Positions 1-64,000 of a stretch of DNA of 64,000 nucleotides are shown one piece after another. Under the pieces are notes generated by a model. It saw only the letters and a list, made by a program, of their open reading frames with translations. It was not told where the DNA came from and ran no database searches. Both the position numbers and the translations under genes were made by a program. Origin of the DNA: a virus; the IMG/VR virus record IMGVR_UViG_3300045988_176431, positions 1 to 64,000 of that record. The stretch is one strand, 5' to 3'. Numbering within the stretch: position 1 is the stretch's first letter; every line of letters begins with the position of its first letter.

Positions 1-470
1 TTACTATCCATAAAGAAGTTCTTCGTTTTTTCAGCAGCATTTTTGACACCATTTACGAATGTTTTACCCATATCCATTGCTTTGTCTCTAACACTAGTTC
101 CAAAGTTTTTAAGGGCATTCCATCCTTTCTTAATACCACCAGTTAAACCATTCCATGCTTTACTAGCAAGATTCTTAATACCAGATTTTTTAACTTTCTC
201 TTTCTTTACAAGTTCACCTGCTTTAATTCTTGCTAATAATTCTTTTTGTGATATATCTTGTTTCTTTAATCTTTCACCATTACCATTAAAACATTCACCT
301 TTAGCGTTATAATAACTACCATCAGTTGCTGCAAAAACAGTTTCCTTACTATCCATAAAGAAGTTCTTAACAGCATTTCCTGCTTTCTTAGCACCATTTA
401 CGAATGTTTTACCCATATCCATTGCTTTGTCTCTAACATTAGTTCCAAAGTTTTTAAGGGCATTCCAGCC
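1..470 (-). repeat. in-frame direct repeat (period 345 nt = 115 codons) in the C-terminal part of the giant protein
   Basis: About 1..125 and 346..470 are near-identical (ttactatccataaagaagttctt ... accatttacgaatgttttacccatatccattgctttgtctctaaca.tagttccaaagtttttaagggcattcca). Both encode WNALKNFGT.VRDKAMDMGKTFVNG...KNFFMDSK. Confidence 0.8.
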
Positions 471-3400
471 AGCTTTTGCTGCACCACCAACAAGTTCTTT
501 ACCTTTATTAATAGCACCTCCAACAAGTTTTTTAGCACCACCAATAAGCCCACCAGAACTAACATCTTTCATCTTTGATGTGTCAATAGCATCTTCATGA
601 ACAAAGCCTAAATCTTTACCATTTTTGCTTTTTACTTGCCATGTACCATCATCATTCTTTGTGTAAGTATTTCCTTTATCATCCTGATATGCTTTATTAC
701 CAACTAAAGCATTTTTTCCTCGATGATATAACCATCCTGCACCTTTTGAAATGGCACCACCTACTTTATCAGAGATACCACCATTTACTCTTGTATTATA
801 AGTATCGAAGTCTTCTTTATCAATTTTATATTTATTAGTTTTTACACCTTCTTTAAAATCTTTATAACTTAGATCTTTACTGATAATCCCAGCCTTTTTC
901 TGTGTTTCATATTGAGCTTTTATTGTTTTATCTTGATCTTTTTCAAAAACTTTTACGAATTTCTTTTGGTTTACTCTCAATTTCTCATAAGATTTACCAC
1001 CATCATTTTTAAAGAAATTATACATAGCACCTAAGATTGTATCTCTTAAGTTTATTGGTTCAAAGAAATCAAGAATAACATCGATTACTGCTCCAATGGT
1101 TGTACCACAACAAAGTCCCCATGCAGCACCAATTAACCTCATAGTCCAGTCAGTATCTTCTTTTGCTACTTTAAATAACTTTGATGCACATGTCGCACCA
1201 TCAATAGCACCACCAAGTGCAAAAACAACTTCACTAAGTCCGGCACTTGCTCCAGCTAAAGCTCCATGTTCTCCAAAAACTTTTGCTAACTTACCACTAA
1301 TCTTAGGAAATTTTTTCTTCAACATTTCGATTATTTGTTTTGGTCCGCATTTACTAAAAAGCTGTTTAATTTTACCTGGTTCTTTTCCAGATTTTTCTGT
1401 AAGTTTTTTAATCAAGTTACTAAAAAATTCTTCGACCATTCCAGCAATTTTTTTAAAGAAACCACCAGAAGCTTTATTATCAGTGGCTTTTTTAGAAAGA
1501 CTCTTTCCTGCATCTTTCATTTTATTAACTATTTTTTTTGCACCTTCGGTTGCTTTACCTTTTACTTCTGTTTTTACAGTATTTTTAAAACTATCCACTT
1601 CGTTTCTTATATTAGTTACGGCTTTTCCTGGCTTTGAATTTTTCACTTTATTTCGTAAAGAATTCTCAGCAGTATCTAATGTATTTCGGACTTTCTGTAC
1701 CTTTTTACCAGCTTTAGATTCAGAAAGAGTTTTCTTTATATTCTTTTTCTTATCACTTTTCCATTTTTTAAATCCTTTTTCATTTTTATTTAATTTAAAA
1801 TCATCATTACCAGGAACAAAAAAATCATCAGCATGTTCTTTAGTCCATCTCTTATTAGATACTCCTTTCATGTTATCCCAATCTTCTTGAGAGATAACTT
1901 TTCGTCCATCTTTAAGAGAATAAGTTTTTGTTTTTTTATCATATACTAAATGATTTTTCTTTGCATCTCTAGTAAATTTTTCATAATCACTAGGTTTTCC
2001 ATGAATTATACGTTTAATTGCTCTACCTGGTGCTTTAATTACTTTCTCAGCACCACGCATTACTTTTTTAGCTTTTTTAGTAGTCTTTGTAAAGCTCTTA
2101 TTATATCTATTATGATAATTTACAATCGTCTTACCTATAAGATTAGTTCGTTCATGAGTACTTCCTGTAGTAGAACCGTCTTCATTTAATCCTAAAGGAT
2201 TTGTTACAATGCCTTTAACATTATCTTTTATTGCTTCAGGTATACTCTTTCCATCTTTTTGAGCACCTATACCATCATTGGTTCCGGATTGATCGATTGT
2301 ATTACCGATAGTCATTCCAAGACCTTTAGCAACACTCTCTAAAATATTTTTCAAAGTTTCCCAAATTCCTGGGAATTTAGCCATAAGTACTAATAAACCA
2401 GCAGTAATAAGACCTTTTTTACTAAAGATATTATCCCAACTTAAGAAATGACTTTTACTCTGTTCATTTCCTTCACCGATTTTATCTTTAATAGCACCAA
2501 ATAACCCTTTATACTCTTTATCTTTTTCTCCCTCTTTCTCAGCTTCTTTTTTCTTTTGCTGAGATTCGAAAGAACCTTCGTTTTTAGCATTTGCTAAATC
2601 AGCAGCATTATCAGCATCAATAATTGCTTCTTTTTTAGCAGAACTATCTTTGATATCATCAACATCTGATGTATCTGCGTTTTCTTTAATTAAATTACCC
2701 TCTTCATCATAGTCTGCATCTGAATTTGCTTTTGTTTTCATAACAGCAATATCATCTGCTTCACTATCATCTTCAGAAGAATTATTTGGACCTCCAACAA
2801 ATGGAATTCCCATTCCGAAGTTTTTCAATCTTCCTTTAATACCGTTAATTCCACCACCAAAACTTGGTGTAGCACCATTAACAGAAGGACCATCGGTTCC
2901 TTTTAATTTACTTATTACACTACTAGCAATACCTTGTACAAATACTTTGATACCATTGCCTTTTTGTGACAGAATTTTACCTTTTGCTTTTGGTGTAAAG
3001 ATTTCTGCGGCACTTGGATCAGATCCACCATCACCAACGAGATATGATTCACCATCATTTACATCTCCACCATTTGCTCTGGCTTTTCCTTTTCTATTAA
3101 AGAAACCTTTTACCTTACCAATTGCATTTTTTGACTTTTCTTTGAAATTGGCAAATGTTTCAGAAGCCTTTCCTTTAATATAATTAATGAAACCACCGGC
3201 TTCTTCAAATTTTTGCTTTAATTCATCAATCTTAGAAATTGCTCCACTTTCTTCATCTTCATTCTCATTATCTTTATCTTCACTATCTTTTTTTTCTTTC
3301 TCATTTTTCTCAGCATCTGAATCACTTTTACCTGATTGATTCATCTTACCTACACCAAAGGCTGGTTTATCACCAGTGAAAAATGATACAAGTCTTTCAA

Positions 3401-6400
3401 GTAAAGATGCAGAACGAGTCTGTTGTTGGAGCTGACGACCCTGAATATCAAGGTCAGAAGATTTTGCATTCAGCATATCATCATCAGATAACTTCTGAAC
3501 AGTTTCTGCTGCTTTTTGTTTCATTTCAGCAGCAACTTGTTTTGGATCTTTTTCAAATCCAATTTCACCAGCACTATTCTTTTTGAATTTATGCTTTAAT
3601 GCTTTATTTTTTTCAATAGCAGCATTCATTGTCTTCTCATCAAAGTATTTTACATCATATCCGAGAGTTTTTGCTGCTAATGCTCTATTCTTATCCATCG
3701 CTTTTCTATCACGTTGGACTTTTTTGTTTTCTTGTTTTTCTTTCATATAGGCAATATCAGCATCTGTTAATGCTGTACCAACACCACCAAAACCAAGTTT
3801 TTTCTTCAGGTTATTTAACCCTTCTTTTCCTTTAATTCTACCACCACTAATAGTATCAATTAATTTATAACCAGTATTGGTTACTTTTTCTTTTGCTTTA
3901 TCTTTTCCCCAACTAAAACCAGCTTTTACAAGATTTACTAACCTACCAAAAGTTTTTGAATATGCCTTTTTGATAGTCTTTTTCGTAAATTCTTTGACAT
4001 TATCAACAGCTTCACCAATCTTTTTAGCAGCTTTTCTAAATGGACTTGTAACCCAACGAGTAGCAACTTCTAAGATTTTTACAGGGAAAGTAATCATTGA
4101 TTTTGCGGATTTATAAGCTAAACTTGTAACACCACTAACTACTTTTTTAAGAGGATCAAAGACAATCTTCTTTGCCAAGTTTGTAATTGGTGACATAATT
4201 TTCTTAAGTAATCCACCTGCTTTTTTTGTTCCTTCTTTAATTTTCTCTGTTAATCCTTTAAAGGCACTAACCAAAGGCTTAACCATAACAGATAATTTTG
4301 CAAATACTTTATTTTTCATTGTATTTTTAAAATCATCAGCAATACCTAAAAATTTGGTTTTCATAGGAGCGAAAACTTCAACATGCATCCAGTTTCCAAC
4401 TTTTCCTACCATACCTTCTTTTATTTTTTCACCGTTTTCATCTTTCTCACCGAATAACCATTTATTGAATTTTTTACCAGAAGATTTTACACCAAGTGCT
4501 AATCCTGCAAGAGCACCAACAATTGGACCTCCAGCCATAAATCCTAATAAACCACCAGTTCCGGCACCAATAACACCCATTCCCATTCGTTTCTTAAAGT
4601 CTTTTGTATCTTCATCATCTTTATTACCGAATGCTTTTTTAATGTTATTGCTTAATTTTGATTTGAATCCTTCAATCCCTTTTTCTTCATTACCATACAT
4701 GAAGTCTTTGAACATCTGAGATTCTTTCATGAATCCAACAGCACTACCAAGAATTGCACCAGCGAATGGACCACCAACTAAGGCACCCATAAATCCACCA
4801 GAAGAACCTAATATAAGATTCTTAGCCATTCCAAGAGCAGCACCACCGATTACACTCTTTTTCAGTTTAGGATCTTTAAACATCTCTTGTGTTTTCTTAG
4901 ATACTAAACCGCCAATTCGACTCTTATTACCATTCTCATCTTCTACTTCAGGTCCAAATAAATAATCTTTGAATTTATCAGAGCGAGCAACTAAACTAGT
5001 ACCCATTCCAAGAACAATACCAGTCATTGGTCCACCAACGATTGCTCCTAATAAACCACCAGAAAGTAAACTAGTTCCAAGACCAGCAAGTGCACCAACA
5101 CCAAGTGTAGGAATTGCATCCATTGCTTTTTTCTTGAAATCTTCTACCATATCTTTTTCTGATTTTTCAGGATCATCAGAACCAAATAAAGTAGTTTTCC
5201 AACCTTGTAATCCTAACTTCAGAGATTCAACAAGTCCACCAATTACACCTGTTTTTTTCTCTGCTCCGTCACCGTCTTTATCTTTATCACCAAAAAGACG
5301 ATATCTCACACTTTCACCAAGTTCTTTGAATACAGAAGAAACTTTTCCTAATACAGAATTCTCTTTGTCACCTTTGTGAACATTTCCATCTGCATCTATC
5401 CAATCAGTTCCTTTAATCTTGGAACCCATTTCATGCCAAATATCTTTTGACTTATTCTGAATAGCAGAGAACATACCTCCTTGTTTATAACCATTTTCAT
5501 CTTTTTTACCAAAGATACTCTCTTTTAAAGGATTTAAGAAATTATCCTTAATAGAACCCCAGAAAGTTTTCATACTATCTGAAAAGATAGCAGCAAATTC
5601 TTTCATTGCACCTTTGCTATCACCATTCATAATAGCAAACATACCATTCTTCGTATGAGTACCAACATTTGCTATCATACCTGGAATTGTAGAAGCGTCT
5701 GCCATTTTTACAGCAGATTTTCTTCTTCCTGACATCGTTTCATTATCAGGAATTATATCTTGACTTTGTAAACCTTTCTTAGCAAGAGTTTTAGCATTAC
5801 CTTTTGTACGATGTTTCATTTGATACTTATCTCTTGCTTTTTGCTCTTTTTTCTCTCTTTCTTGTCGCTCTTTACGCTTTCTTTGAGAATTTTTATTTCC
5901 TGTTTCTACATCAACTAATTCCCAAGGATTTGTATCTTCTGTAATACCAGCAGCAAGAAGATTTCTTGTATCATAGTTTTCATTAAGATCTTCAATTGCA
6001 TTATTAAATGCAACTTTTGCATCTATCTGAGCTTTTGCAGCATGTTGTACACCAACTTGATTCTTTTTCATCAAATCGATAGTATTTAATAAGATATTTA
6101 AAATCTTCTCATCATGTTTATTATTTACATCAATATATTCTGCTATCTTATTAACATCTGAATTCTTATCATGGATATCCATTTTATCTGGAGTAAATGC
6201 TTTTTCATATCGAGTAAGTCCTTGGAAAAACTGACTCATCATTTTTTCATAAGTTTTTGCATCTTTTCCAACTAATTCAGAACCTCCTGCTCTGAGTGCT
6301 TCACCAAATTCAGAACGATTAAAAGCATCCTCGATACCTTCTTTTATCTGATTTGCAATATCACTTCGAACATCTTTTACTTTTGTATATCTTCCAGATT

Positions 6401-7664
6401 CAATATCAAATACTTCACCATTATCTTTACTCTTATTTGTATCAATCTTGAAATGTTCAGCAATATCTTTTAAATAAGAGCTCATCTCACGAAGATGTTT
6501 TGGTATAATTTCCACAATTGAGTTTCTGGTTACTCCATCAAAGACGGCAGCATCTTTAGAAACTTTTCCCGATAAGTCGAATCCTTTTTTTGCATCGACT
6601 TTAATTCCAAATACATTTCCTATTAATCTCTGAAGAGCACCTTTCATACCAGCTTCTTCAGATTTTCTCCAATCTCCTAACTTAGCAAGCATTGTTGGCA
6701 TAAATCCTGTAAAGGCATCTTCCATTCCTTTTACAGTATTTGTAACTAAATTTGGAACCATAGCAGATAATATCATCTTAGTGGCTCCTCCAACAGGGTT
6801 TGCTAACATCATATCGAGCATACTGTCATCTGTTAACATATCAAGTGTACTACCAGCACCACTATTTTTGTAAACAGATTTTATTTGTTTCTTTACATAT
6901 TCTTTGTATTTTCCTGCATCAATACCTCTCGTTCCATTAAATACATCAGGACCATTACTTCTTTTTCCACGATCATCATCTTCAGTTGTTTTTGCATAAC
7001 GATCAAAAACAGCCATTGCAGACTCATAGAACTTTAATGTATTTTCTTGTTGGAATTGTACTAATGCGGTAATACCATTATTAATATTTGACAAATGCAT
7101 ATTGGTTTCTTTTGCAATCTCTTGTGATTGCATCATACCAGCACTTGCAATTGATATCATTGCGTCTACACTTGCTTTTTGTGCTTTTATATTTGATTCT
7201 GCACTCGTTGCAATTGCATCTGCTATAACAGCACTTCCATTACTTGATGAACGATTTCCATCATCAATATAATTAAAAGTAACAGTAGCATCTTCATTAG
7301 CATCTTCAAAATCAGAAAAATCAAAATCACCAAACGATTCTTCCATTGTTTCTGTAAGACGATCACTATTATATATTTTTCCAGTTTTTATATCATTCAA
7401 ACTGTTTGTAAATGCTTTTTTTACACTTTTAATCGCTGAATTGTTATTAAGTGCCTTTGCTACTTGTGAAACATTATTTCCTTTTGTTGCATCTTTAATA
7501 CTTCGAATTGCTCCTGCAGTTCCTTTTCCTAATTCACTTAGGTTAGGAGCAATCTCTTTGAAATTATCAACTGATGCAGCACCAATTGATTTCATCACAT
7601 TATTTAGCCATTTTGTGCTAACTTTTGATTTACCACGTGTATTTGTGGCAGGTTTTTGTGGCAA
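1..7664 (-). CDS. giant tape-measure-like virion protein (>2550 aa; 3' end runs off the left edge of the window)
   Basis: By-eye translation gave an open minus-strand frame from TTG 7664 (AAGGAGGG 8 nt upstream, in-frame TAA just before) to position 1. Helical N-terminus and three Gly-zipper hydrophobic blocks (e.g. GVGALAGLGTSLLSGGLLGAIVGGPMTGIVLGMG). YLVGDGGSDPSAAEIFTP resembles the VGExGPE motif of tape measure proteins. The + strand ORFs listed in 43..7668 are low-complexity antisense shadows. Confidence 0.6.
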   Translation of the reverse strand, partial: MPQKPATNTRGKSKVSTKWLNNVMKSIGAASVDNFKEIAPNLSELGKGTAGAIRSIKDATKGNNVSQVAKALNNNSAIKSVKKAFTNSLNDIKTGKIYNSDRLTETMEESFGDFDFSDFEDANEDATVTFNYIDDGNRSSSNGSAVIADAIATSAESNIKAQKASVDAMISIASAGMMQSQEIAKETNMHLSNINNGITALVQFQQENTLKFYESAMAVFDRYAKTTEDDDRGKRSNGPDVFNGTRGIDAGKYKEYVKKQIKSVYKNSGAGSTLDMLTDDSMLDMMLANPVGGATKMILSAMVPNLVTNTVKGMEDAFTGFMPTMLAKLGDWRKSEEAGMKGALQRLIGNVFGIKVDAKKGFDLSGKVSKDAAVFDGVTRNSIVEIIPKHLREMSSYLKDIAEHFKIDTNKSKDNGEVFDIESGRYTKVKDVRSDIANQIKEGIEDAFNRSEFGEALRAGGSELVGKDAKTYEKMMSQFFQGLTRYEKAFTPDKMDIHDKNSDVNKIAEYIDVNNKHDEKILNILLNTIDLMKKNQVGVQHAAKAQIDAKVAFNNAIEDLNENYDTRNLLAAGITEDTNPWELVDVETGNKNSQRKRKERQEREKKEQKARDKYQMKHRTKGNAKTLAKKGLQSQDIIPDNETMSGRRKSAVKMADASTIPGMIANVGTHTKNGMFAIMNGDSKGAMKEFAAIFSDSMKTFWGSIKDNFLNPLKESIFGKKDENGYKQGGMFSAIQNKSKDIWHEMGSKIKGTDWIDADGNVHKGDKENSVLGKVSSVFKELGESVRYRLFGDKDKDGDGAEKKTGVIGGLVESLKLGLQGWKTTLFGSDDPEKSEKDMVEDFKKKAMDAIPTLGVGALAGLGTSLLSGGLLGAIVGGPMTGIVLGMGTSLVARSDKFKDYLFGPEVEDENGNKSRIGGLVSKKTQEMFKDPKLKKSVIGGAALGMAKNLILGSSGGFMGALVGGPFAGAILGSAVGFMKESQMFKDFMYGNEEKGIEGFKSKLSNNIKKAFGNKDDEDTKDFKKRMGMGVIGAGTGGLLGFMAGGPIVGALAGLALGVKSSGKKFNKWLFGEKDENGEKIKEGMVGKVGNWMHVEVFAPMKTKFLGIADDFKNTMKNKVFAKLSVMVKPLVSAFKGLTEKIKEGTKKAGGLLKKIMSPITNLAKKIVFDPLKKVVSGVTSLAYKSAKSMITFPVKILEVATRWVTSPFRKAAKKIGEAVDNVKEFTKKTIKKAYSKTFGRLVNLVKAGFSWGKDKAKEKVTNTGYKLIDTISGGRIKGKEGLNNLKKKLGFGGVGTALTDADIAYMKEKQENKKVQRDRKAMDKNRALAAKTLGYDVKYFDEKTMNAAIEKNKALKHKFKKNSAGEIGFEKDPKQVAAEMKQKAAETVQKLSDDDMLNAKSSDLDIQGRQLQQQTRSASLLERLVSFFTGDKPAFGVGKMNQSGKSDSDAEKNEKEKKDSEDKDNENEDEESGAISKIDELKQKFEEAGGFINYIKGKASETFANFKEKSKNAIGKVKGFFNRKGKARANGGDVNDGESYLVGDGGSDPSAAEIFTPKAKGKILSQKGNGIKVFVQGIASSVISKLKGTDGPSVNGATPSFGGGINGIKGRLKNFGMGIPFVGGPNNSSEDDSEADDIAVMKTKANSDADYDEEGNLIKENADTSDVDDIKDSSAKKEAIIDADNAADLANAKNEGSFESQQKKKEAEKEGEKDKEYKGLFGAIKDKIGEGNEQSKSHFLSWDNIFSKKGLITAGLLVLMAKFPGIWETLKNILESVAKGLGMTIGNTIDQSGTNDGIGAQKDGKSIPEAIKDNVKGIVTNPLGLNEDGSTTGSTHERTNLIGKTIVNYHNRYNKSFTKTTKKAKKVMRGAEKVIKAPGRAIKRIIHGKPSDYEKFTRDAKKNHLVYDKKTKTYSLKDGRKVISQEDWDNMKGVSNKRWTKEHADDFFVPGNDDFKLNKNEKGFKKWKSDKKKNIKKTLSESKAGKKVQKVRNTLDTAENSLRNKVKNSKPGKAVTNIRNEVDSFKNTVKTEVKGKATEGAKKIVNKMKDAGKSLSKKATDNKASGGFFKKIAGMVEEFFSNLIKKLTEKSGKEPGKIKQLFSKCGPKQIIEMLKKKFPKISGKLAKVFGEHGALAGASAGLSEVVFALGGAIDGATCASKLFKVAKEDTDWTMRLIGAAWGLCCGTTIGAVIDVILDFFEPINLRDTILGAMYNFFKNDGGKSYEKLRVNQKKFVKVFEKDQDKTIKAQYETQKKAGIISKDLSYKDFKEGVKTNKYKIDKEDFDTYNTRVNGGISDKVGGAISKGAGWLYHRGKNALVGNKAYQDDKGNTYTKNDDGTWQVKSKNGKDLGFVHEDAIDTSKMKDVSSGGLIGGAKKLVGGAINKGKELVGGAAKAGWNALKNFGTNVRDKAMDMGKTFVNGAKKAGNAVKNFFMDSKETVFAATDGSYYNAKGECFNGNGERLKKQDISQKELLARIKAGELVKKEKVKKSGIKNLASKAWNGLTGGIKKGWNALKNFGTSVRDKAMDMGKTFVNGVKNAAEKTKNFFMDS

Positions 7665-7734
7665 TTAAATCACCCTCCTTTCATAATTATTTAAGTCCTT
7701 AATTCAATGTTTTTACTCAAAAAATCACAAAAGA

Positions 7735-7783
7735 GGGTAAAAAAATGAAGATAACCGATGTGACAAAAATCACATCGGTTATC
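7735..7783 (-). terminator. intrinsic terminator after the 7848..8408 gene
   Basis: 14-bp stem gataaccgatgtga/tcacatcggttatc (7750-7783), followed on the minus strand by ttcattttttt. Confidence 0.6.
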
Positions 7784-7847
7784 TTCTTCACACTTTGAGA
7801 GGAGCAAAGTTTTGAGTGAATGAAATATATCTAAATATAACTTATCA

Positions 7848-8408
7848 TCAAACTTTTTTACGTTTCTTCAAGTAATCCGGACATGGAGAACTTGCAACGA
7901 GCGATGTATACTCTTCATTGGTATACTCAAACTCACCAAGGTCTTTACCATCACGTGGATTCTTTGCATGAGAACGTTTTGTTTTCTTCGGGTTTTTCTT
8001 AAGGGAAACAGAACCTTTGAAATCTTCTCTTGGAATAAAATCAAATTTGTTTCCTGCACCCATGTATTCATAAATGGCAGTTACGATAAACTCATAAAAA
8101 CCATCTACATTATCAATTGTGAAAGATTCATCCATTACAACAGAAGATTCTTTCTTATCAACGCCTGCTTTTTCAAGAACTTTCTTCAAGAATTTTCTGA
8201 AGTTCTCATTTACCATTACTTCTTCATAATGGTCAACTACTCCAGCTTTTACAACTGGAACTTTAATACTGAAATCAGTATCATTCATCATTGCTTTCAG
8301 CAATTTGTTAAAATTCTTTTTTGAAAAACGATTATTAATTACTTTACCGTTTTTTCCTGTTTTTCCTTCCATTTCTTTTAATGTCTCTTTTACGCTCATC
8401 TTCTTCAT
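7848..8408 (-). CDS. HU/IHF-like (DNABII-type) DNA-binding protein with N-terminal extension (tentative)
   Basis: VDGFYEFIVTAIYEYMGAGNKFDF ... KRSHAKNPRDGKDLGEFEY aligns by eye with HU VDAVFDTITEALKKGDKVQL ... RTGRNPQTGEEIEI (helix 2 plus beta-arm). Confidence 0.45.
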   Translation of the reverse strand: MKKMSVKETLKEMEGKTGKNGKVINNRFSKKNFNKLLKAMMNDTDFSIKVPVVKAGVVDHYEEVMVNENFRKFLKKVLEKAGVDKKESSVVMDESFTIDNVDGFYEFIVTAIYEYMGAGNKFDFIPREDFKGSVSLKKNPKKTKRSHAKNPRDGKDLGEFEYTNEEYTSLVASSPCPDYLKKRKKV

Positions 8409-8522
8409 CCTTCCTTTCTTTTACATAATCAAGATACTTCATTAAGTCGAAGTTCATCTCAATGTTTAAGCCTATTTTTTTCCAATTTTTCATTATCATT
8501 CAGTTCCTCTCATGATTATTTA

Positions 8523-8942
8523 TTATGATGCATTCACATAATAAACTTTATGTGGCTTATTCATTTTCTTACGATAAACCACAATATTTACAGAACGATC
8601 AATAATTGATACATTATTGATATTGAGTTCCGAAATATCTTTACATTTTTTCAACTCTTTAAAAGGAATTGTAATTGTAAATAATGGACTATTACCCATA
8701 TAATCAATCCGATAATGTTTGTTATCTTCGATATTATCCATAACGATTGGAATTCCTAAAAGAGTTTTCGGTAAGAAAAATTCAATTTGAGTCTTTTTAT
8801 CAAATCGAACTTTCTTTACTTTTTCATTCATAATATCAATTGCATCAATTGGGAGAAATAATGAATTATCATCAATAAAACTCTCAATTACTGATTTTAA
8901 ATCTTTTTCTTTAACACAATATTCTTTCGTTTTAATTCTCAT
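8523..8942 (-). CDS. hypothetical protein
   Basis: 139-aa ORF co-oriented with its neighbours. No motif recognised. Confidence 0.7.
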   Translation of the reverse strand: MRIKTKEYCVKEKDLKSVIESFIDDNSLFLPIDAIDIMNEKVKKVRFDKKTQIEFFLPKTLLGIPIVMDNIEDNKHYRIDYMGNSPLFTITIPFKELKKCKDISELNINNVSIIDRSVNIVVYRKKMNKPHKVYYVNAS

Positions 8943-8951
8943 TTATTCACC

Positions 8952-9194
8952 TCATTTCCGATTTCTCCAAGTAATCGTTCCTTTCGTCAAATCATATGGA
9001 GAAACAGAAACACATACAGTATCTCCAACAGTAAGAGTTACATTGTTTAAACGAATTTTTCCAGTTGGATGTGCTGTGATTTCTAATTCTTTTCCCTCTT
9101 CGTTTTCAACTTTTACTATGTACTTTCCGCCATTGATTTTTTTAGTAATTTTTCCTTCCAGTTCAATCAAATCTTGCCTACTCATTTTACTCAC
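8952..9194 (-). CDS. infA: translation initiation factor IF-1 homologue (S1-like OB fold)
   Basis: 80 aa. IELEGKI..VKVENEEG.ELEITAHPTGKIRLNNVTLTVGDTVCVSVSPYDLTKGTITWRNRK matches bacterial IF-1 ([53 protein letters not shown]) along its whole length. GAGGTGAG RBS. Confidence 0.85.
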   Translation of the reverse strand: MSKMSRQDLIELEGKITKKINGGKYIVKVENEEGKELEITAHPTGKIRLNNVTLTVGDTVCVSVSPYDLTKGTITWRNRK

Positions 9195-9266
9195 CTCATT
9201 TCTTATTTATAATTAGTTGTGGTAAGATTTATACTTTTTAATCTTACCACAACTTACTTGTTTTTA

Positions 9267-9713
9267 TTAATAATCAACTTCTCGTTGATACATTTCCAAA
9301 TCAACATAACGATTTTTTAATGTAGTTAATGATGGTGTCTCTTTTCTAATCTTTTTAATCTCTTCCTCCAAAATATCATAACATTCAGACATTTTCTCTA
9401 TATCTTTTTTACTATCACTGAATTCAATTGTTCGAATCAAAACATCTTTTGCATAATACAAATCATCAAGATAAGGTTCAATATCTAATTGCTTAATAAT
9501 TAAATACTTGGATTGAATATAGCTTCCTCCATAACGAATTAAATATAAATCTTCATAAAGATGTTTATATTTACTTACTTTCTTTTTTTTAATATGAAAA
9601 GGAAGGAGATGTTCGTTATTTGTATGAAAGTAATCTTCCATATATTTTTTGATTACTCGCTTCTCTTCATGAAAAGCAATTAAATCACCATTACTATCCA
9701 TCACTCCATACAT
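9267..9713 (-). CDS. hypothetical protein (possible distant relative of the YAxT-KK paralog family)
   Basis: 148-aa ORF. DLIAFHEEKRVIKKYMEDYF weakly resembles PLYAFTNDKKLKDLFKETR of the 12.9-15.8 kb family. Confidence 0.7.
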   Translation of the reverse strand: MYGVMDSNGDLIAFHEEKRVIKKYMEDYFHTNNEHLLPFHIKKKKVSKYKHLYEDLYLIRYGGSYIQSKYLIIKQLDIEPYLDDLYYAKDVLIRTIEFSDSKKDIEKMSECYDILEEEIKKIRKETPSLTTLKNRYVDLEMYQREVDY

Positions 9714-9735
9714 CTTTCATTCTCTCCTTATTTTT

Positions 9736-10167
9736 TTAAAATGACATTGCAATTTTATACACGTTTGTCATCTTTTCCAGAGTATCTGGTCGGATACATG
9801 ACTTAATTGCATCAATTGATAAAATGGCAAGTATAAGTGCTGCAATTAACCTAGCAATAATAATACAAATCGGTTTTAACTGCTCTAAACAGGATTCAGT
9901 CCTATCTAGTAAATCACTATCTTCCATCTCTCTAATAACTTTCTTTCTTGATTTTATCTCATTCTCATATGGATAAAATCCTTTCTTCTTCATCTTCTTT
10001 TTTGATTTCTTCTTAGACTTCTTATCACTCTTTTTTAATTCCATTTGAAGAAATTCAATTTCATCTTTAATTCCTTCATACTGGGAATTCAATGATAAAT
10101 CGACATTATATAAAATCCCAGTATTTTTTCCTTTGTTCTTTTTCTTCTTTTTGCTCAATTGAATCAT
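9736..10167 (-). CDS. Lys-rich protein with C-terminal transmembrane helix
   Basis: 143-aa ORF with KKSKKKSKKKMKKK tracts and hydrophobic ICIIIARLIAALILAILSI near the C-terminus. Confidence 0.7.
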   Translation of the reverse strand: MIQLSKKKKKNKGKNTGILYNVDLSLNSQYEGIKDEIEFLQMELKKSDKKSKKKSKKKMKKKGFYPYENEIKSRKKVIREMEDSDLLDRTESCLEQLKPICIIIARLIAALILAILSIDAIKSCIRPDTLEKMTNVYKIAMSF

Positions 10168-10214
10168 TCCTTTCTGTACTATATAGTTAATTCTATTATA
10201 AGAACTACATAAAT

Positions 10215-10226
10215 ATGATATATAAA
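10215..10226 (-). promoter_or_regulatory. promoter-like motif TTTATATATCAT (minus strand)
   Basis: Reverse complement of atgatatataaa, 48 nt upstream of the 10167 start. The identical 13-mer atgatatataaat recurs at 56670 upstream of another minus-strand gene. Confidence 0.35.
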
Positions 10227-10332
10227 TATTTTGATAAAATAAAATTTAATTAAAATTAATTTTACTCTAACATATAATTAAAAAAGTTATGAAGAAAAAT
10301 ATCTTTTTTATATATATCTCACTCAGAAATCT

Positions 10333-10351
10333 GGGGGGGATATAGGGGGGG
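10333..10351. other. twin G7 runs separated by ATATA
   Basis: ctGGGGGGGatataGGGGGGGc sits in an otherwise extremely AT-rich noncoding region. Confidence 0.9.
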
Positions 10352-10490
10352 CAAAAAAGATATAAACAATTAGAACAAAAAGAATAAAAAAATAAGAAAA
10401 AAATAAAAAAGAAAGAAAATAAAAAGATAAAAAAGAATAAGAAATAGAAAAAATAAAATAATTAGAATAAAAAATTAATTTAAATATTTT
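10352..10490 (+). repeat. A-rich, nearly homopurine low-complexity tract
   Basis: caaaaaagatataaac...aaaaagaataaaaaaataagaaaaaaataaaaaagaaagaaaataaaaagataaaaaagaataagaaatagaaaaaataaaataattagaataaaaaa. Reiterated agaataa/aaaaag units and no ORF. Confidence 0.8.
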
Positions 10491-10542
10491 TTTTATTTTT
10501 ATATTGATAAATTTATTTCTTATATAATTTATATTATATTTT

Positions 10543-10574
10543 TTGATAAGGTTTCTTGCCTTATCAATTTTTTA
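10543..10574 (+). terminator. orphan + strand intrinsic terminator in a region flanked only by minus-strand genes
   Basis: 9-bp stem ttgataagg/ccttatcaa with a 7-nt loop, followed by tttttt on the + strand only. Confidence 0.45.
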
Positions 10575-10644
10575 CCGCTTTTTTGATTTTATATAAATAA
10601 ATAAGCCCCGAATTTTCTTAATTTTTCAACTTTATATATTAAAA

Positions 10645-10715
10645 TAAATAAAAAAAGAAAATAGAAATTGAAGAAGAAATAGATAAAAAATCTAAATCAA
10701 CTTCAATTTCTATTT
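10645..10715 (-). terminator. terminator-like long hairpin after the 10726..11880 gene
   Basis: 15-bp stem aaatagaaattgaag (10659-10673) / cttcaatttctattt (10701-10715), followed on the minus strand by a T-rich run. Confidence 0.5.
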
Positions 10716-10725
10716 TTTAATGTCT

Positions 10726-11880
10726 CTAAGAGATAATCGAGTTCAATACTTTTTTTGTTAATATCAATTCATTTGATATTTTTGAAGACTCACCCCCATT
10801 ATCAGTAAAAATATCAGGACTAGAATAAACAGAAAAAATATTTGATTTTAATAATTCTCTCAATGAAAAAGATAATCGATATTTTATCAATATATTTGGC
10901 ATTAATAATGCACTTAAAATAATTGGATTATCTTGATTTTGTATTTGATACATTCGTTCTGAATTCATCTCCTTCATCAATTGATTCAAACGAGTTTTAT
11001 ATTTATCTAATTTATTATCAAATCTTGAATCCATTCTTTTACAAATTGAAATATAAGATTCATGGTCTAATACATGATTCATGTATTTCAAATAAGTAAA
11101 TAAAGTAGAATTACATAAAAATTGAATTTTAATATCATCCATATCTTCTTCATGATATTTTTTCAATAAATTTGTAAATTCTTCTAAATTTGAATTCTCT
11201 GCATCAATAAAATTTAAATAAATACTATGTGGTCCAATCACAGATTCTACTTTACATACAGAATTTTTAATCTTATTATAATGATTTTTATTCATTAAAT
11301 CTGTTACAATTTGATTTGGATCATCATCAGATGTAGTTAAAGTAGAGAAATCAAGCATATTATAAAAAGCATTATAAAATGTCTGATAAAATAATTGAAT
11401 GATTAAATCTTTCCAAGTTAATTCATTTCCATCATTATCTTTTGCTTCATTAAAGATTTGAATAATATCTGTTCCAAAGAATTGAAAGATTCGATAACCA
11501 ATCAAATCCATTGTTACAGTATATTCATTACCAATAAATGGATAATAATATTTTAAGCAATCAATTCCTGTTTCAGAATCAATCGTATTATAGATTCTCT
11601 CTGTTTTTTCAAGAGTATTTTTATACTCATCGGAAAGAGGGATCTTTTCTATGTAGCAATTAGAATAACCCCTCTTAATATCAATAATACTTACTTTAGA
11701 AACTAATTCATGAAGTATCATATACTCCATCGGCATTAATTCTGAAATTACGAATGATAAAGAGAAAGAATTAAACAATTTTTCTATGTTCCGACCTGGG
11801 TTTTTCTTCTTTTCTTTTAAAATCATTACATATTCTTTCAAAAGTTCAATATTTGTAAAATTCAAATCATCAATTCTCAT
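10726..11880 (-). CDS. hypothetical protein
   Basis: 384-aa ORF. Its ATG overlaps the stop of the upstream small ORF (ATGA). No motif recognised. Confidence 0.8.
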   Translation of the reverse strand: MRIDDLNFTNIELLKEYVMILKEKKKNPGRNIEKLFNSFSLSFVISELMPMEYMILHELVSKVSIIDIKRGYSNCYIEKIPLSDEYKNTLEKTERIYNTIDSETGIDCLKYYYPFIGNEYTVTMDLIGYRIFQFFGTDIIQIFNEAKDNDGNELTWKDLIIQLFYQTFYNAFYNMLDFSTLTTSDDDPNQIVTDLMNKNHYNKIKNSVCKVESVIGPHSIYLNFIDAENSNLEEFTNLLKKYHEEDMDDIKIQFLCNSTLFTYLKYMNHVLDHESYISICKRMDSRFDNKLDKYKTRLNQLMKEMNSERMYQIQNQDNPIILSALLMPNILIKYRLSFSLRELLKSNIFSVYSSPDIFTDNGGESSKISNELILTKKVLNSIIS

Positions 11881-12035
11881 TTTGTATCAGTCCTTTCATT
11901 ATCAAATTTATTTAGCATTTTTTCACATGTTGCAAGTCCATCTTGATAAACATATTTATCGCAATTAGAGCATCCCTTTGTTCCAATATTCTGAATTGCT
12001 TCTTCCTCTGTTTCAAAAATCTGACAATAACTCAT
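11877..12035 (-). CDS. small Cys-containing protein (52 aa)
   Basis: MSYCQIFETEEEAIQNIGTKGCSNCDKYVYQDGLATCEKMLNKFDNERTDTK. Below the ORF-track cutoff. GAAAGG..GGTGAT upstream. Its stop overlaps the next start, suggesting translational coupling. Confidence 0.5.
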   Translation of the reverse strand: MSYCQIFETEEEAIQNIGTKGCSNCDKYVYQDGLATCEKMLNKFDNERTDTK

Positions 12036-12134
12036 AATATCACCAACCTTTCTATTGAACTTATGTTATATCCTAGTTTTTTTGATTATTATTTGACATA
12101 TAATTAATAAATATAAGAAAGGATGTGATTTATT

Positions 12135-12599
12135 ATGAAATCAAATTTAATGAAACGAGTTGTAATTGGTATTAAATCTGGTGTAAAAAAAGTAGCAAAT
12201 GCAGTACAGAAACCATTTAAAGCAGTTGCAAGATTCTTCATTAATATTGATTGGGCACATGTTCAGGTCAGCACTTATGTAAGATACATTGTAATGATCC
12301 TTACAATCGTTAATACAATTCTTACAAAGTTTGATTTGAACCCAATTAGTTTTAGTGAAACCGAGATATACAATATTACATCAGATTTGATTACAGTGAT
12401 TATCCTTATTATTAACACTTATAAAGATAATCCAACTTCAAAAGAATCGATTACTTGTACAGAATTACAAAGAGCAATGAAGTCAAGTAGTCATTTGGAA
12501 GAGATTAAAGCAAAACTTCAAGAGCAGTTAGATGAACTTGAAGGAAACGAAGTTTCAAAAGAATCTCAATTAGAAGATACTGAAGAAACCGAAGAGTAA
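12135..12599 (+). CDS. membrane protein, holin-like (tentative)
   Basis: 154 aa with two hydrophobic helices (YVRYIVMILTIVNTILT, ITSDLITVIILIINTY), then a DNPTSKES motif and an acidic coiled tail. This layout resembles Gram-positive phage holins. Confidence 0.35.
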   Translation: MKSNLMKRVVIGIKSGVKKVANAVQKPFKAVARFFINIDWAHVQVSTYVRYIVMILTIVNTILTKFDLNPISFSETEIYNITSDLITVIILIINTYKDNPTSKESITCTELQRAMKSSSHLEEIKAKLQEQLDELEGNEVSKESQLEDTEETEE

Positions 12600-12622
12600 A
12601 ACTATATGAAATAAAAAACAAA

Positions 12623-12666
12623 AGAATTAGAGATATGTGAAAAAGCATATCTCTAATTCTTTTTTA
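12623..12666 (+). terminator. intrinsic terminator
   Basis: 15-bp stem agaattagagatatg/catatctctaattct followed by ttttt. Confidence 0.75.
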
Positions 12667-12719
12667 TCTTGAAATTATATATCATTTATTTGAATAACTT
12701 AATGGAAAGGTGTGATATT

Positions 12720-12899
12720 ATGCATTATAGTGAAAGTGAATTTTTAGAAATCATTGAAAATACAGAATCTTTGATGAATTTCGTTTTTTATAAAAATAAA
12801 TCTAAGAAAAGTTTACAAAAATCATTAAAGAAATTAAAAAAGAAAGTAAAGACAGAAGGATTGAATTCTGTCCTTTATAAAGAAAAAGCGAGGTTATAA
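12720..12899 (+). CDS. hypothetical small protein
   Basis: ATG 12720 preceded by GGAAAGG. 59 aa with a K-rich C-terminus. Confidence 0.6.
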   Translation: MHYSESEFLEIIENTESLMNFVFYKNKSKKSLQKSLKKLKKKVKTEGLNSVLYKEKARL

Positions 12900-12900
12900 A

Positions 12901-13407
12901 ATGGAGTATAAATATTATCTCTATTATTTAAAAGAAAAGTATGCTATTTTATTTCATAGAGACCATCCCCTCTATGCCTATACTGATAATAAAAAAATAG
13001 CAAAAAGATTTGAAGAAACAAGGGATATGTCCTTGTTTAAAAAAGTAAAAGTAAAGATAGACCGTTTAGAAGTCAGAAGACTAGCTACTGAATTTAAAAA
13101 TGAATATCTTGGTAAGTTTGATTTATTATATAATAAAGAAGAAAGCGTTAAAATCCCAATTACAAAAAATGAAGAAGATACAATTAAAGGAATTGGTTAT
13201 AGCTTATTATATAAATATATTTACACAAATTCAGATATCAATCCTATGATATTTGATAAAAAATATGTCGATATTCTAAAAGATATCGACTACATATATT
13301 TTCATATGTACCAATTTTTTGATGTAGAGAATAAAAACATGAATATCAATTATTTAAAGATATTCATTAGTGAGTTCGGAAAAACTTTAAAAGGTGAGTT
13401 AAAATGA
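12901..13407 (+). CDS. paralog family member 1 (MK.Y..YL / LYAYT-D-KK / INPxIF-KY motifs)
   Basis: PLYAYTDNKKIAKRFEETRDM and INPMIFDKKYVDILKDIDY are shared with the following genes. Confidence 0.85.
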   Translation: MEYKYYLYYLKEKYAILFHRDHPLYAYTDNKKIAKRFEETRDMSLFKKVKVKIDRLEVRRLATEFKNEYLGKFDLLYNKEESVKIPITKNEEDTIKGIGYSLLYKYIYTNSDINPMIFDKKYVDILKDIDYIYFHMYQFFDVENKNMNINYLKIFISEFGKTLKGELK

Positions 13408-13964
13408 AACCATATTACTTGTGTTATTTATTGATAGATAACAAAACAAAAGACAAATATCCTTATGCAGTAGACGATTCAAATTTAATGTATGAAAATG
13501 AAAATTTCAAATATTATTTTTATGGGTGGACACCTTCAAAGAAAGTTATGAAGAAATTCAAAAAGACAAGAAGAAAAGATATTTTCCATTATCGGACAAT
13601 AATGGTATCAGATGAAGAATCTGAAATGTTTTATATTGATAATTATCTTTATCAGATTCATTGGAATTTATTAAATAATAATGAAATTTTAGTATATAAT
13701 GAATACCAATCAGTTTATGACTATTCTGATGAACTGATATATATTTTATTTGAAAATATGAATTATTTTCGTTCCCATATATTTTCTAATAAAAGTAAAA
13801 AGATATTAGATGCAATTGGTTACTTTTTACCTATTGATGAACTAGGTATTGCAGTATTGCCTATTCATCTTTTTGTCGTTGCATTTGGTTTTATGATTAA
13901 TGAGAAATTTATAGAAGATATTGATCTTAATACAGATGAATTTGATGATTTACCATTTAAATAA
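13404..13964 (+). CDS. paralog family member 2 (most divergent)
   Basis: ATGA overlap with the previous gene. MKPYYLCYLL, TPSKKVMKKFKKTRRKD, HIFSNKSKKILDAIGY. Confidence 0.8.
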   Translation: MKPYYLCYLLIDNKTKDKYPYAVDDSNLMYENENFKYYFYGWTPSKKVMKKFKKTRRKDIFHYRTIMVSDEESEMFYIDNYLYQIHWNLLNNNEILVYNEYQSVYDYSDELIYILFENMNYFRSHIFSNKSKKILDAIGYFLPIDELGIAVLPIHLFVVAFGFMINEKFIEDIDLNTDEFDDLPFK

Positions 13965-13985
13965 GAAAGGATGTGTGAAAGTTTT

Positions 13986-14603
13986 ATGAAAATATATTTA
14001 GTTTATTTAAAACATGGTAGTCGGTTATCGAATCAATTGTTGCATCCTAGTGTATATTTTGATAAGCGATATACAAATTGGTTTCCATATGCTTATACAA
14101 AAGATATTAAAATGATAAAAGATTTTATGGAAATTCGTAAAGAAAAGTTTTTTAAAGTAAAAGAAATTCACATTGATAAGGATGAATTTGATATAATACA
14201 GAAAGAATTAACGAAAATTTTACACTATAGAATTTCGTTTAATAATACTTATTGTAGTATTCCGGTAACATTTAAAGAACTTGATTATATGGATTTTAAT
14301 TTTAGTGAAGAATTATATGAATATTTATCAAAGTTTGTTTATGTTAATCCTGAAATCTTTAATGATAAATATAAAAAAGAATTAGATAAGATTGGATATA
14401 TTTTTGATTATTATTCATTTAATGGTGATGAATCAGAAGTTGATTATATCAATTATAATGCTAGCTTTTTTCCGAGTAATTCATTAACTGATTTAGGAAA
14501 GGAATGTTCAGAACTATTTAAGTATCTTATTATATTTCGTGAAGTCATTGATAAAGATAAGATGTTAATAAAATTTATATCAGAAAGCAGGCGAAAAACA
14601 TGA
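13986..14603 (+). CDS. paralog family member 3
   Basis: MKIYLVYLK, FPYAYTKDIKMIKDFMEIRKE, VNPEIFNDKYKKELDKIGY. The start was chosen by family alignment; the ORF is open from 13971. Confidence 0.8.
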   Translation: MKIYLVYLKHGSRLSNQLLHPSVYFDKRYTNWFPYAYTKDIKMIKDFMEIRKEKFFKVKEIHIDKDEFDIIQKELTKILHYRISFNNTYCSIPVTFKELDYMDFNFSEELYEYLSKFVYVNPEIFNDKYKKELDKIGYIFDYYSFNGDESEVDYINYNASFFPSNSLTDLGKECSELFKYLIIFREVIDKDKMLIKFISESRRKT

Positions 14604-15187
14604 AAGTATGGTCCTTTTATTTAAAACCATGGAAAGTAAATTCAAGTTTACTCTTAGAATTTGAGGGAATGTTTGATGAGAAATTTATTGAACTTGATGG
14701 GATACGATGTCCTTTATATGCATTTACGAATGATAAGAAACTAAAAGACCTATTTAAAGAAACAAGAAATGAGAAAATATTATTTTGTATCAAATATGAT
14801 ATGAATGAAATTGAATATAATAAGTTTAAAGCAAAATTCATAGAATTGGAAATTAATAATTTTAGTTTCCGATGTCTAAATTCAAGAGGAGAAAAGACAT
14901 ATGCTTTTATACCAACGACATTTTTTGAATCTAATTCTTATGAAGATTCAAATGAATATGCTGATGATATTTTACTTGGCATTTCACCTGAAGAACAAAT
15001 TGCTATTGTGAAGATATTAAAATGCTTAACGAAAAAATATCAAAAAATTATTGGTGTAAATGATATTATCACAATCAATGATAATATTTATTCTATTATG
15101 AATGGAATACCAATCGAACTTGAAATTGATGGTCTTCATTATTTGATTAAGATATTTGGTGAATTATTTAAGAGTGAGGTAAGGTAA
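14600..15187 (+). CDS. paralog family member 4
   Basis: ATGA overlap. MKVWSFYLK, PLYAFTNDKKLKDLFKETRNE. Confidence 0.8.
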   Translation: MKVWSFYLKPWKVNSSLLLEFEGMFDEKFIELDGIRCPLYAFTNDKKLKDLFKETRNEKILFCIKYDMNEIEYNKFKAKFIELEINNFSFRCLNSRGEKTYAFIPTTFFESNSYEDSNEYADDILLGISPEEQIAIVKILKCLTKKYQKIIGVNDIITINDNIYSIMNGIPIELEIDGLHYLIKIFGELFKSEVR

Positions 15188-15188
15188 T

Positions 15189-15764
15189 ATGAAAATATGG
15201 AGATTTTTTAGAGTACCAGAAGATGTTGAAAATTTTAGTAAAGATTTTGACATAAAAAATAAGTTTCCTCTTTATGCAATAACAAATAAAAAGAAATATA
15301 TGAAAATGTTTAAAGCATCAAGAGATATGGAAAATCGATATATCGTCAAATGTGATGATGTAGATTATGATGAGGGAACTCAATATATGCAGAATAATCG
15401 AGGACAAATTCTTGATTTTTATAAGTTACGAACTTATATGAATAAAGATATTAAAGAATATAAAGACTTTAAAGTCCTTATGACAGATTTTGAATATCGT
15501 TCTTTTGATGAAATTTCTGAAAGTTATGGTATCTTGATGGATTTAAATGCAATTAATCCTGATATTTTCAATCAAAAGATAGAAAAATTTTTATTAGACC
15601 TTGGATATGTTGACTTTTATTGTTTGAGGTCATCTGAGAATGTAAATGGAGTCTATATGGATAGTTACCCAAATTTAGACTTTAATCAGGATGAACTTGT
15701 CTTATTTATCAAGATATATCTTACAGATTTAACTGATATTACAAAGGCAATTAAATACGAATAA
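15189..15764 (+). CDS. paralog family member 5
   Basis: MKIWRFFRV, FPLYAITNKKKYMKMFKASRDM, INPDIFNQKIEKFLLDLGY. Confidence 0.85.
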   Translation: MKIWRFFRVPEDVENFSKDFDIKNKFPLYAITNKKKYMKMFKASRDMENRYIVKCDDVDYDEGTQYMQNNRGQILDFYKLRTYMNKDIKEYKDFKVLMTDFEYRSFDEISESYGILMDLNAINPDIFNQKIEKFLLDLGYVDFYCLRSSENVNGVYMDSYPNLDFNQDELVLFIKIYLTDLTDITKAIKYE

Positions 15765-15816
15765 TTATTTACGAAAAAACTTTCCTTTAATAGATGATGA
15801 AAGGAAGTAATTGATT

Positions 15817-16512
15817 ATGAGTATGAAAGATTTAATTGAAGTCGTTGTAATAAAAGATGTAGAGGAGATGGAGTATCATGTAAAATTAGAATCCGATCGA
15901 GATAAGGCAAAACTTGTTAAAAGAATGGAAAAGCATATTAGAAGTTCTATGGAATATCGTGACTATATAGCTTTTCTTAGAGATAATGTGGGAATGGATG
16001 CTTGTGCTTTCTTTAATAATATTAATAAAGATAGTTCAAAATCTATTCGTATTGAGATTCATCACGAACCACTTACCTTATATGATTATACAAGAGTCGT
16101 TCTTGAGAAATATATCAAAGAGGGATTACCAATTAATGATATGATGATTTCAGAAGAAGTTATGAAACTTCATTATCAAAATCAAGTTGGTTTGATTCCT
16201 CTTAGTAAAACTTTACATCTTATTATTCATGGAGATAATAGTGAAAAATTAGTAATCCCTGCTTATATGATTTTTGGTGATTACTCTAGTTTTATTGAAG
16301 AGTATGGAGATTACTTAGATGATGACGATATAATTTACGATAAGATTGAAAAAATGATTGAAAGGACAAAAGAGATTAAGAAAAATTCTTTTGAATTCCT
16401 TGAAAAGAAATATGAATATCTGAAAGTGGATGGTTTTGAGATTCCACAAAAAGTTGACTCAAATGGTGAAATGATAGAAGAAAATAAAGAAAGTGAGGAA
16501 GTTGCATGTTAA
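15817..16512 (+). CDS. hypothetical protein, paralog of 26957..27604 (IEIHHEP ... LSxxxHxxxH motif)
   Basis: EYRDYIAFLRDN..IRIEIHHEPLTLYDYTRVVLEKYIKEG...LSKTLHLIIH aligns with RYKKYISYLKDK..AIEMHHGPIFTLYDICDIVLNYYIKKG...LSPSVHEEVH. Confidence 0.8.
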   Translation: MSMKDLIEVVVIKDVEEMEYHVKLESDRDKAKLVKRMEKHIRSSMEYRDYIAFLRDNVGMDACAFFNNINKDSSKSIRIEIHHEPLTLYDYTRVVLEKYIKEGLPINDMMISEEVMKLHYQNQVGLIPLSKTLHLIIHGDNSEKLVIPAYMIFGDYSSFIEEYGDYLDDDDIIYDKIEKMIERTKEIKKNSFEFLEKKYEYLKVDGFEIPQKVDSNGEMIEENKESEEVAC

Positions 16513-17048
16513 GTAAAGAAGCAATTTTGGATGCAGTTGATAAAGGAGATATTGTGATTTCTCCTTTCGATGAAAAGAATTTAAATGGTATTTCTTATGA
16601 TATGGAATTATCAAATATACTGAAAGTATATAAACCAATGGTGAATGATCAAGTGAATATCATTGATACAAAAGATATTAAACCAGAAACTTATATGATT
16701 GATTTAAATGACTGGAAAGAAACAGGGATTGTGTTACAACCTAGATATTTATATCTTGGTAGTACAGTAGAATCTGTAAAATCTACAAAATATGTTCCAT
16801 GTATTTCTGGTCGTAGTACATATGCAAGATGCGGGATTCAAGTTCATCAGACTGCATTTTTTGCAAATCCTGGACATGATTTTCATTGGGTATTGGAAAT
16901 ATCAACAGTATTGCCTGTAATTATATATCCGGGAATGAAATTATCTCAGATGTATTTTGAACCAATTGAGGGTAATATGAAAGAATCTGATTTATATCAT
17001 GGACGATATGAAAAACATAATTTATCAGTTGGAAAAAGTGAATTGTAA
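16506..17048 (+). CDS. dcd: dCTP deaminase (dUTPase-superfamily)
   Basis: ISGRSTYARCGIQVHQTAFFANPGHDFHWVLEI matches the Dcd core GKSSlaRlGl.vH.TAg.idPGf.G..tLEl, including the catalytic Glu. Confidence 0.8.
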   Translation: MLSKEAILDAVDKGDIVISPFDEKNLNGISYDMELSNILKVYKPMVNDQVNIIDTKDIKPETYMIDLNDWKETGIVLQPRYLYLGSTVESVKSTKYVPCISGRSTYARCGIQVHQTAFFANPGHDFHWVLEISTVLPVIIYPGMKLSQMYFEPIEGNMKESDLYHGRYEKHNLSVGKSEL

Positions 17049-17051
17049 AAA

Positions 17052-17095
17052 AAGAAGAGAAGTAGAACTAATGCCTACTTCTCTTCTTATATCTT
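17052..17095 (+). terminator. intrinsic terminator
   Basis: 14-bp stem aagaagagaagtag/ctacttctcttctt followed by a T-rich tail. Confidence 0.65.
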
Positions 17096-17138
17096 TCCCT
17101 TTAACCACGAACTTATCTTTTTGTATACGTAGTAAATA

Positions 17139-17150
17139 TTTATATAATAT
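17139..17150 (+). promoter_or_regulatory. promoter-like motif variant TTTATATAATAT
   Basis: One mismatch to TTTATATATTAT. Lies 46 nt upstream of the 17196 start, just after a terminator. Confidence 0.3.
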
Positions 17151-17195
17151 ATAAATAGAGATATAATAAAACAAAATGAAAGGAGCAGTAATAAA

Positions 17196-18578
17196 ATGGA
17201 TGGTATTATTCTTGATTGCTCTCGAGAAGAATTAGCAGAACAAGGCGGAATTGAGTTAACCGAAGAAGAAAAGGAAGAACAAAAAGAGAAAGCCTATAAA
17301 CTGCAAAAAAGAGAGGTTAAATTAGCATATATTCCTGAAGAAGAGTTAGAACGACTCAAGGAATCTTATTCAAGATCAATTGTACAAGATTTTGATGACA
17401 CATATCACATGTCAAAAGAAGATCGTAAAGAAATGGAAGAGCGATATAGTAAATTCATTGCTCTTAAGAAACAACGAAAGAAAATACGAAAGATTGACCA
17501 ATATATTATGTGCCATCGATTATGTGAAGATATCTTGAATGATGTCGCAGAAACAAATGGTGTATATTCACCAGAGAAATTTAAGAAATTAGTTTTGAAA
17601 GGTGAAATAAAAGTCGGTGGTCTTGTATTCCCTAAATTGCAGGGTAAAGCAAGAAAGACTTTTAATTGGGATTATATTTATGAAAATTATATCCTGAATC
17701 GAGATAGTGACCCTTCTGAATTAATGAGAACAGCAGAAGGAGAAGATATCGAAGATAGTAATATTGATGAACTTTCGAAGCAGTATTTTGGAGAAGGAGA
17801 ATTAAATAAAATCTTTGATTCTTATAATCCAGAAGATGAAATGGAAGATCATATTATTGATCCAGATGAAGATGATTGTAGTATTGCTATTGAGGGTGAT
17901 AAGAAATCAAAGAAAATGCTTATTAAAACAAGTCCAGTTATTCTTTCTGAAATTAAGAAACGTGAAAAACTTGATCGAAGACAAAGAAGAGCAAAATCTT
18001 ATCTTACAGATATTGATGAATCCGATATGGACTTCTTAGATAAGTATGATATGAAACGAAACAAAAAGAAATATAAAGAAGGAATTCCTAAGTTCACCGG
18101 TGATATCAATAATAAAGAAGATGTTGCCAATTATATGTATCTTATGGATGAATATGAACGTGAAACAATTTTCGTTGATTATCATGGAAAATCTGTTAAT
18201 ATCAATGATAAGAATGAACTTGATATGCAATCTCTCATGGATGAAAATGGTTGGAATGTCCGTGAACTCTATGAAAATAAAAAGGCAGAGAAACGGCTTA
18301 AGAAAGAGCGTAAGAAAAATGAGAAGAAAGAAAAGATGTTAAAAGAAATGCTTATCGCTGTCCAAAAGAAAAAAGAGGGTGGTAAAGCAGTAATCAATGG
18401 TATTAATACTAAAAAGAAAAAGAAAGGACTAAGTAAAAAAAAGAAAAAGAAAGTAGAAAAGAAACACAAAAAAGAATTAGATCAATTGGATGATATCTTC
18501 ATGGATATTAATCAATCGACACAAGAAACCTTTAATGATTATAGAAAGGAGATGGAGAACTTTGAGTGGAAACCATGA
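17196..18578 (+). CDS. highly charged (K/E-rich) hypothetical protein
   Basis: 460-aa ORF with AAAGGAG RBS and long KKKK/EE tracts. Confidence 0.8.
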   Translation: MDGIILDCSREELAEQGGIELTEEEKEEQKEKAYKLQKREVKLAYIPEEELERLKESYSRSIVQDFDDTYHMSKEDRKEMEERYSKFIALKKQRKKIRKIDQYIMCHRLCEDILNDVAETNGVYSPEKFKKLVLKGEIKVGGLVFPKLQGKARKTFNWDYIYENYILNRDSDPSELMRTAEGEDIEDSNIDELSKQYFGEGELNKIFDSYNPEDEMEDHIIDPDEDDCSIAIEGDKKSKKMLIKTSPVILSEIKKREKLDRRQRRAKSYLTDIDESDMDFLDKYDMKRNKKKYKEGIPKFTGDINNKEDVANYMYLMDEYERETIFVDYHGKSVNINDKNELDMQSLMDENGWNVRELYENKKAEKRLKKERKKNEKKEKMLKEMLIAVQKKKEGGKAVINGINTKKKKKGLSKKKKKKVEKKHKKELDQLDDIFMDINQSTQETFNDYRKEMENFEWKP

Positions 18579-19773
18579 TGAAATTCAAACAGATGAGGAA
18601 TATAATAATACCTTGGCTGATATGTTCCCATCTGAATTAGATTTTGCAAAAGATTTGGATTCATTTAAGGAAGATTTAAATTTGGATGAAGAAGATGAAT
18701 TTGATTATGATGATTATTTAAATAATCATTATGATGAGGATGTCGAAATCGAAGAAGAAATTGATGATGAGAATAAGGATATGATTGAAGCACAGAAAAA
18801 AGCTTTGGAATTAAAACAGAAAAAAGATTCTGTAGAAGATGATGAAGTGAAGAAATGGCAAGCAATTTTATATCCAGAAAAGAAATTATATCGTTCGATT
18901 CTTCTTGAATATTTTCCAGTAGAACTTTGTATTGAGATTGATAAAATTACTAGAACATTTTCTGTTGATAACAATAGAAAACAGACGATGATTTGTGATT
19001 TATTAGATGAATATAAGGTTCCTTATACTCATCTTGGTTCAGGAACGAACCGATATGGTATTATGGTAGATGGGTATTGTGTGAAGATTGCTTATGATAA
19101 AGATGGTAAGATTGATAATAAACGTGAGTTTATTTATTCTCTTCCATTACAGCCATATGTTGTAAAGACTTATGAAGTAAGTGAAACTGGATTATTCTCT
19201 GTTTGTGAATATGTAACATCTTTTGAAAGATCAGACTTTCTGGATACAGATAATCAGAAAGCCATGAGAGTAATTTTAAAAGATATTTCATCTCAATTCT
19301 TAATTGGTGATGTAGGGGTTACATCAAAGAACTATGCAAACTGGGGATTTCGAGATGATGGAAGTGTTGTTATCTTGGATTATGCTTATATCTATAGCGT
19401 ATCATATCGTCAGTTTGTTTGTTCTTGCGACGGACATTCAATTCTGTATTATGATAATGATTTTATTGATATGATATGTCCGAGATGTGGGAAAAAATTT
19501 TCATTCCCACAATTAAGAAAGAAGATTTCTCGTAAAGATCAGGATGAAGAAATCGGAGACATCACAACAAGAGGGTATGTTCTTACAGAAGTAGAAGAAG
19601 AGAAAGAATTCAATCATAAGTTTGTTGTAGATGCTACTGATAACATCATGAAGCATGTCTTTAAAGAGGAAAAGAAGATAGAGAGGTCTTCAAAGAAACT
19701 GAATAAGAAAAATGAACAAGATTGGGATTCAGATGAAATAAAATCATTTGATGAAATTCTTGATTCTATTTAA
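18562..19773 (+). CDS. protein-kinase-like protein with C-terminal zinc ribbon (tentative)
   Basis: TTG 18562 after AAAGGAG. GSGTNRYG (Gly loop), VKIAYD (Lys), GDVGVTSKNYANWG (D..N catalytic-loop-like), ILDYAY (DFG-like), then CSCDGH...CPRCG. Confidence 0.4.
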   Translation: MSGNHDEIQTDEEYNNTLADMFPSELDFAKDLDSFKEDLNLDEEDEFDYDDYLNNHYDEDVEIEEEIDDENKDMIEAQKKALELKQKKDSVEDDEVKKWQAILYPEKKLYRSILLEYFPVELCIEIDKITRTFSVDNNRKQTMICDLLDEYKVPYTHLGSGTNRYGIMVDGYCVKIAYDKDGKIDNKREFIYSLPLQPYVVKTYEVSETGLFSVCEYVTSFERSDFLDTDNQKAMRVILKDISSQFLIGDVGVTSKNYANWGFRDDGSVVILDYAYIYSVSYRQFVCSCDGHSILYYDNDFIDMICPRCGKKFSFPQLRKKISRKDQDEEIGDITTRGYVLTEVEEEKEFNHKFVVDATDNIMKHVFKEEKKIERSSKKLNKKNEQDWDSDEIKSFDEILDSI

Positions 19774-19794
19774 AAATTTAAGGAGGATACAAAA

Positions 19795-21063
19795 ATGGGT
19801 AAAAAGAAAAAAATGGTAAAATTCAATCCAAGTGATGGAAATGCTGATAACTTTGTAGATGAAGCAAGTATTAGTAAATTTTTGGATAAAATGTTTGATG
19901 AAGAAGATTATGAAGAAAAATCGGAAGAGGTTGGTTCTCTTCCGATTCCAGAAGCAATCCAGAGTATGATGACAGGCTCAGGAGATAATAAGTCAAATGT
20001 TTCTGTTAGAGAAAAGATTAAAGATCTTATTTCTGAACCAGACCCAGAAACTGAAGAAACGCCAAAAATGTTACTGATGAAACAAAATAAGATTTCATAT
20101 GGTATGTATATCGATTATTTGAATCAGTTTCATTTCACAGATGGAGTGTCGAATGATATCACCGTTCCATATGATTCAGCAGAATCGTGTATTAATGCAT
20201 CATTAGATGATGATCTTCTTGGTACACTTATTCTTTACACATTTATGGAAATGCTGAATTCATCCGTTCCAACAATTCGTGCACAATATACGAAAAATGT
20301 TGAAGAATATTTGGATACACATTGTTGGAATAACTTTGAATGGCATAATTATAAGCCATTTATTATCAAGCAAGAAGATTTCTTAACACATACAAGTTAT
20401 CTGAATATCTATATAGTTAATGCTGATTTGTGTGAAGATTATTCTCTTCTTTATATAAATGGGCTTATGGATAGATTTTCTTCGGACTTATTAGAAGAAA
20501 ATCCTGATGCTCTGAAATGTTTATTATTATCATTCCTTTTAGCAATTGAACGTGAATGTAATGAAAATTCATATCTTTCAATGAATGATGACTCCTATAT
20601 TAAATTTCTTGACCTTAATGAAAAATTTAATGACTTTGAGAACTTCAAGAAATTCATGGATGAGTATTGTACTACAGAATCATTGAATGCTTCATCTTTA
20701 TCAAATTCAGTAATGAATATGGAAGATGTATTAACTTCTATTCGTGAGCTTGTTTTAGGTGAAGACAATTCCGAAGAGAGTGAAGGTGTGTCAAATGACA
20801 ATGAACCCTTTCATCCTGAATCAGATGATAATGAGTCAGATAACGGAGACAGATGTGATGAGAATGATAGAGAGATCATCGAAAGCAGCGAACACAGATG
20901 TGATGTTGATGTTAGCAGCGGAGAAGTTGAAGAAGAAATCAGGGAAGAGGAACGACTTGAAGAAGCTGGCGAAGACAGTGAAGCCTTTGAAGATTTCGAA
21001 ATTGAAGGGTCAGAAGAAGTCGAAGAAGAAGGAGAAATGGTTGTACCAGTGATTCGCTCATGA
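19795..21063 (+). CDS. hypothetical protein with very acidic C-terminal tail
   Basis: 422-aa ORF with AAGGAGG RBS. The last ~100 aa are rich in E/D/S. Confidence 0.8.
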   Translation: MGKKKKMVKFNPSDGNADNFVDEASISKFLDKMFDEEDYEEKSEEVGSLPIPEAIQSMMTGSGDNKSNVSVREKIKDLISEPDPETEETPKMLLMKQNKISYGMYIDYLNQFHFTDGVSNDITVPYDSAESCINASLDDDLLGTLILYTFMEMLNSSVPTIRAQYTKNVEEYLDTHCWNNFEWHNYKPFIIKQEDFLTHTSYLNIYIVNADLCEDYSLLYINGLMDRFSSDLLEENPDALKCLLLSFLLAIERECNENSYLSMNDDSYIKFLDLNEKFNDFENFKKFMDEYCTTESLNASSLSNSVMNMEDVLTSIRELVLGEDNSEESEGVSNDNEPFHPESDDNESDNGDRCDENDREIIESSEHRCDVDVSSGEVEEEIREEERLEEAGEDSEAFEDFEIEGSEEVEEEGEMVVPVIRS

Positions 21064-21683
21064 TATATTTTATGGATACAGAAACTCTTACAGAGAGTTT
21101 TACAAAAGATCATGATTGGAATGAAATATTAGAGACTAACTTTGTGTTAGTCTCTAATAGAATTCATTATCAAAAAACAGATAATATCATACATTCATCT
21201 TTATATGATGAAAGAATGATATTTGCCATGTATGGTTCAAAAGAAGATTATAATATTATCCGAAATAGTATTGAAAAATCAGATAAAAAAATTTTTGAAC
21301 TGATAGGAATAATCAGTAAATCAATGATACTGAATGAACGTTTTATACTTTTAACAACAAAGAGTGAAATGAATACAGGATATTTAAAAACATTATCAGA
21401 AATTATAGAAGATATGTTTGAGTATCCTATTATTGATTATAAGAAAGATAGATATAAGTCTTTTAGTTATCATCCCTCTCGAGTTGGAAAAAATATCAAA
21501 TACTATGAAGATAATGTGCTTAAAAAAATTTTGTCTACTCCATTTGGTAGAGAAAAGGCAGTAGAATACATGACAAAAAAAGAAATGAAAAAAATATTAA
21601 AAAAGAAAGGACTATACTCAAAAGCTATGAGTAAGTCTGATATGAAAGACATGTTGAAAGTCTTTTATGTAGAAGAAAGATGA
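21060..21683 (+). CDS. hypothetical protein
   Basis: 207-aa ORF with ATGA overlap to the upstream gene. Confidence 0.75.
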   Translation: MIYFMDTETLTESFTKDHDWNEILETNFVLVSNRIHYQKTDNIIHSSLYDERMIFAMYGSKEDYNIIRNSIEKSDKKIFELIGIISKSMILNERFILLTTKSEMNTGYLKTLSEIIEDMFEYPIIDYKKDRYKSFSYHPSRVGKNIKYYEDNVLKKILSTPFGREKAVEYMTKKEMKKILKKKGLYSKAMSKSDMKDMLKVFYVEER

Positions 21684-21727
21684 TGGAAATTCTCTGTCAT
21701 CTTTCTTTTTTATAATGAGGTGATTAA

Positions 21728-22525
21728 TTGACGACAAAAGAATTAGCAAAGAAAACTGTTTTTTTAAATAAAGATATTAAACTCATATCAAATTCTGAAA
21801 TTATTGAGTATGATATGAAGAATGCTGGTTTTTCTTTGATAAAAAAATATCGAATGTTACCAGATTCGAAAATTAAAGAGTTAGAAAAACTTGGTAAAAA
21901 AGAGACATTGTTTGATAAGAAGTATGGAAAACATGAAAGAGATATTGAGATTGGAAAACTTCAAAGAAAAGATTCTAATCTTTCTGATAAATTAAAAGTT
22001 GCTTTTACAATAGAGAGGGAGAGATTTTTAGAGATGAATCAGATTTCTGAAAACGAAATCATATCAATTAAGAAAGATGCTTTCTTTATCTCAAGTGCAA
22101 AACGCATTCATGGAGAAATTGATGAGTTCATTAATTTTAGAAAGAAGAATCGTTACACATCATATCTTTATATAAAACCTTTTGAAATCTATTTCAAAAA
22201 AGGGGAACCTTTAGAAATTAAAGGTATGGGTGATAAAGCATATGAAAAACATAAAGATTATATGATTCATTTTATTTATACGATATTACAAAAAATAGAG
22301 ACACAAGAACTTTCCTCGGTATTACATTATTTTAGAAGATTTATTGATTCTTATAAAGGATATGAATTAGATACTGAATATTATCGAATGTTTGATAATC
22401 AGAGCAAATTTATCTATACTGATGGAGATACAAGTGATTTGGAATATCGACAAGATAAGAAAGAATTATTTATCTTAAATAACTATACGTTTCTTATCAA
22501 GTTTTTGTCTATTATTATGGAATAA
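21728..22525 (+). CDS. hypothetical protein
   Basis: 265-aa ORF. TTG start after GAGGTGA. Confidence 0.75.
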   Translation: MTTKELAKKTVFLNKDIKLISNSEIIEYDMKNAGFSLIKKYRMLPDSKIKELEKLGKKETLFDKKYGKHERDIEIGKLQRKDSNLSDKLKVAFTIERERFLEMNQISENEIISIKKDAFFISSAKRIHGEIDEFINFRKKNRYTSYLYIKPFEIYFKKGEPLEIKGMGDKAYEKHKDYMIHFIYTILQKIETQELSSVLHYFRRFIDSYKGYELDTEYYRMFDNQSKFIYTDGDTSDLEYRQDKKELFILNNYTFLIKFLSIIME

Positions 22526-22563
22526 AAAAAGAAGTAGTGGAATTTCCACTACTTCTTTTTTTA
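22524..22563. terminator. bidirectional terminator between convergent genes
   Basis: aaaaagaagtagtgg aattt ccactacttcttttt, with A-run and T-run flanks. Confidence 0.75.
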
Positions 22564-23007
22564 TTGAGTTAAATCTCTTAATCGATCATTTAATGATTTC
22601 ATTTCAGCGATTAGAATAAATTTTACATTATTAATGATATAATCATTAATGTATTCTTTTGTAAGAATTGATTTGTTTCGTAAAAAGAAATCTTTATCAA
22701 TTGAATTAAAAACTTTTTCTGATATAGTTTTAACATCTTTATCTAGATTTAAAATATCATATTTTCCATTAACAGCTAATAAAGAACCCATTAATCGATT
22801 TACTTCAACACGAGCAATTTCTAATATAAGTGCCAGATAATCTTGTGAAAGTTGTATATTTTCTCTTTCAGATTCAGTTACTGTAAATTTCTTTCTTGCT
22901 GAAATAAGATATCGCACTTCATTCAATATTTTTAAGATATGATGAATGAATAATAAAGATAATATAGTAATAACAGCAATAATCAGAATAGTTAATGCTA
23001 ATTTCAT
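22561..23007 (-). CDS. membrane-anchored hypothetical protein
   Basis: 148 aa with N-terminal TM helix LALTILIIAVITILSLLFI. Confidence 0.75.
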   Translation of the reverse strand: MKLALTILIIAVITILSLLFIHHILKILNEVRYLISARKKFTVTESERENIQLSQDYLALILEIARVEVNRLMGSLLAVNGKYDILNLDKDVKTISEKVFNSIDKDFFLRNKSILTKEYINDYIINNVKFILIAEMKSLNDRLRDLTQ

Positions 23008-23142
23008 AATATTTACTTCCTTTCTTATTTTTTATTATTAAGTTTAAACGTATATTTCTTATTATGAATTATACACTATATTCGTGAATATAATAAAAAT
23101 AAAGAGAAGGAATAACTCTTGAAACCAGAAAGGAGTCTTATT

Positions 23143-23496
23143 ATGGAGACATTAAATCAAAGACATGAAAGAGAAATGCAAATTAGAAGAAGAGAAAGAA
23201 AGCATATGGTTTGCTGTGCTGTTTTCTTTATTTTAGTAGGAATTGTATTGGCTCTCTGTACATTCAATATTATACAGAAAGCTCAATGTAAATCAGAGTA
23301 TGAGAATTCTGATTTATATAGTTATACTATTCAAAATGGTGATACATTGAATAGTATAACTGAAAAGGTTAGAGAAGAATCTAACTTTGATAGTTTCTCT
23401 CATTATGTTGTAAGAGAAACTATCAAAGATATTAACGACAATATTATCGTTAATAGTTACTTGAAAGCCGGAGATAAAATTCGACTTCCAAGATAA
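23143..23496 (+). CDS. LysM-domain membrane protein
   Basis: ATG 23143 after AAAGGAG. TM helix VCCAVFFILVGIVLALCTF, then LysM-like YTIQNGDTLNSITEKV...YLKAGDKIRLP. Confidence 0.7.
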   Translation: METLNQRHEREMQIRRRERKHMVCCAVFFILVGIVLALCTFNIIQKAQCKSEYENSDLYSYTIQNGDTLNSITEKVREESNFDSFSHYVVRETIKDINDNIIVNSYLKAGDKIRLPR

Positions 23497-23501
23497 TACA
23501 T

Positions 23502-23540
23502 AAAAAAGAGTAAGTATAATATTATACTTACTCTTTTTTA
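23502..23540 (+). terminator. intrinsic terminator
   Basis: aaaaagagtaagtataat/attatacttactcttttt perfect palindrome followed by T-rich sequence. Confidence 0.75.
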
Positions 23541-23552
23541 TTTCTTCTTTTA

Positions 23553-23564
23553 TTTATATATTAT
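23553..23564 (+). promoter_or_regulatory. promoter-like motif TTTATATATTAT
   Basis: Sits between a terminator and the 23603 start (39 nt upstream). The same 12-mer occurs at 32684. Confidence 0.4.
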
Positions 23565-23602
23565 TTTTTTAGTTTAATATAAGAAAGGAGCAAAAAAATA
23601 TT

Positions 23603-23815
23603 ATGAATGTAAAACATGTTAAAGCTCAGAAAACATTTAAATTTTTTGAGCTATCTCCAGGTAATTGCTTTTATAGAAAAGATAATTGTTCTGTGTTAAT
23701 GAAGCTAAATAATATACAACCAAATGCTGTTAATATTAAAAATGGTATATTATGCACAATTATTGATACAGAAGAAGTTATAAAAGTAAATGCTGAAATA
23801 CATATTATTCAATAA
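23603..23815 (+). CDS. hypothetical small protein
   Basis: 70-aa ORF with AAAGGAG RBS. Confidence 0.7.
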   Translation: MNVKHVKAQKTFKFFELSPGNCFYRKDNCSVLMKLNNIQPNAVNIKNGILCTIIDTEEVIKVNAEIHIIQ

Positions 23816-23828
23816 AGGAGGTTTTAAT

Positions 23829-24008
23829 ATGATTAGTGAATCTGTGGTTATACTTTTATTTCTTCTTGTAGCATCAATGTTTTATACATTACATATGGGT
23901 GTAAAGAATATGAATCAGGATACTGAAATTAAAAGATTGAAGCTTGAAAATAAAAAACTAACAAGAGAAAATGAAGAACTGAAAGAAAGGATGATGAAAA
24001 ATGAGTGA
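23829..24008 (+). CDS. small membrane protein with coiled-coil tail
   Basis: ATG after AAAGGAGG. TM helix VVILLFLLVASMFYTL. Confidence 0.65.
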   Translation: MISESVVILLFLLVASMFYTLHMGVKNMNQDTEIKRLKLENKKLTRENEELKERMMKNE

Positions 24009-24426
24009 GGTTGAATGGATTAATGAAAGTATTGATCTTAATGAAATACTTATGGATATAGATGAATTTGTTAGATATCCAGAAAATAATAAAAAGAAAA
24101 AGAAATTGCGTAAAAAAATTTCAGAATTAAAACAACTTGATTATGATAATGAAGAGATTAGGTTGGCAATGAGAATAGCTAAGAATTTACTTCGTAAAAA
24201 CGAGGATACGAAAAAAGAAAATAATGAATCGAAAGAAAGGATGATAAAAATGTCAGTTGATCCATCTTCACCTGAAATAAATGCAAGTGTTGAAGAAGCA
24301 ATCCAGAATATGCGGAAAGCTCTTGTTGATGATGAGATAAAAAAATCTGATAAAGAAATTCTAGATTCTATTGGTGCGAAAGTAAATAGAATCACTGAAT
24401 TAGTCGGAAATAATCTTAATAAGTAA
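24001..24426 (+). CDS. hypothetical coiled-coil protein
   Basis: 141-aa ORF ending at TAA 24424-24426. The next ORF is in the same frame. Confidence 0.7.
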   Translation: MSEVEWINESIDLNEILMDIDEFVRYPENNKKKKKLRKKISELKQLDYDNEEIRLAMRIAKNLLRKNEDTKKENNESKERMIKMSVDPSSPEINASVEEAIQNMRKALVDDEIKKSDKEILDSIGAKVNRITELVGNNLNK

Positions 24427-24453
24427 AGAGACTTAGAAACCACGATTAAACGA

Positions 24454-24702
24454 TTGAGAGATGAAAATAAAGAGTTAAGAAACCAGCTTATATTACAAAG
24501 AGAATGTAAGAATGTATCTTTTGAAAGAATAGATATGGATATTGAGATTTCAATGAAACTGAATATATTGAAATCTGATTTTGAGGAATATAAGAAGTTG
24601 GAACATCATATTGAAAGATTTGTTGATATGGATTCCTGGAAACCAAATGAGGTTTATGATGTTAAAGTAAATGAAGTTTTTAAAAATAAGGAGGATGTGT
24701 AA
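24454..24702 (+). CDS. hypothetical protein lacking its own RBS (in frame with 24001..24426)
   Basis: Open from 24427. Only a TTG at 24454 and no Shine-Dalgarno. The 9 codons after the TAA read RDLETTIKR, a seamless coiled-coil continuation. Confidence 0.5.
   Translation: MRDENKELRNQLILQRECKNVSFERIDMDIEISMKLNILKSDFEEYKKLEHHIERFVDMDSWKPNEVYDVKVNEVFKNKEDV
24670..24696 (+). repeat. gene-boundary repeat copy 1 (aatgaagtttttaaaaataaggaggat)
   Basis: Matches 26236..26263 apart from one extra A in the A-run. Here it encodes the C-terminus NEVFKNKED plus the RBS of the next gene. Confidence 0.8.
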
Positions 24703-24705
24703 TAA

Positions 24706-24888
24706 ATGAATATCAATACAACGATTAATAAAGAAAATATTAGAAGAGCAATGATTGTTTTGATTGACAATGGAATTGAAGAAAGTGAAGCAGGTGTTGT
24801 GTTAGATGCTATCGGTTGCACTCTTCTTGATACACATTTAGATACAGATGGATACCAGATTGATTCAAATGGAAACTTAGTGGATTAA
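24706..24888 (+). CDS. small acidic hypothetical protein
   Basis: 60-aa ORF with AAGGAGG RBS. Confidence 0.7.
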   Translation: MNINTTINKENIRRAMIVLIDNGIEESEAGVVLDAIGCTLLDTHLDTDGYQIDSNGNLVD

Positions 24889-24936
24889 TAAGTAATAAAT
24901 ATGTATTTTATTAGTTTAGAAAGGTAGGTAAAAAAT

Positions 24937-25137
24937 ATGAATGGAATGCAGATTTGGGAAGTAAATGGAATTAATGATTTAGAGGGTAGTTGTTTTGCAC
25001 AGTGTTCTACTAAAAAGAAGGCAGAAAAAGCAATGCAGATTCTTGAAGAAAATGGTTTTAAAGATATGCTTATGATTAAACAAAGTAATTTAAGATTAGA
25101 CCACTTAGTGATTGAAGATAAAACAATTCAACTGTAA
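24937..25137 (+). CDS. hypothetical small protein
   Basis: 66-aa ORF with GAAAGGTAGG RBS. Confidence 0.7.
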   Translation: MNGMQIWEVNGINDLEGSCFAQCSTKKKAEKAMQILEENGFKDMLMIKQSNLRLDHLVIEDKTIQL

Positions 25138-25262
25138 AAAATTCGTGTTCTCTTGGAATGGAGATAAGAAAAATAGAAATTCCTATTGAAAAATTCTTTG
25201 ATGATACAATTTATGATTTATTAGTTCGTGGTTATAAATTGGAAGAAAGGTAGGAAAAATAT

Positions 25263-25445
25263 ATGGAATTTAATGAATATGTAACGATTGATGATCTTGA
25301 TGTACAAAGCGATATTATTAAAACAGGAAATGGAAATTGTGGATATATAATATTGCCTAAGAATTTATGTGGATGTAATCCGGGAAAATATGGTGGATAT
25401 GAATATTGTGATAAAGCAAATTGTCCACTTGAAAACGTAAACTAA
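25263..25445 (+). CDS. small Cys-rich hypothetical protein
   Basis: 60-aa ORF with Cys residues at GNCGY, LCGCNP and YCDKANCP. Confidence 0.65.
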   Translation: MEFNEYVTIDDLDVQSDIIKTGNGNCGYIILPKNLCGCNPGKYGGYEYCDKANCPLENVN

Positions 25446-25475
25446 ATTTGTAATTCTTTAGAAAGGAGAAATGGA

Positions 25476-25622
25476 ATGAGTATTATTGAAAAAAATGCAA
25501 AAACAATTAAGAAGTGGTTAAAACATTTAGATTTTGAGCATGAACACCCAGGTTATGGTGAAGATGTTTATAAAAAGTTAGACGAAATTATTGCAGAGGC
25601 ACAGAAAATAAAAGAGGACTAA
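25476..25622 (+). CDS. hypothetical small protein (48 aa, below ORF-track cutoff)
   Basis: ATG after GAAAGGAG. MSIIEKNAKTIKKWLKHLDFEHEHPGYGEDVYKKLDEIIAEAQKIKED. Confidence 0.5.
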   Translation: MSIIEKNAKTIKKWLKHLDFEHEHPGYGEDVYKKLDEIIAEAQKIKED

Positions 25623-25675
25623 ATTCGTATTTCAAAGGAAGATTGAATGATACTAAGATGAAAGGATGTAAGAAT

Positions 25676-25945
25676 ATGGATAATAGAAATATTGATATTA
25701 CAAATAAAATGAATGAAGTGTTAAATAATTTAAAAGGATTTGATGCGGCAACATCAAATCCAAGGGATGGTAAAATGTTAGTACGATATAATGATACTAC
25801 TTTTTATGTAACTATAGAACCGATATTTAATGATAATGAACAAGGAAAGGAAGCTGATAATAAACCTTTTGAGGAAATAGTCAAAACACATAGTTGGATT
25901 TGGGATGATTCATTAAAATCACATCCAAAAAACAGAATGGAGTAA
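25676..25945 (+). CDS. hypothetical small protein
   Basis: ATG 25676 after AAAGGA. 89 aa. Confidence 0.65.
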   Translation: MDNRNIDITNKMNEVLNNLKGFDAATSNPRDGKMLVRYNDTTFYVTIEPIFNDNEQGKEADNKPFEEIVKTHSWIWDDSLKSHPKNRME

Positions 25946-25950
25946 GTGGT

Positions 25951-26232
25951 ATGTTAGGATATAAAGTTTATTTTAATGGAAAGAAATTTGTGGCAGATGA
26001 GGTTGCAACGGAAGTACAGACTATGCCAGGCGATTCAACTACATCATGGATGACTAACAAAAAATATGCAGTAGATGCTGTAGAACATCATAATACAAAT
26101 GATTTAAAGGATGTAAAAAAGTGTAAAGAATGTGGGGAGTATTTCTGGCAAACAGATGAAGAAAGAAACTGGTTTATTGATAGGAATATGAAAGCACCTT
26201 GTAGATGTTATTCTTGTAGAAAAAAGATCTAA
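25951..26232 (+). CDS. zinc-ribbon protein
   Basis: KCKECGEYFWQTDEERNWFIDRNMKAPCRCYSCRKK follows the CxxCG..F...EQ.F......P.RC..CR zinc-ribbon pattern. Confidence 0.7.
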   Translation: MLGYKVYFNGKKFVADEVATEVQTMPGDSTTSWMTNKKYAVDAVEHHNTNDLKDVKKCKECGEYFWQTDEERNWFIDRNMKAPCRCYSCRKKI

Positions 26233-26235
26233 GTG

Positions 26236-26263
26236 AATGAAGTTTTTAAAAAATAAGGAGGAT
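26236..26263 (+). repeat. gene-boundary repeat copy 2 (aatgaagtttttaaaaaataaggaggat)
   Basis: Intergenic here. It carries the RBS for 26268. Confidence 0.8.
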
Positions 26264-26267
26264 TAAC

Positions 26268-26525
26268 ATGAAAAAAGAAATGATTGGAGATATCTTAAAT
26301 GAACATGATAAACAAATAGCATTTCTTGATAAACGTTTGAGAAAGATGGAGAAACTTTATAAAAAACATAAAAAAAAGTCTGTTAATGCTAAACCAATTG
26401 AGACTCCAGCTGATATTTTGTATTGTCCATGTTGTGGAAATGAAAGTCTGGCATCAGTCTTTGATGGTTATACCTGTACCGAATGTCAATCTTATTTTGA
26501 AATTACCATTAAAGAAGTTCTTTAG
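26268..26525 (+). CDS. zinc-ribbon protein
   Basis: CPCCGN...CTECQ four-Cys pattern in 85 aa. Confidence 0.7.
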   Translation: MKKEMIGDILNEHDKQIAFLDKRLRKMEKLYKKHKKKSVNAKPIETPADILYCPCCGNESLASVFDGYTCTECQSYFEITIKEVL

Positions 26526-26550
26526 GAATAATTGTTGGAGGTGAATAAAA

Positions 26551-26841
26551 ATGAGTAAGGAAAAAGAAGTGAATAAAGAATATTTAGAATTGATTGTTTA
26601 TCTTAGATCAGGATCACAAATTCATAAAAATTATTTCTTTGAAGATGAAGAAGATAAAAAGAATACTCTAGCACAAGCTGATTCATTATTATATGCTATT
26701 AATGGTGACATTCGTGATGAAGTAGTAAAAATTAGAGAATTAGCAATTGTTGTTAATGAAGTCTCAGCATTCTCAGCAAAGGTTTTTAAAGTATCAGATG
26801 TAGAGGATAAAACTATTGAAAAACACATGTTTGTATGTTAA
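26551..26841 (+). CDS. hypothetical protein
   Basis: 96-aa ORF with GGAGGTGA RBS. Confidence 0.7.
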   Translation: MSKEKEVNKEYLELIVYLRSGSQIHKNYFFEDEEDKKNTLAQADSLLYAINGDIRDEVVKIRELAIVVNEVSAFSAKVFKVSDVEDKTIEKHMFVC

Positions 26842-26914
26842 GTCATCAAAATCTTAACAAAAAGATAAAGTAGTTTTTTCATTGCCTTTAATATAAAGGT
26901 GAAACTTGCCATGA

Positions 26915-26958
26915 GAAAAGGATATGGGAATATTCCCATATCCTTTTCCTCTTTTTTT
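26915..26958. terminator. terminator between convergent genes
   Basis: gaaaaggatatgggaa/tattcccatatccttttc hairpin followed by ctcttttttt. Confidence 0.7.
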
Positions 26959-27604
26959 ATCTCTTGTTAAATAACTTATCATTTAATTTCAAGATATCAT
27001 AACTATTAGAATCCATCATCATTGATTTGTCTACATAACGATTATATTTTTCAATATGATCTTTACTCATTGCTTTTCCATATTTTTTTAGAAATGCATG
27101 TAAATCACCCCATGCTTGATTCATATTAATAAAGATTTCTCTTAAATGAACTTCTTCATGGACAGATGGTGATAACATCACTACTTGAATTCGATTTTTT
27201 TTATGTTCCTCAAGTACTGTATCAGCAATACGAAATGTACTTATATTCCAACCTTTTTTAATATAATAATTTAATACAATATCACAAATATCATATAAAG
27301 TAAAAATTGGTCCATGATGCATTTCAATTGCACAATCTTCATCTGTAATATTATGAAGTACCTGACAATGATTCAGTTTTACTTTATCTTTTAAATAACT
27401 AATATATTTTTTATATCGGTCACTTTGACGAACCAGCCTTTCAACACCTTTAATGAAATTATTCCTAGAATCAATACTGGAAAAATATTCAGCTGGTTTG
27501 TAAAGTGGGATATTATATAACGAAGAATTTGAATCAATAATGGAATTATCTTTTTTTTCTTCGTATTCTATATTTGGTAATTGTTTTGGCATTTCATTCA
27601 CCAC
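26957..27604 (-). CDS. hypothetical protein, paralog of 15817..16512
   Basis: Shares the YxxYIxxLKD / IEMHHGP..TLYD / YIKKG / LSxxxHxxxH blocks. Confidence 0.8.
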   Translation of the reverse strand: MVNEMPKQLPNIEYEEKKDNSIIDSNSSLYNIPLYKPAEYFSSIDSRNNFIKGVERLVRQSDRYKKYISYLKDKVKLNHCQVLHNITDEDCAIEMHHGPIFTLYDICDIVLNYYIKKGWNISTFRIADTVLEEHKKNRIQVVMLSPSVHEEVHLREIFINMNQAWGDLHAFLKKYGKAMSKDHIEKYNRYVDKSMMMDSNSYDILKLNDKLFNKR

Positions 27605-27687
27605 ACTTTCTTAACTATCATTATTACTTAGTTTCAAAATATCATTTTTATATCTTCACATTCTAATAATGAAAGGTAGGTGATTTC

Positions 27688-30600
27688 ATGAGTACGATGA
27701 ATCCTGCTGCTAGACTTTATGATGATATGTTACGAATTTTAAAAAATTTAACGATAAAGTATTCAATTAATGCAGAGGAAAATGAAACGTATGAAATGCG
27801 TTCTGCATCTGAAATTTATATGAACGCAAAACAAGAAAAAGATAACTTTTTTTCTTATCGTGATTATACAGAAGAAGAGTATAAAAAAGCAGGTGTCACC
27901 TATGAAGGGGATATTATTCAATATATGAATAATCAAAATACTGTACCATTGTCAATTCAGCAAATTATGATTGAAAATCGAAGAAATACAATCATAACAA
28001 AATACGATGAACCAAATGAATATTATCGTGTGCTGAATGGCTTACCACCCCTTGACACTGATCCAAGAGATTATTTTTATGTACCAAAAGAATATTGCAT
28101 AAATTATGGAATCCCAGAAGATATGCCAATTCATAAAATTGAAGATGAACTTGGTACTTATTATATCACCGTGTTAGAATCCGATGGTGTTATTGATAGA
28201 TTAATAGAAGAAAATCCAGATAAAAAATATTTACAACATCTCGGTTCTAGACGGATTGATTTAATTCGTGCAAGAACCGCTGGTAACTTTTCTATTTTAT
28301 ACCTTGATCAGAGAAATGTGATGGAAAGTATCCATAGAGAATTTATTCGAACTTATGAAAAATGCAGGCAATATTTTCTTAGTGTGTGTTATGTACATGA
28401 ATATTCTTCTATTATTGAATATTATGACAATTTTATTGCACTTTGTATTTTCTTAATGACAATACAACAGGTGAGTGCAAGAATGATTAGCAATGCAGTT
28501 GATCGAGAATTTTATGATGATTATTCAATTCAATTGTTATATGAAACTTATGGTGTTCCATTTAATAAAAAGATTGATGAATTGACTCAAAAACAGATTG
28601 TACAAAATGTAAATTTATTAGTACAAAACAAAGCATGTGAGAAAGTTCTTCTTGACATCTCATCTATTTTAGGATTTGAATCGGTTAAGATTTATGAGTA
28701 TTATTTGATGAAGGAACAAGTTTTTGATTCGAATGGAAGACCAGTTATTCTTTGGAAAGATAAATGGAATGATAAGTTAGGAAAATATGAAAAAGTTCCT
28801 AATTATGAAGAAATGTATGATTTGCATTTTCAAAGGGTTTCTGTTGATGAAGAAAATCTTCATAAGGCATTGATGAATCCAGCCAATCGTGTGGAATATC
28901 TAGATTTAACAGCAAATGACCCATTTTGGTGGGAAGATGATGATTTATACCATGAAATTTGGGAAGCTGAATACAATAAGACAGAAACAAAATATCTAGG
29001 AGTTACGATTCCTTATCGAATGACCGAGATGTTATTTCAGTCAATTATTCAGTTCCATATGATATTTGATAAATCAGATGAACTTGGTGATATATTAGTT
29101 AAATTACCAAAAATTACAAAAAAAGAAGTTCCTTTGGTTGATGTAATTATTTTACTTTGTGCACTTATGTGTAGAAAGTATCATTTATCTGGTTATATCA
29201 CATACGCACCAAGTCAGATTCTTCACATTCTTCAAGCATTAGATCGCGATATTAATCATGAAGTGGATAGAGATATTGAAATCTTTAAATTTGATTTTGA
29301 AGCATTTAATCCTGAGATTATTGAAGAAATGAGAGAAATGAGACTTAAAGAAGAACTTGATAAGTTAGATGAAAAAGAACAAGATGTCATCTTTGTAGAA
29401 GAAGAACAGATACGTACTGAAGTAATTGAACTTATGGAATATGGTTTTTCGAGAATTGATGGATTTGTATCAAATATTGATTCTTCTGAAAAAGAATCTT
29501 TTATTAAAAAAGAAAGTAATAGACTTTGTTTAGGTACTTATTCAGAAGAATACTTTAGTAAGGCTAAATTTATCCTTAATTCAAAATTGAGAGAAGATAA
29601 TTATAGTGTATATTTTGGTTTGCAATATGATAAACATTGGGAAGTTGATGCACCAGATTCTGTTGGTGAAGATGTTATCCAAGATAATGCAGATGAAAAT
29701 GACAGAACTTTTACTGTATATCTTCGTGTAAAAAATAACTTAGAAAAAACAAAAGAAATTCTTGAAAAACATCTGATTGATAGAGATTACTGGATTGTGA
29801 ACGGTCATGATATATCTCTAAATGAAGATGGAACTCAGAATTCACAAGATTTGAAAAAACTTCGTACAGTTATTGATAACTTACAAAAACTGTATGAATT
29901 TTATGATTACTTAAACGTATTATCAGCAAAGAGTCTTGGTAGTACAAAAGAAGAGAAAATAAAAGCATTGAATAACTTATATAAAAATATCAAAGAATTA
30001 TATTACTTTATTGCATATCGTATGAGTGAGACAAATAACTATAAAGAATATTATGCTTTAAAGAAGTTTTATGATACGGTCTTTTATGCAAAAGAAACAA
30101 AGAAAGCATTTAAAGTCATTGATATGAATGGTAACGAACAAGAACCAGAAACCTTTTTAGAATATTTAAAATATAAAGATTTTCAATTGTATACTTTTTG
30201 TAATGAATTGGAAGAAAACTTAATTTATGTATATATCGACCACATTATTTATAAATTAGAAGATTTTTTAGATAATGTAAGTCACTTGTATATTTTAAAT
30301 GATGGTGTTTCTCCTTTACAAGAGTTATTGGTACAATTAGTAGAATTTTTTAAATCTTACAATACTGATATGGTTCAGTTGTCATCTCTTATGATTATGG
30401 ATTGGAAAATGGAAAATACAATACGATTCATTGATCATCCACAAAAAATTAATAAAGAGATTATGACAAAAGAAAGTTTCAATTTACCATATTCAGATTT
30501 TATGAAGAGATTTACTGTAAAATTTCTTGTTGACTCAAAACTTAAGTTTTGGGATGCTTCTGCAATACATAATGGAATAATGTACTTAAAATCAAATTTC

Positions 30601-31575
30601 TTTTTAACGGATGAAAAAGATCTTTGGTTCGATTTTAAAGTTCCATTATATAGAGTAATAAATACATTTATGTTAAAAGATAAGAAATTTTTGACAATAA
30701 GAAATGAATTTAAAGTCATCAAAGAATTCAAAATTAAGAATAAGAAATATAAAGAACAAGAAATTGTTGATGAGGAAGGTAAGAAGAGAATTGAATTAGT
30801 ACTTGACGAAATTATTACACCAGATGAAGAAAAATATGAAGAAACAAATGGTATTGTAGTTTCATCTGGTTATTATAATTCAGATTGTTCTTATTTTAAC
30901 GAAAGTTATAATCCTGAAACAGATAAAGATATTATTTCAGGTGATTCTTTAAGAAAACTTATTTCTTTGAATTATATTGAGAATGTGAAAATGGTTCATG
31001 ATGAAAATGGACAATATGAATTAACCGGTGATGAAATAGAAATATCATCTGGTTATTATAATGATTCTGGTGAATATTACAATGATGACTTTGAACGTAT
31101 TGAAGAAAATGATATTAGTAAAGATTCATTAGATCATATTTTATCACTAAATATGACTATGATTAGTAGTAGTGGTGAAAATTATTTGTCTTGCAGATTT
31201 TTAAAACCTGTAGAGATAAATATGTATCCACAGTTTAAAGTTATTAAAGAATTCACGATTAGAGATAAGGAATATTCAGAATCTGGTGGTATCACAGTTT
31301 CATCGGGTTATTATGATTCGAATGGTACTTATTTTGATCAAAATTATAAACGAGATAATTCAAGAAACATTTCAGTTGATTCATTAAAACAACTTTTGTT
31401 ATTACAGTACATTGATTCTGTGATAAAGAATGCTAAAACAAGAAAAGAATTTATGAGAAAAGCATTGAAAAAAGAGTTAGATAAAAAAGAAGAATTTCAT
31501 AAGTTTATGAATAAAACAATACAGACAAACGATTCATTATCACTGTATGATGTCGTTACAGTGAAACATGAGTAG
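27688..31575 (+). CDS. large (1295 aa) hypothetical protein with a C-terminal triplicated repeat, possibly a virion component
   Basis: Long ORF with GAAAGGTAGGTGA RBS. No enzymatic motif recognised. Contains SSGYY repeats (see repeat feature). Confidence 0.85.
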   Translation: MSTMNPAARLYDDMLRILKNLTIKYSINAEENETYEMRSASEIYMNAKQEKDNFFSYRDYTEEEYKKAGVTYEGDIIQYMNNQNTVPLSIQQIMIENRRNTIITKYDEPNEYYRVLNGLPPLDTDPRDYFYVPKEYCINYGIPEDMPIHKIEDELGTYYITVLESDGVIDRLIEENPDKKYLQHLGSRRIDLIRARTAGNFSILYLDQRNVMESIHREFIRTYEKCRQYFLSVCYVHEYSSIIEYYDNFIALCIFLMTIQQVSARMISNAVDREFYDDYSIQLLYETYGVPFNKKIDELTQKQIVQNVNLLVQNKACEKVLLDISSILGFESVKIYEYYLMKEQVFDSNGRPVILWKDKWNDKLGKYEKVPNYEEMYDLHFQRVSVDEENLHKALMNPANRVEYLDLTANDPFWWEDDDLYHEIWEAEYNKTETKYLGVTIPYRMTEMLFQSIIQFHMIFDKSDELGDILVKLPKITKKEVPLVDVIILLCALMCRKYHLSGYITYAPSQILHILQALDRDINHEVDRDIEIFKFDFEAFNPEIIEEMREMRLKEELDKLDEKEQDVIFVEEEQIRTEVIELMEYGFSRIDGFVSNIDSSEKESFIKKESNRLCLGTYSEEYFSKAKFILNSKLREDNYSVYFGLQYDKHWEVDAPDSVGEDVIQDNADENDRTFTVYLRVKNNLEKTKEILEKHLIDRDYWIVNGHDISLNEDGTQNSQDLKKLRTVIDNLQKLYEFYDYLNVLSAKSLGSTKEEKIKALNNLYKNIKELYYFIAYRMSETNNYKEYYALKKFYDTVFYAKETKKAFKVIDMNGNEQEPETFLEYLKYKDFQLYTFCNELEENLIYVYIDHIIYKLEDFLDNVSHLYILNDGVSPLQELLVQLVEFFKSYNTDMVQLSSLMIMDWKMENTIRFIDHPQKINKEIMTKESFNLPYSDFMKRFTVKFLVDSKLKFWDASAIHNGIMYLKSNFFLTDEKDLWFDFKVPLYRVINTFMLKDKKFLTIRNEFKVIKEFKIKNKKYKEQEIVDEEGKKRIELVLDEIITPDEEKYEETNGIVVSSGYYNSDCSYFNESYNPETDKDIISGDSLRKLISLNYIENVKMVHDENGQYELTGDEIEISSGYYNDSGEYYNDDFERIEENDISKDSLDHILSLNMTMISSSGENYLSCRFLKPVEINMYPQFKVIKEFTIRDKEYSESGGITVSSGYYDSNGTYFDQNYKRDNSRNISVDSLKQLLLLQYIDSVIKNAKTRKEFMRKALKKELDKKEEFHKFMNKTIQTNDSLSLYDVVTVKHE
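30850..31422 (+). repeat. three ~45-aa protein repeats (G.I.VSSGYYNS.G.YFN..Y....D.DIS.DSL+.L..L.YI)
   Basis: GIVVSSGYYNSDCSYFNESYNPETDKDIISGDSLRKLISLNYIENV / EIEISSGYYNDSGEYYNDDFERIEENDISKDSLDHILSLNM / GITVSSGYYDSNGTYFDQNYKRDNSRNISVDSLKQLLLLQYIDSV. FKVIKEF also occurs twice. Confidence 0.85.
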
Positions 31576-31624
31576 AAATATCAAAGAATACAATAAATTA
31601 AAATATAGAAAGGATGTGTAAAAA

Positions 31625-32635
31625 ATGTCTTCAAAAAGATTACTTTTGAAAGATTACATGGATGTTACCAGTGATGTAAAACTTTCAAAAACACAAAAAA
31701 GTGGATTGTGGGCAGATACAGAAATATTATGGGGTTATGGATATAACGATGGTGGATTGCAAGCATCATTTTTGGATGAGGAGATTGGTATAGCACGTAA
31801 TACTGTACCAATTATTGGTGTTCAGTCAGCATTCCAATATTTATTTGGTGTTAAAGGACCACTTAGTTTTCCTACTTTATATAATGAAACAGCTTCCAGC
31901 ATTCAAGGTGCTATTGGTCATTCAGATGTTGCTACTAATAGCAATTATCAATATTATTCACCTGATCATGCACTTGAAAATGATCCAACAAGCAAAGCTG
32001 CTGCTTATATACCAATTTATAATCCTGGACAATTTGTTCAGTTATTTGGTGTTGGTGTAACTGGAACTGCTGAAAATAATATTACAGTTCATAAAGTAGG
32101 TTATCGTGAAACCTCTATTAATATGGAGGGTGACCCAAATGGTATTATGTATCCATTTCGATATACTGCATCTGAATTAGATCCTGCTGAAAAAACAAAA
32201 TATTTCGGTAAGCGTTTAGATACAGAGACAGGTGCTATTGGATATTACTTAAAGAGATTTGAAGGAAGACCTCAAATTAAACATGTGTGGAAAACACAAG
32301 ATACAATGGACTCTTCGAATGAATCTCTTGTAACTAATGATACTTTACATGAATTAACAAGAAATGATGCAATTCAGTCATTTTGTGAAATGCATTTACA
32401 AATTACAAAGAAGGATTTAAAAGAATTCTTTACCGATAAATTAGAGCAGCCAGAATCATGTCGATTCAATTGTATTGCTCTTTATGATGGATATTATACA
32501 GAAGAAGGAAAACAAGATAATGAGTTATTTGGAGATTATGCAAACGTAAGACTATTCTCAAAGTTGAATATTCCTACTGAACATCTTAGTCTTCAGAAAG
32601 ACCTTGAAATTATCTATCGTGTATATGGTAGTTAA
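31625..32635 (+). CDS. hypothetical protein (possible abundant virion structural protein)
   Basis: 336 aa. Its G/A/T/Y-rich, K/E-poor composition differs from neighbours. GAAAGGATG RBS, followed by the strongest terminator in the window. Confidence 0.8.
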   Translation: MSSKRLLLKDYMDVTSDVKLSKTQKSGLWADTEILWGYGYNDGGLQASFLDEEIGIARNTVPIIGVQSAFQYLFGVKGPLSFPTLYNETASSIQGAIGHSDVATNSNYQYYSPDHALENDPTSKAAAYIPIYNPGQFVQLFGVGVTGTAENNITVHKVGYRETSINMEGDPNGIMYPFRYTASELDPAEKTKYFGKRLDTETGAIGYYLKRFEGRPQIKHVWKTQDTMDSSNESLVTNDTLHELTRNDAIQSFCEMHLQITKKDLKEFFTDKLEQPESCRFNCIALYDGYYTEEGKQDNELFGDYANVRLFSKLNIPTEHLSLQKDLEIIYRVYGS

Positions 32636-32640
32636 AACCA

Positions 32641-32690
32641 ATTGTGGAGAACCAAGTATTTTGAAACTTGGTTCTCCACAATATTTATAT
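32641..32690 (+). terminator. strong intrinsic terminator
   Basis: 17-bp stem attgtggagaaccaagt/acttggttctccacaat. Confidence 0.8.
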
Positions 32691-32695
32691 ATTAT
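32684..32695 (+). promoter_or_regulatory. promoter-like motif TTTATATATTAT
   Basis: Immediately after the terminator and 74 nt upstream of the tubulin start. A small palindrome taaaatc..gatttta follows. Confidence 0.4.
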
Positions 32696-32768
32696 TTTAT
32701 AGTAAAATCTTATAATTGATTTTACGAGATACAATAAAACAAATTTATTATGAAAGGAGGTTACAACT

Positions 32769-33917
32769 ATGTTAAATGTAGGTGTAATCGGAATCGGAAA
32801 CTGTGGTAATCAGGTAGCAAAATTGGCAATGAATGAATTGAAATGTGATGTATTAGCAATCAATTCTTCAAAGAATGATTTGAGTACTCTTGGAGAAGGA
32901 GTTCCAGTACTTTGTCTTGGTGATGAAAGAGGAGCTGGAAAGAACAGAACAGAAGCAAAATTATTCCTGAAGAAATCCATTATGGATATGATTCAGAAGG
33001 AAGAGTTTAAAAATTTCATGTCAGAGAAAGATGTGATTTTCATTGTAAGTAGCACAGGTGGTGGAACTGGTTCAGGAATGGCACCAGTATTATCTTCTAT
33101 TATCCGTAAATCATTTAGAGATGAAGAGGGTAAAGAAAAGACTGTCATTTTGATTGGCGTTCTTCCAAAACTCAGTGAAGCATATTCTACTCAGGTAAAT
33201 ACTTTAGAGTATATGGAAGAACTTCATAGTTCCATTGAGAATCCTACATACATGATGTATGATAATGAGAGACTCTCAAAAGAACCTACTCATGTTATGA
33301 TGCAGCGTATTAATCAGAGTATCATTGATGATATTCATGTACTTCAGGGTTATTACAACTTCTCTACGCCATTTAGTTCAATTGATGAGAAAGACATGAA
33401 GATGATTATTCAGACAACTGGAAGAATTTTCATTGCTTCTCTTACCGGATTGAAAGAGAAAGATGTTGATGAAAAATCAATCGAAGATCTTTTAGTTGAG
33501 AAGATTAAGAGAAATACTCATGCTGAGATTGACCGTAATAAGGTTGTAAACCGCACAGGAATTATTACAAATCTCTCAGAGAACTTGAATAATCAGTTTG
33601 ATACACATCTTCAGACAGTTCAGGAATTTGTTGGTTCTCCAATTGAAGAGTTTGAACATGTTGTTGTGAATTCAGAGAGAGCTGCAGAAAATAATGTATT
33701 CTTTATCATGTCTGGTCTCACATCTATGAATGATCGTGTAGAAAAGATTAAAGAAAGAATTGAAGAGATTCAGGAACTTCAGAAGACACAGGCAGAAGAG
33801 AATGCTCTTGATGGTGTTGATATTTCTGAGTTGAATCAGAAGAGAGAATATCGTGAATCTGCTTCCAGTGATGAGAAAGTAAATCTGGAAGGAATCTTTG
33901 CTGACTTTAATGTCTGA
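32769..33917 (+). CDS. tubulin/FtsZ-superfamily GTPase (PhuZ/TubZ-like phage tubulin)
   Basis: GIGNCGNQVA (G box), SSTGGGTGSGMAPV (tubulin signature GGGTGSG), YDNERL (T7-loop-like), short acidic/hydrophobic C-terminal tail. Confidence 0.8.
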   Translation: MLNVGVIGIGNCGNQVAKLAMNELKCDVLAINSSKNDLSTLGEGVPVLCLGDERGAGKNRTEAKLFLKKSIMDMIQKEEFKNFMSEKDVIFIVSSTGGGTGSGMAPVLSSIIRKSFRDEEGKEKTVILIGVLPKLSEAYSTQVNTLEYMEELHSSIENPTYMMYDNERLSKEPTHVMMQRINQSIIDDIHVLQGYYNFSTPFSSIDEKDMKMIIQTTGRIFIASLTGLKEKDVDEKSIEDLLVEKIKRNTHAEIDRNKVVNRTGIITNLSENLNNQFDTHLQTVQEFVGSPIEEFEHVVVNSERAAENNVFFIMSGLTSMNDRVEKIKERIEEIQELQKTQAEENALDGVDISELNQKREYRESASSDEKVNLEGIFADFNV

Positions 33918-33944
33918 TTGATAAAATGATTTAATCCCCAAATA

Positions 33945-33990
33945 TAATATGTGATGAACAATTAATTTTTATTATGTTCATCACATATTA
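33945..33990 (+). terminator. hairpin / probable terminator
   Basis: 16-bp stem taatatgtgatgaaca/tgttcatcacatatta. The T-tail is weak. Confidence 0.5.
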
Positions 33991-34031
33991 GTAACTTTAA
34001 ACACAACTTTTTTAAAGAAAGGAGTGCTACT

Positions 34032-35006
34032 ATGGCACAACAGAATCAAAGGAAAAAGGTTAGAATTCCTGAAGAAGTTGAATACTTCTCAAAAAGAAAA
34101 TTCAAAAAGTTCAAGAAAAAGAACAAAGATTATTATGACTCAAAGAAAGAGTTAAAAGAAGCGTATTTTTCGGAAATCCTTTATGATGTTCCGAAAGTGA
34201 TTGAATTCCTCTTAAGATTCTCACATATTCAGAGTGATGAAGTAAAAGAGATTAAATCACGTTGTTATGAACAGTTTAGCGGAAAACCTGAAAGTCCGGC
34301 TTTTATTAAATATATTACAAAGTTAGTAAAAGCAGATGGGAATGAAGCAATTCCGAATATTGAGTATTTTCCAATTATTCTTCATGAGATTATTTCGGAC
34401 ATTAACCGATATAATGAAGAAGCAAAGAAGGAAAATCCAGAAGCAGAAGTATTTGATGCTTCTGAACTCTATGAGCTTTCAAATGTTATCTTGAAAAAGA
34501 AGCTTAAGAAAGCAAAGAAAAAAGGAATTGATGACGCAGTTGCGTTTGATTGTTTATCCGTAATTCCTACGGAAGATGCTATGAAATTCTCACCATACTT
34601 CCGAATCAAATCTGTATTTGAAATTATGTATTTACATGCAAAAACAAAACAGATTGATTTTAAGAAGATGATGGATTTGCTTTTAGACGGAGAGTATTAT
34701 GATGTCGTAATCAGTTTTGCTCTTCAGGAAAGAAAAGAGAAATTCCAGAAGTTCAATGAACAACAGAAGAGTTTCTTTAATGATATTAGTGAATGGGTAT
34801 TCAATGAGTTAGAAGATATGGATAAGAAGACCATTGAGAATATCATCCAGACCTATATCAAAACAAGAAAAAGAGATGCTGAACAGAATAAAGATGGAAA
34901 TAGAAGATACTTTATTAGTTCTCTTCCAGAAACATCTTATCCAAAAATTTGTAAAGCTGTTGAACGAATTAAAAATTCAGATGAAACAGCAGAAAAATAT
35001 TTATAA
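34032..35006 (+). CDS. hypothetical protein
   Basis: 324-aa ORF with AAAGGAG RBS. Confidence 0.8.
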   Translation: MAQQNQRKKVRIPEEVEYFSKRKFKKFKKKNKDYYDSKKELKEAYFSEILYDVPKVIEFLLRFSHIQSDEVKEIKSRCYEQFSGKPESPAFIKYITKLVKADGNEAIPNIEYFPIILHEIISDINRYNEEAKKENPEAEVFDASELYELSNVILKKKLKKAKKKGIDDAVAFDCLSVIPTEDAMKFSPYFRIKSVFEIMYLHAKTKQIDFKKMMDLLLDGEYYDVVISFALQERKEKFQKFNEQQKSFFNDISEWVFNELEDMDKKTIENIIQTYIKTRKRDAEQNKDGNRRYFISSLPETSYPKICKAVERIKNSDETAEKYL

Positions 35007-35024
35007 TTTACGGGGGATTAGATT

Positions 35025-35999
35025 ATGAAAAATGGAATTTATTCGATTTATATGGGAAGTAGTGAGAATATCGACAAAATTGAGAACACTACTTGTTTCT
35101 CATTAATCGAAAAAGAAAGCAAAAGACAAACCAAAGATGGTAAAAATCCAGTAATTCGTTTCTTATATAACGAATTGAATGGTCAGAGAATTAAGGTTCC
35201 ACCAAGATTCCAAATTACAAATATGGAAGAAGTACCGGATGTTGTAGAATACGATAATGAACACTTCACATCCATTCGTAAGTTGAAATTTGATTTCAAG
35301 GCAAATACAAAGGGAAATAATCGAAAAGGAAAGAGTGATATTTCAGTTTTATTAAACTTTAGTACACTTTCACCATTTCTTTCTCTCACTAACAAAGATG
35401 CAAGTTATTTGTATCTCACAATTGATACAAGCTCTCTTAGCTTGATTCAGTATTCGAAATCAAATATTATTGCAACCTTTAAGAATCCAAAAGCTAATAT
35501 TCTTGGATGCTTGATTGAACTCACAGATGAGGTTCCGCTTACATTCTATACAAGAGATAATTCAAAAAGAGGATTCTTTAAAGTTCATTGTTTCTCTTTA
35601 GATGAGGGTGAGTTGGTTTATACCGTTTCTTCTGATTTAGTTCCAGAAGAATTAAGGAGTATGAGAGCTCTTTGGAACCGTAAGAAGAAAACAAGGACAT
35701 TCCTGTATAACTTTAATGTTATGCCGGCAGCTCATTTGACTCATACAGAAACTGAAGAGAGACCGAATTCGATTGTTTGTAAAGCAAGAGAAGATTGTGA
35801 ATCAGATGATGAGTTCGTTAAAGAAGTAGAAGAGTCATTAAGAGCAGCAATTGGATATGTTCCAAAAGCAGTTGTTCTTGATAAAGACTTTACAGACATG
35901 ACATATGAAGATATGATTAAACTTCGTTTCACATATGTCTTTGGAACTAGAGAGAATGAAGATGGTTCCACTTATACGGTAACTTTAAAATCAAACTAA
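35025..35999 (+). CDS. hypothetical protein
   Basis: 324-aa ORF with GGGGGA RBS. Confidence 0.8.
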   Translation: MKNGIYSIYMGSSENIDKIENTTCFSLIEKESKRQTKDGKNPVIRFLYNELNGQRIKVPPRFQITNMEEVPDVVEYDNEHFTSIRKLKFDFKANTKGNNRKGKSDISVLLNFSTLSPFLSLTNKDASYLYLTIDTSSLSLIQYSKSNIIATFKNPKANILGCLIELTDEVPLTFYTRDNSKRGFFKVHCFSLDEGELVYTVSSDLVPEELRSMRALWNRKKKTRTFLYNFNVMPAAHLTHTETEERPNSIVCKAREDCESDDEFVKEVEESLRAAIGYVPKAVVLDKDFTDMTYEDMIKLRFTYVFGTRENEDGSTYTVTLKSN

Positions 36000-36066
36000 G
36001 TAATTAGTTATATATTATTTCAACGATATCAATATATTGATAATAAACAAAAAGGAGGACATAATT

Positions 36067-36585
36067 ATGTCAAAGAAAGACAAGAAAAAAATGGCGTCAG
36101 TTTATGGTTCAATCGGAGAAGCAGATCCGGTAAAACTTATTTCCAATCGTGTAGGAAAACGTGGAAAACTTCATGGTGATAAAAAAGAAAAGAAAATGCT
36201 GAGAAATGCATGTCCACATCATATTATCACTAGAAAAGGTAAACTTCGTGCAACAACAGAGCAGGATGGAAAAGGAAATGTTCGCTGCTATATCTGCGGA
36301 GATATTATCCCAATGAAGTTTGCGGATGATGCTGAAATCCGTAAAGCAACAAACGGATTTTACAAGTATGTAACTCAGGGTAAATTGATGGCTCAGGCAA
36401 TTGGTGCCGGAAAGAAAGCAATTCGTCAGGTGACGGACACTGCTACACTTACAAAAGCATTTCCTAAACTCTATGTCAACATGAGAAATGTTGCACAGAA
36501 ACAGGATAAAGCTAAGAAAAATAAGAAGAAGAAACGTTATGGTGGTTCTTCTACTTATGGTTCATGGGGAAGTAGAAGATACTAA
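36067..36585 (+). CDS. basic protein with CxxH...CxxC metal-binding pattern
   Basis: ATG after AAAAGGAGG. K/R-rich. CPHH...CYICG. The tail KKNKKKKRYGGSSTYGSWGSRRY suggests nucleic-acid binding. Confidence 0.75.
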   Translation: MSKKDKKKMASVYGSIGEADPVKLISNRVGKRGKLHGDKKEKKMLRNACPHHIITRKGKLRATTEQDGKGNVRCYICGDIIPMKFADDAEIRKATNGFYKYVTQGKLMAQAIGAGKKAIRQVTDTATLTKAFPKLYVNMRNVAQKQDKAKKNKKKKRYGGSSTYGSWGSRRY

Positions 36586-36611
36586 TATATAGGTATCTGA
36601 AACGATAAAAT

Positions 36612-36652
36612 AAAGTATGAGAGGATTTCTCTCATACTTTATTTTTTTCTTT
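36612..36652 (+). terminator. intrinsic terminator
   Basis: aaagtatgagag gattt ctctcatacttt followed by attttttt. Confidence 0.75.
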
Positions 36653-36682
36653 TTATTACTTCATTTTTATAAGATTCATTAA

Positions 36683-36694
36683 CTTATATATTAT
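36683..36694 (+). promoter_or_regulatory. promoter-like motif cTTATATATTAT
   Basis: Lies between the terminator and the topoisomerase gene start. Confidence 0.4.
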
Positions 36695-36770
36695 TTATCT
36701 GTACTTATTAATATATGTTACACGAGGAGGTGTACGCTTTATAATGTTATTTTTAAAATAACAAATATTT

Positions 36771-37138
36771 ATGAAAAAAATGAAAGGAGAAAACGATAGA
36801 AAAATGGCAAATAAAGATGATGTTATATTTTATGCAGAAGATGACCTAAAGAAAATACAGTTAAAACCAAATATGTATATTCAAAAATTTGGTGCTTTAG
36901 GAACATTTCATCTTTCAAAAGAATGTATTCAAAACTCAATTGATGAGTTAGAGAATCCAAATACAAATGGAACATGTATTAAGGTTACTTATAATAAAAA
37001 GAGTGACCGTTTAATTGTAGAAGATGATGGTCGTGGTATTCCAGAAGAAGGATATCCGATTGACATTGTGTGTACAGAAATTCAATCTGGTTCTAAATTC
37101 TTTAGAGCTGGTGGTAAAAGTAGTGGTGAGTTCGGTGT
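36771..37138 (+). CDS. type II DNA topoisomerase ATPase/TOPRIM subunit (GyrB / T4 gp39+gp60-like), exon 1
   Basis: KPNMYI, ECIQNSIDE, VEDDGRGIP (GHKL N and G1 boxes). The reading frame is broken in the G2 box by an intron. The start could instead be ATG 36804. Confidence 0.85.
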
Positions 37139-37913
37139 TGTTGTAAATAGCACCCTTATCTAGTAATAGATATTGAAAAACCTATCTAATTGCGGGGAAC
37201 TCTCGTTAGGTCTTAACTACTAACTCAAGATTATTATTTGAGGGCAAAGGGTAATTCCGGAGATATAGTAAAAAGGTTAAGAATAGAGACAATCGACGCA
37301 GCGAAGTTTATTCTAAAAAATAAATAATATGAAATATAAAGAATCAATAATTTTTATAAACGGTGAAAAAAACAAATTATTTAGTTAATACAAAAGGTGA
37401 TGTTATTTCTTTATGTTATAGAGGTATACCTAATAATAGGCATATTATGAAATGAGTAAATTATCTGAATCAGATGTTAAAAATATTTGTAAATTGTTAA
37501 AAAGTAATGTAAATCCAACTGACATTGCAAATAAATTAAATATATCAAGATCAAGTGTTTATAGTATTAAATATAAAAAAACTTGGAGAAGAATATCTGA
37601 TAAGTATTTAAAAGGAAGTGATAAAAAATGATTAGAAATAATATTCGCCGTTTATATTTAAATTATATTATTTAAATATAGAATAAATAAGTTCAACGAC
37701 TATCGAAAGTATAGGTTAAGAGAAATACTTAACTGAATAAACGAGTAGAGTAGACCAGGAGTCTGGGTGCACGAAATTGGTGCTTTACGAAATGGTAGGC
37801 TCCTTATATTTGGTAACAGAATATAAGGATGAAGATATAGTCTAGTATCTCATGGCGACATGAGGAAGTTTATTATAAAACTGGGTTATTTAACGAATAA
37901 TCTGAATACAACG
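37139..37913 (+). ncRNA. group I self-splicing intron (with ORF-bearing insertion)
   Basis: P1: exon GGUGU (37134-37138) pairs with GCACC (37150-37154), with U.G at 37138. Terminal G at 37913. Shares the core (ctatctaattgcggggaactctcgtta, agagacaatcgacgcag, ttcaacgactatcgaaag, gagtagagtagaccag..ctgggtg, gatatagtct, GNRA-capped hairpin 37849-37864) with the two other copies. Splicing restores GEFGVGLTVTNALS. Confidence 0.8.
37452..37631 (+). CDS. intron-encoded 59-aa helix-turn-helix ORF (probable homing-endonuclease remnant)
   Basis: MSKLSESDVKNICKLLKSNVNPTDIANKLNISRSSVYSIKYKKTWRRISDKYLKGSDKK resembles the C-terminal HTH module (LTExDVxxIRxL...IAxxxGVSRSTISxIxxxKTWKHI) of phage HNH-type homing endonucleases. 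No nuclease domain is present. Confidence 0.5.
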   Translation: MSKLSESDVKNICKLLKSNVNPTDIANKLNISRSSVYSIKYKKTWRRISDKYLKGSDKK

Positions 37914-40047
37914 AGGATTGACAGTAACTAATGCCCTCAGTTCATATTTTAAGTTAGCAACATATAGAAATGATTATGTTCATATTATTGAGTTTGAAGA
38001 GGGTAAAAAGATTAATGATGTGAATCGTCCTTTGAAAAAAGGAGAAAAGAAACATGGAACCATTACTGAATTTACTGTAAATGAAAAATATATGGGAAAG
38101 AATTCATCTCTTCCAATTGATACAGTAGTAGATTGGATTGATATGATGACTTATCAAATATCTGCTAAGATTAAAATCACAGTAGATATTTACGATGGTA
38201 TTAATCGAGTAGAAACAAAGAAATTTAAGGCTAGACCATTTGGTAAAATCATTGAGAAATTCGTTCCTGATATTAAGAAAGTTTTCTATGATCCAATTAT
38301 TTTATCTGGTGATTCTAGTATTGTTGAAACAATTACAGATTCAACGATTGATAGTAAAACGGATAAAGTAAAAGTAAAAGATAAGAAAGTGAAAAAAGAT
38401 ATTCATTTGGATGTTGTATTTACACATGATGATACACCAGAAAATGATTATGTATCTTTCTGTAATTTTACAAAGACAGATGAGGGTGGTGTTCATTTAG
38501 ATTCTGTTGAAGAGGTTGTTTGTCGTTTCTTCCAACAGAAAACAAAATCTTTTATGACAGATAAAGAAAAAGAGAAATGGGACATTACTTGGGCAGATAT
38601 TAAGTATGGACTTAAGATGGTTGTAAATCTTTCAACAAGTGCACAAGTTCAGTTTATGGGTAATGCAAAGAATAAAATTCAGAACGCTGAATTAAAACCG
38701 ATTCTGAAAGAAATCATTAATACTGAATTAACGAAGTATTATGAAAAGAATGAAGGAAAGATTCAAAGTATATGTAAACTGATTAAGTTGAATGCAAGAG
38801 CACGTGTAGAATCTCAGAAAGTTCGTACAGCAACGAAGATTCAAAAATTAGACCGTTTTGATGAACTTTCAATTCCTAACTATGTAAGTTGTAATAACAG
38901 AGGAAAGAAGTATAAAGAATTATTCCTTGTAGAGGGTGAACGTTCTGCAACAGGTTCTGTTCGTAATGGTAGAAATCACGATACACAGGCAATCTTTGGA
39001 TTCCGAGGTGTGACAAAGAATCCATATAAATGTAGTGTAAGCGAAGTTCTAAGTAACAACGAGTGGAAGAACTTTATAAAGGTATTAAGAACTGGATTCG
39101 GAAAAGATTTTGATATTAATAAATTATATTATGACAAAATCATTTTGTTAACAGATGCCGATATTGATGGATTTTATATTTCATCTGGTATTTGTGCATT
39201 TATTGCACTTCTTATGCCAGAGATTATTACAGAGGGTCATTTATACAAAGTATATCCACCATTATATCAGATTAAGGATGGAAAGAAATTTAAGTTCTTA
39301 AATTCAAAATCTGATTTAACAGAAGAATTCATGAAGAAAGTTACAAAGAAATATAAGATTTATCTTCAAGGAGATAAGAATCCTTTATCAAAGGATGAAC
39401 TTTTTGAGTTCTTATATGACACGCTTGAGTATTATAATGATTTGAAAGACCTTGGTAAATATTTCTCAGTGGATAAATATTTCATTGAGAGAGTTGCTAA
39501 CTTCTTATTAATTAATGATATTCACAAAGCAACAAATGTAGATAAGTATTTAGAAAGTAATAAATTCGTTACTTCTTTTATGAACTATTTACAGAAAGAA
39601 TATCCAGAAGTAAATCTGGAAAAGAAAAATCGTTTACGTGGTGTAGTAGAAGGACAGATTGCATCAATTAAGATAAACGATAGAAATCTTAAGAAGTTCT
39701 CTGATTTTGAGAATATCTTTAAAGATTATGGTTATGAAATCGTGATCGAAAATAAGGATACAAAGGAAAAGAGAACAATTACAGTCGGTAGATTTATGGA
39801 GGAAACTTATCCATTACGTCCAGATATTTATAGCCGATTTAAAGGACTTGGTGAAACTGATGCTGAAGATATGGGTAAAACTACGCTAGATCCAGAGAAT
39901 CGAATCTTAGTTCAACTTACGATGGATGATGCAAAAGAAGCATTGAAAATCTTTAATAAGTTAAATGGTAATAAAAAGAAGGATTCTGAACTTCGAAAAG
40001 AAATGATGCGTCAGTATAAGATTGATAAAGAAAATCTGGATAACTAA
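37914..40047 (+). CDS. type II DNA topoisomerase ATPase/TOPRIM subunit, exon 2
   Basis: Continues (V)GLTVTNALS, then the transducer region, TOPRIM LFLVEGERSATGS and LLTDADIDGFYI, and C-terminal GLGETDAEDM. Exons sum to 2502 nt (833 aa). Confidence 0.85.
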
Positions 40048-40064
40048 AAGGAGGGTGAACAGAA

Positions 40065-42455
40065 ATGGGTAAGACAAAAAGAAATGTTTATTTAAATCCA
40101 CGACGTGGTGAAAAACAAAGTTTTGATGTTGCTCTTGCTTGTGAAGAGTGGTCAAAAGTATTTGGTGCAAATAAAAATATTTTTCGAACGACACCATCTA
40201 TGATTGATTCATTAAAACCAGTACAGTTAAGAATTTTGTATTGCCTTTATATGAGTGATAATCATGGAATGAAGAATCGTAAAGCAGCAGCTGTTACTGG
40301 TGAAGTAATGGGTAAATATCACCCACATGGAGATGCATCTATTTATGAAAGTATTGTAAAGATGTGTCAACCTTGGAAAAATCATGTTACTCTATTAGAT
40401 GGACATGGTAATTTTGGATCCATTGCAGGTGATTCTGCAGCCGCTATGCGTTATACTGAAGTGAAGATGAGTAAGTTTGCGATGGATTGTTTCTTTAGTG
40501 ATTTCGAAAGAACGAATATTCCAACACGTGAAACTTATACAGGAGATTCAACAGAACCAATTTATCTCCCATCTAAGTATCCAGTAATTTTATTTAATCC
40601 ATCATTTTCTGGAATTGGATTTGGACTTGCATCTAATATTCCACCTTTTAATCCAAAAGAAGTAATGGATGCAACAATTACGTTGATTCGAGATAAGAAA
40701 GCAAAAATTCGTTTGATTCCAGATTCACCAACTGGATGTGATATTATTGATACTGGCTATTTTGACCAGATTAATAAGACTGGTAAAGGAAAAATTATGA
40801 TGCAGGCTACTTATGATATTGATTATCAGGCAAATATTGTGACCTTTACATCAGTTCCTTTACAGGTTGGGACAAAAAATGTAATCGCATCTATTGTTAA
40901 GATGAAAAAAGAAGGAAAACTGGATGAGATTGTTGATGTTACAGATAGAACAGCAAATTCAAAAGTAGACTTCTCTTTAATCTTAAAGAAAGATGTGAAT
41001 CCAGATAAGTTTGTTGAAAAGTTATTTAAGAAGAAATGTGGACTTCGTGAAGGATTTTCTTGTGAAATTCAAGTAATTGATGATTTTGCACCAAGACTTC
41101 TTGGAGTAAAGAAGATTCTTCTTGAATGGATTGATTATCGAAGAGATTGTATTCATTCTATTTATAATAACTATTTGATGAAGTATCAAACAGATTATCA
41201 TATGAATCTTATCCTTATGAAGATTTTCAATAAAGATAATATTGAAAAGACAATTAAGATTTCAAGAAACTCAAAAACAAAAGCTGAGATGAAAGAGAAT
41301 CTTATAAAAGCATACGGAATCACAACACTTCAGGCTGAAGCAATCTCTAATATGAGAACAAGTGATTTCGTAAAGGATAAGTATAAAGAGTACGAAGAAA
41401 AAGATAAAGACCTTACTGAAAAAATTAAGAAAGTAGAAAAAGTTCTTGATTCTGATCATGAGGTAGATAAAATCATTATCAAACAATTAGAAGATGGAAT
41501 TCGTAAGTATGGCGGTCCTAGATTATCCCGTGTCATTAAAGAGGGAGAAGAAGAACTGATTCCAAATACGAATTATTTGATTGGAATTAGTAAGGATGGT
41601 TATATTAAGAAAATTTCAGCAGATGAATATGTATCAATTGGTTCTGTTGGAAAAACATCTTCAGTATCAGCAATCAAAATCAATAACCGAGATAATCTTC
41701 TAGTTTTTGATAGTCTTGGTAATATATCAAGGGTTATGGTTTCTATTATTCCTGATATGAAATATGATGAAAATGGAATTGAACTTGCTAGATTCCTTAC
41801 TACAAGTGGTGAAATTGTTACTATTATGAAAGAAAGTGAAGTCAAGGAATGTGTAAATTCTAACATCATGTTAGTAACACAAAATGGATTCGGTAAAAAA
41901 GTATCTTTATCTGAATTTAAGAACTTAACAGACCAAAAAGTTTCTATCACATTGAATGAGGGTGATAAGTTAGTTTCAGCAATTCCATCAATTGAGAGTG
42001 ATGACATTATTGTATACACAAACTTTGGTGATGGTATCAGACTTTCAACTGACGAATTTAAATTATATGGTAAAACTGCAAAAGGCTTGAATTTAATTTC
42101 TTTGAAACAGAATGAAAAAGTCATTGGAATGGATGTTATTGATAATACAAAAGAGAAAGATAAATTAGTATATATCACAACATCTGGTAGATTGAAAATG
42201 ACAAAAACGGAATATTTCCCTGTTATGAAGAGAAAAGATGAAGCATTAGCACTTTTATCATTAGAGAGTGGGGAACAACTTTTGAATGTATTCTCAGTTT
42301 CTGGAAAAGAAAGAATTGAATGTTATAGAAAGAAATCAAAACCAGTTACTGTTGAATTAAAGGATGTTCCAATTAAGACACGTATTTCAAAAGCTGAAAA
42401 GATTATAAAGACACCAAAAGGTGATGAAGTATTGGCTTGTAAGTTAATACGATAA
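40065..42455 (+). CDS. type II DNA topoisomerase DNA-cleavage subunit (GyrA/ParC / T4 gp52-like)
   Basis: YHPHGDASIYESIVKMCQPW and AAMRYTEVKM (catalytic Tyr motif). Confidence 0.85.
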   Translation: MGKTKRNVYLNPRRGEKQSFDVALACEEWSKVFGANKNIFRTTPSMIDSLKPVQLRILYCLYMSDNHGMKNRKAAAVTGEVMGKYHPHGDASIYESIVKMCQPWKNHVTLLDGHGNFGSIAGDSAAAMRYTEVKMSKFAMDCFFSDFERTNIPTRETYTGDSTEPIYLPSKYPVILFNPSFSGIGFGLASNIPPFNPKEVMDATITLIRDKKAKIRLIPDSPTGCDIIDTGYFDQINKTGKGKIMMQATYDIDYQANIVTFTSVPLQVGTKNVIASIVKMKKEGKLDEIVDVTDRTANSKVDFSLILKKDVNPDKFVEKLFKKKCGLREGFSCEIQVIDDFAPRLLGVKKILLEWIDYRRDCIHSIYNNYLMKYQTDYHMNLILMKIFNKDNIEKTIKISRNSKTKAEMKENLIKAYGITTLQAEAISNMRTSDFVKDKYKEYEEKDKDLTEKIKKVEKVLDSDHEVDKIIIKQLEDGIRKYGGPRLSRVIKEGEEELIPNTNYLIGISKDGYIKKISADEYVSIGSVGKTSSVSAIKINNRDNLLVFDSLGNISRVMVSIIPDMKYDENGIELARFLTTSGEIVTIMKESEVKECVNSNIMLVTQNGFGKKVSLSEFKNLTDQKVSITLNEGDKLVSAIPSIESDDIIVYTNFGDGIRLSTDEFKLYGKTAKGLNLISLKQNEKVIGMDVIDNTKEKDKLVYITTSGRLKMTKTEYFPVMKRKDEALALLSLESGEQLLNVFSVSGKERIECYRKKSKPVTVELKDVPIKTRISKAEKIIKTPKGDEVLACKLIR

Positions 42456-42458
42456 AAA

Positions 42459-42497
42459 ATAAAAAGAAAGTATCCAAATTGGATACTTTCTTTTTTT
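42459..42497. terminator. bidirectional terminator
   Basis: aaaaagaaagtatcc aaatt ggatactttcttttt. Confidence 0.75.
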
Positions 42498-42888
42498 ATC
42501 TTCTGTTCAAGATACTTAATTCATTAATGAATTCTGAAATCTTATCATTAAAGATCAATGTTAATTTTTCTGGTTCAAAATCAATAACAGAAGGACATTC
42601 ATTAATGTATAATATTAATGACCAATAATCAACTGTTCCATACATCTCTAATGATACCCGTTTCGGCTGAAAACGAAATCTATTTTGTTCTTTTTCAGAT
42701 AATGGAACCGTATAAGTTAAGTCATCAAAGTATTCTTTATATTTTGAAAATAATGGATTGAAAGGTATTTTAATCGTTGTATCATTTTGATCATCTGTGA
42801 TAAAAGCACAAGAATTTAATACACGATGACCTACTAATGAATTTAAGCCAATTTCAATACTTTCTTCTATGGTTGGTGGATTATACAT
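42496..42888 (-). CDS. hypothetical protein
   Basis: 130-aa ORF. Confidence 0.7.
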   Translation of the reverse strand: MYNPPTIEESIEIGLNSLVGHRVLNSCAFITDDQNDTTIKIPFNPLFSKYKEYFDDLTYTVPLSEKEQNRFRFQPKRVSLEMYGTVDYWSLILYINECPSVIDFEPEKLTLIFNDKISEFINELSILNRR

Positions 42889-42899
42889 AATTTATCACC

Positions 42900-43430
42900 T
42901 CATTTTTCTTTGTATTCAATTCCTAATGTTAAGTTATTTGAATCTTCATAATAATTGTCAGGATTCACTAATAAAGTTTCATCATCCTTTTTCAATACAT
43001 CAAGATTTAATCTTGGAGTAATTTTATTTTCATTTTCAGTTGTTGACTCATTTGTTGAAATGTCTCTTATATTAGTATTAAAGTATACTTGCCGTAAACT
43101 ATCATTTGCATAAAATACATAAACTTTTTCACCATTTTTTAATCCATCTGAATAATTTGAATTACCCTCAGCTGTTGCTAATATGTAATTCAGAGTTCTT
43201 AATTTTGTTTTAGATGTTGGCATACAAGAGGATGCATTTGCAAAAATATAAGAGGGAGAATCGACTGGTACAATTTGTATTTCTTTCTCTTTTCCTTGTG
43301 GGATGCTTGACATTAATTTTGGAATATATAAAGGAATTTTATCTCCAGATTTCACCTTGGTATGGTTTCCTATTACATATCCAATACTAGCATCACTTAA
43401 ATCATAATTTAATGAAAGAGATGTTATCAT
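42900..43430 (-). CDS. hypothetical protein (possible OB-fold baseplate/spike-like N-terminus, speculative)
   Basis: IGYVIGNHTKVKSGDKIPLYIPKLM loosely resembles the G.V....V.V.IP.L pattern of gp5/gpV-type spike N-domains. Confidence 0.6.
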   Translation of the reverse strand: MITSLSLNYDLSDASIGYVIGNHTKVKSGDKIPLYIPKLMSSIPQGKEKEIQIVPVDSPSYIFANASSCMPTSKTKLRTLNYILATAEGNSNYSDGLKNGEKVYVFYANDSLRQVYFNTNIRDISTNESTTENENKITPRLNLDVLKKDDETLLVNPDNYYEDSNNLTLGIEYKEK

Positions 43431-43539
43431 AATTCTTCACCCTTTCTTTTTTATTAAAGTAATGTCATAAAAAGAAAAAGATACTTTTCAATAGTGAGAA
43501 TCACAATACATTAAAATTTATATAGAAAGGGGTATACCT

Positions 43540-44733
43540 ATGGGTATATTATTAAATAATGAACAAATTTACGCTTGTTATGACATCGAGAATTGGTGGC
43601 ATAAATCAAGTAATCAATTATACGAAATTGATGGTCCTGCCGGTTCAGGAAAAACAACTTTGATTCGATATTTTATCGATAGAATTGGATTAAAATTAGA
43701 AGATGTATTATTTGTATCATATATGGGAAAAGCTGTATCACAAATGGCTCGAAATGGTCTTCCTGCTAGAACCATTCATTCTTCTATTTATGATTGTGAA
43801 AAAGTGATATGTAGAGATGAAGATGGTAAAATCATTTATCAACCAAGTGGAAAACCAAAAAAGAAATTAACTTTTGTATTAAAAGATAAAATTCCAACAA
43901 ATCCAAAGTTAATTGTTATCGATGAAGCATTTATGGTTCCTGAAAAAACAGCAGAAGATATTTTATCATTTGGGATTCCTACGATTGCAACTGGTGATAC
44001 ACATCAGTTACCTCCAGTATTTGGTAACCCATATTTCTTAAATAATCCAAATACTTCATTGAAACAAGTAATGAGGCAAAAAGAGGGAGACCCTATCATT
44101 TATCTTTCTCAAGAGTTATTACATCATCGACCTTTAAAAGAGGGTGTATATAAAAAGTCATGTGTAATTCCGAAAAAGAACTTAACAGATTTTATGTTAA
44201 AGTCTGCAGATGTAATTATTACAGGAACAAATCGATTGAGAAGTTCGATTAATAATCTTTTTCGAGAATCTTTTTTGGATTTACCTACATTGGAATATCC
44301 AAATTATGGTGAAAAGATTATTTGCAGAAGAAATGATTGGTCAAAATTTATTCGAGAGAATGGAGAAATTTATTTAACAAACGGATTGTCTGGTACGGTT
44401 GATTATGTTGATAGAGAAACCTATAATAAAAACTCTATCAATATTGATTTTAAACCAGATTTTACAAATAAGAATTTTAAGAATATTAAGGCAAGTATTC
44501 CTTATATTAACATGAAACTTGGTACAGAAGAATCTGCTAATTTTTATGCACCACCAGGTGTTAATTTATTTGAATATGCTTATGCTATAACAACACATCT
44601 TTCTCAGGGCTCTCAATATGACAATGTTGTCTTCTTAAAAGAGAAGAATTTCTTTAATAATGAGAAAGATTATTATCGTTTACTTTATACCGCAGTAACA
44701 AGAGCACGAGAAAGTATTACTTATGTTGTATAA
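43540..44733 (+). CDS. SF1 RecD/Dda-like DNA helicase
   Basis: GPAGSGKTT (Walker A), VIDEAFMV (Walker B), ATGDTHQLPPV, AITTHLSQGSQYDNV, LLYTAVTRARESI. Confidence 0.8.
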   Translation: MGILLNNEQIYACYDIENWWHKSSNQLYEIDGPAGSGKTTLIRYFIDRIGLKLEDVLFVSYMGKAVSQMARNGLPARTIHSSIYDCEKVICRDEDGKIIYQPSGKPKKKLTFVLKDKIPTNPKLIVIDEAFMVPEKTAEDILSFGIPTIATGDTHQLPPVFGNPYFLNNPNTSLKQVMRQKEGDPIIYLSQELLHHRPLKEGVYKKSCVIPKKNLTDFMLKSADVIITGTNRLRSSINNLFRESFLDLPTLEYPNYGEKIICRRNDWSKFIRENGEIYLTNGLSGTVDYVDRETYNKNSINIDFKPDFTNKNFKNIKASIPYINMKLGTEESANFYAPPGVNLFEYAYAITTHLSQGSQYDNVVFLKEKNFFNNEKDYYRLLYTAVTRARESITYVV

Positions 44734-44795
44734 AATTTAGTCATTCTTTTTAGTTATGTAATATATTTTTGTATTAAACTAGAAAGGATGATAAT

Positions 44796-44894
44796 ATGAA
44801 GACATTGAAAAAGAACATAAAAGAATTATTTGAAGATATTAGAGAAGCATTTATTGAATTAGATGATGCAATCTCTAATATCTTCATTTCTTAG
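44796..44894 (+). CDS. small ORF (32 aa)
   Basis: AGAAAGGATG RBS. MKTLKKNIKELFEDIREAFIELDDAISNIFIS. Confidence 0.4.
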   Translation: MKTLKKNIKELFEDIREAFIELDDAISNIFIS

Positions 44895-44907
44895 GAGGTG
44901 AAAAAAT

Positions 44908-45021
44908 ATGATTCGTGATGTACTTAAAGTAATTTTAGCAGCTGATTTGTTTGTATTTATTCTAGCAATTATTTTACTTATCATTGCTTTTATTATTTGT
45001 AGGATTAAGAGAAAAAAGTGA
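44908..45021 (+). CDS. small single-pass membrane peptide (37 aa)
   Basis: TAGGAGGTGA RBS. MIRDVLKVILAADLFVFILAIILLIIAFIICRIKRKK. Confidence 0.5.
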   Translation: MIRDVLKVILAADLFVFILAIILLIIAFIICRIKRKK

Positions 45022-45031
45022 GGCTAAATAT

Positions 45032-45577
45032 ATGAAGTTATATGTTTTTTACATGATACGAAATGTAAAGAAAGAACTTATCGATACACCGATCATGTAT
45101 GCTATTACAGATGATTCTGACTATGCAAAAGCGTTTGAAAGAACGAGAAATATGAAATATTTCTATAAAAAAGAAATTGAGTGTAGTAGAAAAGAAGCCA
45201 TGAAAGAAATGGACCGAGCAAGGGCACCTATACTTACTTTAACGACTTTAAAAACTCAGAAAAGTAATATGAGTACAAAAGTTTCTCTTGTTTGTACATG
45301 GGAAGAAGAATCAAGAGTCTTGCTAGACGCACCTAGTATTTATTTTAATCATGTCTCTAAAAACATGATTAATCCTGATGTTTTCTCGGATAAAGTAAAA
45401 ATGTATTTAGATGATATTGATTATTTAAATACTTGGCGATACCAAGAATCTAAAAATGATCCTATACTTACAGAAGAATTTATGTTTTCATCAGATAATT
45501 ATATTATCTCAAGAAATATTGATGAGCTTATGATTTTTCTAAAGTCTTATGGGTGGATGATGAAAATTGATGAATGA
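45032..45577 (+). CDS. paralog family member 6 (dispersed copy)
   Basis: MKLYVFYMI, PIMYAITDDSDYAKAFERTRNM, INPDVFSDKVKMYLDDIDY. Same architecture as 12901..15764. Confidence 0.8.
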   Translation: MKLYVFYMIRNVKKELIDTPIMYAITDDSDYAKAFERTRNMKYFYKKEIECSRKEAMKEMDRARAPILTLTTLKTQKSNMSTKVSLVCTWEEESRVLLDAPSIYFNHVSKNMINPDVFSDKVKMYLDDIDYLNTWRYQESKNDPILTEEFMFSSDNYIISRNIDELMIFLKSYGWMMKIDE

Positions 45578-45592
45578 GAAAGGATGATAAAA

Positions 45593-46582
45593 ATGGCAAA
45601 TAGTGAAATTATGAATTCCCTTACAACGATTGTATATTTGACTGAAAAAGTAAAAGAATATGAAGATGGATATTTGAAACGTAATTATTTTAATATGCAG
45701 AAATGTTGTAAGTTTTTATTTGATGTACTTGGGGTAGAAGAGGTTTCTAAACATCTTAAAAACCCATATAAGAAACACTTTTTAGCGTATACCACAGGTG
45801 TAAAAGATGATACTATTAATTCAAAAGCAACAGAAAGTTTAGTAAAGCAATCTATGTTTCTTCTTATTAAAGTCTATTTAAAGAAAGGCTATCATATAGA
45901 TGAACTGGAGAAATACCTTTCTATGAAATTACCAACTGAAAAACTGATTATTAAAAGTTTCAATGTTTGGTATAATAAGAAAAAAGAAGATGTTAAAAAA
46001 ATTCTTAAAGTGAATATTTCTTATAAGAAGAATGATACTAAAGTAATTAAACTTATCGATGAAATATTGAAGAAAACAAATGATGAAATTGTTGATGAAT
46101 TTCTTAAATCAGGATATAATTCTGTTATTTTTGATAATAGATATATAAATCAATCAGAGTTTCAGCAGTATAATGCTAAAATAAAAGAAATTGTAAACGA
46201 TATAAAGACATTTAAAAATGAACCAAAGAAATTAGAAAAGGCAAGAAATAAACTTGGTAAAAAATTGAGAAATCGATATCGGTATCGGAAATCTTATTTT
46301 CAGAATTTAGATAAAGATAATTTTTCCGCATTCATGGATATGATTGATACTGTAATTGCACAGAATAAGAATTTTAATATCGTTTTGAGTCAATTTGGAT
46401 ATGAAGAAAAAAACCTTGTAGATTATGATGAACTTATTAAGGAATTTCTTACATATTTTAAAGAAGAAACTTTTGCTTCTTTAACAAAGAGGGTTATTGT
46501 TGAACGAAAGAAAGCGAAACAGAAACAAATCGAATGTGCTCAGAATGAAGATTTAGCATCATCAATTTCAAATTTGATTTAA
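45593..46582 (+). CDS. hypothetical protein
   Basis: ATG after GAGAAAGGATG. 329 aa. Confidence 0.75.
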   Translation: MANSEIMNSLTTIVYLTEKVKEYEDGYLKRNYFNMQKCCKFLFDVLGVEEVSKHLKNPYKKHFLAYTTGVKDDTINSKATESLVKQSMFLLIKVYLKKGYHIDELEKYLSMKLPTEKLIIKSFNVWYNKKKEDVKKILKVNISYKKNDTKVIKLIDEILKKTNDEIVDEFLKSGYNSVIFDNRYINQSEFQQYNAKIKEIVNDIKTFKNEPKKLEKARNKLGKKLRNRYRYRKSYFQNLDKDNFSAFMDMIDTVIAQNKNFNIVLSQFGYEEKNLVDYDELIKEFLTYFKEETFASLTKRVIVERKKAKQKQIECAQNEDLASSISNLI

Positions 46583-46588
46583 TAGTTG

Positions 46589-46630
46589 AAAAGAGAGTAT
46601 GTAGAATTTATCTACATACTCTCTTTTTTT
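46589..46630. terminator. bidirectional terminator between convergent genes
   Basis: 17-bp stem aaaagagagtatgtaga/tctacatactctctttt. Confidence 0.75.
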
Positions 46631-47679
46631 AATATGATATTTTCTTTTTTTACACCATAGTCTTTTGTTTTTACATTGTGATATAAATTAATCTTTTTAA
46701 ATAATGGTCTGTATTTTTTTAATACAGAATGTAAAAACTGAAAACTTGTAGGGTATACTTTATTTCTATTCTTTTTATCTTTGTTAAAAGTTTCATCATT
46801 ATCAGCAAATATATTAATTGTGATATTATCACCTACTAAGCCTAAATTAATAAGAAATGATATCATAGATGAATATTTGCTTCCACCGACTGCAATATTC
46901 ATTGTATTATCACTCAAATAATCAAAATGATTGGCAACACCAATACAGTCGAATACCCCTTCACTTAGGTTAATTGTTATCTCTTCTTTTGTCAAAATAT
47001 CAATTGGATTTTGTTTAATCGTATAGAATACACGATTTAAGTTACTATCTTTTGTTATCGGATATTTTATCCAAGAAATTTTATTTTTATTTGTAACATC
47101 TCGAAATAGAATATGTGAATTACCATTTGTCATAAATCCAACATAATCTCTTTGTATCATATTTAATACATAATTATTGAAAGGTCTATCTTTAATACGA
47201 TTCATTGCTAAAAAATCATATAGAGATGTAATTACTTTCATATTTTCAAATTCTTCTTTTGTAAATTTCTTTCCTAATCGGTTTGAAATATAATTTAGTT
47301 TTTCAGGCATTATTGTAATATCTGGTAATTTGAAATCAAAATCTACAATCAATGCTTCTTTCTTATATTTCTTAGACGTTCTTTTCATATTTAATAATTC
47401 ATTTTTTAATGAATTATCACAACCGATTAATTCTAATAACTCTTCTGTTATATAAGAACTAAATTCGCCACATTTAAAACAATTGTAAGCGATATTATAA
47501 TCGTTGTCTAAATCTATTTTTAAATATAAATGTCCTTCATTCATATTCTTTTGTGTGTCTCCACAAAATGGACATCTCATGCGATATTGTCCTTCATGGA
47601 CTTTTTTGAAATATTCACCATTTCGTTGTTTTTCATATAAGAAATCAATAAAATGTTGTTTTGCTTCTCTTGGGGTCAT
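46612..47679 (-). CDS. DNA primase (zinc finger + TOPRIM)
   Basis: Start at 47679 after TAGGAGGG. CPFCGD...CFKCG zinc-binding motif, EGVFDCIG and FADNDE TOPRIM-like acidic motifs. Confidence 0.6.
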   Translation of the reverse strand: MTPREAKQHFIDFLYEKQRNGEYFKKVHEGQYRMRCPFCGDTQKNMNEGHLYLKIDLDNDYNIAYNCFKCGEFSSYITEELLELIGCDNSLKNELLNMKRTSKKYKKEALIVDFDFKLPDITIMPEKLNYISNRLGKKFTKEEFENMKVITSLYDFLAMNRIKDRPFNNYVLNMIQRDYVGFMTNGNSHILFRDVTNKNKISWIKYPITKDSNLNRVFYTIKQNPIDILTKEEITINLSEGVFDCIGVANHFDYLSDNTMNIAVGGSKYSSMISFLINLGLVGDNITINIFADNDETFNKDKKNRNKVYPTSFQFLHSVLKKYRPLFKKINLYHNVKTKDYGVKKENIILKKESM

Positions 47680-47830
47680 AAAAACCCTCCTATCTTTTTT
47701 CTTATTTAGTGAGTAGATAATGTGAGGAGATTTTTTTCTCCTCACATATCAACTTTGTGCATCAGCTAAATAAGTTTATTTTTAATCTAATCTTAATACA
47801 AGGTTTTTTTTATAATTGAAAATAATTATA

Positions 47831-47842
47831 GTTATATATTAT
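47831..47842 (+). promoter_or_regulatory. promoter-like motif gTTATATATTAT
   Basis: In the divergent intergenic region, 35 nt upstream of 47877. Confidence 0.4.
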
Positions 47843-47876
47843 ATTTATAGAATTAATGTAAAAAATATGAAAGGAA

Positions 47877-48857
47877 ATGATGATTATGAACAAAACGATG
47901 TATAAAAGATTACAGGCATTGGAAGGAAAACCTGTTAAAGAAAAAGAAAAGAAAGGAAAAAAGAAAAAGAAATATAGTCTTAAGAAAAAAGCAATCTATC
48001 AGATTCGACTTACTCAGTTTAAGATATTTTTATTTGAGGTAATCTGTATGATTAACGGATTTGATAAGGATGATTATCTTTATCATGATGGATTTACAAT
48101 GGATGTAAAATTCAAATTCAATAAACTTTTTAAAGAGTTATCTCTTCTTGGATTTGAAGAAGAGGAGAAAAATGATATTAATTCTTTGAAGTTTAGAGGA
48201 CGATTTGCTACTCGTATTTTGATTTACTTCTTCAAAAATATTGATAAGGTGATTGATGATATCACAAGTGATTGTGGTTATTATTCATGGGGTGATAAAA
48301 TCAGTTTCTTAAATAAATTGATGCAAAGAATTAATAAATTTGTAATCACCTACTTATCAAAAGATTACAATTACAAGGAGCATTTAGACAAACTCTTAGA
48401 GATTATGTATATTGATGATAGGAGAGATGTTGAAGCAACAAAAGTTTGTAAGACTTATGAAGTTCAGTCTGAGTTTGTAAAAAGGGCATGTAAAACAAAA
48501 GAGTATGATGAAGATGTTATGATTAATAACATTACTAAGTTAGCCTATGTAATGGCGACAAATAAAATGAATATTAAAAAATGTGCAGAATATGAGGAGG
48601 GTATTACAATAAGAGATAAAGAAGCGATGAAGAATCAAATTGGTCAGTTAGGATATGCTATTTTAAAAAGGAGGGTGAAAGAACCAACGACATCTGCTTA
48701 TAAAGCATTTGGAAAAGCAAATCCTCTGTTTTATAGTAGATTTAATTCAGTAAATGAGGAGGTTGAATTAAATATAGGAACAAAAGCATTAGTATTTTTG
48801 AAGGTATTAATGGATGATCCATATGTGAATAAGTTTATTGATAAAATGATTGCATAA
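47877..48857 (+). CDS. hypothetical protein
   Basis: 326-aa ORF. The start may be ATG 47886. Confidence 0.75.
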   Translation: MMIMNKTMYKRLQALEGKPVKEKEKKGKKKKKYSLKKKAIYQIRLTQFKIFLFEVICMINGFDKDDYLYHDGFTMDVKFKFNKLFKELSLLGFEEEEKNDINSLKFRGRFATRILIYFFKNIDKVIDDITSDCGYYSWGDKISFLNKLMQRINKFVITYLSKDYNYKEHLDKLLEIMYIDDRRDVEATKVCKTYEVQSEFVKRACKTKEYDEDVMINNITKLAYVMATNKMNIKKCAEYEEGITIRDKEAMKNQIGQLGYAILKRRVKEPTTSAYKAFGKANPLFYSRFNSVNEEVELNIGTKALVFLKVLMDDPYVNKFIDKMIA

Positions 48858-48883
48858 CAAATTTAAAAAAGGAGGATATAGTT

Positions 48884-49417
48884 ATGATGTTTTATGATAC
48901 AGTAGAGACAGGCGAAGATGAAATTATTATTGAGAGTGATAGAGTTTATAGTCCAAAATTAGGAACAGGTATTGCCACTATTGAAAGCCCTATTCATAAT
49001 ATACCAACAATGAATATGAATATTGCAAATTTTGTTATTGATATAAAATATAAACGAGGTCATCAGCGGATTGATCGCAAATACAAAAATGAAATAGATT
49101 TGCATAATAAACTTAATGAACTCGAACAGTTTTTAATTAAAGTTAAAAAGTGCTATAATGATCCAAGACCAATTTTCGCATTCAATTGTTTGATTAAACC
49201 AAGTGAAATTGTTTCAGTATCTGCAACTGTACGTGAATTGAATATTTCTGAAGAAAGAAAATATATTGAAAAAGGTTTAACAAAAGATGAAATCGATATC
49301 TTAGAATCAAGTGACATTGAATGGTTTCCTGAAAATATAACAGACTCAACTTACGATATTAGAGTTTTTAGTGAAGATGAGTATGAGAAAGTATTACAAT
49401 TACTTGGTCGTAAATAA
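48884..49417 (+). CDS. hypothetical protein
   Basis: 177-aa ORF with AAGGAGG RBS. Confidence 0.75.
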   Translation: MMFYDTVETGEDEIIIESDRVYSPKLGTGIATIESPIHNIPTMNMNIANFVIDIKYKRGHQRIDRKYKNEIDLHNKLNELEQFLIKVKKCYNDPRPIFAFNCLIKPSEIVSVSATVRELNISEERKYIEKGLTKDEIDILESSDIEWFPENITDSTYDIRVFSEDEYEKVLQLLGRK

Positions 49418-49434
49418 TAAAGGAGGTGATAATT

Positions 49435-49644
49435 ATGGATGCTGAAAACGAATTGGAGAAATATGCTGAAGAGATTTTAAGAAAGCAATTCTCAAAAGAT
49501 AATGATGTTATGAAAACACTCATTATCCCAACATTGATTGGGTTAGGATTTGGTGGATTACTTTGTACCATTTCCGAAAGATGTCAGATGAAGAAAAGAA
49601 TTAGAGATTTAGAAAATCGTGTTTATGAATTGGAGGAAAAATGA
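49435..49644 (+). CDS. small membrane protein
   Basis: ATG after AAAGGAGG. TM helix LIIPTLIGLGFGGLLCTI. Confidence 0.65.
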   Translation: MDAENELEKYAEEILRKQFSKDNDVMKTLIIPTLIGLGFGGLLCTISERCQMKKRIRDLENRVYELEEK

Positions 49645-49862
49645 TGTTAAAAGTTAGTAAAAAATTTGAACTTGATGAACTGAAAACTGTATTGAAAAAT
49701 TATTATAATGAATCAGAGATTTCAGAAATTGAACAAGTATTGGTTGAGAATGATGCATGGTCTGATGGACATATTGTAATCTTATCTGTTACAGCAGCAA
49801 ATGCTCAATATCATGATAAGTTTCGTGTAGTTGCACCTGAAACTTATGATGTATTCTTTTAA
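49641..49862 (+). CDS. hypothetical small protein
   Basis: 73-aa ORF with ATGA overlap to the upstream gene. Confidence 0.65.
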   Translation: MMLKVSKKFELDELKTVLKNYYNESEISEIEQVLVENDAWSDGHIVILSVTAANAQYHDKFRVVAPETYDVFF

Positions 49863-49867
49863 CAAGT

Positions 49868-49908
49868 AAAAAAGAGTAGTGAGAATTTAATCTCACTACT
49901 CTTTTTTT
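49868..49908. terminator. bidirectional terminator
   Basis: aaaaagagtagtgaga atttaa tctcactactcttttt. Confidence 0.75.
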
Positions 49909-49909
49909 A

Positions 49910-51361
49910 TTAATTAATAGGTTCACAATTATCACATACTTCTTCTTTTGGTTCTTCATCATCAGATTCATGCTTTTTTATGTCACCATGAAAAGATGAT
50001 GTTTGTACTTTCTTATTTTTTTGGATAAATTCACTAATGTCTCCAATCTCTTTATCTTTTTTTGAATTTTCGATTTCATCTAAGATCCTTGTGTATTCTT
50101 TTTTCAAATCATCAAGATCCATATCTGTTAATTCTTTTGTAATTGGGTATTTATTCAATTCCAAAGTTTTTAACATAATGGCTCTTTCTTCTTTTTTCTT
50201 TTTCTCGTCACGTTCGATTCTTCTAGGATGATTTGGATGTAAGATATTATCCTTTTCAAATCGTTCTTTATAATCTTCAAAGTAATCTAAGCATTTCTTA
50301 ATTGAATTAATGAATTTTTCTTTATTTGCATCATTATATTTTTCATAAATCAATTTTGAAATGGAAGATACAATTGAGCGTACATAAGAACGGTCTGCAT
50401 CATCATTAATATTGATATAAGCAATAAACCTCATCACAATAAATAAATATAAGTTATTGTATACATGATATTCTTCCGGCAAGTATTTTTCTTCAATATT
50501 AAAGAAGAAACGATATGTGCTAGAATTAAATCCGACCTTTTCAATTTTATTTTTAAATCGTTCAATAATATAAGCACTCTTGTTATTATTGAAGTATGTT
50601 TTAACAATACTTTCTACTTCTTTTGTTCCAAGTTTATCAAGACGTTCCGTGATAAAAGAACCATTAATGATTTTTTCAAGAGCATCAATCTTTTTTTGCA
50701 TCTTATTAATCTCAAAGGTATTCATTTTTTCTTTATCTTCTCTAAGACTAACGATTCTTTCATTTAAACGTTTAAGATTTTCTATCTGTTTTTGTTCATA
50801 TTCTGGAGAGCACATGTAATTAGAATATTCATTTAATACTTTTTCTGTTTCATCTTTTAATTCTTTTACATTATTTTCAGATTCCTCTAAAGAAACAAAA
50901 TCTTCTTTTAATTTTACAAGTACCTCACGAATTAAATTAAATTTTTCTGTAGGATAAACTTCCTCGAAAGGAACTACATCAATTTCTTTCTCATCATAAT
51001 TAGGTAAATTTTCTGGATCTAAATTTTCATCTATTGTATTTTTACTTTCATAATGCTGACTACAAATATCTTTAATCCAGTTTTCATCTGATTCAATATC
51101 TGGAACATTTTTCATATCCATTGGACCAAATGGAATTCTGATTTTTAATAATGCTTCTTCTGCAACGTCATCATCCATTTTTCGAAGTTCTTCTTGTGTA
51201 TAAGCATCAAATAAAAATTTACTACGACCAAAAGAAATATTATCAGCCTCATATGAATTTTTTACAATGTCACGGTAGATATTTAACTGCTCTTCTGCCT
51301 CTTTAACCATATCTACCATAACTTTATAATCCTGATGTGGATTAATCTTTTTCTCTGACAT
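49910..51361 (-). CDS. hypothetical helical/coiled-coil protein downstream of terminase
   Basis: Start 51361 after AAGGAGGA. 483 aa. No portal-like features recognised. Confidence 0.75.
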   Translation of the reverse strand: MSEKKINPHQDYKVMVDMVKEAEEQLNIYRDIVKNSYEADNISFGRSKFLFDAYTQEELRKMDDDVAEEALLKIRIPFGPMDMKNVPDIESDENWIKDICSQHYESKNTIDENLDPENLPNYDEKEIDVVPFEEVYPTEKFNLIREVLVKLKEDFVSLEESENNVKELKDETEKVLNEYSNYMCSPEYEQKQIENLKRLNERIVSLREDKEKMNTFEINKMQKKIDALEKIINGSFITERLDKLGTKEVESIVKTYFNNNKSAYIIERFKNKIEKVGFNSSTYRFFFNIEEKYLPEEYHVYNNLYLFIVMRFIAYININDDADRSYVRSIVSSISKLIYEKYNDANKEKFINSIKKCLDYFEDYKERFEKDNILHPNHPRRIERDEKKKKEERAIMLKTLELNKYPITKELTDMDLDDLKKEYTRILDEIENSKKDKEIGDISEFIQKNKKVQTSSFHGDIKKHESDDEEPKEEVCDNCEPIN

Positions 51362-51424
51362 ATTTTTGTCCTCCTTATTAAAATAAATAATTAAAAAAAT
51401 GTCATAAGGAATATACATAATCAG

Positions 51425-51462
51425 AAAGTAAAAAGAGATGAGAAATATTTCTCATCTCTTTT
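51425..51462 (-). terminator. intrinsic terminator after terminase
   Basis: aaaagagatgagaaat/atttctcatctctttt palindrome, T-rich on the minus strand. Confidence 0.65.
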
Positions 51463-51467
51463 AGTAA

Positions 51468-52757
51468 TTAGAAATTATTTAATGTATTAAATAAATCTAA
51501 GTCTATACTTCCCATGTTTTCATCAGAACCATCAATCATATAATCTGCTGTGTTGTCATAAAGCTCACTATCAATGAGATTTTTCTTATATAACATCATA
51601 GATTCTTTTTGGGATTGAGCAATTGCTTTTCTCAGTTCTTCTGCATACATGTCTTTATTTGCTTCTTTCATCATTGTATCATGAATATCTCTTGCTGCTT
51701 CTGTTGAAATATTCTTTGTATAAGCGTCATCAGGTCTATGCAAACCATCATTATTTGCATTTTCAATAACTTCACCTTTATACAAACCAAAAGTCTCTAA
51801 GTTATCACCATGATAGTATACATATAATCCTATTAAGTATGACATAATAGAGTCATCGTGAAAACCTGCTCCTGCTTCGATTTTTCCACTTGGTTTTTTC
51901 ACAAGTCTTGATAAGTCATCCACAATATTTTGACAAATAAATTTATCTTTAAATTCACTAACATGTCTTGACAATATTGCGAACATTGTTTCACGTGAAT
52001 TTCCTTGTGTATAAACACCATAAAATTTCTTTTTCTGAGCATTATTCTTGAGCATACTTTGTACAGTTTCGTTCGAATGCATTTTTTCTTCTTGTAAATC
52101 TCTTGATTTATCAAAATACAGATTTCCTGCAATTGGACTATACATCAAATGATCAATGATACCATCACCTACGTTATTACGCTCAATACAAATAATAGCA
52201 TTTGGAATATATTGCTCAACTAATTCACGAATTACTAATTCATAAAGGGTTTCACCAATATAAGAACATTTAAATTCAGCAACAGGTTCTACCTTATAAG
52301 GATCAATAATTGTCATTGCATTATTATCTCCAAGAGTACCAGTAGAACAGTCAACACCTACAATATATGGAATTGATTTATCAAATTCTTCGTATATATC
52401 TAATTCATAATATTCTTTCAAATAAACTTTCTTAATCGGTCTCTTACATACATCAATGATGTAATCAATATCTTCACGAGCATATGGAGAATTTCCAGAA
52501 CCTTTCAATCGTTGTAATAAAATCTCACGACGAACAGTTAATGGATCACCAATCTCATTAGCGATATCTCTAAACCATTTTTCATCTTTTCCGATTTGAT
52601 GATAATCATATTCAATATATAAAATATGATTGGAATCATCTGCTTTAATCCAATCAATACATTTTTTATCAGACCAATCATACATTTTTTCAGTCCATGG
52701 TCTTGTTTTTGCTAACAATCTTTGTGCTGCCATTCCTTCAGCAGTATCTAAATCACC
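51468..52757 (-). CDS. terL: terminase large subunit (T4 gp17-like), exon 2 (nuclease half)
   Basis: VGVDCSTGTLGDNNAMTIID and GFHDDSIMSYLIGLY match T4 gp17 LDCSEGRGQDYHALHIID and GYHDDLVMSLVIFGW. The listed TTG 'start' at 52760 lies inside the intron. Confidence 0.8.
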   Translation of the reverse strand, partial: GDLDTAEGMAAQRLLAKTRPWTEKMYDWSDKKCIDWIKADDSNHILYIEYDYHQIGKDEKWFRDIANEIGDPLTVRREILLQRLKGSGNSPYAREDIDYIIDVCKRPIKKVYLKEYYELDIYEEFDKSIPYIVGVDCSTGTLGDNNAMTIIDPYKVEPVAEFKCSYIGETLYELVIRELVEQYIPNAIICIERNNVGDGIIDHLMYSPIAGNLYFDKSRDLQEEKMHSNETVQSMLKNNAQKKKFYGVYTQGNSRETMFAILSRHVSEFKDKFICQNIVDDLSRLVKKPSGKIEAGAGFHDDSIMSYLIGLYVYYHGDNLETFGLYKGEVIENANNDGLHRPDDAYTKNISTEAARDIHDTMMKEANKDMYAEELRKAIAQSQKESMMLYKKNLIDSELYDNTADYMIDGSDENMGSIDLDLFNTLNNF

Positions 52758-53140
52758 CAATTTATTTTATTCATATAAGTTCGTTATACTTATATCTGTT
52801 TTTATACAGCTATACTTCTCAGTATAGATTAGACTATATCTTCATCCTTATATTCTATTACCAAACATAAAGAGCCTACCATTTCGTAAAGCACCAATTT
52901 CGTGCACCCAGACTTCTGGTCTACTCTACTCAGTTATTCATATATAGATTTCTCTATATACTATCCTTTCGATAGTCGTTGAACATTCCTAATTGTTATT
53001 AGGCTTTGCTGCGGATTGTCTCTATCCTTAACGTTTTTACTATATTTTCAATATTAGTAGGTAAGACTTAACGAGAGTTCCCCGCAATTAGATAGGTTTT
53101 CCTTAAAAGTTTATGCAACTTTCTCACGCCCAGTGATTTT
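52758..53140 (-). ncRNA. group I self-splicing intron
   Basis: P1: exon ACGCCU (rc of 53141-53146) pairs with GGGCGU (rc of 53126-53131), with U.G at the junction and a 9-nt loop. Terminal G (rc of 52758). The core is nearly identical to the topoisomerase intron (e.g. gagtagagtagaccagaagtctgggtgcacgaaattggtgctttacgaaatggtaggct). Confidence 0.8.
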
Positions 53141-53977
53141 AGGCGTGCATGTAAATATACGACCATATAATGTATGATTTTTCTTTGATTTTTCTGCGGC
53201 TGTATTAAATGTAGAAACCGAGTTCTGAACAATAACATCAATATGAGATGTAAATTCAGGCTCGTCAAAATGTAATAATGGTGAAGTTAAACCACGGGCT
53301 AAGTTTAATGCCTGTGCATAACTTGTTGCTTTTGCTTTAACGGTAATACTATTTCCTGTCACAGGATGTTGCATACGGGTTGCATTTTTAACCATCTTTG
53401 TAATTTTACCGTCTTCATCCATATAAGATTCAAATCGTAAATATTCAGGTAATATCTCAATTTGTGCAGCGACACGACGTAAATTTTCTTTTGCATTCTC
53501 ACCATCTTTATTTACAAAAATAAAGTTAGAGTTTGAAGTACCAAAAGAATATGCCCATGTTTGTATACACAATGCTGAAACAGTTTTACCTTGCTGACGA
53601 CAAAGACATAACCATGAATCATACCCATGTAATAAACACCAAGCTTGTGCAATATTACCACGATTTGCACGATATGGAACACCATTTTTCATACCAGGCT
53701 CTGGAATTCTTGCTACCTCACGTAGATAATACCAAGGATTCTTTGTACATTCTACCATGATACGTGAAATTTGGTCTTTTGACAAACTTGTTCGTTCTGT
53801 CTTTTCATCTACTTGAAAAGCATCTACATTTGTCAAACTAATATCACATATTTCTAGCATGAAATAAAAGTTTTTTATTCCTACTTTTTTTAAATCAGTA
53901 GCAACTTTTAAAAAACTTTTATTGGCAGTTCCAGTATCATAATACTTTCCATTTATTTTCCTTATTCTATGTGCCAA
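53141..53977 (-). CDS. terL: terminase large subunit, exon 1 (ATPase half)
   Basis: TTG 53977 after AAGGAGG (ORF open to ATG 54049). CRQQGKT (Walker A; T4 SRQLGKT), LLHFDEPEF (Walker B), IFTCTP (motif III; T4 ITTTP). The listed tail KITGREKVA* is intron read-through. Confidence 0.8.
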
Positions 53978-54067
53978 AAAGATTTCCTCCTTTCTTACAT
54001 GAATTAATATACTGTCATGAATGAAAGAAAAAATATCCATTAAAAACATGATTATAAAGAACGTGAG

Positions 54068-54604
54068 GTGAGATTTTTGTATAAAGAAAATAGAAATGAA
54101 TTAAGAAGAATCATACAAAACTACTTAGCAGATAAAAAACCATTAGTAGGGAAAATCAACTTATCTACATTAAAGCAAACAGAAAAACTATTAAAGAAAT
54201 CAAAAAATGATAAAATGATTTCTGTAAATGATGTAATTGGTTATCATCGTATTATGAATACGAAAATGAATGTTATTTATTCAGAAATGTCAAAGGAACA
54301 TAAAAAAAAGATTGATATTTCAATCGCTACAAAAGAAATGAAAGTTATTGATGCTTTTAGACTAGCAATTCATTTAATGAATAAAGATTTTAAAGTTTTA
54401 CTTAGTGAGAAATACTTTGATGAATATAAAAAATACAAAATGTATGGAAAAATAGATACTGATAATATTATCTTTGAAAACTTAAAAGATACAATATCAT
54501 TACGAAAGAAAGTTGTAGAAGCTTATATTTCTTTCGTATATGGTCTATACAAAAAGATTCCAGAATTAATTCGTGAATATCGAAAGGATGTGACAAAATG
54601 TTAG
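54068..54604 (+). CDS. hypothetical protein
   Basis: 178-aa ORF. GAGGTGAG RBS favours TTG 54077 as the start. Confidence 0.7.
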   Translation: MRFLYKENRNELRRIIQNYLADKKPLVGKINLSTLKQTEKLLKKSKNDKMISVNDVIGYHRIMNTKMNVIYSEMSKEHKKKIDISIATKEMKVIDAFRLAIHLMNKDFKVLLSEKYFDEYKKYKMYGKIDTDNIIFENLKDTISLRKKVVEAYISFVYGLYKKIPELIREYRKDVTKC

Positions 54605-55002
54605 TATTTGACAGGTACTTCCGAGCTAAGGTAGATAGTTCGAAGTTTTTATCAAATGAAGTAAAAGAGATGGTTCGAAATGATGATTTTTCGTTGATTC
54701 ATAATCCATATGAAATCAATAAACAGATTGAAACGATTCAACGTCTTTTGAATGGAACTCGTGATTTAACAAAACGTGAACGAGCAATGTTAGAAAGTGG
54801 AATAAAAGAACGAATTCTTTTAATGGAAGAGATTAATAAGAATCGTAAAGAAATGGAAATGGTTGAAGATATTAATAATACGAATTCAACTTCACCAATC
54901 GATATTGCTATCAGTTGTAAAATCAAAGAACAACATTATGATGGATATATTCGAAGAGAACGAGCAGAAGAAATGATTCATCATTTAGATATTAAACCTT
55001 AA
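54598..55002 (+). CDS. hypothetical protein
   Basis: 134-aa ORF overlapping the upstream stop. Confidence 0.7.
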   Translation: MLVFDRYFRAKVDSSKFLSNEVKEMVRNDDFSLIHNPYEINKQIETIQRLLNGTRDLTKRERAMLESGIKERILLMEEINKNRKEMEMVEDINNTNSTSPIDIAISCKIKEQHYDGYIRRERAEEMIHHLDIKP

Positions 55003-55042
55003 AGAAATAGGATACTTTTATGTATCCTATTTCTTATTTTAC
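55003..55042 (+). terminator. intrinsic terminator
   Basis: agaaataggatac ttttat gtatcctatttct followed by a T-rich tail. Confidence 0.7.
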
Positions 55043-55098
55043 GTTTTTATATTCAAAAACACAATTCAATATCAATGAATAAGAGAGGAATGTGTAAT

Positions 55099-56349
55099 AT
55101 GAAATTAACTAACAAATTAAAACCATTTAGAAGTATTACAAATGAATTATTGTCTCCTGTTACAGAATTATCAAATCAGTTATTGAAGGAGTCAATTAGT
55201 AAAAAAATAGAATATGTATTTGAAGAATACGGCACAGATTATAAAATGATACGAAATACAAGATCATCTATCATGTTTAGTACAGATATGGTTGATATTT
55301 ATTTAAAAATATTAGAGTGGATTTATAAATATGATAAAAGAGCGGATATGAACAGGGAATCTATAATTAAATCTTTTGATAATGGTGCAATTAAAAGATT
55401 TCGAATTGGTGCTAATGTTGTAGTAATACATTGTGAATTAACACATGTAGGTATGCATACTAAAAAATTTATAATTGAAATTCTCGGATTACAAGTAGGT
55501 CAGTTATATGAAATAATAACAAGTATCATCAACAAAGAAATTCAAAGAAAAGATGAAAAATATATTAATAATAAATATATAGTCACAGAATTTCGTGTTG
55601 ATATGGCAGCTACTAATGGATTGAATTTAAAAAATGATTTTTCAGATTTGATTTGTCCTGAAAAAGATGATGTTTTAAATAATTTAAATAGATTTTTTGA
55701 GAAAGAAGAACTTTATAAGAATCATAATCTGATATTTAATTATAATATTTTGCTTCACGGTAAACCTGGAACCGGAAAAACTCTTCTTGCAAGAATTATA
55801 TCAGATTACTATGATGCAATTTTATTCACCTTTAATTCAAAAAGTTATATTTATGATTTTTTCAATTTTACGATTTATGATTCTTTTTCACAAGATATTA
55901 GAAAACATAAGAAATTTATTTTCTTATTTGATGAAATTGATATTATTTTAAAAGATACATTGATTGACCCCGTTTCTAAAGCATCTGCAGAATCAGAGAA
56001 TTCAAAATTAGAGACAATTTTAAAAGTATTAGATGGTGAACTATCAGTTCATAATTCTATTACAATTCTTACAACAAATCATATGGAAGATTTGGATGAA
56101 AGAGTTATTCGTTCAGGACGAATTGACTGTGATATTGAAATGAAAGATTTGTCATATGAATATGCTCTTAAGATATTAGAAAAATTTGATGTAGACCCAG
56201 GTAAGTATTTTGAAATATTATCATTTTATATAAAAGAAGATAAATCTGATTCAACAAAGGAAAATATTACTGAAAAAGTAATAAAGAAATGGAAATATAA
56301 TCCATCCAAATTAGAATCAATTATTTTACATCATTTATTAAGAAACTAA
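55099..56349 (+). CDS. AAA+ ATPase
   Basis: LLHGKPGTGKTLLA (Walker A), FIFLFDEIDII (Walker B), ILTTNH (sensor 1), RSGRID (Arg finger region). Confidence 0.75.
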   Translation: MKLTNKLKPFRSITNELLSPVTELSNQLLKESISKKIEYVFEEYGTDYKMIRNTRSSIMFSTDMVDIYLKILEWIYKYDKRADMNRESIIKSFDNGAIKRFRIGANVVVIHCELTHVGMHTKKFIIEILGLQVGQLYEIITSIINKEIQRKDEKYINNKYIVTEFRVDMAATNGLNLKNDFSDLICPEKDDVLNNLNRFFEKEELYKNHNLIFNYNILLHGKPGTGKTLLARIISDYYDAILFTFNSKSYIYDFFNFTIYDSFSQDIRKHKKFIFLFDEIDIILKDTLIDPVSKASAESENSKLETILKVLDGELSVHNSITILTTNHMEDLDERVIRSGRIDCDIEMKDLSYEYALKILEKFDVDPGKYFEILSFYIKEDKSDSTKENITEKVIKKWKYNPSKLESIILHHLLRN

Positions 56350-56393
56350 AAAAAAGAAGAGAATACAGAATATTCTGTATTCTCTTCTTTTTT
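56350..56393. terminator. bidirectional terminator
   Basis: aaaagaagagaatacagaa/ttctgtattctcttctttt palindrome (central ta). Confidence 0.75.
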
Positions 56394-56638
56394 CACTTAC
56401 TTTCCTCGATTGATTTAAGTTTCTTTTTTATTATTTGTATATCTTCATGTACTTCATCTAATTGATTTTGTATGTTATCTAACTTATTATTGATATGCTC
56501 TTGTTTTTCAATGATTTCAAGACATATATTATTTGTTCGGTTATATGTCATAATTATTAATCCCATATTAATAATTAGATAGACAAATAATGCTATAAGC
56601 ATGACAGTACTAAATACAACATATGTTTTCTTTTTCAT
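56393..56638 (-). CDS. small membrane protein with coiled-coil tail
   Basis: TM helix VVFSTVMLIALFVYLIINMGLII. Confidence 0.7.
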   Translation of the reverse strand: MKKKTYVVFSTVMLIALFVYLIINMGLIIMTYNRTNNICLEIIEKQEHINNKLDNIQNQLDEVHEDIQIIKKKLKSIEESK

Positions 56639-56669
56639 GTTATCACCACCTTTCTTTATTTACATTAAT

Positions 56670-56681
56670 ATGATATATAAA
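56670..56681 (-). promoter_or_regulatory. promoter-like motif TTTATATATCAT (minus strand)
   Basis: 32 nt upstream of the 56638 start. Identical to the 10215 copy. Confidence 0.35.
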
Positions 56682-56746
56682 TATGTCAGTTAATTTATTA
56701 GAAAAAACATATACTTAATAAATTATAATAGTTAGGATGTGATAGA

Positions 56747-57469
56747 ATGAATATATCTAAATTAGTAACCCGTATTAAAATGCAAATCGGTATTTATGGA
56801 GTTGCTTTACCAATTGATAATTTAGATGAAATCATTACAGATATTATACGTGATATCACGTTACCAGTATTTTCAACATATTGTCCATATGAAGAAAAAC
56901 TTTATATAGACCTTGATAAATTAGAAAGACTTGAACGTACATCAAGTTATTCTTCTTATCTCTTACCAGAGTTTAATCAAAGAAAACTTCTTTATATAAA
57001 AGACATTAGTTATGATGATAGATGTATGTCTGGAATCGGATACTGGGGTGGTGATATTCCATATTTAAATGGCGTATTAATGCAACAATCGATGATTAGT
57101 AATGCTGCTAATAACTTGTTACGAACTGTAATTCCAAAACTTAATTTTCAGTTCGAACCACCAAGAAGAGTTACGATTTATAATATGATTGCTACAAATA
57201 GTTTAATCTTTTCTTTACTATTTGAGCATGACAAAAATTTACAAACAATAACACCAACACAAGAAGAAAGTTTCTTCCGATTAGCTATATTAGATGTTAA
57301 AAATAATCTTTATGGATTAGTAAAACATTACAATCAGATTCAAACAGCATACGGTACTATTGATTTGAAAATTGATGATTGGCAAAATGCAGAAGCAGAA
57401 CGTAGAGATTTATTAAATGATTGGGATGATAAATATCAATTAGATTTAGGACAAATTACATGGAGTTAA
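56747..57469 (+). CDS. hypothetical protein (possible virion protein)
   Basis: 240-aa ORF with TAGGATGTGA RBS. Confidence 0.75.
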   Translation: MNISKLVTRIKMQIGIYGVALPIDNLDEIITDIIRDITLPVFSTYCPYEEKLYIDLDKLERLERTSSYSSYLLPEFNQRKLLYIKDISYDDRCMSGIGYWGGDIPYLNGVLMQQSMISNAANNLLRTVIPKLNFQFEPPRRVTIYNMIATNSLIFSLLFEHDKNLQTITPTQEESFFRLAILDVKNNLYGLVKHYNQIQTAYGTIDLKIDDWQNAEAERRDLLNDWDDKYQLDLGQITWS

Positions 57470-57471
57470 TA

Positions 57472-57507
57472 AAAAAAGAAGAATTATTATAGTAATTCTT
57501 CTTTTTG
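57472..57507. terminator. bidirectional terminator
   Basis: aaaaagaagaatta ... taattcttcttttt. Confidence 0.65.
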
Positions 57508-57527
57508 TGTAGAGAGTGAAGATGATA

Positions 57528-57758
57528 TTACTCATCTTCACTCTCTACTTCCTCTTCCGGAATTATTTCATCTGGAATTTCTGGTCCATCATCATCAATT
57601 ATTTCATCTGGGATATTAATTTTTTCATTAATATCAGAATCAATTTCTTTTTCTTTTTCCATCTTTTCAACGCTTTTCTGAGCGTTTACACCAATAATGA
57701 TTCCGGCAATTCCGGAAATAATACCTGAAATAATAGCAGCTTTATTTGTGTCTTTCAT
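57528..57758 (-). CDS. small Gly-zipper membrane protein with acidic tail
   Basis: AAIISGIISGIAGIIIGV followed by a D/E/I/P-rich tail. Confidence 0.7.
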   Translation of the reverse strand: MKDTNKAAIISGIISGIAGIIIGVNAQKSVEKMEKEKEIDSDINEKINIPDEIIDDDGPEIPDEIIPEEEVESEDE

Positions 57759-57824
57759 ATTGACACTCCTCTCTGGTTTTATAAGAGTTATTCCTTCTCT
57801 ATATTATTTATTAGATTCATGAAT

Positions 57825-57836
57825 ATAGTATATAAA
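57825..57836 (-). promoter_or_regulatory. promoter-like motif variant TTTATATACTAT (minus strand)
   Basis: 67 nt upstream of the 57758 start. Confidence 0.25.
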
Positions 57837-57924
57837 TGATATATACAGAAATACGATTTTCAATTCTAAATAACTGAGAAAACAAAGATATAACGTAATT
57901 GAAATATGAAAGTAGGTGAAAAAT

Positions 57925-60900
57925 ATGTACTTTGTAAACGATTTACCTTATTTAAAAGCAGTTCGTAAAAAAGCTTTTTTGCCAAAGGGTCAACCGATAT
58001 CACAAGGTAATTTAATTTTTCTATTTTCACCATCGATTGAAAAATCATTTGAAATGATCAATGATGAGACAACTGTCCCAAATGGTGGAAAATATTTTTG
58101 GTATTTTTATAACTTATTATATCGAGGAACCATTTATGGAAAACGATATCTTTATCGTGATATGAAAGAAAGACTTGCGATATATAAGCGAGTACCAAAA
58201 GAAACAAATATACGTTCTTATGCAACTAAACCAATTATTAGTGGTACAGAAAAAAGAAACACATATTATGAATTAGCTAGATATTATGAAATATTTAATC
58301 AATATTCAAGTAAATTAAATGCAGTAAAATTGGTTGATTGTTTTTGGAAATACTTTACTCCTATCTTTAAAGATCAATATGGATATTTAGATCATAAATA
58401 TGTCTTAATTAATGCAAATAACTTTAAAGATTTTAAAGGGGATAAATTAAGAGACCAGTTAAATAATCCTTTGTTTTTGATTTATTATACTTTGTGGAAA
58501 CAATTTGATTTGATTGCTGAGTTGGATATTGATTTCATTATTTATGCAAATGGAAAAATCATGAGATTTAACCCATCTAAATGTGATGAAAAATCTTATC
58601 GAATATATCTTAGAGAATTAAAAAAGATATATTCAGTTGCTACAGTTCCAATTGAGACAATTGCTGAAGAAGAAATTAATACTGAGGAAGAAGAAAAAGA
58701 AGAGGAACCGAGAGTAAAGTTTAAATCAGAAAAAATGTCTGTTACTAAAAAAACAGCATTACCAATTGTAGATAAAATTACGGCGGTAGCAACAAAATTG
58801 TCAGCATCTTCAAAAAAGAAGATTGAACAAAAGGTAATTCATAAAGTTTCTTCTGTATCATCTACTATGAATGTCGATAAGATAAAAGATGATGAAAAGA
58901 AAAAAGAGGTTGTAAAAGAAATTCAAAAGAAAGTAGAAGATGAAATTAATACAGATGAAGATGTGATTAAAGAAGTATATAATACAATGCAAAAAGAATT
59001 TGTACCAAAATCAACTTCACGTTCTACTGCTAGAGATAATCTTTTACGAGAAGAACAGAAGAAGTTGAATATCAAAGGTTCAACTTTAAAATCTATTGAA
59101 AAACAAAAAGATGTTGATATTGAAACAACAGATATTACTCAGAATGTAAAAAGCACAAATGAGAATACAAAAATAATCAAGTTTAATAACTTTAATAAAA
59201 CTTATAACGATAAGCTTTTAAATAAAGATATTATGGATTGCTTTACTCAATTGAATAATAAGTCAATTAAGATGTTTATCCGAAATGTCGATATAGAAGA
59301 TACTTCAGATGAATTGAATTATAAAGAAACTTGGACGGTTAAGTTAGAGGATGAAAACAGAAATCGTCATACAATAAAAGTAGATATTCCTAAATTCTTA
59401 GAGTATAAATTTTTATGGCTCGGTGGTAATAGAAAGAATATAAAGAATCAGATGTTCTTTTTACCATTTGTAAAGATTGATAAAGACCGTGTTCTTATTG
59501 TATCTAATTATAATAAGTTTACAATTCAACGAGTGGATACAAAGTCTTTAAGGGGTCTTTCTCGAATTGAAACATTTATTCAGAAATCAGATTCTTTTAA
59601 AGATTACTTTATTTCAGGTAATACTTTCTTTGAAAATAAAGATTTTATTACAGCAATTGAATATGATGAATTTGGAAAGAGTTTTCGTAAATTCCATAAA
59701 TCTCAAACAACGATTTACTTCAGTCAGGTAGAAGCAAAGCATGAGATGGAAAAGAAAATGATAAAGATTAAATCAAATGAAATGTTCATTGGTTTTGAAA
59801 AGGGTGAACCACTTATCCTTAATATTAAAACACAGAAAGATAAAAAGAATCGTGGTATTGTCGATATCATTTTAGATACGATGGATGAAACTCAATTAAA
59901 AGAGTATAAATCTATTAAAACGCCAAAACGGTTGATGCATACTCAGATTACAACAATGAAACAGGATTGTCCACTTATTATCATGCTTTGTATTTGGGAA
60001 GGACTTAGTACGGTATTAAAGAAAGCAAAGATTAAATATCGTTTAGGTGCAAGCATTCGTGATATGAAAGTAAACGAAGATTATATTCGTTTCAAGAATT
60101 GCTATTTGATTTATGAAGATGATATTGAATCTGAATTATTAATCAATGGATTGAAGTTATTAGATACTGCTTCACATGATATTGGTGAATATGAGACACA
60201 AGAAGTTTATCTTCCATATGTTGAAAGGAAATATGGTAGAATAAACGCTATTAATACATTAAATAATGCTTATGAATTTATGCTAGGTTCAATTGAAATA
60301 TCTTTATTAAAAGATATGAATCTTCCAACGGATATTGTATCTCTTTGTATTCATGCAAATGAAGTACTCTGTGATAATCAATACGACAATGAGTTAGTTC
60401 AAACACATTCTCGTATTCGTTGTAATGAAATTATTCCTGCAATTCTTTATGATAAGATTGCAAAAGCTTATACACCATTTAAGAACTCAAATGGTAAAAA
60501 GAAATTATCAATTCCACAAGATTGTGTCATTAAAGAAATTTTAAAGCAAAAAACAGTAGAAGATTATGATTCATTAAATCCTTTATTGGAACTTGAAACG
60601 AATCATGGTGTATCAACAAAAGGATTTCGTGGAATTAATTTGGAGCAGTCTTATAGTGTTCCAAAACGTTGTTATGATGATAGTATGATTGGTGTTATAG
60701 GACCATCTTCATCTCCAGATGGAAATGTAGGTGTAAATCGTTCTCTTACGATGGAACCAAATATTAAAACAGCAAGGGGATATGTAGAAGTAAAGAAAGA
60801 TAATTTGAATGAGGTAAAAGATGTTAATCTTTTCTCTCCAGCAGAACTTTTAATTCCTCTTGGTGTAACACGAGATGATCCAGTTCGAACTGGACATAGT

Positions 60901-61872
60901 GTAAAACAGTCTCGTCATACAATTCCTGTTGTAAAATCTTCACCTGTCCTTATTTCAAATGGTTCAGATGAAATGTGTAAATATTACTTATCTTCTGATT
61001 TTGTTGTAAATGCAAAAATGGATGGTAAAGTAGTTGAAAATGACCCTTCAACAAAAATTATGGTTGTTGAATATAAGGATGGAACTCATCAAGCAATTGA
61101 TTTAGGAAAGAAACTTGCAAAAAATGGTGGTGGAGGTTTTGAATTATCAAATCAATTAATCACAAACTTAACCGTTGGTTCCAGATTTAAAAAGAATGAT
61201 ACACTTGCATGGCATAAAAATTTCTTTAAAAACGATAAATACCAAGGAACACGTTTATGTGTTGGTACATTAGCGAAAGTAGCAATAACTTCTTCTTATA
61301 ATACTTATGAAGATGGTACTTTTGTGACACATGGATTTTCAGAAAAAGCAACAACTGAAATGTGTTTTAAAAAACCTGTCGTAATTGGAAGACACTCAAA
61401 TGTATCTCAGATGGTATCAGTTGGTCAATCAATTAATACTGGTGACCCATTGATTCAGTTTGATGACTCTTTTGAAGAAGCCAATATTAACGTTCTTCTT
61501 AATTCACTTGGTGATAATGAAGAATTAAAGGATGCCGTTATTTCGAATAATAGAAATATTGTAAAATCGAAATATTCTGGTGTAATAGAAGAGATTAAAA
61601 TGTATTCTACAGCAGATTTAGAAGATTTGTCTCCGAGTTTACAAAAAATCTTTAAAAGATATTATGATAAGATAAATAATAGAAAGAAAGTATTGAAAAA
61701 ATACAATGAAAAAGATGGAATTGTGTATTGTGGAATGATGATTAATGAACCTACTGGTAAAGTAGAACCAAATCGTTATGGAACAATACGTGGTGAGAAA
61801 GTAAATGATGGTGTGTTAATTGAGTTTTATATTAAACATCAGGAACCACTAGAAGTTGGTTCCAAAATCGCT
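57925..61872 (+). CDS. multisubunit-RNA-polymerase beta-like subunit, exon 1
   Basis: ATG after AGGTGA. GFRGINLEQSY..RCYDDSMIGVIGPSSSPDGNVGVNRSL aligns with beta RDVH.SHYGR.CPIETPEG.NIGLI.SL. DDPVRTGHSVKQSRHTIPV aligns with DDANRALMGSNMQRQAVP. Ends EVGSKIA, aligning with GDKMA. About 700 aa at the N-terminus have no recognisable similarity. Confidence 0.75.
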
Positions 61873-62224
61873 TAAAGTTAGGTGATTTAAAACTTACCTA
61901 ATTGCGGGAAACTCTCGTTAAGTTCTAGTTACTAACTTATGATAGTAATATACATAAGGGCAAGGGGTAACTCCTAAGGTATAGTAAAAAAACTAGAAAT
62001 AGAGACAATCGACGCAGGGAAGTATCTCTTATGAGATATGGCTTCAACGACTATCGAAAGGATAATATATAGAGAAATCTATATATGAATAACTGAGTAG
62101 AGTAGACCAGTTAATCTGGGTGTACGTTATTGGTACTTTACGAAACGGTAAGTGTTATAAATATGGTAATAGTATTTATAATAAAGATATAGTCTATTCT
62201 ATATAGTGATATATAGTATTAAAG
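61873..62224 (+). ncRNA. group I self-splicing intron (ORF-less)
   Basis: P1: exon UCGCU (61868-61872) pairs with GGUGA (61881-61885), with U.G at 61872. Begins with in-frame TAA and ends in G at 62224. Shares the core with the two other copies. GNRA-capped hairpin ctatata gtga tatatag at 62199-62216. Confidence 0.75.
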
Positions 62225-63157
62225 AATTTTACAGCTTTGAAGAATGTAATTGGTGAAGTTGTTGAAAAAGGTTATGAACCTTATTCTGAATTTAGACCAG
62301 ATGAAGAAATTTCAACATTTATTGCATCAAACTCAATTCTATCACGTATGACACCATCTATTCTTTTAAATGGATTTGGTAATAAATGTATTATCGAATT
62401 AAAACGTGCTTTACAAGATATTTGGGATTCAGTATCAGACTTTGCAGTAAGACGTAATACTATGGAATCATTAATTTATCGATTCTTTACGGCATTTGAT
62501 AAGTCAGGTACTAATACAAAACATTATAAAGAAATCTTTTCTTCTATGTCAGATAATCAATTCCAGACTTATTTTAGAGATTTCTTTGCAGATGAAGATA
62601 AGTATTTAATTCTTACAATTGTAGATTACGAAAGAACGATAAAAATGGAAGATATTAGAAGAGCAGCAAAAGTTCTTAATATACCTTTATATGAATATAT
62701 ATTCATACCACACTTAAATCATAATAAAGAACATCCTATTGTGAGTCCTGCAAAAGTTCCTGTTATTTATATTAATATCAAGAGAACACAGCAGACAGTA
62801 GCAAAGAAAAATGGTTTAAGTACAAATGTAGACGAACGTAGTGCTCTTACTGGTCAGGTGGTACGTCATGATAAAAATGGTAGAGAATCTGATCTTGAAA
62901 ATATCATGCTAACATCACTTGGACTTGATAATTGCTTAAAAGAATTAAATGGACCAAGAGCAGATGATTTAGTGATGAAACAACAGATGAATCAATCAAT
63001 TAATTCAAAAGGATATGTTAAATTATCTGATTTGGATGATAAGATTGAAAATAAAACAACATTGAATACCGTAGATACTTATTTCTTAGGAATGGGTCTT
63101 AAGACAGACTTAGTTACAAAAGGATTAAAAACAATATCTACGTTACGAAAAGAATAA
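62225..63157 (+). CDS. multisubunit-RNA-polymerase beta-like subunit, exon 2
   Basis: Splicing gives GSKIA|NFTALKNVIGEVV with the same spacing as GDKMAGRHGNKGVISKI. Then ASNSILSRMTPSILLNG (LNPLGVPSRMNIGQILE) and LTGQVVRHDKNGRESDLENIML...RADD (GGQRFGEMEVWAL...SDD). Confidence 0.75.
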   Translation, partial: NFTALKNVIGEVVEKGYEPYSEFRPDEEISTFIASNSILSRMTPSILLNGFGNKCIIELKRALQDIWDSVSDFAVRRNTMESLIYRFFTAFDKSGTNTKHYKEIFSSMSDNQFQTYFRDFFADEDKYLILTIVDYERTIKMEDIRRAAKVLNIPLYEYIFIPHLNHNKEHPIVSPAKVPVIYINIKRTQQTVAKKNGLSTNVDERSALTGQVVRHDKNGRESDLENIMLTSLGLDNCLKELNGPRADDLVMKQQMNQSINSKGYVKLSDLDDKIENKTTLNTVDTYFLGMGLKTDLVTKGLKTISTLRKE

Positions 63158-63163
63158 AAAAGA

Positions 63164-63205
63164 AAAATGTAGAACTGAACATTTTCGTTCAGTTCTACAT
63201 TTTAT
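63164..63205. terminator. bidirectional terminator
   Basis: 17-bp stem aaaatgtagaactgaac/gttcagttctacatttt. Confidence 0.75.
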
Positions 63206-63718
63206 TTATTTTCTGTTTTTGTTATTTTTGTTCTTATTTTTATTTTGCTGATTATTTTGTTTGTTGTTTGTTACAGGTTTTTCTTCTTTAACAACTTCTT
63301 CAACAGATTCTTCAGGAGCCTCTTCAACGACATCTACTGTTTCTGATTCTTCTGCTTCTGGTTCAGCAACAACTGTTTTTTCTTCTGTAACGTTTTCTGT
63401 TGATTTCTCCTCTTCAACAGAAGATTCATTTTTTTCTGGTTCATTAACAACTTCCTTCTTTTCATTTTCCTTTACGGATTCAACAACAGGTTTAGTAGCC
63501 TGAGTTTCAAAGTTATTGTTTTTTACATTGGTGAGTTCCAATTTTACTTGATCATCTGTATTATATGGATTACATTCAAATACAGAGCGTCCATTACTAA
63601 TCATTTTAATGATTACTTTAAGATCAATTTTAGTTGGTACCAAAATTGGACCACATACGAAATTTAATTCAGGAATTGGACCTGAATCTTTCACTACTAC
63701 TAATTTACGTTCTTTCAT
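63206..63718 (-). CDS. hypothetical protein with E/V-rich and N/K-rich low-complexity C-terminus
   Basis: Start 63718 after GTGAGG. 170 aa. Confidence 0.7.
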   Translation of the reverse strand: MKERKLVVVKDSGPIPELNFVCGPILVPTKIDLKVIIKMISNGRSVFECNPYNTDDQVKLELTNVKNNNFETQATKPVVESVKENEKKEVVNEPEKNESSVEEEKSTENVTEEKTVVAEPEAEESETVDVVEEAPEESVEEVVKEEKPVTNNKQNNQQNKNKNKNNKNRK

Positions 63719-63719
63719 T

Positions 63720-63992
63720 TTATAAATCCTCACTTTCTTCATCTTCTATATCATCACTCAGACCCATCACATCGTCAATAGACATATCATGATCTGCTTG
63801 AGCAATTCTATTAATTTCTTCATTTCTGTCTGCATCATCATCTGGAATCTGATCAATCGCATCATCCAATTGCTCATCTGTAAATTCCGTAGAATCAAAT
63901 GCATCAGGACACATATGTTTTACCGAATCTATGGCATCGTTGATTTCTGCATCTTCGACAATACATTTTGTATACTCCATATCTCTGACCAT
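63720..63992 (-). CDS. very acidic hypothetical protein (start near the window edge)
   Basis: 90-aa D/E-rich ORF. The true start cannot be checked because the window ends at 64000. Confidence 0.55.
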   Translation of the reverse strand: MVRDMEYTKCIVEDAEINDAIDSVKHMCPDAFDSTEFTDEQLDDAIDQIPDDDADRNEEINRIAQADHDMSIDDVMGLSDDIEDEESEDL

Positions 63993-64000
63993 CTCAGCTC

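Follow-up and report, generated by a model that had tools for sequence, protein, structure and literature searches.

A tandem array of strongly diverged paralogous genes in an uncultivated jumbo phage belongs to a previously undescribed protein family

INTRODUCTION

Several large phages possess groups of small paralogous genes or blocks of small early genes. In the large lytic phage T4, ModA and ModB, related to Alt, are the products of neighboring early genes that are paralogous and code for about 200 amino acids (aa) each; these ADP-ribosyltransferases are thought to hit different host targets at takeover. The R-S-E ADP-ribosyltransferases are characterized by an Arg on β1, an S-T-S motif, a catalytic E-x-E, and the ART fold. 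The internal proteins IPI to IPIII of T4 and the inner-body paralogues of phiKZ (gp93/95/97 type) are small, strongly diverged, encoded in tandem, and start with MK and an aromatic residue; these late virion proteins share mainly a cleaved targeting peptide, which in the T4 type covers about 10 N-terminal aa, or protease sites. Ugi (PBS1/PBS2/AR9), p56, and SAUGI are early proteins of uracil-DNA (U-DNA) phages that act by binding a host enzyme and not by catalysis. Inhibitors of the Ugi type are highly acidic DNA mimics of 56 to 112 aa that bind Ung. Small early gene blocks behind strong early promoters occur in Firmicutes myophages, as in the host-takeover module of SPO1 and the early genes of AR9. 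The AR9 early genes encode mostly hypothetical proteins, and Ugi is expressed continuously in AR9 (PMC5312081). In the jumbo phage G of Bacillus, a lineage-specific expansion comprises about 35 copies of a zinc ribbon (PMC7824862).

The window analyzed here is a stretch of 64,000 nucleotides (positions 1 to 64,000 of IMG/VR record IMGVR_UViG_3300045988_176431) from an uncultivated jumbo phage of about 249 kb from the human gut, which is kin to the U-DNA phages AR9, PBS1, and phiR1-37. It contains a tandem array of five paralogous genes, p1 to p5, and a dispersed sixth copy, p6. The array family shows no sequence or fold similarity to ModA, ModB, or Alt, is far larger per genome, with at least six copies, and the residues that it conserves look structural. 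The early blocks of SPO1 and AR9, in contrast, are not composed of one paralogous family. The zinc ribbons of phage G also provide many copies of one small domain to a single jumbo phage genome, but they are scattered, whereas the array family has another fold, no zinc ligands, and an ordered array that is syntenic throughout the clade. The array shares its operon with genes for a dCTP deaminase and a U-DNA-phage-specific protein, which recalls the U-DNA context of Ugi. The array proteins are nevertheless longer (168 to 205 aa), with pI values of 4.9 to 9.0 and a different predicted fold, and the PDB entries of Ugi, p56, and SAUGI gave neither a sequence nor a fold match to the family. A function of the paralogues as DNA mimics was rejected because their charge is not extreme.

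So far, the family has been seen only in one clade of jumbo phages, which are uncultivated, have genomes of about 250 kb, and come from human-gut and other metagenomes. Their clade-wide features are U-DNA-phage hallmark genes, a multisubunit RNA polymerase (RNAP), tubulin, and group I introns; a Ugi homologue was not seen in this clade. A literature search for the clade or the protein family returned nothing relevant, and a DNA-level search with the array locus for members in isolate phages gave no match.

RESULTS

Six genes of one family

The five tandem open reading frames (ORFs) and the sixth copy of the original prediction were confirmed with respect to coordinates and lengths. All are located on the plus strand. 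The most compact copy is p1 (12901..13407, 168 aa). It is followed by p2 (13404..13964, 186 aa), which is the most diverged copy; p3 (13986..14603, 205 aa, or 210 aa from an alternative ATG at 13971); p4 (14600..15187, 195 aa), with a 10-aa insertion within the INP.IF block; and p5 (15189..15764, 191 aa). The last-mentioned product, at the end of the array, is of the MKIWRFF type, and this type is conserved best among the relatives. The dispersed p6 (45032..45577, 181 aa from the start MKLYVFYM) was indeed found near a helicase gene, being placed 3' of the gene for a Dda/RecD-like helicase with two tiny ORFs in between, and no early-promoter motif was present ahead of p6. Coupling by ATGA overlaps had been predicted for the consecutive genes of the array. 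Such overlaps exist at the p1/p2 and p3/p4 junctions but not between p2 and p3, which are separated by 21 nucleotides (nt), or between p4 and p5, which are separated by a 1-nt spacer, like p1 and the 59-aa ORF upstream of it. Ribosome-binding sites precede the starts of the paralogues, and no transmembrane segment was found in their products.

The GC content at the array region is only about 25%, and pairwise BLASTP E-values were weak for several pairs of copies (0.35 to 3.8 with the database size set notionally to 1e8). This might mean that the similarity arose by chance from the composition of an AT-rich genome or that the ORFs are not expressed genes. Hidden Markov models (HMMs) argue against this possibility. 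When each copy was compared with a leave-one-out HMM of the other five, the scores were 16.1 to 57.2 bits, compared to a maximum of 10.2 for 500 composition-matched shuffles. An HMM from 87 external proteins only scored p1 to p6 with 31 to 155 bits (shuffle maximum, 12.3), so that all six are full-length matches to a family model built from external members. These profile scores are 10 to 60 standard deviations above composition-matched shuffles. Together with 1,857 external clusters of similar length, dN/dS ratios well below 1 at 20 to 50 substitutions per gene, the ribosome-binding sites, and a confident AlphaFold model, this result allows the chance explanation to be counted as refuted. The six genes are true homologues and members of one previously undescribed family. 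The homology predicted for them thus exceeds the shuffle background, and the three motif blocks named for it are conserved alignment columns. The homology spans the whole length of the proteins, including the N terminus.

A search for further members in the window yielded none beyond p1 to p6. The ORF at 9267..9713, which had been proposed as a remote relative, was rejected as a seventh member: its scores of −2.9 and 0.3 bits do not exceed those of the shuffles, and its hhalign probability is 0.7%. The next-best ORF, at 48884..49417, reached a marginal 7.9 bits with the 93-sequence A5 HMM, which includes the six copies of the window, and an hhalign probability of 3.5%; it was also rejected. 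Two ORFs of equal length (324 aa) at 34032 and 35025 were considered as paralogues of each other, and this was rejected as well.

A large family without named members

An exhaustive profile search found 1,857 clusters (50% identity) at an E-value of ≤1e-3 and 1,090 at ≤1e-10. The best 150 of the 1,857 clusters had a length of 163 to 220 aa, and all but one of these aligned in a single stretch. The family signature, in proteins of 170 to 220 aa, is MK-W/Y-R-F-Y ... PLYA-x-T ... T-x-x-E ... P-x-I-F ... D-E-L. None of the members was named, and for none was there an NCBI or UniRef source. The six copies remained below the curated cutoff of every Pfam family, and their best E-value in PHROGs was 0.017. 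With 48 diverse members, no family in Pfam, PHROGs, NCBIfam, or PADLOC was matched by more than one member. Profile searches of the PDB sequences gave no match (A2) or a best E-value of 0.2 (A5). Profile searches thus assigned the genes to no known family, in agreement with the statement that the family had not been recognized. A tblastn search of 50,697 GenBank phage records with p5 and the family consensus gave no match, and g242-like and p5-type queries found neither members nor hints to a host in 185,579 GTDB genomes. The family is well-defined viral dark matter that could receive a Pfam or PHROG entry, a marker of a diverse clade of uncultivated phages of about 250 kb, and a candidate target for structural genomics.

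Predicted fold and conserved residues

The AlphaFold model of p1 (pLDDT, 94.3; pTM, 0.84) predicts two domains, a five-stranded α/β domain at the N terminus and a small helical one behind it. The N terminus is modeled as a core β-strand with a pLDDT of 94 to 98. A Foldseek comparison of the p1 model with the PDB gave a best E-value of 1.0 and TM scores of ≤0.2; with the p5 model, the best E-values were 0.84 for the PDB and 0.063 for BFVD. The fold is confidently predicted and, as modeled, without a match among PDB structures and BFVD viral models, so that the fold comparison did not point to a known family either.

The only near-invariant polar residues of p1 are T28, R41, T88, E91, and D150. 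According to the secondary structure, and not to coordinates, they are located at helix starts or ends and resemble capping boxes (T-x-x-E, D-E-L). Among 93 diverse members, the Glu is invariant (E91 in p1, E102 in p5) and Thr, Arg, and Asp are near-invariant, with p2 lacking T88. A conserved His, Cys, Ser, or Lys does not exist in the family. An entropy and insertion map suggested that the long helix α3, the tip of the β4-β5 hairpin, and the loop leading into the final helix are fast-changing surfaces.

The array as part of a putative early operon

An intrinsic terminator at 12620..12663, with a strong hairpin of 18 to 19 bp and T-runs on both strands, closes the holin gene ahead of it and serves as an insulator for the array operon. 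It came from a terminator scan with 5 terminators found and 0.7 expected. Downstream of it, an early-promoter-like element, TTATATATCAT-(6N)-G, is located on the plus strand at 12675..12692. It resembles the experimentally mapped early promoter of the AR9 virion RNAP but differs from its consensus, AAATATATATTAT-(6N)-G(+1) (PMC5312081). Besides this promoter, an AR9-type early unit is characterized by transcription that sets in within 5 min and does not depend on protein synthesis. The motif TTATATATYAT-(6N)-G occurs 9 times in the window compared to 0.97 expected occurrences, and none of 100 shuffles reached 9. Eight of these nine copies are positioned within gaps between called ORFs; the exception, at 36008..36018, is just past the stop of the ORF 35025..35999, inside the predicted TTG start of the ORF at 36037. 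Eight of 13 relatives carry the same motif just 5' of their array. A scan for sigma-70 promoters showed no enrichment. The over-representation of the motif and its likeness to the mapped AR9 promoter suggest an early timing, and the array operon may be an early-type transcription unit read by an injected virion RNAP.

The first ORF of the unit (12720..12899, plus strand) encodes a 59-aa leader protein, which has a K-rich stretch and whose N-terminal helix is acidic, and positional counterparts of 46 to 76 aa precede the array in 8 of the 10 relatives examined. The array is followed on the same strand by a gene at 15823..16512 (phrog_12252), which is homologous to g242 of AR9 and g278 of phiR1-37 and occurs, among isolates, in U-DNA jumbo phages only. 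A dCTP deaminase-like gene (16506..17048, plus strand) is the last gene of the unit. A 15-bp hairpin 3' of it (17052..17088), called by the scan on the minus strand and with an only moderately T-rich tail on the plus strand, probably marks where the operon ends.

This module, namely, AR9-type early-promoter motif, small K-rich ORF, array, g242-like gene, and dCTP deaminase gene, recurs in 17 IMG/VR relatives as well as in four lineages from metagenomes that are more distant and independent of each other. The array nearly always contains 3 to 5 copies, as in 17 of 17 family-carrying IMG/VR relatives, and at least 2 copies were visible in every metagenome relative examined. Linkage to the g242-like gene was constant, with this gene directly 3' of the array in all 17 IMG/VR relatives and in the relative L001, and linkage to the dCTP deaminase gene was usual. 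In L001, the array is interrupted by an unrelated gene of 171 aa. Dispersed extra copies exist in addition to p6 in L014 to L018, elsewhere or on the other strand. The U-DNA phages AR9 and phiR1-37 and those of Staphylococcus and Listeria possess a g242 homologue but no array, which indicates that the array is not required for the g242 function or for U-DNA as such. The genes flanking g242 in AR9 (g234 to g239, g243, and g246), g277 to g282 of phiR1-37, and genes of the divergent relative L025 were negative in hmmsearch and hhalign comparisons with the family (probability, ≤1.3%). Inspection also showed no array near the g242 homologues of LPJP1 and PALS_2.

Divergence and selection

The fast divergence of the array genes that had been predicted was borne out. 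In the same phage pairs, cross-phage identity was 26 to 39% for the array genes and 46 to 70% for their neighbors. The copies diverge about twice as fast as these. Their dN/dS ratios of 0.05 to 0.47 were about 10-fold those of the neighboring core genes (0.01 to 0.03 for the genes of the g242-like protein, the dCTP deaminase, the helicase, and a 460-aa protein). Several neighboring ORFs, the 384-aa, 422-aa, and 59-aa genes, diverged even faster. The ω values were below 0.5 wherever the counts were adequate, and the only values near 1 rest on 6 to 15 substitutions. Selection on the copies is purifying but relaxed, and there is no outright arms-race signature. The original prediction also implied an expansion of the family. 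This expansion was not recent: paralogues of one genome share only 22 to 31% identity, and between distant relatives there is a tendency for the first and the last position of the array to match. This indicates that the array is old and stably kept.

DISCUSSION

The reading of the array as host-takeover or counter-defense genes was met by mixed evidence. The early-promoter look-alike and the fast divergence fit early accessory or host-takeover genes, but purifying selection prevails overall and the array is old. Old paralogues with two coupled junctions and a tendency of the first and last positions to match fit subunits of one complex no less well than independent effectors. A tentative explanation, to which we give somewhat less than an even chance, is that the paralogues are early non-enzymatic binding proteins for host takeover or counter-defense, with a conserved scaffold and variable surfaces. 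A non-enzymatic role is suggested by the near-invariant polar residues, which look like helix caps only, and by the lack of a conserved His, Cys, Ser, or Lys. Variable specificity surfaces are suggested by the map of entropy and insertions. In this case, an injected virion RNAP would transcribe one tight early operon from which p1 to p5 are made, probably as soluble cytoplasmic proteins like p6. The conserved core would keep the scaffold or one common contact, and each paralogue would be directed to a different target by α3, the tip of the hairpin, and the loop leading into the final helix. As infection begins, the paralogues together would neutralize several host proteins or redirect them.

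As the main rival, although rather unlikely, the paralogues may be subunits of one phage-specific early hetero-oligomeric assembly, possibly a scaffold or an accessory complex that cooperates with the g242-like protein and with the metabolism of nucleotides or U-DNA. The old copies would be retained because each fills a distinct position. The age and copy number of the array in its relatives, the matching first and last positions, and purifying selection are in favor of this, as are the constant linkage to the g242-like gene and the usual one to the dCTP deaminase gene; the tight spacing with two ATGA overlaps favors coupled, near-equimolar synthesis. On the other hand, copy number varies between 3, 4, and 5, an unrelated gene lies within the L001 array, extra copies are dispersed, dN/dS is 10-fold that of neighboring core genes, and other U-DNA phages have a g242 homologue without the array. 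If the proteins do form such a complex, it would indicate a new early phage machine. It is improbable that the paralogues are enzymes with a new fold, each of which would modify a substrate of its own, be it a small molecule or a macromolecule from host or phage, in the manner of Alt, ModA, and ModB. The invariant Glu with near-invariant Thr, Arg, and Asp speaks for this, and the size of about 190 aa, the early context, and several paralogues recall ModA and ModB. However, no enzyme family was matched by sequence or fold, with no ART match in Pfam and PARP15 appearing in Foldseek only at an E-value of 5 over 56 residues. The residue order T...R...T-x-x-E...D (Y-A-x-T, F..R, T-x-x-E, D-E-L) differs from the R / S-T-S / E-x-E order of the R-S-E transferases, which is absent here, the conserved residues are cap-like at helix termini, His, Cys, Lys, or Ser is not conserved, and p2 has no T88. 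Virion-packaged internal or ejected proteins with MK.Y..YL as a capsid-targeting signal are very improbable. The MK-aromatic motif is superficially similar to the T4 capsid-targeting sequence, and jumbo phages carry tandem paralogous inner-body genes. In contrast to these proteins, the array family is similar over its full length and not only at the N terminus, which is part of a core strand and not a detachable peptide. The promoter is of the early type, the operon ends with the dCTP deaminase gene, and no likeness to annotated virion proteins was found in PHROGs or BFVD.

A further explanation concerns the U-DNA lifestyle. The array might be a battery of inhibitors with a new fold, each blocking a different host enzyme that destroys U-DNA or starves the phage of it, such as uracil-DNA glycosylases, AP endonucleases, dUTPase, or enzymes of the thymidylate pathway. 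The inhibitors would be products of the early operon that also carries the gene for the dUTP-supplying dCTP deaminase, together with a core gene otherwise found in U-DNA jumbo phages only. We regard this as a long shot. If true, the paralogues would be analogous in function to Ugi and to the dUTPase inhibitor of PBS2, to which, to our knowledge, no gene has been assigned. Should the function of the family prove mundane, the outcome would be a solid annotation result and not the discovery of a mechanism. As a conserved, putative early operon of old, fast-evolving paralogues, the locus is a place to seek host-takeover and anti-defense activities in gut Firmicutes.

The paralogues and their family

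Five consecutive plus-strand genes, p1 (12901-13407, 168 aa), p2 (13404-13964, 186 aa), p3 (13986-14603, 205 aa, or 210 aa from an alternative ATG at 13971), p4 (14600-15187, 195 aa), and p5 (15189-15764, 191 aa), and a dispersed copy, p6 (45032-45577, 181 aa), represent a real, large, and previously uncatalogued protein family. This set, as named in the original prediction, was borne out by the open reading frame (ORF) listing, a six-way alignment, and profiles. In the alignment, p2 to p6 were 23 to 31% identical to p1, and the predicted shared blocks were present (an MK.Y/W start, (P)LYA.T..KK..K.F...R, and INP.IF..K....L..(I/L).Y), together with a C-terminal (D)EL..F. Homology was evaluated with profiles because several pairwise BLASTP values among the paralogues were weak. 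Leave-one-out HMMs scored each copy against the other five at 16.1 to 57.2 bits, with none of 500 composition-matched shuffles above 10.2 bits, and an external HMM of 87 proteins, none of them from the window, gave 31 to 155 bits for p1 to p6 with a shuffle maximum of 12.3. Chance similarity was excluded, since the profile scores were above both shuffle maxima.

The gene at 9267-9713, previously considered a possible remote relative, was rejected as a seventh copy (−2.9 and 0.3 bits, hhalign probability 0.7%) and is a conserved gene of a different family. No further member was found among the ORFs of the window; the next best was a 177-aa plus-strand ORF at 48884-49417, the last 50 residues of which bear a loose likeness to the family's T-x-x-E ... 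IF..K...L..L block, and every test rejected it as a member (7.9 bits, hhalign probability 3.5%).

The proteins matched in a word-indexed search were all unnamed and came from Logan and ENA. When 1.84 billion representatives were searched exhaustively with HMMER, 1,857 clusters passed E ≤ 1e-3 and 1,090 of them E ≤ 1e-10; the best 150 of the 1,857 were 163 to 220 aa long, and the match was a single stretch in all except one. When 48 diverse members were compared with Pfam, PHROGs, PADLOC, and NCBIfam, no family was matched more than once, and the proteins, already unrecognized in the original prediction, belong to no known family. Neither p5 nor the family consensus had a tblastn match in GenBank phages, pattern scans and tblastn detected none in 185,579 GTDB genomes, and literature searches retrieved no description of the family. 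In protein P0019, a 104-aa product of a 2-kb ENA contig, the C-terminal portion of a p1 homologue is joined to a 3-methyladenine glycosylase fragment (PF03352), probably an assembly or gene-calling chimera.

Operon layout and a candidate early promoter

On the plus strand, an SPP1-type holin gene (12135-12599) is followed by a strong bidirectional terminator (12620-12663), the early-promoter-like motif TTATATATCAT-(6N)-G (12675-12692), a 59-aa K-rich ORF (12720-12899), p1 to p5, the g242-like gene (15823-16512, phrog_12252), a dCTP deaminase gene (16506-17048), and a 15-bp hairpin (17052-17088). The holin homologue is monocistronic, between a divergent intergenic region and the terminator, with no visible endolysin nearby. 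Coupling by ATGA overlaps, predicted for the whole array, was confined to the p1/p2 and p3/p4 junctions; spacers of 1 nt separate the 59-aa ORF from p1 and p4 from p5, 21 nt lie between p2 and p3, and Shine-Dalgarno sequences precede the array gene starts. The 59-aa product is small and helical, with an acidic N terminus and a KK..KKLKKLKK stretch. Counterparts of 46 to 76 aa occupy the equivalent position in the related contigs L001, L010, L011, L012, L019, L021, L029, and L033, such a K-rich ORF being ahead of the array in 8 of 10 relatives examined; the pattern is kept, with similarity between relatives that BLAST does not detect.

The sequence TTATATATYAT occurs nine times in the window (10215, 12675, 17144, 23554, 32685, 36008, 36684, 47832, and 56670) versus 0.97 expected, a number reached by none of 100 shuffles. 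Eight copies are located between called ORFs, several followed by 6 nt and a G, and the ninth (36008-36018) lies shortly beyond the stop of ORF 35025-35999, within the predicted TTG start of ORF 36037. The motif is very similar, though not identical, to AAATATATATTAT-(6N)-G+1, the early promoter that was mapped experimentally in AR9 and is used by its virion RNA polymerase (PMC5312081). Of 13 relatives, whose loci (6.5 to 20 kb) contain only 0 to 4 plus-strand copies each, 8 also have it a short distance ahead of the array. TTATATATYAT probably serves this phage as its early (virion RNAP) promoter consensus, akin to the AR9 one, and its overrepresentation, this likeness, and its position upstream of the arrays suggest that the array operon may be expressed early. 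No such motif stands in front of p6, which follows the helicase gene, as predicted in its vicinity, after two tiny ORFs.

Conservation, divergence, and selection

Copy number was compared across related phages: 17 of 18 IMG/VR relatives (contigs of 50 to 282 kb, ten of them 250 to 282 kb) possess 3 to 5 family members directly ahead of the g242-like gene, and some have extra dispersed copies. The small ORF, array, g242-like gene, and dCTP deaminase gene appear in the same order in four independent, more distant metagenome lineages. The best match of p5 was the last array gene in 7 of 9 other phages, and p1 matched the first in 4 of 9. The family is kept as an ordered multicopy array in a conserved operon and is so far confined to one clade of uncultivated jumbo phages; AR9, phiR1-37, LPJP1, and PALS_2 lack the array although they possess the g242 homologue. 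In L001, the third and fourth array members are separated by an inserted, unrelated 171-aa gene (7507-8022).

Copies within one genome are 22 to 31% identical, and their best cross-phage matches reach 20 to 36%, compared to 46 to 53% for the g242-like neighbor. Gene by gene, the closest mid-range relative, L035, was 32% identical to the window for p4 and 39% for p5, versus 70% for the g242-like gene, 57% for the dCTP deaminase, and 46 to 69% for other neighbors. These low identities within and between genomes, together with the position matching, argue for an old, ordered, and fast-diverging array; of the predicted expanded and fast-diverging family, the fast divergence stood but a recent burst did not.

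Against strain-level relatives with adequate counts, dN/dS was 0.05 to 0.07 for p1, 0.26 to 0.33 for p2, 0.42 to 0.47 for p3, 0.18 for p4, 0.09 to 0.10 for p5, and 0.12 for p6; it was 0.01 for the g242-like gene, 0.03 for the dCTP deaminase, 0.02 for a 460-aa gene, and 0.01 for the helicase. Values near 1 for p1 and p3 versus L005 rest on 6 to 15 substitutions only. Amino acid changes between strain-level relatives stay out of the conserved core blocks, and selection on the paralogues is purifying but relaxed. Compared to L005, p5 differed by 4.7% of its nucleotides and p4 by 0.5%, with the reverse for L009, and this mosaic divergence indicates recombination between cocirculating strains.

Predicted fold and possible function

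AlphaFold models reached a pLDDT of 83 and pTM of 0.70 for p5 (16 sequences) and 94.3 and 0.84 for p1 (93 sequences). The p1 model comprises beta1 (3-10), a short helix, beta2 (24-28), alpha1 (31-40), beta3 (46-53), alpha2 (55-64), beta4 (69-76), beta5 (82-88), a long alpha3 (89-107), alpha4 (120-128), alpha5 (131-140), and alpha6 (151-162). Foldseek returned nothing significant from PDB (best E of 0.84 for the p5 and 1.0 for the p1 model, TM at most about 0.2) or BFVD (best E of 0.06), leaving a confidently predicted fold with no match in either. Across 93 members, E91 (p1 numbering) is the sole invariant residue, Y25, A26, T28, F37, R41, T88, L126, Y131, and D150 are near-invariant, and no His, Cys, Lys, or Ser is conserved. 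T88-x-x-E91 coincides exactly with the beginning of alpha3 and D150 with that of alpha6, patterns that in the model would be typical of helix capping. Variability lies in the loop at 11-23, the tip of the hairpin (77-81; on average about 5 inserted residues), alpha3, and the loop at 141-150 (about 9). The paralogues possess no transmembrane segment, and their pI ranges from 4.9 to 9.0.

The paralogues may be early binding proteins acting on several host targets, a reading we prefer tentatively, in which a nonenzymatic scaffold would present variable surfaces and the operon would be expressed early. The family would then be a new-fold variant of a theme familiar from large phages, multicopy families of early accessory genes, and the predicted role in host takeover or counterdefense, though plausible and in part supported, is unproven. 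The main alternative, a hetero-oligomeric early complex, agrees with the age, kept order, and coupling of the copies but is rather unlikely given the varying copy number, the dispersed copies, the high dN/dS, and the isolates with g242 that lack the array. Less likely than such a complex are enzymes of a new fold, which appear improbable, and internal virion proteins, which are highly unlikely. A battery of inhibitors protecting uracil-DNA, proposed solely from the operon context, is very doubtful compared to the preferred binding proteins.

The source phage and other genes of the window

The window matches IMG/VR contig UViG_3300045988_176405 (249,343 bp) as a mosaic at strain level, the g242-like protein being 100% identical and p6 90%, and near-identical contigs came from human gut metagenomes, e.g., Hadza and Nielsen-2014 samples; none of 50,697 GenBank phage records gave a DNA match. 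The Dda/RecD-like helicase (43540-44733) has its nearest counterparts, about 34% identical, in AR9, PBS1, and the Staphylococcus jumbo phages. Homologues of the g242-like protein, which carries an HHEP...H..IH motif, occur among isolates solely in AR9/PBS1-type Bacillus phages, phiR1-37, S6-type Staphylococcus phages, and Listeria phage LPJP1, at two separate tblastn places per genome in every isolate having one. Among isolates, the protein is limited to the AR9/phiR1-37 group, whose analyzed members have uracil-DNA: PBS1/AR9 and phiR1-37 contain uracil in place of thymine, as does Staphylococcus phage S6. Strong GGAGG-type ribosome-binding sites suggest a Firmicutes host.

The window also encodes both topoisomerase II subunits, a multisubunit RNAP beta homologue, a primase, and a PhuZ/TubZ-like tubulin (32769-33917, plus strand; phrog_4733, E = 9e-14), preceded at 32685-32695 by an early-promoter-like motif. 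To our knowledge, AR9-type phages have no PhuZ-type tubulin, and this gene was unexpected. Group I introns are located at 52810-53150 (minus strand, 86 bits) between the two ORFs of the large terminase, at 61838-62216 (plus strand, 61 bits) after the RNAP beta ORF (57916-61875) and before ORF 62237-63157, and at 37652-37865 (plus strand, 29 bits, below the gathering threshold) just upstream of a topoisomerase II ORF at 37918; the three have the core ...GATATAGTC... in common. A minus-strand gene (8952-9194) encodes an 80-aa homologue of translation initiation factor IF1, whose orthologues in relatives carry PF01176 (eIF-1a). On the minus strand, a frame without stop codons covers 3-7664 (at least 2,554 aa) and continues beyond the start of the window; it would encode a giant protein, the orthologue of which was called at 3,429 aa on contig L032.

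Follow-up and report, generated by a model that had tools for sequence, protein, structure and literature searches.

Several described jumbo phages are rich in introns, and gyrB is already known to be interrupted by an intron in a cultured phage. According to the passages on Jug phages in one account, these phages carry many group I introns per jumbo genome in essential genes (terL, nrdD and polymerases), commonly with HNH endonucleases; the introns have a mean length of about 206 nt, metatranscriptome reads support splicing for 37 of the 76 predicted, and a topoisomerase intron is not mentioned in those passages (PMC12880540). Phage PhiPA3 has an intron with the endonuclease gp210 (PMC11620839). 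We analyzed a 64,000-nt stretch of the IMG/VR virus record IMGVR_UViG_3300045988_176431, here called the window. Positions 37139..37913 (+) of the window, 775 nt in all, very probably constitute a td/Twort-type (subgroup IA) group I intron within a GyrB/ParE-like gene, and we predict that it is spliced. The analysis shows a covariation-supported fold, an exact in-frame junction and purifying selection on both exons, whereas catalysis and its timing are inferred. The element is of a familiar kind and leaves the understanding of the group I mechanism unchanged; no earlier report of an intron at this ATP-lid site was found in the literature searched.

Coding sequence and predicted splice junction

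A reading of the window made from the sequence alone had proposed that ORFs 36771..37163 (130 aa) and 37918..40047 (709 aa) are halves of one gene. Both are present at these positions, and joining 37138 to 37914 gives, as proposed, an in-frame ORF of 2502 nt and 833 aa (...SGEFGVGLTVTNALS...) with no frameshifts and no stops. The unspliced frame reads ...GVVVNSTLI* and ends at the TAG at 37161-37163, which lies within P2 (Table 1). Two bases of the Val codon that closes G-E-F-G-V belong to exon 1, and the split point thus lies inside a codon of the GHKL ATP-lid motif, G-E-F-G-V/G. The start of exon 1 may be the ATG at 36804 (Met12) rather than 36771, since the gene of the homologue P0002 was called from a position matching approximately residue 12.

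Alignment of the spliced protein to GyrB-type homologues, which the sequence-only reading had suggested as a check, showed no gap at the junction: residues 116-132 of the joined protein align without gaps to 94 of 94 full-length, uninterrupted homologues. The joined protein also aligns to the solved ParE/GyrB ATPase domains without a break at the junction; in this comparison with PDB ATPase domains, Staphylococcus aureus ParE (4URN; E=2e-19) aligns with KFFRAGGKSSGE-FGVGLTVTNALS, unbroken over the junction. An intronless relative has AGTGGTGAATTCGGCGT and CGGTCTTACAGTT contiguous at the intron site, and the intronless form of the insertion site is AGTGGTGAATTCGGCGTCGGTCTTACAGTT. Pfam searches of the joined protein identified HATPase_c, DNA_gyraseB, Toprim and DNA_gyraseB_C, all above their cut-offs. 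A GHKL domain with a GxxGxG lid, a transducer, a TOPRIM domain and a C-terminal domain in one chain, as in GyrB/ParE, are found only once the exons are joined. The order of a GyrB-like gene followed by a GyrA/ParC-like gene is common to all relatives fetched. Relative to a phage that is 98-99% identical (L016), the exons have 24 synonymous and 2 non-synonymous codon differences, and both are thus under purifying selection.

The topoisomerase large subunit should thus be annotated as one 833-aa protein and not as fragments of 130 and 709 aa; public gene calls (P0001 and about 25 related clusters) hold the truncated form. In at least 7 further homologues (P0004, P0030, P0045, P0056, P0057, P0059 and P0107) homology begins precisely with the G of G(L/I)TV and is lost on its N-terminal side, suggesting that the insertion site recurs among them and that the ATP-lid codons may be a recurrent homing site. 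For one of these (P0030, contig L137) a search of the 2.3 kb that precede exon 2 found no exon 1. Homing endonucleases as a rule target codons of invariant catalytic residues, and a recurrent site in the ATP lid would be consistent with that rule.

Table 1. Features of the interrupted topoisomerase gene and of its predicted intron (positions in the window)
Feature	Position	Strand	Description and evidence
Exon 1, GyrB/ParE-like topoisomerase II subunit (GHKL N-terminus)	36771..37138	+	ORF list; Pfam HATPase_c = residues 47-133 of joined protein
P1	37134..37154	+	Exon GGUGU and intron UGUU (37134-37142) with AAUA and guide GCACC (37146-37154); sequence, helix map
Predicted group I intron, 775 nt	37139..37913	+	td/Twort-like (subgroup IA) architecture; ends in omega-G 37913
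P2 hairpin	37157..37172	+	UAUCUA-GUAA-UAGAUA, GNRA loop; same P2 in L002
P3, 5' strand	37181..37186	+	CCUAUC with GGUAGG 37794-37799 (pseudoknot with P7); 100% of cells paired, 4/6 pairs compensatory, RNAalifold agrees
P4-P5 domain	37191..37300	+	Helix map, covariation
P4	37191-96 with 37293-300	+	UGCGGG with UC(GA)CGCA, 2-nt GA bulge; invariant, 99.4% paired
P5	37201-04 with 37286-89	+
P5a	37211-17 with 37276-82	+	7/7 pairs covary
P5b	37218-22 with 37266-70	+
P5c	37224-28 with 37238-42	+
P5d	37249-51 with 37256-58	+
P6 and P6a, 5' strand	37301..37315	+	P6: GC 37301-02 with GU 37691-92
P6a	37306-15 with 37679-88	+	GUUUAUUCUA with UAGAAUAAAU; closes L6 insertion
P6-loop (L6) insertion, 355 nt	37318..37672	+	Remains of homing-endonuclease gene; BLASTN of L016 against window breaks exactly here
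Candidate frameshifted HNH N-terminal remnants (weak)	37338..37410	+	KESIIFINGEKNK, KTNYLVNTKGDVIS (different frames); tblastn of L002 HNH protein
59-aa ORF	37452..37631	+	Helix-turn-helix module only; Pfam, weak HTH_7 match only
P7	37698..37703 with 37837-37842	+	GACUAU (R element GUUCAACGACUAUCG) with AUAGUC (S element GAAGAUAUAGUC); 97.8% paired, 2 covarying pairs
P7.1/P7.2 peripheral domain	37704..37789	+	Between P7 and P3'; covariation-supported
P7.1/P7.2 closing helix	37704-08 with 37784-89	+
P7.1/P7.2 hairpins	37715-20/37728-33, 37755-58/37763-66, 37769-72/37780-83	+	4 covarying pairs each
P8 hairpin	37801..37829	+	UCCUUAUAU with AUAUAAGGA; 7/9 pairs covary
P9 hairpin	37849..37864	+	CUCAUG-GCGA-CAUGAG, GNRA loop; nearly same as T4 td P9 (GCAUGGUGACAUGC)
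P9.2-like hairpin and 3' tail	37884..37913	+	GGUUAU-UUAACGA-AUAAUC, then CUGAAUACAACG to omega-G
Exon 2: remaining GHKL, transducer (DNA_gyraseB), Toprim, GyrB C-terminal domain	37914..40047	+	ORF list, joined product, Pfam, homologue alignment
Partner GyrA/ParC-like subunit gene	40065..42455	+	Pfam DNA_topoisoIV 5.4e-104; directly downstream

Intron structure and its detection

That a group I intron splits the GyrB-like gene inside its ATP-lid motif is supported computationally by the fold, by homology and by the junction. Exon GGTGT (37134-37138) does pair with GCACC (37150-37154) as had been proposed, with U37138.G37150 as the sole U.G in the canonical orientation, marking the 5' splice site. 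P1 continues into the intron for a total of 9 bp. The orthologous introns of L002 (GGC/GCGUC) and L003 (GGC/GCGCU) keep P1 at this exon position, and in them a change of the exon from GGU to GGC is compensated by A to G in the guide, so that U-A becomes C-G. The last base of the intron, 37913, is the expected G, at which the exons join exactly in frame, and the L002 and L003 introns likewise end in G. A segment that the sequence-only reading described as resembling the P3-P4 region of td-type introns proved to comprise P3-J3/4-P4-J4/5-P5 ... P5'-J5/4-P4'.

Folding, another check suggested earlier, identified a group I core of P3 to P9 with the P3/P7 pseudoknot. Over 30 copies of the intron, 93.9% of cells in these helices are paired, against 33.7-45% when the partners are slid by 1-3 columns, a control that may be flattered because the copies are a mixture of paralogues and orthologues and the structure was derived in part from the window intron. 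Compensatory changes occur at 56 of 88 pairs (340 cells) in these copies, and none of 500 shuffles matched any of the measures. RNAalifold independently finds P3, P5, P5a-c and P6a. All helices of the window copy are wholly Watson-Crick or G.U, every base that is invariant in the core of the family is kept, and the GA bulge in the 3' strand of P4 is present in 29 of the 30 copies. Assignment to subgroup IA is supported by the P7.1/P7.2 domain between P7 and P3', the hallmark of the subgroup, together with a P9, a P9.2-like hairpin and a 3' tail that resemble those of td and a td-like P7, presumed to be the guanosine-binding helix. We looked for a P10 that would pair AGGAUU of exon 2 with the bases preceding GCACC and found no convincing one. 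In a simple scan, P9 and the U-rich run that trails it resemble a terminator. Differences from the L016 intron number 1 in 167 bases of the 5' part and 11 in 223 bases of the 3' part, and those in P6a and P7.1a are compensatory.

By the established group I pathway, the RNA would fold into P1-P9 with the P3/P7 pseudoknot, and free guanosine in P7 would attack the bond 3' of U37138, marked by the P1 wobble. The omega-G 37913 would next occupy the same site, and the 3'-OH of exon 1 would attack after it. Ligation of the exons would produce the 2502-nt ORF with the ATP-lid motif GEFGVG-LTVTNALS restored; unspliced RNA would yield only a 130-aa dead-end peptide that terminates in P2.

A search of the intron with the Rfam model RF00028, also suggested from the sequence, bore out the proposal in part: the 3' half matches (29.4 bits, E=2.5e-5), but the 50-bit gathering score, an operational rather than a defining criterion for group I introns, is not reached. 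When the window was scanned at the gathering threshold, the sole match was an intron in terL (52810-53150(-); 86.2 bits, E=1.5e-20, full model). RF00028 had no match at E<=0.01 in the ORF-less L016 orthologue and none in L001, L002 or L003 (E<=0.001 for L002 and L003). Rfam provides only one family for group I introns, and its consensus has neither the 2-nt GA bulge of P4 nor the large P5 extension of the window intron family. The terL intron, with a core 89-96% identical to that of the gyrB intron, also lacks the GA bulge, as well as P5c-d. We attribute the sub-threshold score to a blind spot of the model rather than to a missing fold. Intron counts in jumbo-phage metagenomes that are based on RF00028 are likely to be too low, because the model misses the lineage with the bulged P4. 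Matches to mir-71 and CsrC in the window fell far under their thresholds and were treated as chance.

The P6-loop insert, alternative readings and the intron family

The intron of L016 has no L6 insert and is an ORF-less 414 nt. The orthologous intron of L002, in contrast, carries in L6 an intact 239-aa endonuclease with HNH_3 and HTH_7 domains, and the 59-aa ORF of the window matches the C-terminal HTH repeat of this enzyme (residues 187-237; 51% identity over 51 aa, E=9e-16). No HNH-like segment was found in any frame of 37300-37700; the 59-aa ORF, lacking the catalytic domain, is thus a remnant and not an HNH endonuclease. The L002 HNH protein gave tblastn matches to the candidate N-terminal remnants that are weak (E=0.03 and 0.06, for a very small search space). 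The endonuclease gene is also absent from L003. Contigs L141 and L142 (found via P0001), L001, L004 and L138 terminate inside the intron and are uninformative on the insert. The intron was probably mobile at one time, driven by an HNH homing endonuclease whose gene lay in its P6 loop. In the window this gene has decayed to an HTH-only ORF, and the intron has thus probably lost its autonomous mobility. A single site thus presents three stages of an intron life cycle, with the endonuclease intact (L002), decayed (window) or lost (L016 and L003).

Group I splicing that depends on proteins is established in organelles, and the window intron might likewise need a phage or host maturase or chaperone, possibly the 59-aa HTH protein itself, and splicing may also time topoisomerase expression. 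The 59-aa ORF is still open and has its own ATG although the catalytic part of the endonuclease was lost, and the core could be weakened by the bulged P4 and by the apparent absence of P10. However, L016 lacks the whole L6 insert, ORF included, while its topoisomerase gene is still under selection, which makes the HTH protein dispensable in cis, and the phage IA2 introns tested to date (td, nrdB and Twort) self-splice in vitro (PMC3984707). We consider non-autonomous splicing unlikely.

It is much less probable that the gene is truly split, with two polypeptides assembling in the manner of T4 gp39 and gp60 and the intervening RNA an inactive relic. T4 is an established case of a phage with split topoisomerase subunits (see also bioRxiv 10.1101/2022.08.31.505936). 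Public gene callers treat exon 2 as a gene of its own, for a 709-aa protein (P0001), and an in-frame TTG is present in exon 2 at 37918, closely preceded by GAGGA. That GAGGA, however, ends 1 nt from the TTG, which is too short a spacing for a ribosome-binding site, and the in-frame starts of exon 2 vary among relatives (MNIC, MNES, MQVIC, MTTFR or a downstream Met). Moreover, the gene is interrupted within a Val codon, in the ATP-lid loop of a single GHKL fold, so that neither piece would be a folding unit; all helices and family-invariant bases of the ribozyme core are intact, and the junction is exact and in frame.

Slightly less probable again is a dead intron in a decaying pseudogene. The clear decay of the homing endonuclease and the sub-threshold Rfam score might suggest this, but both exons are under purifying selection, the joined frame is open throughout, the few intron differences from L016 include the compensatory ones in P6a and P7.1a, and the partner GyrA-like gene is intact. 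Translational bypass of the T4 gene 60 type was rejected in view of the 775-nt gap, stops in all frames and the ribozyme fold, and an intein because the insert has no continuous open frame.

The spliced group I intron that we favor has close relatives in its own genome. Two paralogous introns are found in the window, in terL and in the RNA polymerase beta gene; the core of the gyrB intron matches that of terL at 91%, 96% and 89% identity in three blocks (E=1e-57), and the window has 3 occurrences of the 23-mer CTATCTAATTGCGGGGAACTCTC, compared with an expected 0.00. The 98-99% identical relative (IMGVR_UViG_3300045988_176405, 249 kb) carries at least 19 intron copies with a median pairwise core identity of 81%, and with a separate P1 in every copy examined. 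Some of these cores are just 49-65 nt apart, which suggests micro-exons. The intron at the gyrB site is 83-84% identical to paralogues in its own genome but 74% identical to orthologues at the same site in other phages. Tentatively, the gyrB intron could belong to a ribozyme family whose copies are actively spreading through a single jumbo-phage genome. If so, either ectopic transposition is frequent (by reverse splicing, or homing by trans-acting endonucleases) or the copies evolve in concert; to our knowledge, neither process is well documented for phage group I introns. For a six-intron array in L013, the constraints of P1, omega-G and an open frame alone allow 266,315 exon solutions and so do not define the exons by themselves.

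Comparison with known systems

Like the Jug phages and PhiPA3, the window phage has introns in essential genes (terL and RNA polymerase beta), but it belongs to another lineage, with a genome of about 250 kb and 29% G+C. A near-identity DNA search of deposited phages found no match to it. T4 gene 60, in the gp39-gp60 system, is also a phage type II topoisomerase gene interrupted by a mobile element; there, ribosomes hop over 50 nt, whereas the gap here is 775 nt and has a ribozyme fold.

The AR9-like jumbo phage vB_BspM_Internexus of Bacillus shares a group I intron in a gyrB-like gene (Rfam 64.7 bits, E=8.9e-15; L140 1730-2115), which its record annotates merely as two 'DNA gyrase subunit B' CDS. 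Its site differs, being approximately 500 codons into the gene, after a first CDS of 508 aa and outside the ATP lid, and the GyrB-like proteins are only 26-29% identical to that of the window. The gyrB genes of PALS_2 and PB50 are also split.

Of 50,697 deposited phage records, the closest to the window intron was the Twort-like polA intron of Staphylococcus phages K and A5W, which carries the HNH endonuclease I-KsaIII and is 71-72% identical over positions 35-203 of the window intron (P3 to P6). The host gene of the polA intron encodes DNA polymerase, the phage family is another one, and blastn similarity is limited to the 5' half.

The T4 td intron (IA2, with I-TevI in the P6 loop) likewise splits a phage protein gene in a conserved active-site motif, with an in-frame stop shortly past the 5' splice site and an ORF in L6. 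Our comparison is based on local blocks, as a global MAFFT alignment misaligned the 5' half and was poor outside the conserved blocks. The same blocks are present in both introns, and the 81 nt that run from J8/7 to the 3' end are 70% identical. They include CUAUC-UAA-...CGGGGAAC-CUCUC ... AGACAAUC..., R=AACGACUAUC, S=GAGAUAUAGUC, the P9 hairpin CAUGG(U/C)GACAUG, the P9.2 loop UUAACGA and the 3' tail CUGAAyAyAAyG. The 3' end of td, GGUAAG-AUUAACGAC-CUUAUC CUGAACAUAAUG, parallels the P9.2-like hairpin and tail of the window intron. The two differ in host gene (thymidylate synthase in td, topoisomerase here) and in endonuclease (GIY-YIG in td, a degenerate HNH here), and the window intron has a much larger P5 (P5a-d), a branched P7.1/P7.2 and the GA bulge in P4.

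The interrupted topoisomerase gene

The GyrB/ParE-like topoisomerase gene of the window (G+C content 28.9%) is divided between two ORFs, which the sequence-only reading had taken to be halves of one gene. Both are present in the ORF list, and the splice-site bases it had named were found in the sequence: GGTGT at 37134-37138, GCACC at 37150-37154 and G at 37913. Read without joining, the first ORF ends ...GVVVNSTLI at a TAG codon (37161-37163). Joining 37138 to 37914 yields an in-frame ORF of 2502 nt (833 aa; ...KSSGEFGV/GLTVTNALS... at the junction), whose product carries the Pfam domains HATPase_c, DNA_gyraseB, Toprim and DNA_gyraseB_C; the downstream neighbor is GyrA/ParC-like.

A search of 5.8 billion proteins identified 94 uninterrupted full-length homologues (790-848 aa, 38-68% identity). 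All of them align gap-free with the joined protein over its residues 116-132, where their consensus is SSGEFGVG(L/I)TVVNALS. The N-terminal 242 aa are continuous with solved ParE/GyrB ATPase domains, and S. aureus ParE (4URN, E=2e-19) aligns across the junction, opposite SGE-FGVGLTVTNALS. The break therefore lies inside the GxxGxG box of the GHKL ATP lid, as proposed, and specifically within its Val codon. An intronless relative (68% protein identity) is uninterrupted here, with AGTGGTGAATTCGGCGT directly followed by CGGTCTTACAGTT. Alternative U and G choices near the intron ends were rejected, as they lose the frame or add a residue found in no homologue. In at least seven more homologues (44-65% identity) the similarity stops precisely ahead of the G of G(L/I)TV, so many related phages have an occupied site here as well.

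The two ORFs might instead be translated separately into two polypeptides. This is unlikely, because the break falls within a single fold, the sole start near exon 2 is a TTG (37918) with a GAGGA ending only 1 nt 5' of it, and the starts of exon-2 ORFs are not conserved among relatives. A simple scan flagged a terminator-like hairpin and a promoter-like sequence 5' of exon 1, and nothing comparable between the exons except the P9 hairpin. In favor of a single spliced gene, the exons differ from those of a near-identical relative (locus L016) by 24 synonymous and 2 non-synonymous codons, which places both exons under purifying selection as one reading frame.

Features of the gyrB region and of the related introns in the window
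Feature	Position	Strand	Details
PhuZ-like tubulin	32769..33917	+	PHROG 4733, 9.4e-14
Terminator-like hairpin	36607..36645	+	strong, 18-bp stem and T run, after preceding gene; simple scan
Promoter-like sequence	36717-36745	+	GTTACA-17-TATAAT, upstream of exon 1; simple scan
First gyrB ORF	36771..37163		130 aa
P1	37134-42 with 37146-54	+	9-bp hairpin, GGUGU (exon) and UGUU with AAUA and GCACC; from sequence
gyrB intron	37139..37913	+	775 nt
P2	37157-72	+	hairpin UAUCUA-GUAA-UAGAUA
BLASTN block to terL intron	37177-37223		96% identity
BLASTN block to terL intron	37263-37306		89% identity
59-aa ORF in P6-loop insert	37452-37631	+	
BLASTN block to terL intron	37691-37844		91% identity (142/156), E=1e-57
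Second gyrB ORF	37918..40047		709 aa
GyrA/ParC-like gene	40065..42455		Pfam
terL exon ORFs	53111..54049, 51468..52760	-	
terL intron	52758..53140 (approximate)	-	RF00028, 86.2 bits at 52810-53150
RNA polymerase beta gene parts	57916..61875, 62237..63157	+	
RNA polymerase beta intron	61873..62239 (approximate)	+	

Splice-site helices and the predicted core

P1 places the expected U.G wobble (U37138.G37150) at the cleavage site. In two other phages (L002 and L003), the orthologous introns interrupt the same codon position and retain P1 with altered partners, the guides GCGUC and GCGCU, respectively, facing exon GGCGU; compared with the window, a synonymous U to C in the exon is offset by a guide change of A to G. 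The final base is G in all three introns. We found no convincing P10 pairing in the gyrB intron.

The proposed check with Rfam RF00028 succeeded only in part. At the gathering threshold the gyrB intron is missed, and the sole group I intron in the window is a full-model match in terL; a permissive scan of 37000-38100 gave 29.4 bits (E=2.5e-5), matching 37652-37865 only. By BLASTN the gyrB intron is a paralogue of the terL intron in three blocks, and an insert in its P6 loop divides the two matching halves of the core.

When IMG/VR was scanned for two patterns taken from the core, 15 loci matched one and more than 118 the other. We drew up a P3-P9 structure that contains the P3/P7 pseudoknot and tested it on an alignment of 30 copies: the gyrB intron with L6 mostly cut out, 3 gyrB-site orthologues, 2 other window copies and 24 paralogues. 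Every helix of the gyrB intron is fully paired, and the structure covaries over the alignment. With a structure derived partly from the gyrB intron itself and an alignment that mixes paralogues, 93.9% of cells are in standard pairs, against 33.7-45.0% with the 3' partners slid by 1-3 columns; compensatory changes occur in 56/88 pairs (340 cells), and no shuffle out of 500 matched any observed measure. Covariation is heavy in P3, P5a, P6a, P7.1a, P7.2, P8 and P9; P4 and most of P7 do not vary. RNAalifold alone recovers P3, P5, P5a-c and P6a. A chance origin of the signal is unlikely, given the size of the contrast and these independently recovered helices. The observation is confirmed, and its interpretation as a predicted group I intron is supported.

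Endonuclease decay and possible intron spread

The L016 contig (IMGVR_UViG_3300045988_176405, 249,343 bp) is 99.1% identical to the window at 36752-37317 and 98.4% at 37673-40875, but lacks 37318-37672 (BLASTN); its intron is 414 nt and has no ORF. The L002 intron (1186 nt) carries in the same loop an intact 239-aa ORF with Pfam HNH_3 and HTH_7 domains, and that of L003 (445 nt) has no endonuclease. The 59-aa ORF of the window insert matches the C-terminal HTH repeat of the L002 protein (51% identity, E=9e-16) and its internal repeat (37-38%). Two short, frameshifted and weakly similar pieces at 37338-37410 may derive from the N-terminal endonuclease part; no HNH segment is left in the insert by comparison with the L002 protein. 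Across these four loci, the endonuclease is intact in L002, decayed in the window, and absent from L016 and L003. The window and L016 show compensatory differences in the P6a and P7.1a stems. They differ at 11/223 positions in the 3' part of the intron, against 1/167 in the 5' part and 26/2502 in the exons, which suggests recombination with another intron copy.

The PhuZ-like tubulin and the multisubunit RNA polymerase beta gene (57916..63157) identify the window as jumbo phage DNA; its 64 kb contain no tRNA genes. Three paralogous introns are present, in gyrB, terL and the beta gene, and a profile HMM from the 30 copies found no further family members in the window. The terL ends are inferred from P1 (ACGCCU with GGGCGU) and frame, giving ...IFTCTP/GDLDTAEG.... 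The beta intron lacks P2, falls below Rfam detection and has a P1 of AUCGCU with GGUGAU; its 3' boundary is placed by frame only. In its core, the gyrB intron shares 83-84% identity with paralogues elsewhere in its own genome, in other genes, and only 74% with the same-site orthologues of other phages, which suggests intragenomic spread or gene conversion among copies.

The near-identical relative also carries intron arrays, with five cores in L007 (390-2413) and six in L013 (6872-9238). Spacing from P9 to the next P3 is 49-158 nt, in some cases 49-65 nt, and for most copies a strong P1 ending in U.G can be proposed, which implies that the exons would be micro-exons, between a few and about 40 nt long. 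The exon before the L007 array matches PHROG 'polymerase'; defining the array exons failed for want of an uninterrupted homologue. Metagenome contigs with a gyrB-like gene (L001, L004, L138, L141 and L142) end inside or at the intron, as expected if a repeated intron family breaks short-read assemblies. In L137 (1..2325; ENA ERZ18533814 NODE_2846), exon 2 of a gyrB homologue begins at the same site with no exon 1 within 2.3 kb upstream, a stretch with two ORFs (251 and 258 aa) lacking Pfam matches; the locus could have been rearranged or have taken up a far longer insertion.

Relation to known introns

Textbook examples of phage group I introns lie in polymerase, ribonucleotide reductase and terminase genes (PMC3984707). 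A published study of jumbo phages reports about 18 introns per genome, with splicing proven by metatranscriptome (PMC12880540). Among deposited phage records, the matches of the gyrB-like protein itself share only 26-29% identity with it.

The proposed td-type P3-P4 resemblance was borne out. A 49-mer query from the td intron of T4 has 100% matches in T4-like phages, and the retrieved locus has the order thymidylate synthase, homing endonuclease, thymidylate synthase. The td and gyrB introns share the P3-J3/4-P4-J4/5-P5 block, the R element AACGACUAUC, the S element GAGAUAUAGUC, a P9 hairpin that is nearly the same in both, a P9.2 hairpin whose loop is UUAACGA and the 3' tail CUGAAyAyAAyG (70% identity over 81 nt, E=2e-6 pairwise). 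The predicted P7.1/P7.2 helices between P7 and P3' fit subgroup IA. Nearest among deposited phage genomes is the polA intron of Staphylococcus phage K/A5W, with HNH endonuclease I-KsaIII (71-72% over P3-P6).

Unlike td and the Rfam consensus, the family has a large P5a-d extension and, in 29 of the 30 aligned copies, a 2-nt GA bulge in the P4 3' strand (AAUCGACGCAGC). The copy without the bulge, that of terL, is the only one above the RF00028 threshold, so RF00028 probably under-counts this lineage. Rfam also misses the ORF-less L016 orthologue, L002 and L003, for which the bulge and extension probably account.

The gyrB gene of Staphylococcus phage PALS_2 is likewise in two parts, which flank a 287-aa ORF, but Rfam gave no match there. 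The cultured AR9-like Bacillus phage vB_BspM_Internexus (MW749003.1) has an Rfam-grade group I intron at another gyrB site (1730-2115 of locus L140, 64.7 bits, above threshold), about 500 codons into the gene between two CDS named 'putative DNA gyrase subunit B'; no intron feature is annotated in the retrieved region. The only new details of the intron described here are its ATP-lid insertion site and its lineage-specific core features.

Follow-up and report, generated by a model that had tools for sequence, protein, structure and literature searches.

Three genes in the 64-kb stretch of phage DNA analyzed here (referred to as the window) are each interrupted by a segment that resembles the other two. 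The genes encode a GyrB-like topoisomerase, the large terminase and an RNA polymerase beta subunit, and we asked whether the segments are self-splicing introns of one family and, if so, why they reside in essential genes. A preliminary description of the sequence had proposed that a single group I intron family occupies the three genes at conserved functional motifs, and this proposal is borne out by our analysis. The same description had suggested that splicing could act as a common gate on three essential functions, for which we found no support. The window contains exactly three homologous group I introns, which are very probably self-splicing paralogues belonging to a mobile family that has multiplied in one lineage of jumbo phages related to AR9/PBS1 and MarsHill.

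Because megablast searches with the topoisomerase region yielded no match among 50,697 phage records, we regard the phage as undescribed. It belongs to the same clade as AR9/PBS1 and the jumbo phages of Staphylococcus named MarsHill, Madawaska and Machias, with ~30-40% amino acid identity in TerL, GyrB and the virion RNA polymerase beta subunit. Much of the evidence presented below comes from comparison with a close relative, the metagenomic phage contig IMGVR_UViG_3300045988_176405, which is 93-99% identical to the window.

Three homologous introns in the window

The introns, designated Int1, Int2 and Int3, and their host genes are arranged as follows.

36771..37138, plus strand: topoisomerase exon 1 (HATPase_c / phrog_543)
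37139..37913, plus strand: Int1, a 775-nt group I intron in the gene for a GyrB-like topoisomerase II large subunit
37149..37154, plus strand: Int1 internal guide AGCACC, pairing with 5' exon GGUGU(+U), as read from the sequence (duplexfold -7.4 kcal/mol)
37318..37672, plus strand: 355-nt insert in the P6 loop of Int1, a decayed HNH homing-endonuclease gene with NUMOD4-like and HTH pieces, frame-shifted
37452..37631, plus strand: 59-aa ORF in the Int1 insert, the remaining C-terminal DNA-binding (HTH) part of the endonuclease
37914..40047, plus strand: topoisomerase exon 2 (DNA_gyraseB, Toprim and GyrB_C domains)
51468..52757, minus strand: terL exon 2, from GDLDT... to the nuclease domain (phrog_2; aligned to BpSp TerL)
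52758..53140, minus strand: Int2, a 383-nt group I intron in the large terminase gene terL, ORF-less and without a P5 extension
53125..53131, minus strand: Int2 internal guide GGGCGUG
53141..54049, minus strand: terL exon 1, the ATPase domain through motif III (...IFTCTP) (phrog_32359, phrog_2; aligned to BpSp TerL)
57916..61872, plus strand: RNA polymerase beta exon 1 (phrog_3148, phrog_14872)
61873..62224, plus strand: Int3, a 352-nt group I intron in a virion-type RNA polymerase beta gene, ORF-less
61880..61888, plus strand: Int3 internal guide AGGUGAUUU
62225..63157, plus strand: RNA polymerase beta exon 2, comprising the end of beta and a phrog_3233 module

Sequence searches located each of the shared blocks listed in the preliminary description three times in the window, at the places that it gave. 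For example, GAGTAGAGTAGACC has three matches compared with 0.14 expected, and a 23-nt P3/P4 block has three matches compared with 0 expected. That description had also proposed scanning for the core elsewhere; nhmmer (--max), with a profile built from the three introns, detected no fourth copy in the 64 kb, and an Rfam E-value scan revealed no other introns in the window. Both limits originally assigned to the region coincide with splice sites, 5' for Int1 at 37139 and 3' for Int3 at 62224. Other features were likewise reproduced, with the topoisomerase and terL copies differing by 1 mismatch in the 59-nt gagtagag...ggtaggct block, P9 loops of GCGA, GAGA and GUGA, and unspliced frames that reach a stop after ~8, 9 and 0 codons.

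Some details require correction. The string given as aaagRata has a T in the topoisomerase copy, one block reads atagagacaatc--cgcag in the terL copy (2 nt deleted), and a stretch written as NNN is 4 nt long in the RNA polymerase copy. The assertion that only P1 and peripheral loops differ among copies was too strong. Entire helices, namely P3, P5a, P6, P7.1a, P8 and P9, also differ, by compensatory changes, and further differences are the absence of the ~36-nt P5 extension from the terL copy and the presence of the 355-nt insert in Int1.

Group I fold and restoration of the host genes

The Rfam model RF00028 has a gathering threshold of 50 bits. Int2 scores 86.2 bits, and in targeted scans Int3 scores 60.2 bits and Int1 scores 29.4 bits, the latter in its 3' half only because of the 355-nt insert. 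The intron at the same topoisomerase site in the relative (L043) lacks this insert, and scores 69.7 bits. Whole-window Rfam scans, conducted at the gathering threshold and at E<=1, listed the terL copy alone. Since the targeted scans do score Int1 and Int3, these misses are a filter or insertion effect and not absence.

Alignment of the copies, inference of a consensus structure and assessment of compensatory changes had been suggested as a check on the shared fold, and the result is a common P3-P9 core with P7.1/P7.2 that is backed by covariation. In an alignment of 33 family members, 88.9% of cells are paired, versus 35-44% with slid partners, and both sides have changed in 63 of 90 pairs. 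The covariation score is 0.326 versus 0.06-0.085, a value that none of 500 shuffles reached. RNAalifold independently recovered P3, P4, P5, P5a-c, P6 and P8, and compensatory changes support 40 of the 52 pairs. The group I fold, with P3-P9 and P7.1/P7.2, is thus strongly supported across the 33 members. The sequence of P7 is invariant in the family, and covariation is hence uninformative for this helix. A short hairpin, CUAUCGAAAGNAUAG, a potential competitor of the P7 5' strand, exhibits some covariation.

The Rfam alignment places a ~90-nt insertion between the P7 5' strand and the P3 3' strand, which is the location of P7.1/P7.2. These helices (13-18 in the covariation model) show changes on both sides, and P7.2 comprises 5 bp in the structure model. 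On the basis of anatomy, the introns are IA2-like: they have P1-P9 together with the P7.1/P7.2 extension, and the P5 extension is optional.

As initially noted, each copy carries its own P1 guide matching its 5' exon. P1 duplexes are predicted for all three introns, the last base of every 5' exon is a U opposite a guide G, and every intron ends in G. In Int1, the U.G pair lies at ...GGUGU|. In Int2, P1 (CACGCCU/GGGCGUG) is predicted at -12.4 kcal/mol and a P10 of 7-8 bp at -8.3 kcal/mol; P10 is convincing for Int2 only.

The splice junctions are 37138|37914, 53141|52757 and 61872|62225. At all three, the exons align without gaps to intronless homologues, so excision restores homologous coding sequence, and Pfam domain matches across the junctions are restored on the spliced products. 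Removal of Int1 yields GEFGV|GLTVTNALS, which has no gaps relative to the GyrB proteins of BpSp and Machias, and HATPase_c then extends across the junction. Removal of Int3 yields GSKIA|NFTALKNVIGEV, which has no gaps relative to BpSp gp245 (GDKITFYTALKT), and RNA_pol_Rpb2_6 is found on the spliced product alone, extending across the junction. In MarsHill-like, PBS1/AR9 and phiR1-37 phages, tblastn matches RNA polymerase beta exon 1 to the "viral RNA polymerase beta subunit". Because phmmer found no PDB match for the spliced C-terminal region of the polymerase, equivalence to beta motifs rests on the PHROG/Pfam matches and the BpSp alignment.

The insertion sites had been described as the most conserved catalytic motif of each gene. 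All are indeed conserved motifs, and Int1 lies in the GHKL ATP lid, but the wording was excessive for terL, in which the intron is located at ATPase motif III and not at Walker A or B. We considered whether the Int1 site is shared with the gyrB intron of Machias, and rejected this idea because local tblastn places the Machias intron near residue 530. The Machias intron and the split between BpSp gp077/078 lie near residue 530-546, in contrast to the ATP-lid position of Int1.

We infer from these features that the introns are catalytically active. The guide of each intron would pair with the end of its 5' exon, which places the U.G pair at the site of cleavage. The invariant P7 would bind an external guanosine for attack on the 5' splice site, and the terminal intron G would set the 3' site, such that exon joining would restore the topoisomerase, terminase and RNA polymerase beta proteins. 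Unspliced mRNA would presumably yield truncated protein.

A near-identical relative and the probable mobility of the family

Examination of related phages for intron presence or absence had also been proposed, and in the relative the introns prove to be polymorphic and tied to split genes. At least 23 family copies occur in ~82 kb of this contig, in split genes for DNA polymerase, UvsX, RNA polymerase beta/beta' and others. Single genes carry arrays of five and six introns, tens of nucleotides apart; the N-terminal exon of the six-intron gene has no phage homologue by tblastn. The relative also has an intron at the Int3 site (L035).

The terL gene exhibits reciprocal occupancy. Site A is occupied by Int2 in the window and is empty in the relative, in which L049 6909|6910 corresponds to the exact junction, window 53141|52757. 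Because the intron is absent from a gene whose terL exons are 98.6% identical to those of the window, it is dispensable. Site B (GCAGGAGCAGGT|TTTCAC) is empty in the window and is occupied in the relative by a different family intron, which encodes an intact HNH_3 endonuclease of 282 aa (L049 7844-8692). Of the 26 mismatches between the terL exons of the two phages, 5 lie within 8 nt of site A and all of these are synonymous (P ~2e-5), and synonymous changes are similarly clustered in the flanks of site B. Possible causes of these clusters are co-conversion, resistance to the endonuclease and adaptation of P1. In L050, a more distant relative, terL is apparently uninterrupted (match length equals protein length).

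Homing introns are recognized in part by presence/absence polymorphism at a fixed site with altered flanking exons, and this pattern is observed at terL sites A and B. They are also recognized by a functional homing endonuclease, and here the window introns differ: Int2 and Int3 are ORF-less and Int1 carries a remnant. No HNH domain is left in the Int1 insert, which is missing altogether from the same-site intron of the relative. The 59-aa ORF has a Pfam HTH_7 match at 3e-4 (below the cut-off), matches PHROG HNH/homing-endonuclease families, and aligns (BLASTP 5e-7) with the intact HNH_3 endonuclease from the relative's terL intron, over residues 167-218 of its 282 aa. We found no intact cognate HNH gene in the window, where tblastn with the relative's HNH endonucleases matches the Int1 remnant alone, and a Pfam analysis of ten neighboring ORFs revealed no free-standing endonuclease adjoining the introns. 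Most family copies in the relative also lack an endonuclease, and among the copies of the two phages, the endonuclease gene is found intact, split and decayed.

When introns at the same site in the window and the relative are compared, the P5ext, P6, P7.1a and P7.2 modules differ, and the differing modules are 100% identical to other genome copies. Because of these matches, we conclude that copies swap sequence with each other, and that their near-identity stems not only from recent spread but, at least in part, from ongoing exchange. The near-identical blocks are correspondingly weaker as proof of recent spread.

In the mechanism that we propose, copies would be transferred as DNA, in co-infections or through recombination. 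Some of these events, at least, may have depended on an HNH (I-HmuI-like) homing endonuclease, which remains intact in some of the relative's copies and has decayed in Int1. ORF-less copies would persist as passengers, presumably neutral to the phage. Gene conversion would continue to exchange modules of the ribozyme core, while the site-specific P1/P2, P3 and P9 would stay with each locus.

Alternative readings and related systems

The proposal of a common gate holds that the introns are kept because the efficiency of splicing, which would depend on GTP, Mg2+ or folding, sets the output of topoisomerase, terminase and RNA polymerase together. Expression does depend strictly on splicing, in that all three unspliced frames stop within 0-10 codons, and one terL intron is kept both in the window phage and in the relative, though at different sites. 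However, neither obligatory presence nor a sensor domain was found. The site-A intron is missing from the nearly identical terL of the relative, terL appears continuous in L050, and the family resides at 23 or more sites in the relative, in genes of many unrelated functions. No conserved sensor or regulatory element was seen beyond the ribozyme core and variable peripheral helices. The three host genes are not all encoded on one strand, and common timing is unlikely; AR9-like phages suggest, by analogy, that the genes may fall into different temporal classes. We consider joint regulation very improbable. The pattern is that expected from selfish mobile introns.

Another explanation, that intron-endonuclease units help the phage by cutting intron-less alleles of co-infecting relatives and are partly kept by between-phage selection, has a precedent in the RNA polymerase beta intron of PhiPA3 gp210 (PMC11620839). 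Reciprocal terL occupancy with synonymous clusters at both target sites is what an arms race between endonuclease and resistance would leave, and the relative's terL intron does encode an intact HNH endonuclease. On the other hand, the sole intron endonuclease gene of the window has decayed, and neither Int2 nor Int3 contains an ORF, such that the window copies themselves cannot act as weapons. This explanation is unlikely, although less so than joint regulation. By comparison, the idea that the segments are dispersed repeats between independently translated gene fragments is effectively refuted and has almost no probability. Genuinely split RNA polymerase genes are common in jumbo phages (PMC7598289), and the gathering-threshold scan of the window listed only one of the three copies. 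Yet no start codon is present where the downstream fragments begin, each junction interrupts a single domain or motif (GHKL ATP lid, TerL motif III and Rpb2_6), the group I fold covaries, and the terL element is precisely missing in the relative, so that the ORF is continuous there. The best reading remains that of a selfish intron family, both mobile and recombining.

In T4, three related group IA2 introns, each at a conserved site, interrupt the enzyme genes td, nrdB and nrdD (sunY). Endonuclease genes persist in some of these introns and have been lost from others, and the introns are polymorphic among relatives, with co-converted flanking exons. The introns described here differ in their host genes, in their endonuclease type (HNH rather than the GIY-YIG of T4) and in a far higher copy number in this lineage, and the sequences are alignable within the universal core only. 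The DNA-polymerase intron of SPO1/SP82, which encodes I-HmuI, and introns of Bastillevirinae likewise carry HNH with NUMOD and HTH modules in an intron loop in Firmicutes phages (PMC11878797), but at other sites in other host genes, and the window endonuclease has decayed to a 59-aa HTH ORF. The PhiPA3 gp210 intron is also of group I and interrupts a conserved motif in the beta gene of a multisubunit RNA polymerase, again from a jumbo phage; it lies after the two conserved aspartates and encodes an active HNH with a demonstrated competitive role, whereas Int3 occupies another site and is ORF-less (PMC11620839). In Jug and crAss-like gut phages, group I introns occur by tens per genome (mean 18.5), and terL is in 2-3 pieces, with splicing confirmed by metatranscriptomes (PMC12880540). 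These phages form an unrelated clade with Bacteroides hosts, and their introns are shorter (~206 nt) and are not described as one recombining family (PMC12880540).

Among MarsHill/Madawaska/Machias-type phages, close relatives differ in the number and position of their introns (bioRxiv 10.1101/2020.12.14.422802). Polymerase, gyrase and terminase genes riddled with introns are already described in AR9-/MarsHill-like and other huge phages, and this general picture is unchanged. What is documented here in addition to the AR9/MarsHill introns is single-family paralogy and module exchange, for the window phage and its relative. With the introns left in place, annotation would wrongly call the three essential genes truncated or split; exact splice coordinates for intron removal are now given.

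The window phage and IMGVR_UViG_3300045988_176405 constitute a clean natural experiment, combining reciprocal terL occupancy, synonymous changes at target sites, stages of endonuclease decay and module swapping, and this pair could serve the study of how group I introns spread and are homogenized within a virus. A bolder hypothesis, which we advance tentatively and with considerable doubt, is that one group I intron family has expanded in the lineage in an unusually large burst, in which cores evolve in concert by gene conversion, P1-P3 "address" modules remain locus-specific, and ORF-less copies perhaps moved without a homing endonuclease. Candidate routes for such copies would be reverse splicing, or recombination that swaps address modules. 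If endonuclease-free movement to new sites does occur, then these phages would provide a natural system for ectopic group I intron transposition in a virus.

Three introns and their host genes

The AT-rich (29% G+C) jumbo phage represented by the window has no nucleotide match among GenBank phages. Its TerL, GyrB, and RNA polymerase beta proteins are ~30-40% identical to those of BpSp (a Bacillus phage), PBS1/AR9, the MarsHill/S6-like Staphylococcus jumbo phages, the Listeria phage LPJP1, and phiR1-37. Group I introns interrupt all three genes, and their splice sites were placed by using a P1 helix with a U.G pair, a terminal intron G, and the reading frame.

Introns of the window (slash, splice junction in the protein)
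Int1: 37139-37913 (+), 775 nt; GyrB-like topoisomerase, exons 36771-37138 and 37914-40047; GEFGV/GLTVTNALS, GHKL ATP-lid glycine motif
Int2: 53140-52758 (-), 383 nt; TerL, exons 54049-53141 and 52757-51468; IFTCTP/GDLDT
Int3: 61873-62224 (+), 352 nt; virion-type RNA polymerase beta, exons 57916-61872 and 62225-63157; GSKIA/NFTALKNVIGEV

Each junction is crossed by single gapless alignment segments of intronless homologues (BpSp, Machias, and others). When the genes are spliced in silico, HATPase_c reaches across the topoisomerase junction, and RNA_pol_Rpb2_6 becomes detectable, spanning the RNA polymerase junction, which corresponds, in diverged form, to the beta GDKxxxxxxNKG region. The Int2 site lies ~38 residues past the Walker B-like LLHFDE of TerL, in what we take, by analogy with T4 gp17, to be ATPase motif III. 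A P1 duplex is predicted in each intron, as is a strong P10 in Int2. Without splicing, the frames end after ~8, 9, and 0 codons, in agreement with the early stops noted in the preliminary description.

The conserved blocks that it assigned to three related introns each occur exactly three times in the window (chance expectation, ~0), at ~37.2-37.8 kb (+), 53.1-52.8 kb (-), and 61.9-62.2 kb (+). No fourth family copy was found in the window by an nhmmer profile with filters off, and no other intron type by an Rfam E-value scan. In a three-way alignment, the introns share long identical runs and differ wholly in their P1/P2, P6, and P9 regions; a ~36-nt additional domain is common to Int1 and Int3 and missing from Int2, and a 355-nt insert is present in Int1 alone. 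Scores against RF00028 are 86.2 bits for Int2, 60.2 bits for Int3 (targeted scan), and 29.4 bits for Int1 (3' half only).

Three-frame translation of the Int1 insert yields a short start and a frame-shifted NUMOD4-like piece, together with a 59-aa ORF (37452-37631) that weakly matches HTH_7, matches PHROG homing-endonuclease families, and aligns to residues 167-218 of an intact HNH enzyme of a relative described below (BLASTP 5e-7). Because no HNH domain is left in it, the insert, which occupies the P6 loop, is the remains of a decayed homing-endonuclease gene. No other homologue of the relative's endonucleases was found in the window by tblastn.

Several neighboring features were also observed. 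In RNA polymerase exon 2, the final ~63 residues typical of the beta-type family (phrog_14872 positions 1329-1391) are fused to a phrog_3233 module (aa 72-293), which is a stand-alone ~225-aa protein family in other phages, and BpSp gp245 stops shortly past the region equivalent to the Int3 junction; this may reflect a gene fusion or a different virion RNA polymerase split pattern. The GyrB-like gene is broken near residue 530-546 (Toprim region) in Machias (gyrB, L001:4422-4564, annotated as an intron) and in BpSp (gp077/gp078, L003:2934-3205, annotated as a pair of genes 270 nt apart), and this region is a second insertion hotspot, empty in the window. Strong palindromic hairpins at 49860-49915 and 56351-56394 match the unrelated Rfam models mir-71, mir-1252, and CsrC on both strands; rather than being these RNAs, they probably act as bidirectional terminators where convergent genes meet. 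The neighboring same-strand ORFs 34032-35006 and 35025-35999 (324 aa each) may be tandem paralogues.

A covarying group I fold

We aligned 33 members (three from the window, 21 from the close relative, and nine from other viral contigs) and evaluated P3, P4, P5, P5a-d, P6, P7 (pseudoknot), P7.1a, P7.2/a/b, P8, and P9. Paired cells amount to 88.9%, versus 35-44% with partners slid by 1-3 columns, and the covariation score is 0.326, versus 0.06-0.085 in the slid controls; none of 500 shuffles matches the observed values. A shared structure with compensatory changes, sought since the preliminary description, is thus evident, as both sides change in 63 of 90 pairs, with heavy covariation in P3, P5a, P5c, P7.2b, and P8. 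P7 (GACUA/UAGUC) is invariant. An independent RNAalifold prediction contains P3-P6 and P8, and 40 of its 52 pairs are compensated. The GNRA tetraloops proposed earlier are present in P9. The anatomy is IA2-like, owing to the large domain that separates P7 from P3'.

A hairpin, CUAUC-GAAA-G(N)AUAG, at 37718-37732, 52943-52957 (-), and 62051-62065 (alignment A2 columns 233-247) overlaps the P7 5' strand (GACUA), with which it would compete. It exhibits U-A to G-C covariation among family variants (UAU..AUA versus UAG..CUA), and could represent either another conformer or a P7.1 that was wrongly assigned. The 3' peripheral P9.2 hairpins of Int1 (37880-37900) and Int2 (52775-52795, -) have different stems and the same loop, UAACGAA, also found in the relative's copies L027b and L034e; this loop may be a tertiary-contact element.

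Intron turnover in a close relative

A P3/P4 pattern scan of IMG/VR identified a 249-kb contig, IMGVR_UViG_3300045988_176405, that shares synteny and 93-99% identity with the window. The fetched parts of this relative contain 23 family copies.

Family copies in the relative, by host gene
Beta'-like RNA polymerase, adjoining NADFDGD: 3
phrog_3015 RNA polymerase: 2
phrog_3295 RNA polymerase: 1
DNA polymerase: 1
UvsX-like recombinase: 1, with an endonuclease gene, as two ORFs, in P6 (the loop also used in Int1)
phrog_2943 "polymerase": 5
Gene of unknown function: 6
Host gene unassigned (stretch L046): 1
Topoisomerase and RNA polymerase beta (the window's sites) and terL site B: 3

Two single genes carry arrays, of six copies (L034:6857-9244, at ~108 kb of the contig) and five copies (L015:385-2403, at ~84 kb), in which nhmmer matches are just 27-126 nt apart, implying that the exons are very short. 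For the gene with six introns (N-terminal ORF 5973-6884, C-terminal ORF 9300-9914), neither PHROG nor tblastn against phages gives a match.

The presence/absence comparison suggested earlier shows the topoisomerase and RNA polymerase sites filled in the relative and the Int2 site (site A) empty. The relative's topoisomerase intron has a different P6 stem, lacks the 355-nt insert, and scores 69.7 bits against RF00028. Int2 is exactly missing (L049 6909/6910 equals window 53141/52757). Over 1802 nt, the terL exons of the two phages have 26 mismatches (98.6% identity), of which five, each synonymous, fall 8 nt or less from site A (binomial P ~2e-5). Site A reads CACGCCT/GGTGATTTA in the window and CACACCA/GGAGATCTC in the relative; the intronless allele therefore lacks the splice-site U and P1 complementarity. 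Four further mismatches 41-47 nt downstream (L049:6950-6957; window 52710-52716) would fit the boundary of a co-conversion tract. A different family copy, which includes an intact 282-aa HNH_3 endonuclease, occupies the relative's terL ~900 nt downstream (site B; GAG/FHDD, nuclease domain). Site B is empty in the window, with three synonymous differences within 12 nt. In several more distant relatives, terL is interrupted too, with a break at residue 303 in some of the alignments.

Module-by-module identity comparison revealed exchange between copies. The same-site RNA polymerase introns are identical in P3/P3', P5a, P8, and P9, and differ in P5ext (38/45), P6 (18/27), P7.1a (22/29), and P7.2 (41/50). 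In its differing modules, each matches copies located elsewhere at 96-100% identity; examples are the window intron's P7.1a with copy r_L034f, and the relative's P6 and P7.1a with r_L035c/r_topo. The two topoisomerase introns are likewise unlike in P6 and P7.1a, and Int2 is closest overall (93.5%) to L027b, which sits in another of the relative's genes, with P1/P2/P3 differing. The near-identical blocks therefore derive at least partly from continuing gene conversion among copies, during which guide modules stay locus-specific.

Mobility, alternatives, and precedent

These data are best explained by a selfish, mobile group I intron family, which we infer to be self-splicing, and whose endonuclease genes are observed at every stage of decay. 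Splicing would let essential genes tolerate the insertions, and insertion into conserved motifs is the usual result of endonuclease target choice. That the elements are instead repeats lying between genuinely split genes is excluded. The preliminary description also proposed that splicing acts as a common gate, jointly controlling the three host-gene functions; this has no specific support, and both the dispensable nature of the terL intron and the indiscriminate spread of the family contradict it. Endonuclease-bearing copies in the lineage possibly play a competitive role like that of PhiPA3 gp210 (PMC11620839), which would account for the synonymous clusters at target sites; the window's own copies encode no active enzyme.

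In AR9 and the MarsHill-like phages, the genes for RNA polymerase subunits, DNA polymerase, terminase, and gyrase B are reported to contain introns, which vary between close relatives (bioRxiv 10.1101/2020.12.14.422802). Jug phages have genomes with ~18 group I introns and a split terL (PMC12880540), and Bastillevirinae provide further precedent (PMC11878797). Intron-split polymerase, terminase, and gyrase B genes are thus already reported, and the family in the window is well verified. T4 is another phage with intron precedent. Added here are exact splice coordinates, a reciprocal pair of empty sites, and clear evidence that the copies exchange modules.

Follow-up and report, generated by a model that had tools for sequence, protein, structure and literature searches.

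The window analysed here is a 64,000-nt stretch of viral DNA (the 64-kb window below). It carries two minus-strand open reading frames (ORFs), 53111..54049 and 51468..52760, and the question is whether these ORFs encode two proteins or are the parts of one large terminase gene (terL) that is interrupted by an intron. A preliminary description, made from the sequence without database searches, had named both ORFs, and both were present in the ORF list as given there; it had also proposed a group I intron in the large terminase gene directly after ATPase motif III. On the evidence set out below, we hold it to be highly probable that positions 53140..52758 on the minus strand are a 383-nt, ORF-less group I intron in terL of a ~250-kb AR9/phiKZ-like jumbo phage, the exact boundaries included. 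The family membership of the element, its pairings and their covariation, the exact indel boundary and the restored reading frame were observed directly.

The phage has a genome of about 250 kb with a G+C content of 29%, and the genes neighbouring terL include those for a 1319-aa RNA polymerase beta-like subunit, an AAA ATPase, a primase and a Dda-like helicase. The 1319-aa protein (window 57916-61875, plus strand) matched phage RNA polymerase beta-subunit families with an E-value of 2.5e-128, and the presence of this beta-like subunit indicates that the phage is, as AR9 and phiKZ are, a jumbo phage that encodes a multisubunit RNA polymerase. Just downstream of terL, the ORF 49910..51418 (minus strand) encodes an acidic, Lys/Glu-rich protein of 502 aa with no PHROG match. 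In relatives L005-L007, which are 88% identical, terL is likewise followed by an ORF of similar size (473-483 aa), and the downstream ORF is possibly a conserved partner. Additionally, a palindromic hairpin of ~55 nt lies at window 49860-49915; it extends over the stop codon at the 3' end of this downstream ORF and may be the terminator of that ORF. On both strands the hairpin gave a weak, sub-threshold match to a microRNA model.

The terL region was divided into the following parts.

53141..53977, minus strand: terL exon 1, 279 codons, with a TTG start after AGGAGG and with Walker A (RQQGKT), Walker B (HFDEPEF) and motif III (TCT); homologues start alike (MxxRIxRIxGKxYD).
52758..53140, minus strand: group I intron, 383 nt, own ORF absent; identified from the RF00028 match, its exact absence in the allele L008 and covariation over nine same-site introns.
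52758..52758, minus strand: terminal G (omega G), with the 3' splice site after it; from direct reading of the sequence, relatives and the comparison with L008.
51468..52757, minus strand: terL exon 2, 429 codons plus stop, with the remaining ATPase domain and an RNase H-like nuclease (VDCSTG, ERN, GFHDD); from the ORF, the alignment and the T4 gp17 profile comparison.

Direct reading of 51300-54200 on the minus strand showed that exon 1 ends in ACA UGC ACG CCU at 53141 and is followed, from 53140, by AAAAUCACUGGGCGUG; the intron ends in AAAUUG at 52758, in agreement with the terminal G proposed earlier, and is followed by GGU GAU UUA GAU of exon 2. Joining 53141 to 52757 gave the open frame that had been foreseen, which extends over 708 aa from the TTG at 53977, reads GRIFTCTP↓GDLDTAEG at the junction (the arrow marks the insertion site here and below) and contains the tryptic junction peptide IFTCTPGDLDTAEGMAAQR. 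Without splicing, translation would yield only a 288-aa fragment because of an in-frame UAA at intron nt 28-30. In particular, the tail KITGREKVA and the stop that closes the first ORF are intron nt 1-30, and the TTG at 52760-52758, with which the second ORF apparently starts, is formed by the final three intron bases, both as the preliminary description had it. An intein was ruled out by the same UAA and by the length of the insert, as 383 nt is not a multiple of 3; a group II intron was ruled out by the lack of an Rfam match.

Sequence comparisons supported the view that the two ORFs are one terL, which would encode a 708-aa T4 gp17-like large terminase once spliced. PHROG 'terminase large subunit' families matched the spliced protein with E-values of 1e-41 and 2e-33, and a profile of the spliced protein and 12 homologues matched the T4 gp17 structures 3CPE/3EZK with an E-value of 1e-8, placing VDCSTG opposite LDCSEG and GFHDD opposite GYHDD. 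The hhalign comparison to T4 gp17 (96% probability, E 2e-9) aligned RQQGKT with SRQLGKT (Walker A), HFDEPEF with YIDECAF (Walker B) and, in motif III, IFTCTPGDL with IITTTPNGL, where TTT corresponds to T4 residues 285-287 and TTTP to T4 residues 285-288. The PHROG matches and the hhalign result thus bore out the earlier assignment of both ORFs to one T4 gp17-like enzyme. The intron lies between Pro279 and Gly280, one codon past the motif III triad, and the junction aligns to T4 gp17 residue 288/289. Exon 2 therefore starts inside the ATPase domain (T4 gp17 residue 289), and the ORFs are not clean halves; the earlier division into an 'ATPase half' and a 'nuclease half' was correct in that Walker A, Walker B and motif III lie in exon 1 and the nuclease in exon 2, but part of the ATPase domain lies in exon 2 as well.

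A Pfam-A search of the spliced TerL gave no family at E ≤ 0.01; this TerL clade lies outside Pfam coverage despite hundreds of metagenomic homologues and a clear gp17-like identity. We found 579 homologues, and among the 120 listed nearly all were uninterrupted proteins of 703-757 aa with 99-100% query coverage and up to 88% identity. In an alignment of 12 full-length homologues, the junction was gap-free and T278, P279, D281 and L282 were invariant. The best cultured TerL relatives were jumbo phages with 30-34% identity, namely Bacillus phages BpSp and AR9/PBS1 and Staphylococcus phages S6, PALS_2 and Madawaska. A megablast search of 51300-54200 against 50,697 phage records returned zero matches, which indicates that a close cultured relative is absent.

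The inserted element is a group I intron, as evident from its RF00028 score, P1, P10, the omega G, a P3-P8 core with a P3/P7 pseudoknot and the restored frame. The covariance-model search that the preliminary description had suggested revealed a match to Rfam family RF00028 (group I intron) at 52810..53150 (minus strand) that covers the whole model (positions 1-253) with 86.2 bits and an E-value of 1.5e-20, the curated gathering threshold being 50 bits. RF00028 was the sole RNA family to reach its curated threshold in the 64-kb window. A permissive-E-value Rfam scan of the whole window gave no second intron, and the mir-71, CsrC and ncr1015 matches obtained across the window were below threshold and were taken as chance. 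The minimum free energy (MFE) z-score of the 383-nt RNA was -4.3, and none of 100 dinucleotide shuffles folded as well. The elements of the structure are listed below, in the order of the RNA except for the exon strand of P10, which is placed beside its partner.

53141..53147, minus strand: P1 exon strand CACGCCU, with the 5' splice site after U53141; exon third-codon positions covary with the guide in relatives.
53132..53139, minus strand: P10 intron strand AAAUCACU (intron nt 2-9), just 5' of the guide; its partner is nt 1-8 of exon 2.
52750..52757, minus strand: P10 exon-2 strand GGUGAUUU; from pairing and the relatives' alignment.
53125..53131, minus strand: internal guide sequence GGGCGUG, the P1 intron strand (intron nt 10-16); from pairing and the relatives' alignment.
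53105..53123, minus strand: P2 hairpin (intron nt 18-36); from Rfam and the fold, weakly conserved, 54% paired in relatives.
53091..53096, minus strand: P3 5' strand CCUAUC (intron nt 45-50), partner 52875..52880; 100% paired in relatives, with 4 of 6 pairs compensatory.
53009..53087, minus strand: P4 (UUGCGGG/UCCGCAG) around P5 and a P5 extension with a GAAA-type loop (intron nt 54-132); P4 98% paired.
52988..53003, minus strand: P6 hairpin (intron nt 138-153); 82% paired, with compensatory changes.
52972..52977, minus strand: P7 5' strand GACUAU (intron nt 164-169) in the conserved GUUCAACGACUA element; invariant and 100% paired in 9 sequences.
52881..52971, minus strand: peripheral region between P7 and P3', with predicted P7.1/P7.2 hairpins and conserved GAGUAGAGUA; from fold and alignment.
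52875..52880, minus strand: P3 3' strand GGUAGG (intron nt 261-266); from fold and alignment.
52845..52873, minus strand: P8 hairpin (intron nt 268-296); 69% paired, 4 compensatory pairs.
52832..52837, minus strand: P7 3' strand AUAGUC (intron nt 304-309) in the conserved GAAGAUAUAGUCUAA element; from fold and alignment.
52773..52827, minus strand: P9 (intron nt 314-331), P9.1 (332-345) and P9.2 (346-368); P9 100% paired, with 4 compensatory pairs.

The preliminary description had paired exon ACGCCU with GGGCGU 9 nt downstream (intron nt 10-15), with U.G at the junction. We found this pairing as described, and its full extent is 7 bp (CACGCCU/GGGCGUG, with U53141.G); it was 96% paired in relatives, where a G-C to C-G switch was observed. 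P10, which was absent from that description, comprises 8 bp (GGUGAUUU/AAAUCACU) and was 81% paired in relatives, with 4 pairs altered on both sides. P3, P4, P6, P7 and P9 all pair fully in the window intron, and P4 contains a G-C pair in the window intron where all 8 relatives have U-A. The MFE fold favours a competitor of P7, a local hairpin at intron nt 166-180; this hairpin was set aside, as its 3' strand is unconserved in relatives and P7 is invariant. The 52 nt from the end of the Rfam match to the 3' splice site form two more hairpins, P9.1 and P9.2, the former of which is poorly supported (39% paired in relatives). In the 91-nt region between P7 and P3', hairpins are predicted and GAGUAGAGUA is conserved, a layout typical of subgroup IA, to which the intron probably belongs.

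For the covariation analysis, nine ORF-less same-site introns, including those of the window and AR9 intron 4, were aligned over the conserved core. On this alignment, 80.9% of cells were paired, compared with 39-47% when the partners were slid by 1-3 columns; the scored structure was written from the window sequence, itself in the alignment, which biases the proportion of cells paired in its favour, and the counts of compensatory changes are independent of that. A total of 30 pairs were altered on both sides, and the covariation score was 0.22, compared with 0.05-0.09 for the slid structures, with none of 500 shuffles as high as observed. Compensatory changes among the 8 relatives and the window intron were present in P1, P3, P4, P6, P9 and P10.

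A near-identical allele without the intron was found at locus L008 (IMG/VR IMGVR_UViG_3300045988_176405), which has 97-100% DNA identity to the window over 51569-55477 and from which exactly 53140..52758 is missing. The intron-less site sequence is ACACCA↓GGAGATCTC. The junction flanks are ACG CCT↓GGT GAT TTA in the window and ACA CCA↓GGA GAT CTC in L008, and the differences are all synonymous. In the first 1730 coding nt, the two alleles showed 26 differences, 5 of which lie within 13 nt of the junction, and over residues 1-577 the proteins share 99% identity. It is the flank variants of the window that permit the U.G pair, P1 and P10. These clustered synonymous changes would fit co-conversion of the flanks during homing or selection for intron-exon pairing, two explanations that are not separable here.

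The terL of L008 contains an insertion of its own. A group I-like intron of 1207 nt (L008 3231-4437), with a 263-aa HNH_3 gene, lies in the nuclease GFHDD codons (GGG U↓UU CAC); the corresponding site in the window (~51863/51864) is uninterrupted. Synonymous differences between the window and L008 were also found just upstream of this GFHDD intron. The window and L008 are thus near-identical genomes with reciprocal terL intron sets.

We considered whether the terminase could be truly split, in which case the 312-aa and 430-aa ORFs would be translated apart into a two-piece enzyme and the intron would be an inactive relic. The gene callers do give a separate 430-aa 3' ORF, including the source annotation, where it is a 'hypothetical protein' (P0005) from a 254-kb contig, and a TTG is present at 52760. 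We judge a split enzyme to be very improbable, however, as this TTG consists of the final three bases of an element whose group I core, P1 and P10 are intact and which ends in G, and no Shine-Dalgarno-like motif was seen before 52760 on direct reading. Moreover, the break falls one codon past the catalytic motif III triad within a contiguous ATPase fold, the exon flanks are tuned for intron pairing, and nearly all homologues among the 120 listed are single chains.

There is likewise very little chance that the intron is real but has lost splicing, so that the genome would be defective or mis-assembled and its terL a pseudogene. The endonuclease gene is absent, as expected late in the homing cycle, and P2 and P9.1 are weakly supported; against this, the conserved core elements are all intact, both exons are open, the five junction differences from L008 are all synonymous in a protein that is 99% identical over residues 1-577, and terL is essential. 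Splicing at boundaries other than 53141/52757, for instance with the 3' site after G52810, is extremely improbable: the Rfam model ends at 52810 (GUAUAG), 52 nt short of the proposed 3' splice site, but ligation of 52810/52809 meets a stop codon after 12 codons, for which reason this site was rejected, whereas 52758/52757 is the only boundary to restore the conserved TP↓GDLD, is the indel boundary relative to L008 and is backed by the 8-bp P10, and the extra 52 nt are the P9.1/P9.2 region found in relatives too.

For the preferred reading, that of a functional intron at 53140..52758, splicing, catalysis and their timing in the window phage are inferred to be as follows. The terL gene would be transcribed as a single pre-mRNA, in which the intron would fold into its P3-P9 core. 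The guide GGGCGUG would pair with the last seven bases of exon 1 to form P1, with U.G at the cleavage site, and free guanosine would attack after U53141. The adjacent AAAUCACU would pair with the first eight bases of exon 2 to form P10, and the terminal G52758 would then be used in exon ligation. The ligated product would encode the 708-aa TerL, with FTCTP↓GDLD in the motif III region. The intron is a member of a family found at the same codon boundary in many related phages, and some introns of that family carry an HNH homing endonuclease.

The preliminary description had taken introns in terminase genes to be uncommon. This view is outdated, given the five pieces of the AR9/PBS1 terL, the interrupted terL of many related loci and the terL introns published in several phage groups. 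We found that terL was interrupted in 27 of the 80 related IMG/VR loci (L008-L087), in some two or three times, a count made after the removal of three loci with a separate weak upstream extra match; in many of the interrupted loci, group I introns were confirmed by Rfam. The breaks fall into clusters: at Walker A (query residue ~128), at Walker B (~234-238), at motif III (276-280, 19 loci) and at the nuclease GFHDD Asp motif (577/579, 9 loci). At least five points, all of them at catalytic motifs, have been used repeatedly for insertion in this clade.

Exactly at Pro279↓Gly280, 14 introns were found, including that of the window. Introns at the identical codon boundary are present in IMG/VR loci L053, L056, L057, L058, L062-L064, L066, L068, L070 and L078 and in Staphylococcus phage PALS_2, and they share the P1/P10 logic of the window intron, their guides covarying with the exons. 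In particular, the guide sequences track the synonymous exon state (ACG/CGU, ACC/GGU, ACA/UGU; UGC/UGU with G/A). Pro279 is encoded by CCT in each of the 14 intron-bearing alleles examined, compared with 24 of 42 intron-less alleles. The introns nearest to that of the window are those of L070 and L053, with 73-80% identity over segments. PALS_2 has a 1.5-kb insert at the same place with a 366-aa ORF that gave weak, sub-threshold Pfam matches, whereas the window intron is ORF-less. Exact-pattern scans found no copy of a 48-nt intron core stretch in viral contigs and no copy of a 31-nt peripheral intron stretch in metagenome contigs.

Some loci of the clade differ in detail at motif III. The same-site introns of L058 (1060-1315), L066 (2587-2836) and L078 (2332-2598) apparently end in A (AAAUA↓GGU or AAUUA↓GGU) if the TP↓GD frame is restored; when the site is moved by one base, the frame is broken or Gly is changed to Ser. 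L052 (2595-3179) has two group I introns at motif III with 8 nt between them, in the order ACGU, intron 2595-2872, micro-exon GUACGCCU (2873-2880), intron 2881-3179 and GGAGAU. L049 and L054 contain only the upstream motif III site, which lies within the Cys277 codon (U↓GY).

An intron at exactly TP↓GD is already annotated in related phages, and the window intron is an ordinary further example. The terL of AR9 (GenBank KU878088, AR9_g121) is annotated as a join of five pieces; we identified four group I introns by Rfam and mapped the fourth between LITTTP and NDLD, so that this comparison combines the GenBank annotation with a mapping made in this analysis. Intron 4 of the AR9/PBS1 terL has the same insertion codon as the window intron (LITTTP↓NDLD compared with IFTCTP↓GDLD), and AR9 TerL belongs to the same jumbo-phage family, with 34% identity. 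It scored 83 bits with RF00028, is likewise ORF-less, is 310 nt long compared with 383 nt, and aligns with the window intron at AAUUGC.GG, GACAAUC.GCAG, GUUCAACGACUAUCGAAA, GAGUAGAGUA and GAAGAUAUAGUCU. The likeness is confined to the conserved core, close DNA identity being absent. Additionally, the AR9 terL contains three further introns, whereas that of the window contains one, and AR9 intron 4 has U-A in P4 where the window intron has G-C and is without the peripheral P5 and P7.2 extensions of the latter.

The introns of T4 td, nrdB and nrdD (sunY) are the standard phage group I introns and belong to subgroup IA2. They share the mechanism and core elements of the window intron and likewise lie at the conserved catalytic site of an essential DNA-metabolism enzyme, although the host gene differs. 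The T4 nrdB intron is without a functional endonuclease gene, as is the window intron. Among introns within large terminase genes, splicing in vitro and in vivo has been demonstrated for those of Bastillevirinae such as SIOphi (PMC11878797), and I-MsaI is encoded by the terL intron of Twort-like staphylococcal phages, in one of which full-length TerL was detected by mass spectrometry (PMC5618024). Like the window intron, these introns belong to group I and interrupt the large terminase gene in large Firmicute myophages; they differ from it in terminase family and insertion site and usually encode an endonuclease. The Jug phages of the human gut are, like the window phage, metagenomic jumbo phages with terL introns; their group I introns split terL into 2-3 fragments, metatranscriptome reads confirm splicing, and the introns average ~206 nt (PMC12880540), compared with 383 nt here. 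The preference of group I introns for conserved catalytic residues is textbook knowledge (PMC12908238).

The window intron contains no homing endonuclease ORF, only the read-through of the exon frame. In contrast, the larger same-site introns of L053, L057 and L068 encode HNH_3/NUMOD4 proteins that are mutually 45-66% identical, and the HNH ORF of L053 is apparently placed where the window intron has its P6 loop. A tblastn search of the 64-kb window with four intron-encoded HNH proteins revealed no homologue of the HNH catalytic region; the sole match was weak (E 0.002) and was to the non-catalytic C-terminal part of the L008 HNH protein. In the standard homing cycle, an endonuclease-bearing intron invades and the endonuclease gene is then lost, or the intron is mobilised in trans. 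The most likely origin of the window intron is homing driven by an endonuclease, with the flanks co-converted, and its endonuclease gene was lost or was never present, this route of mobility being our conjecture.

The reciprocal intron sets of the window and L008, together with the insertion points at catalytic motifs, prompted a further reading, which we put forward tentatively and think rather unlikely. The ORF-less intron might be active in intron warfare among co-circulating jumbo phages, with its co-converted flanks protecting terL from the HNH endonucleases of relatives. If this were true, those HNH endonucleases could also move the intron in trans, and the outcome of co-infection would be affected. 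The endonuclease of an RNA polymerase gene intron in PhiPA3 reportedly acts against PhiKZ and affects the outcome of co-infection.

The window intron leaves the current understanding of such introns unchanged and adds one more case of a phage group I intron at the most conserved catalytic codons of a DNA-metabolism enzyme. For annotation, the 5' ORF with its false C-terminal tail and the 3' 'hypothetical protein' would be one essential 708-aa terL product, and terL phylogenies and clustering would be better based on the spliced product. The window and L008 form a near-isogenic pair that may be used to examine intron gain and loss, and the co-conversion of flanks, in uncultivated jumbo phages.
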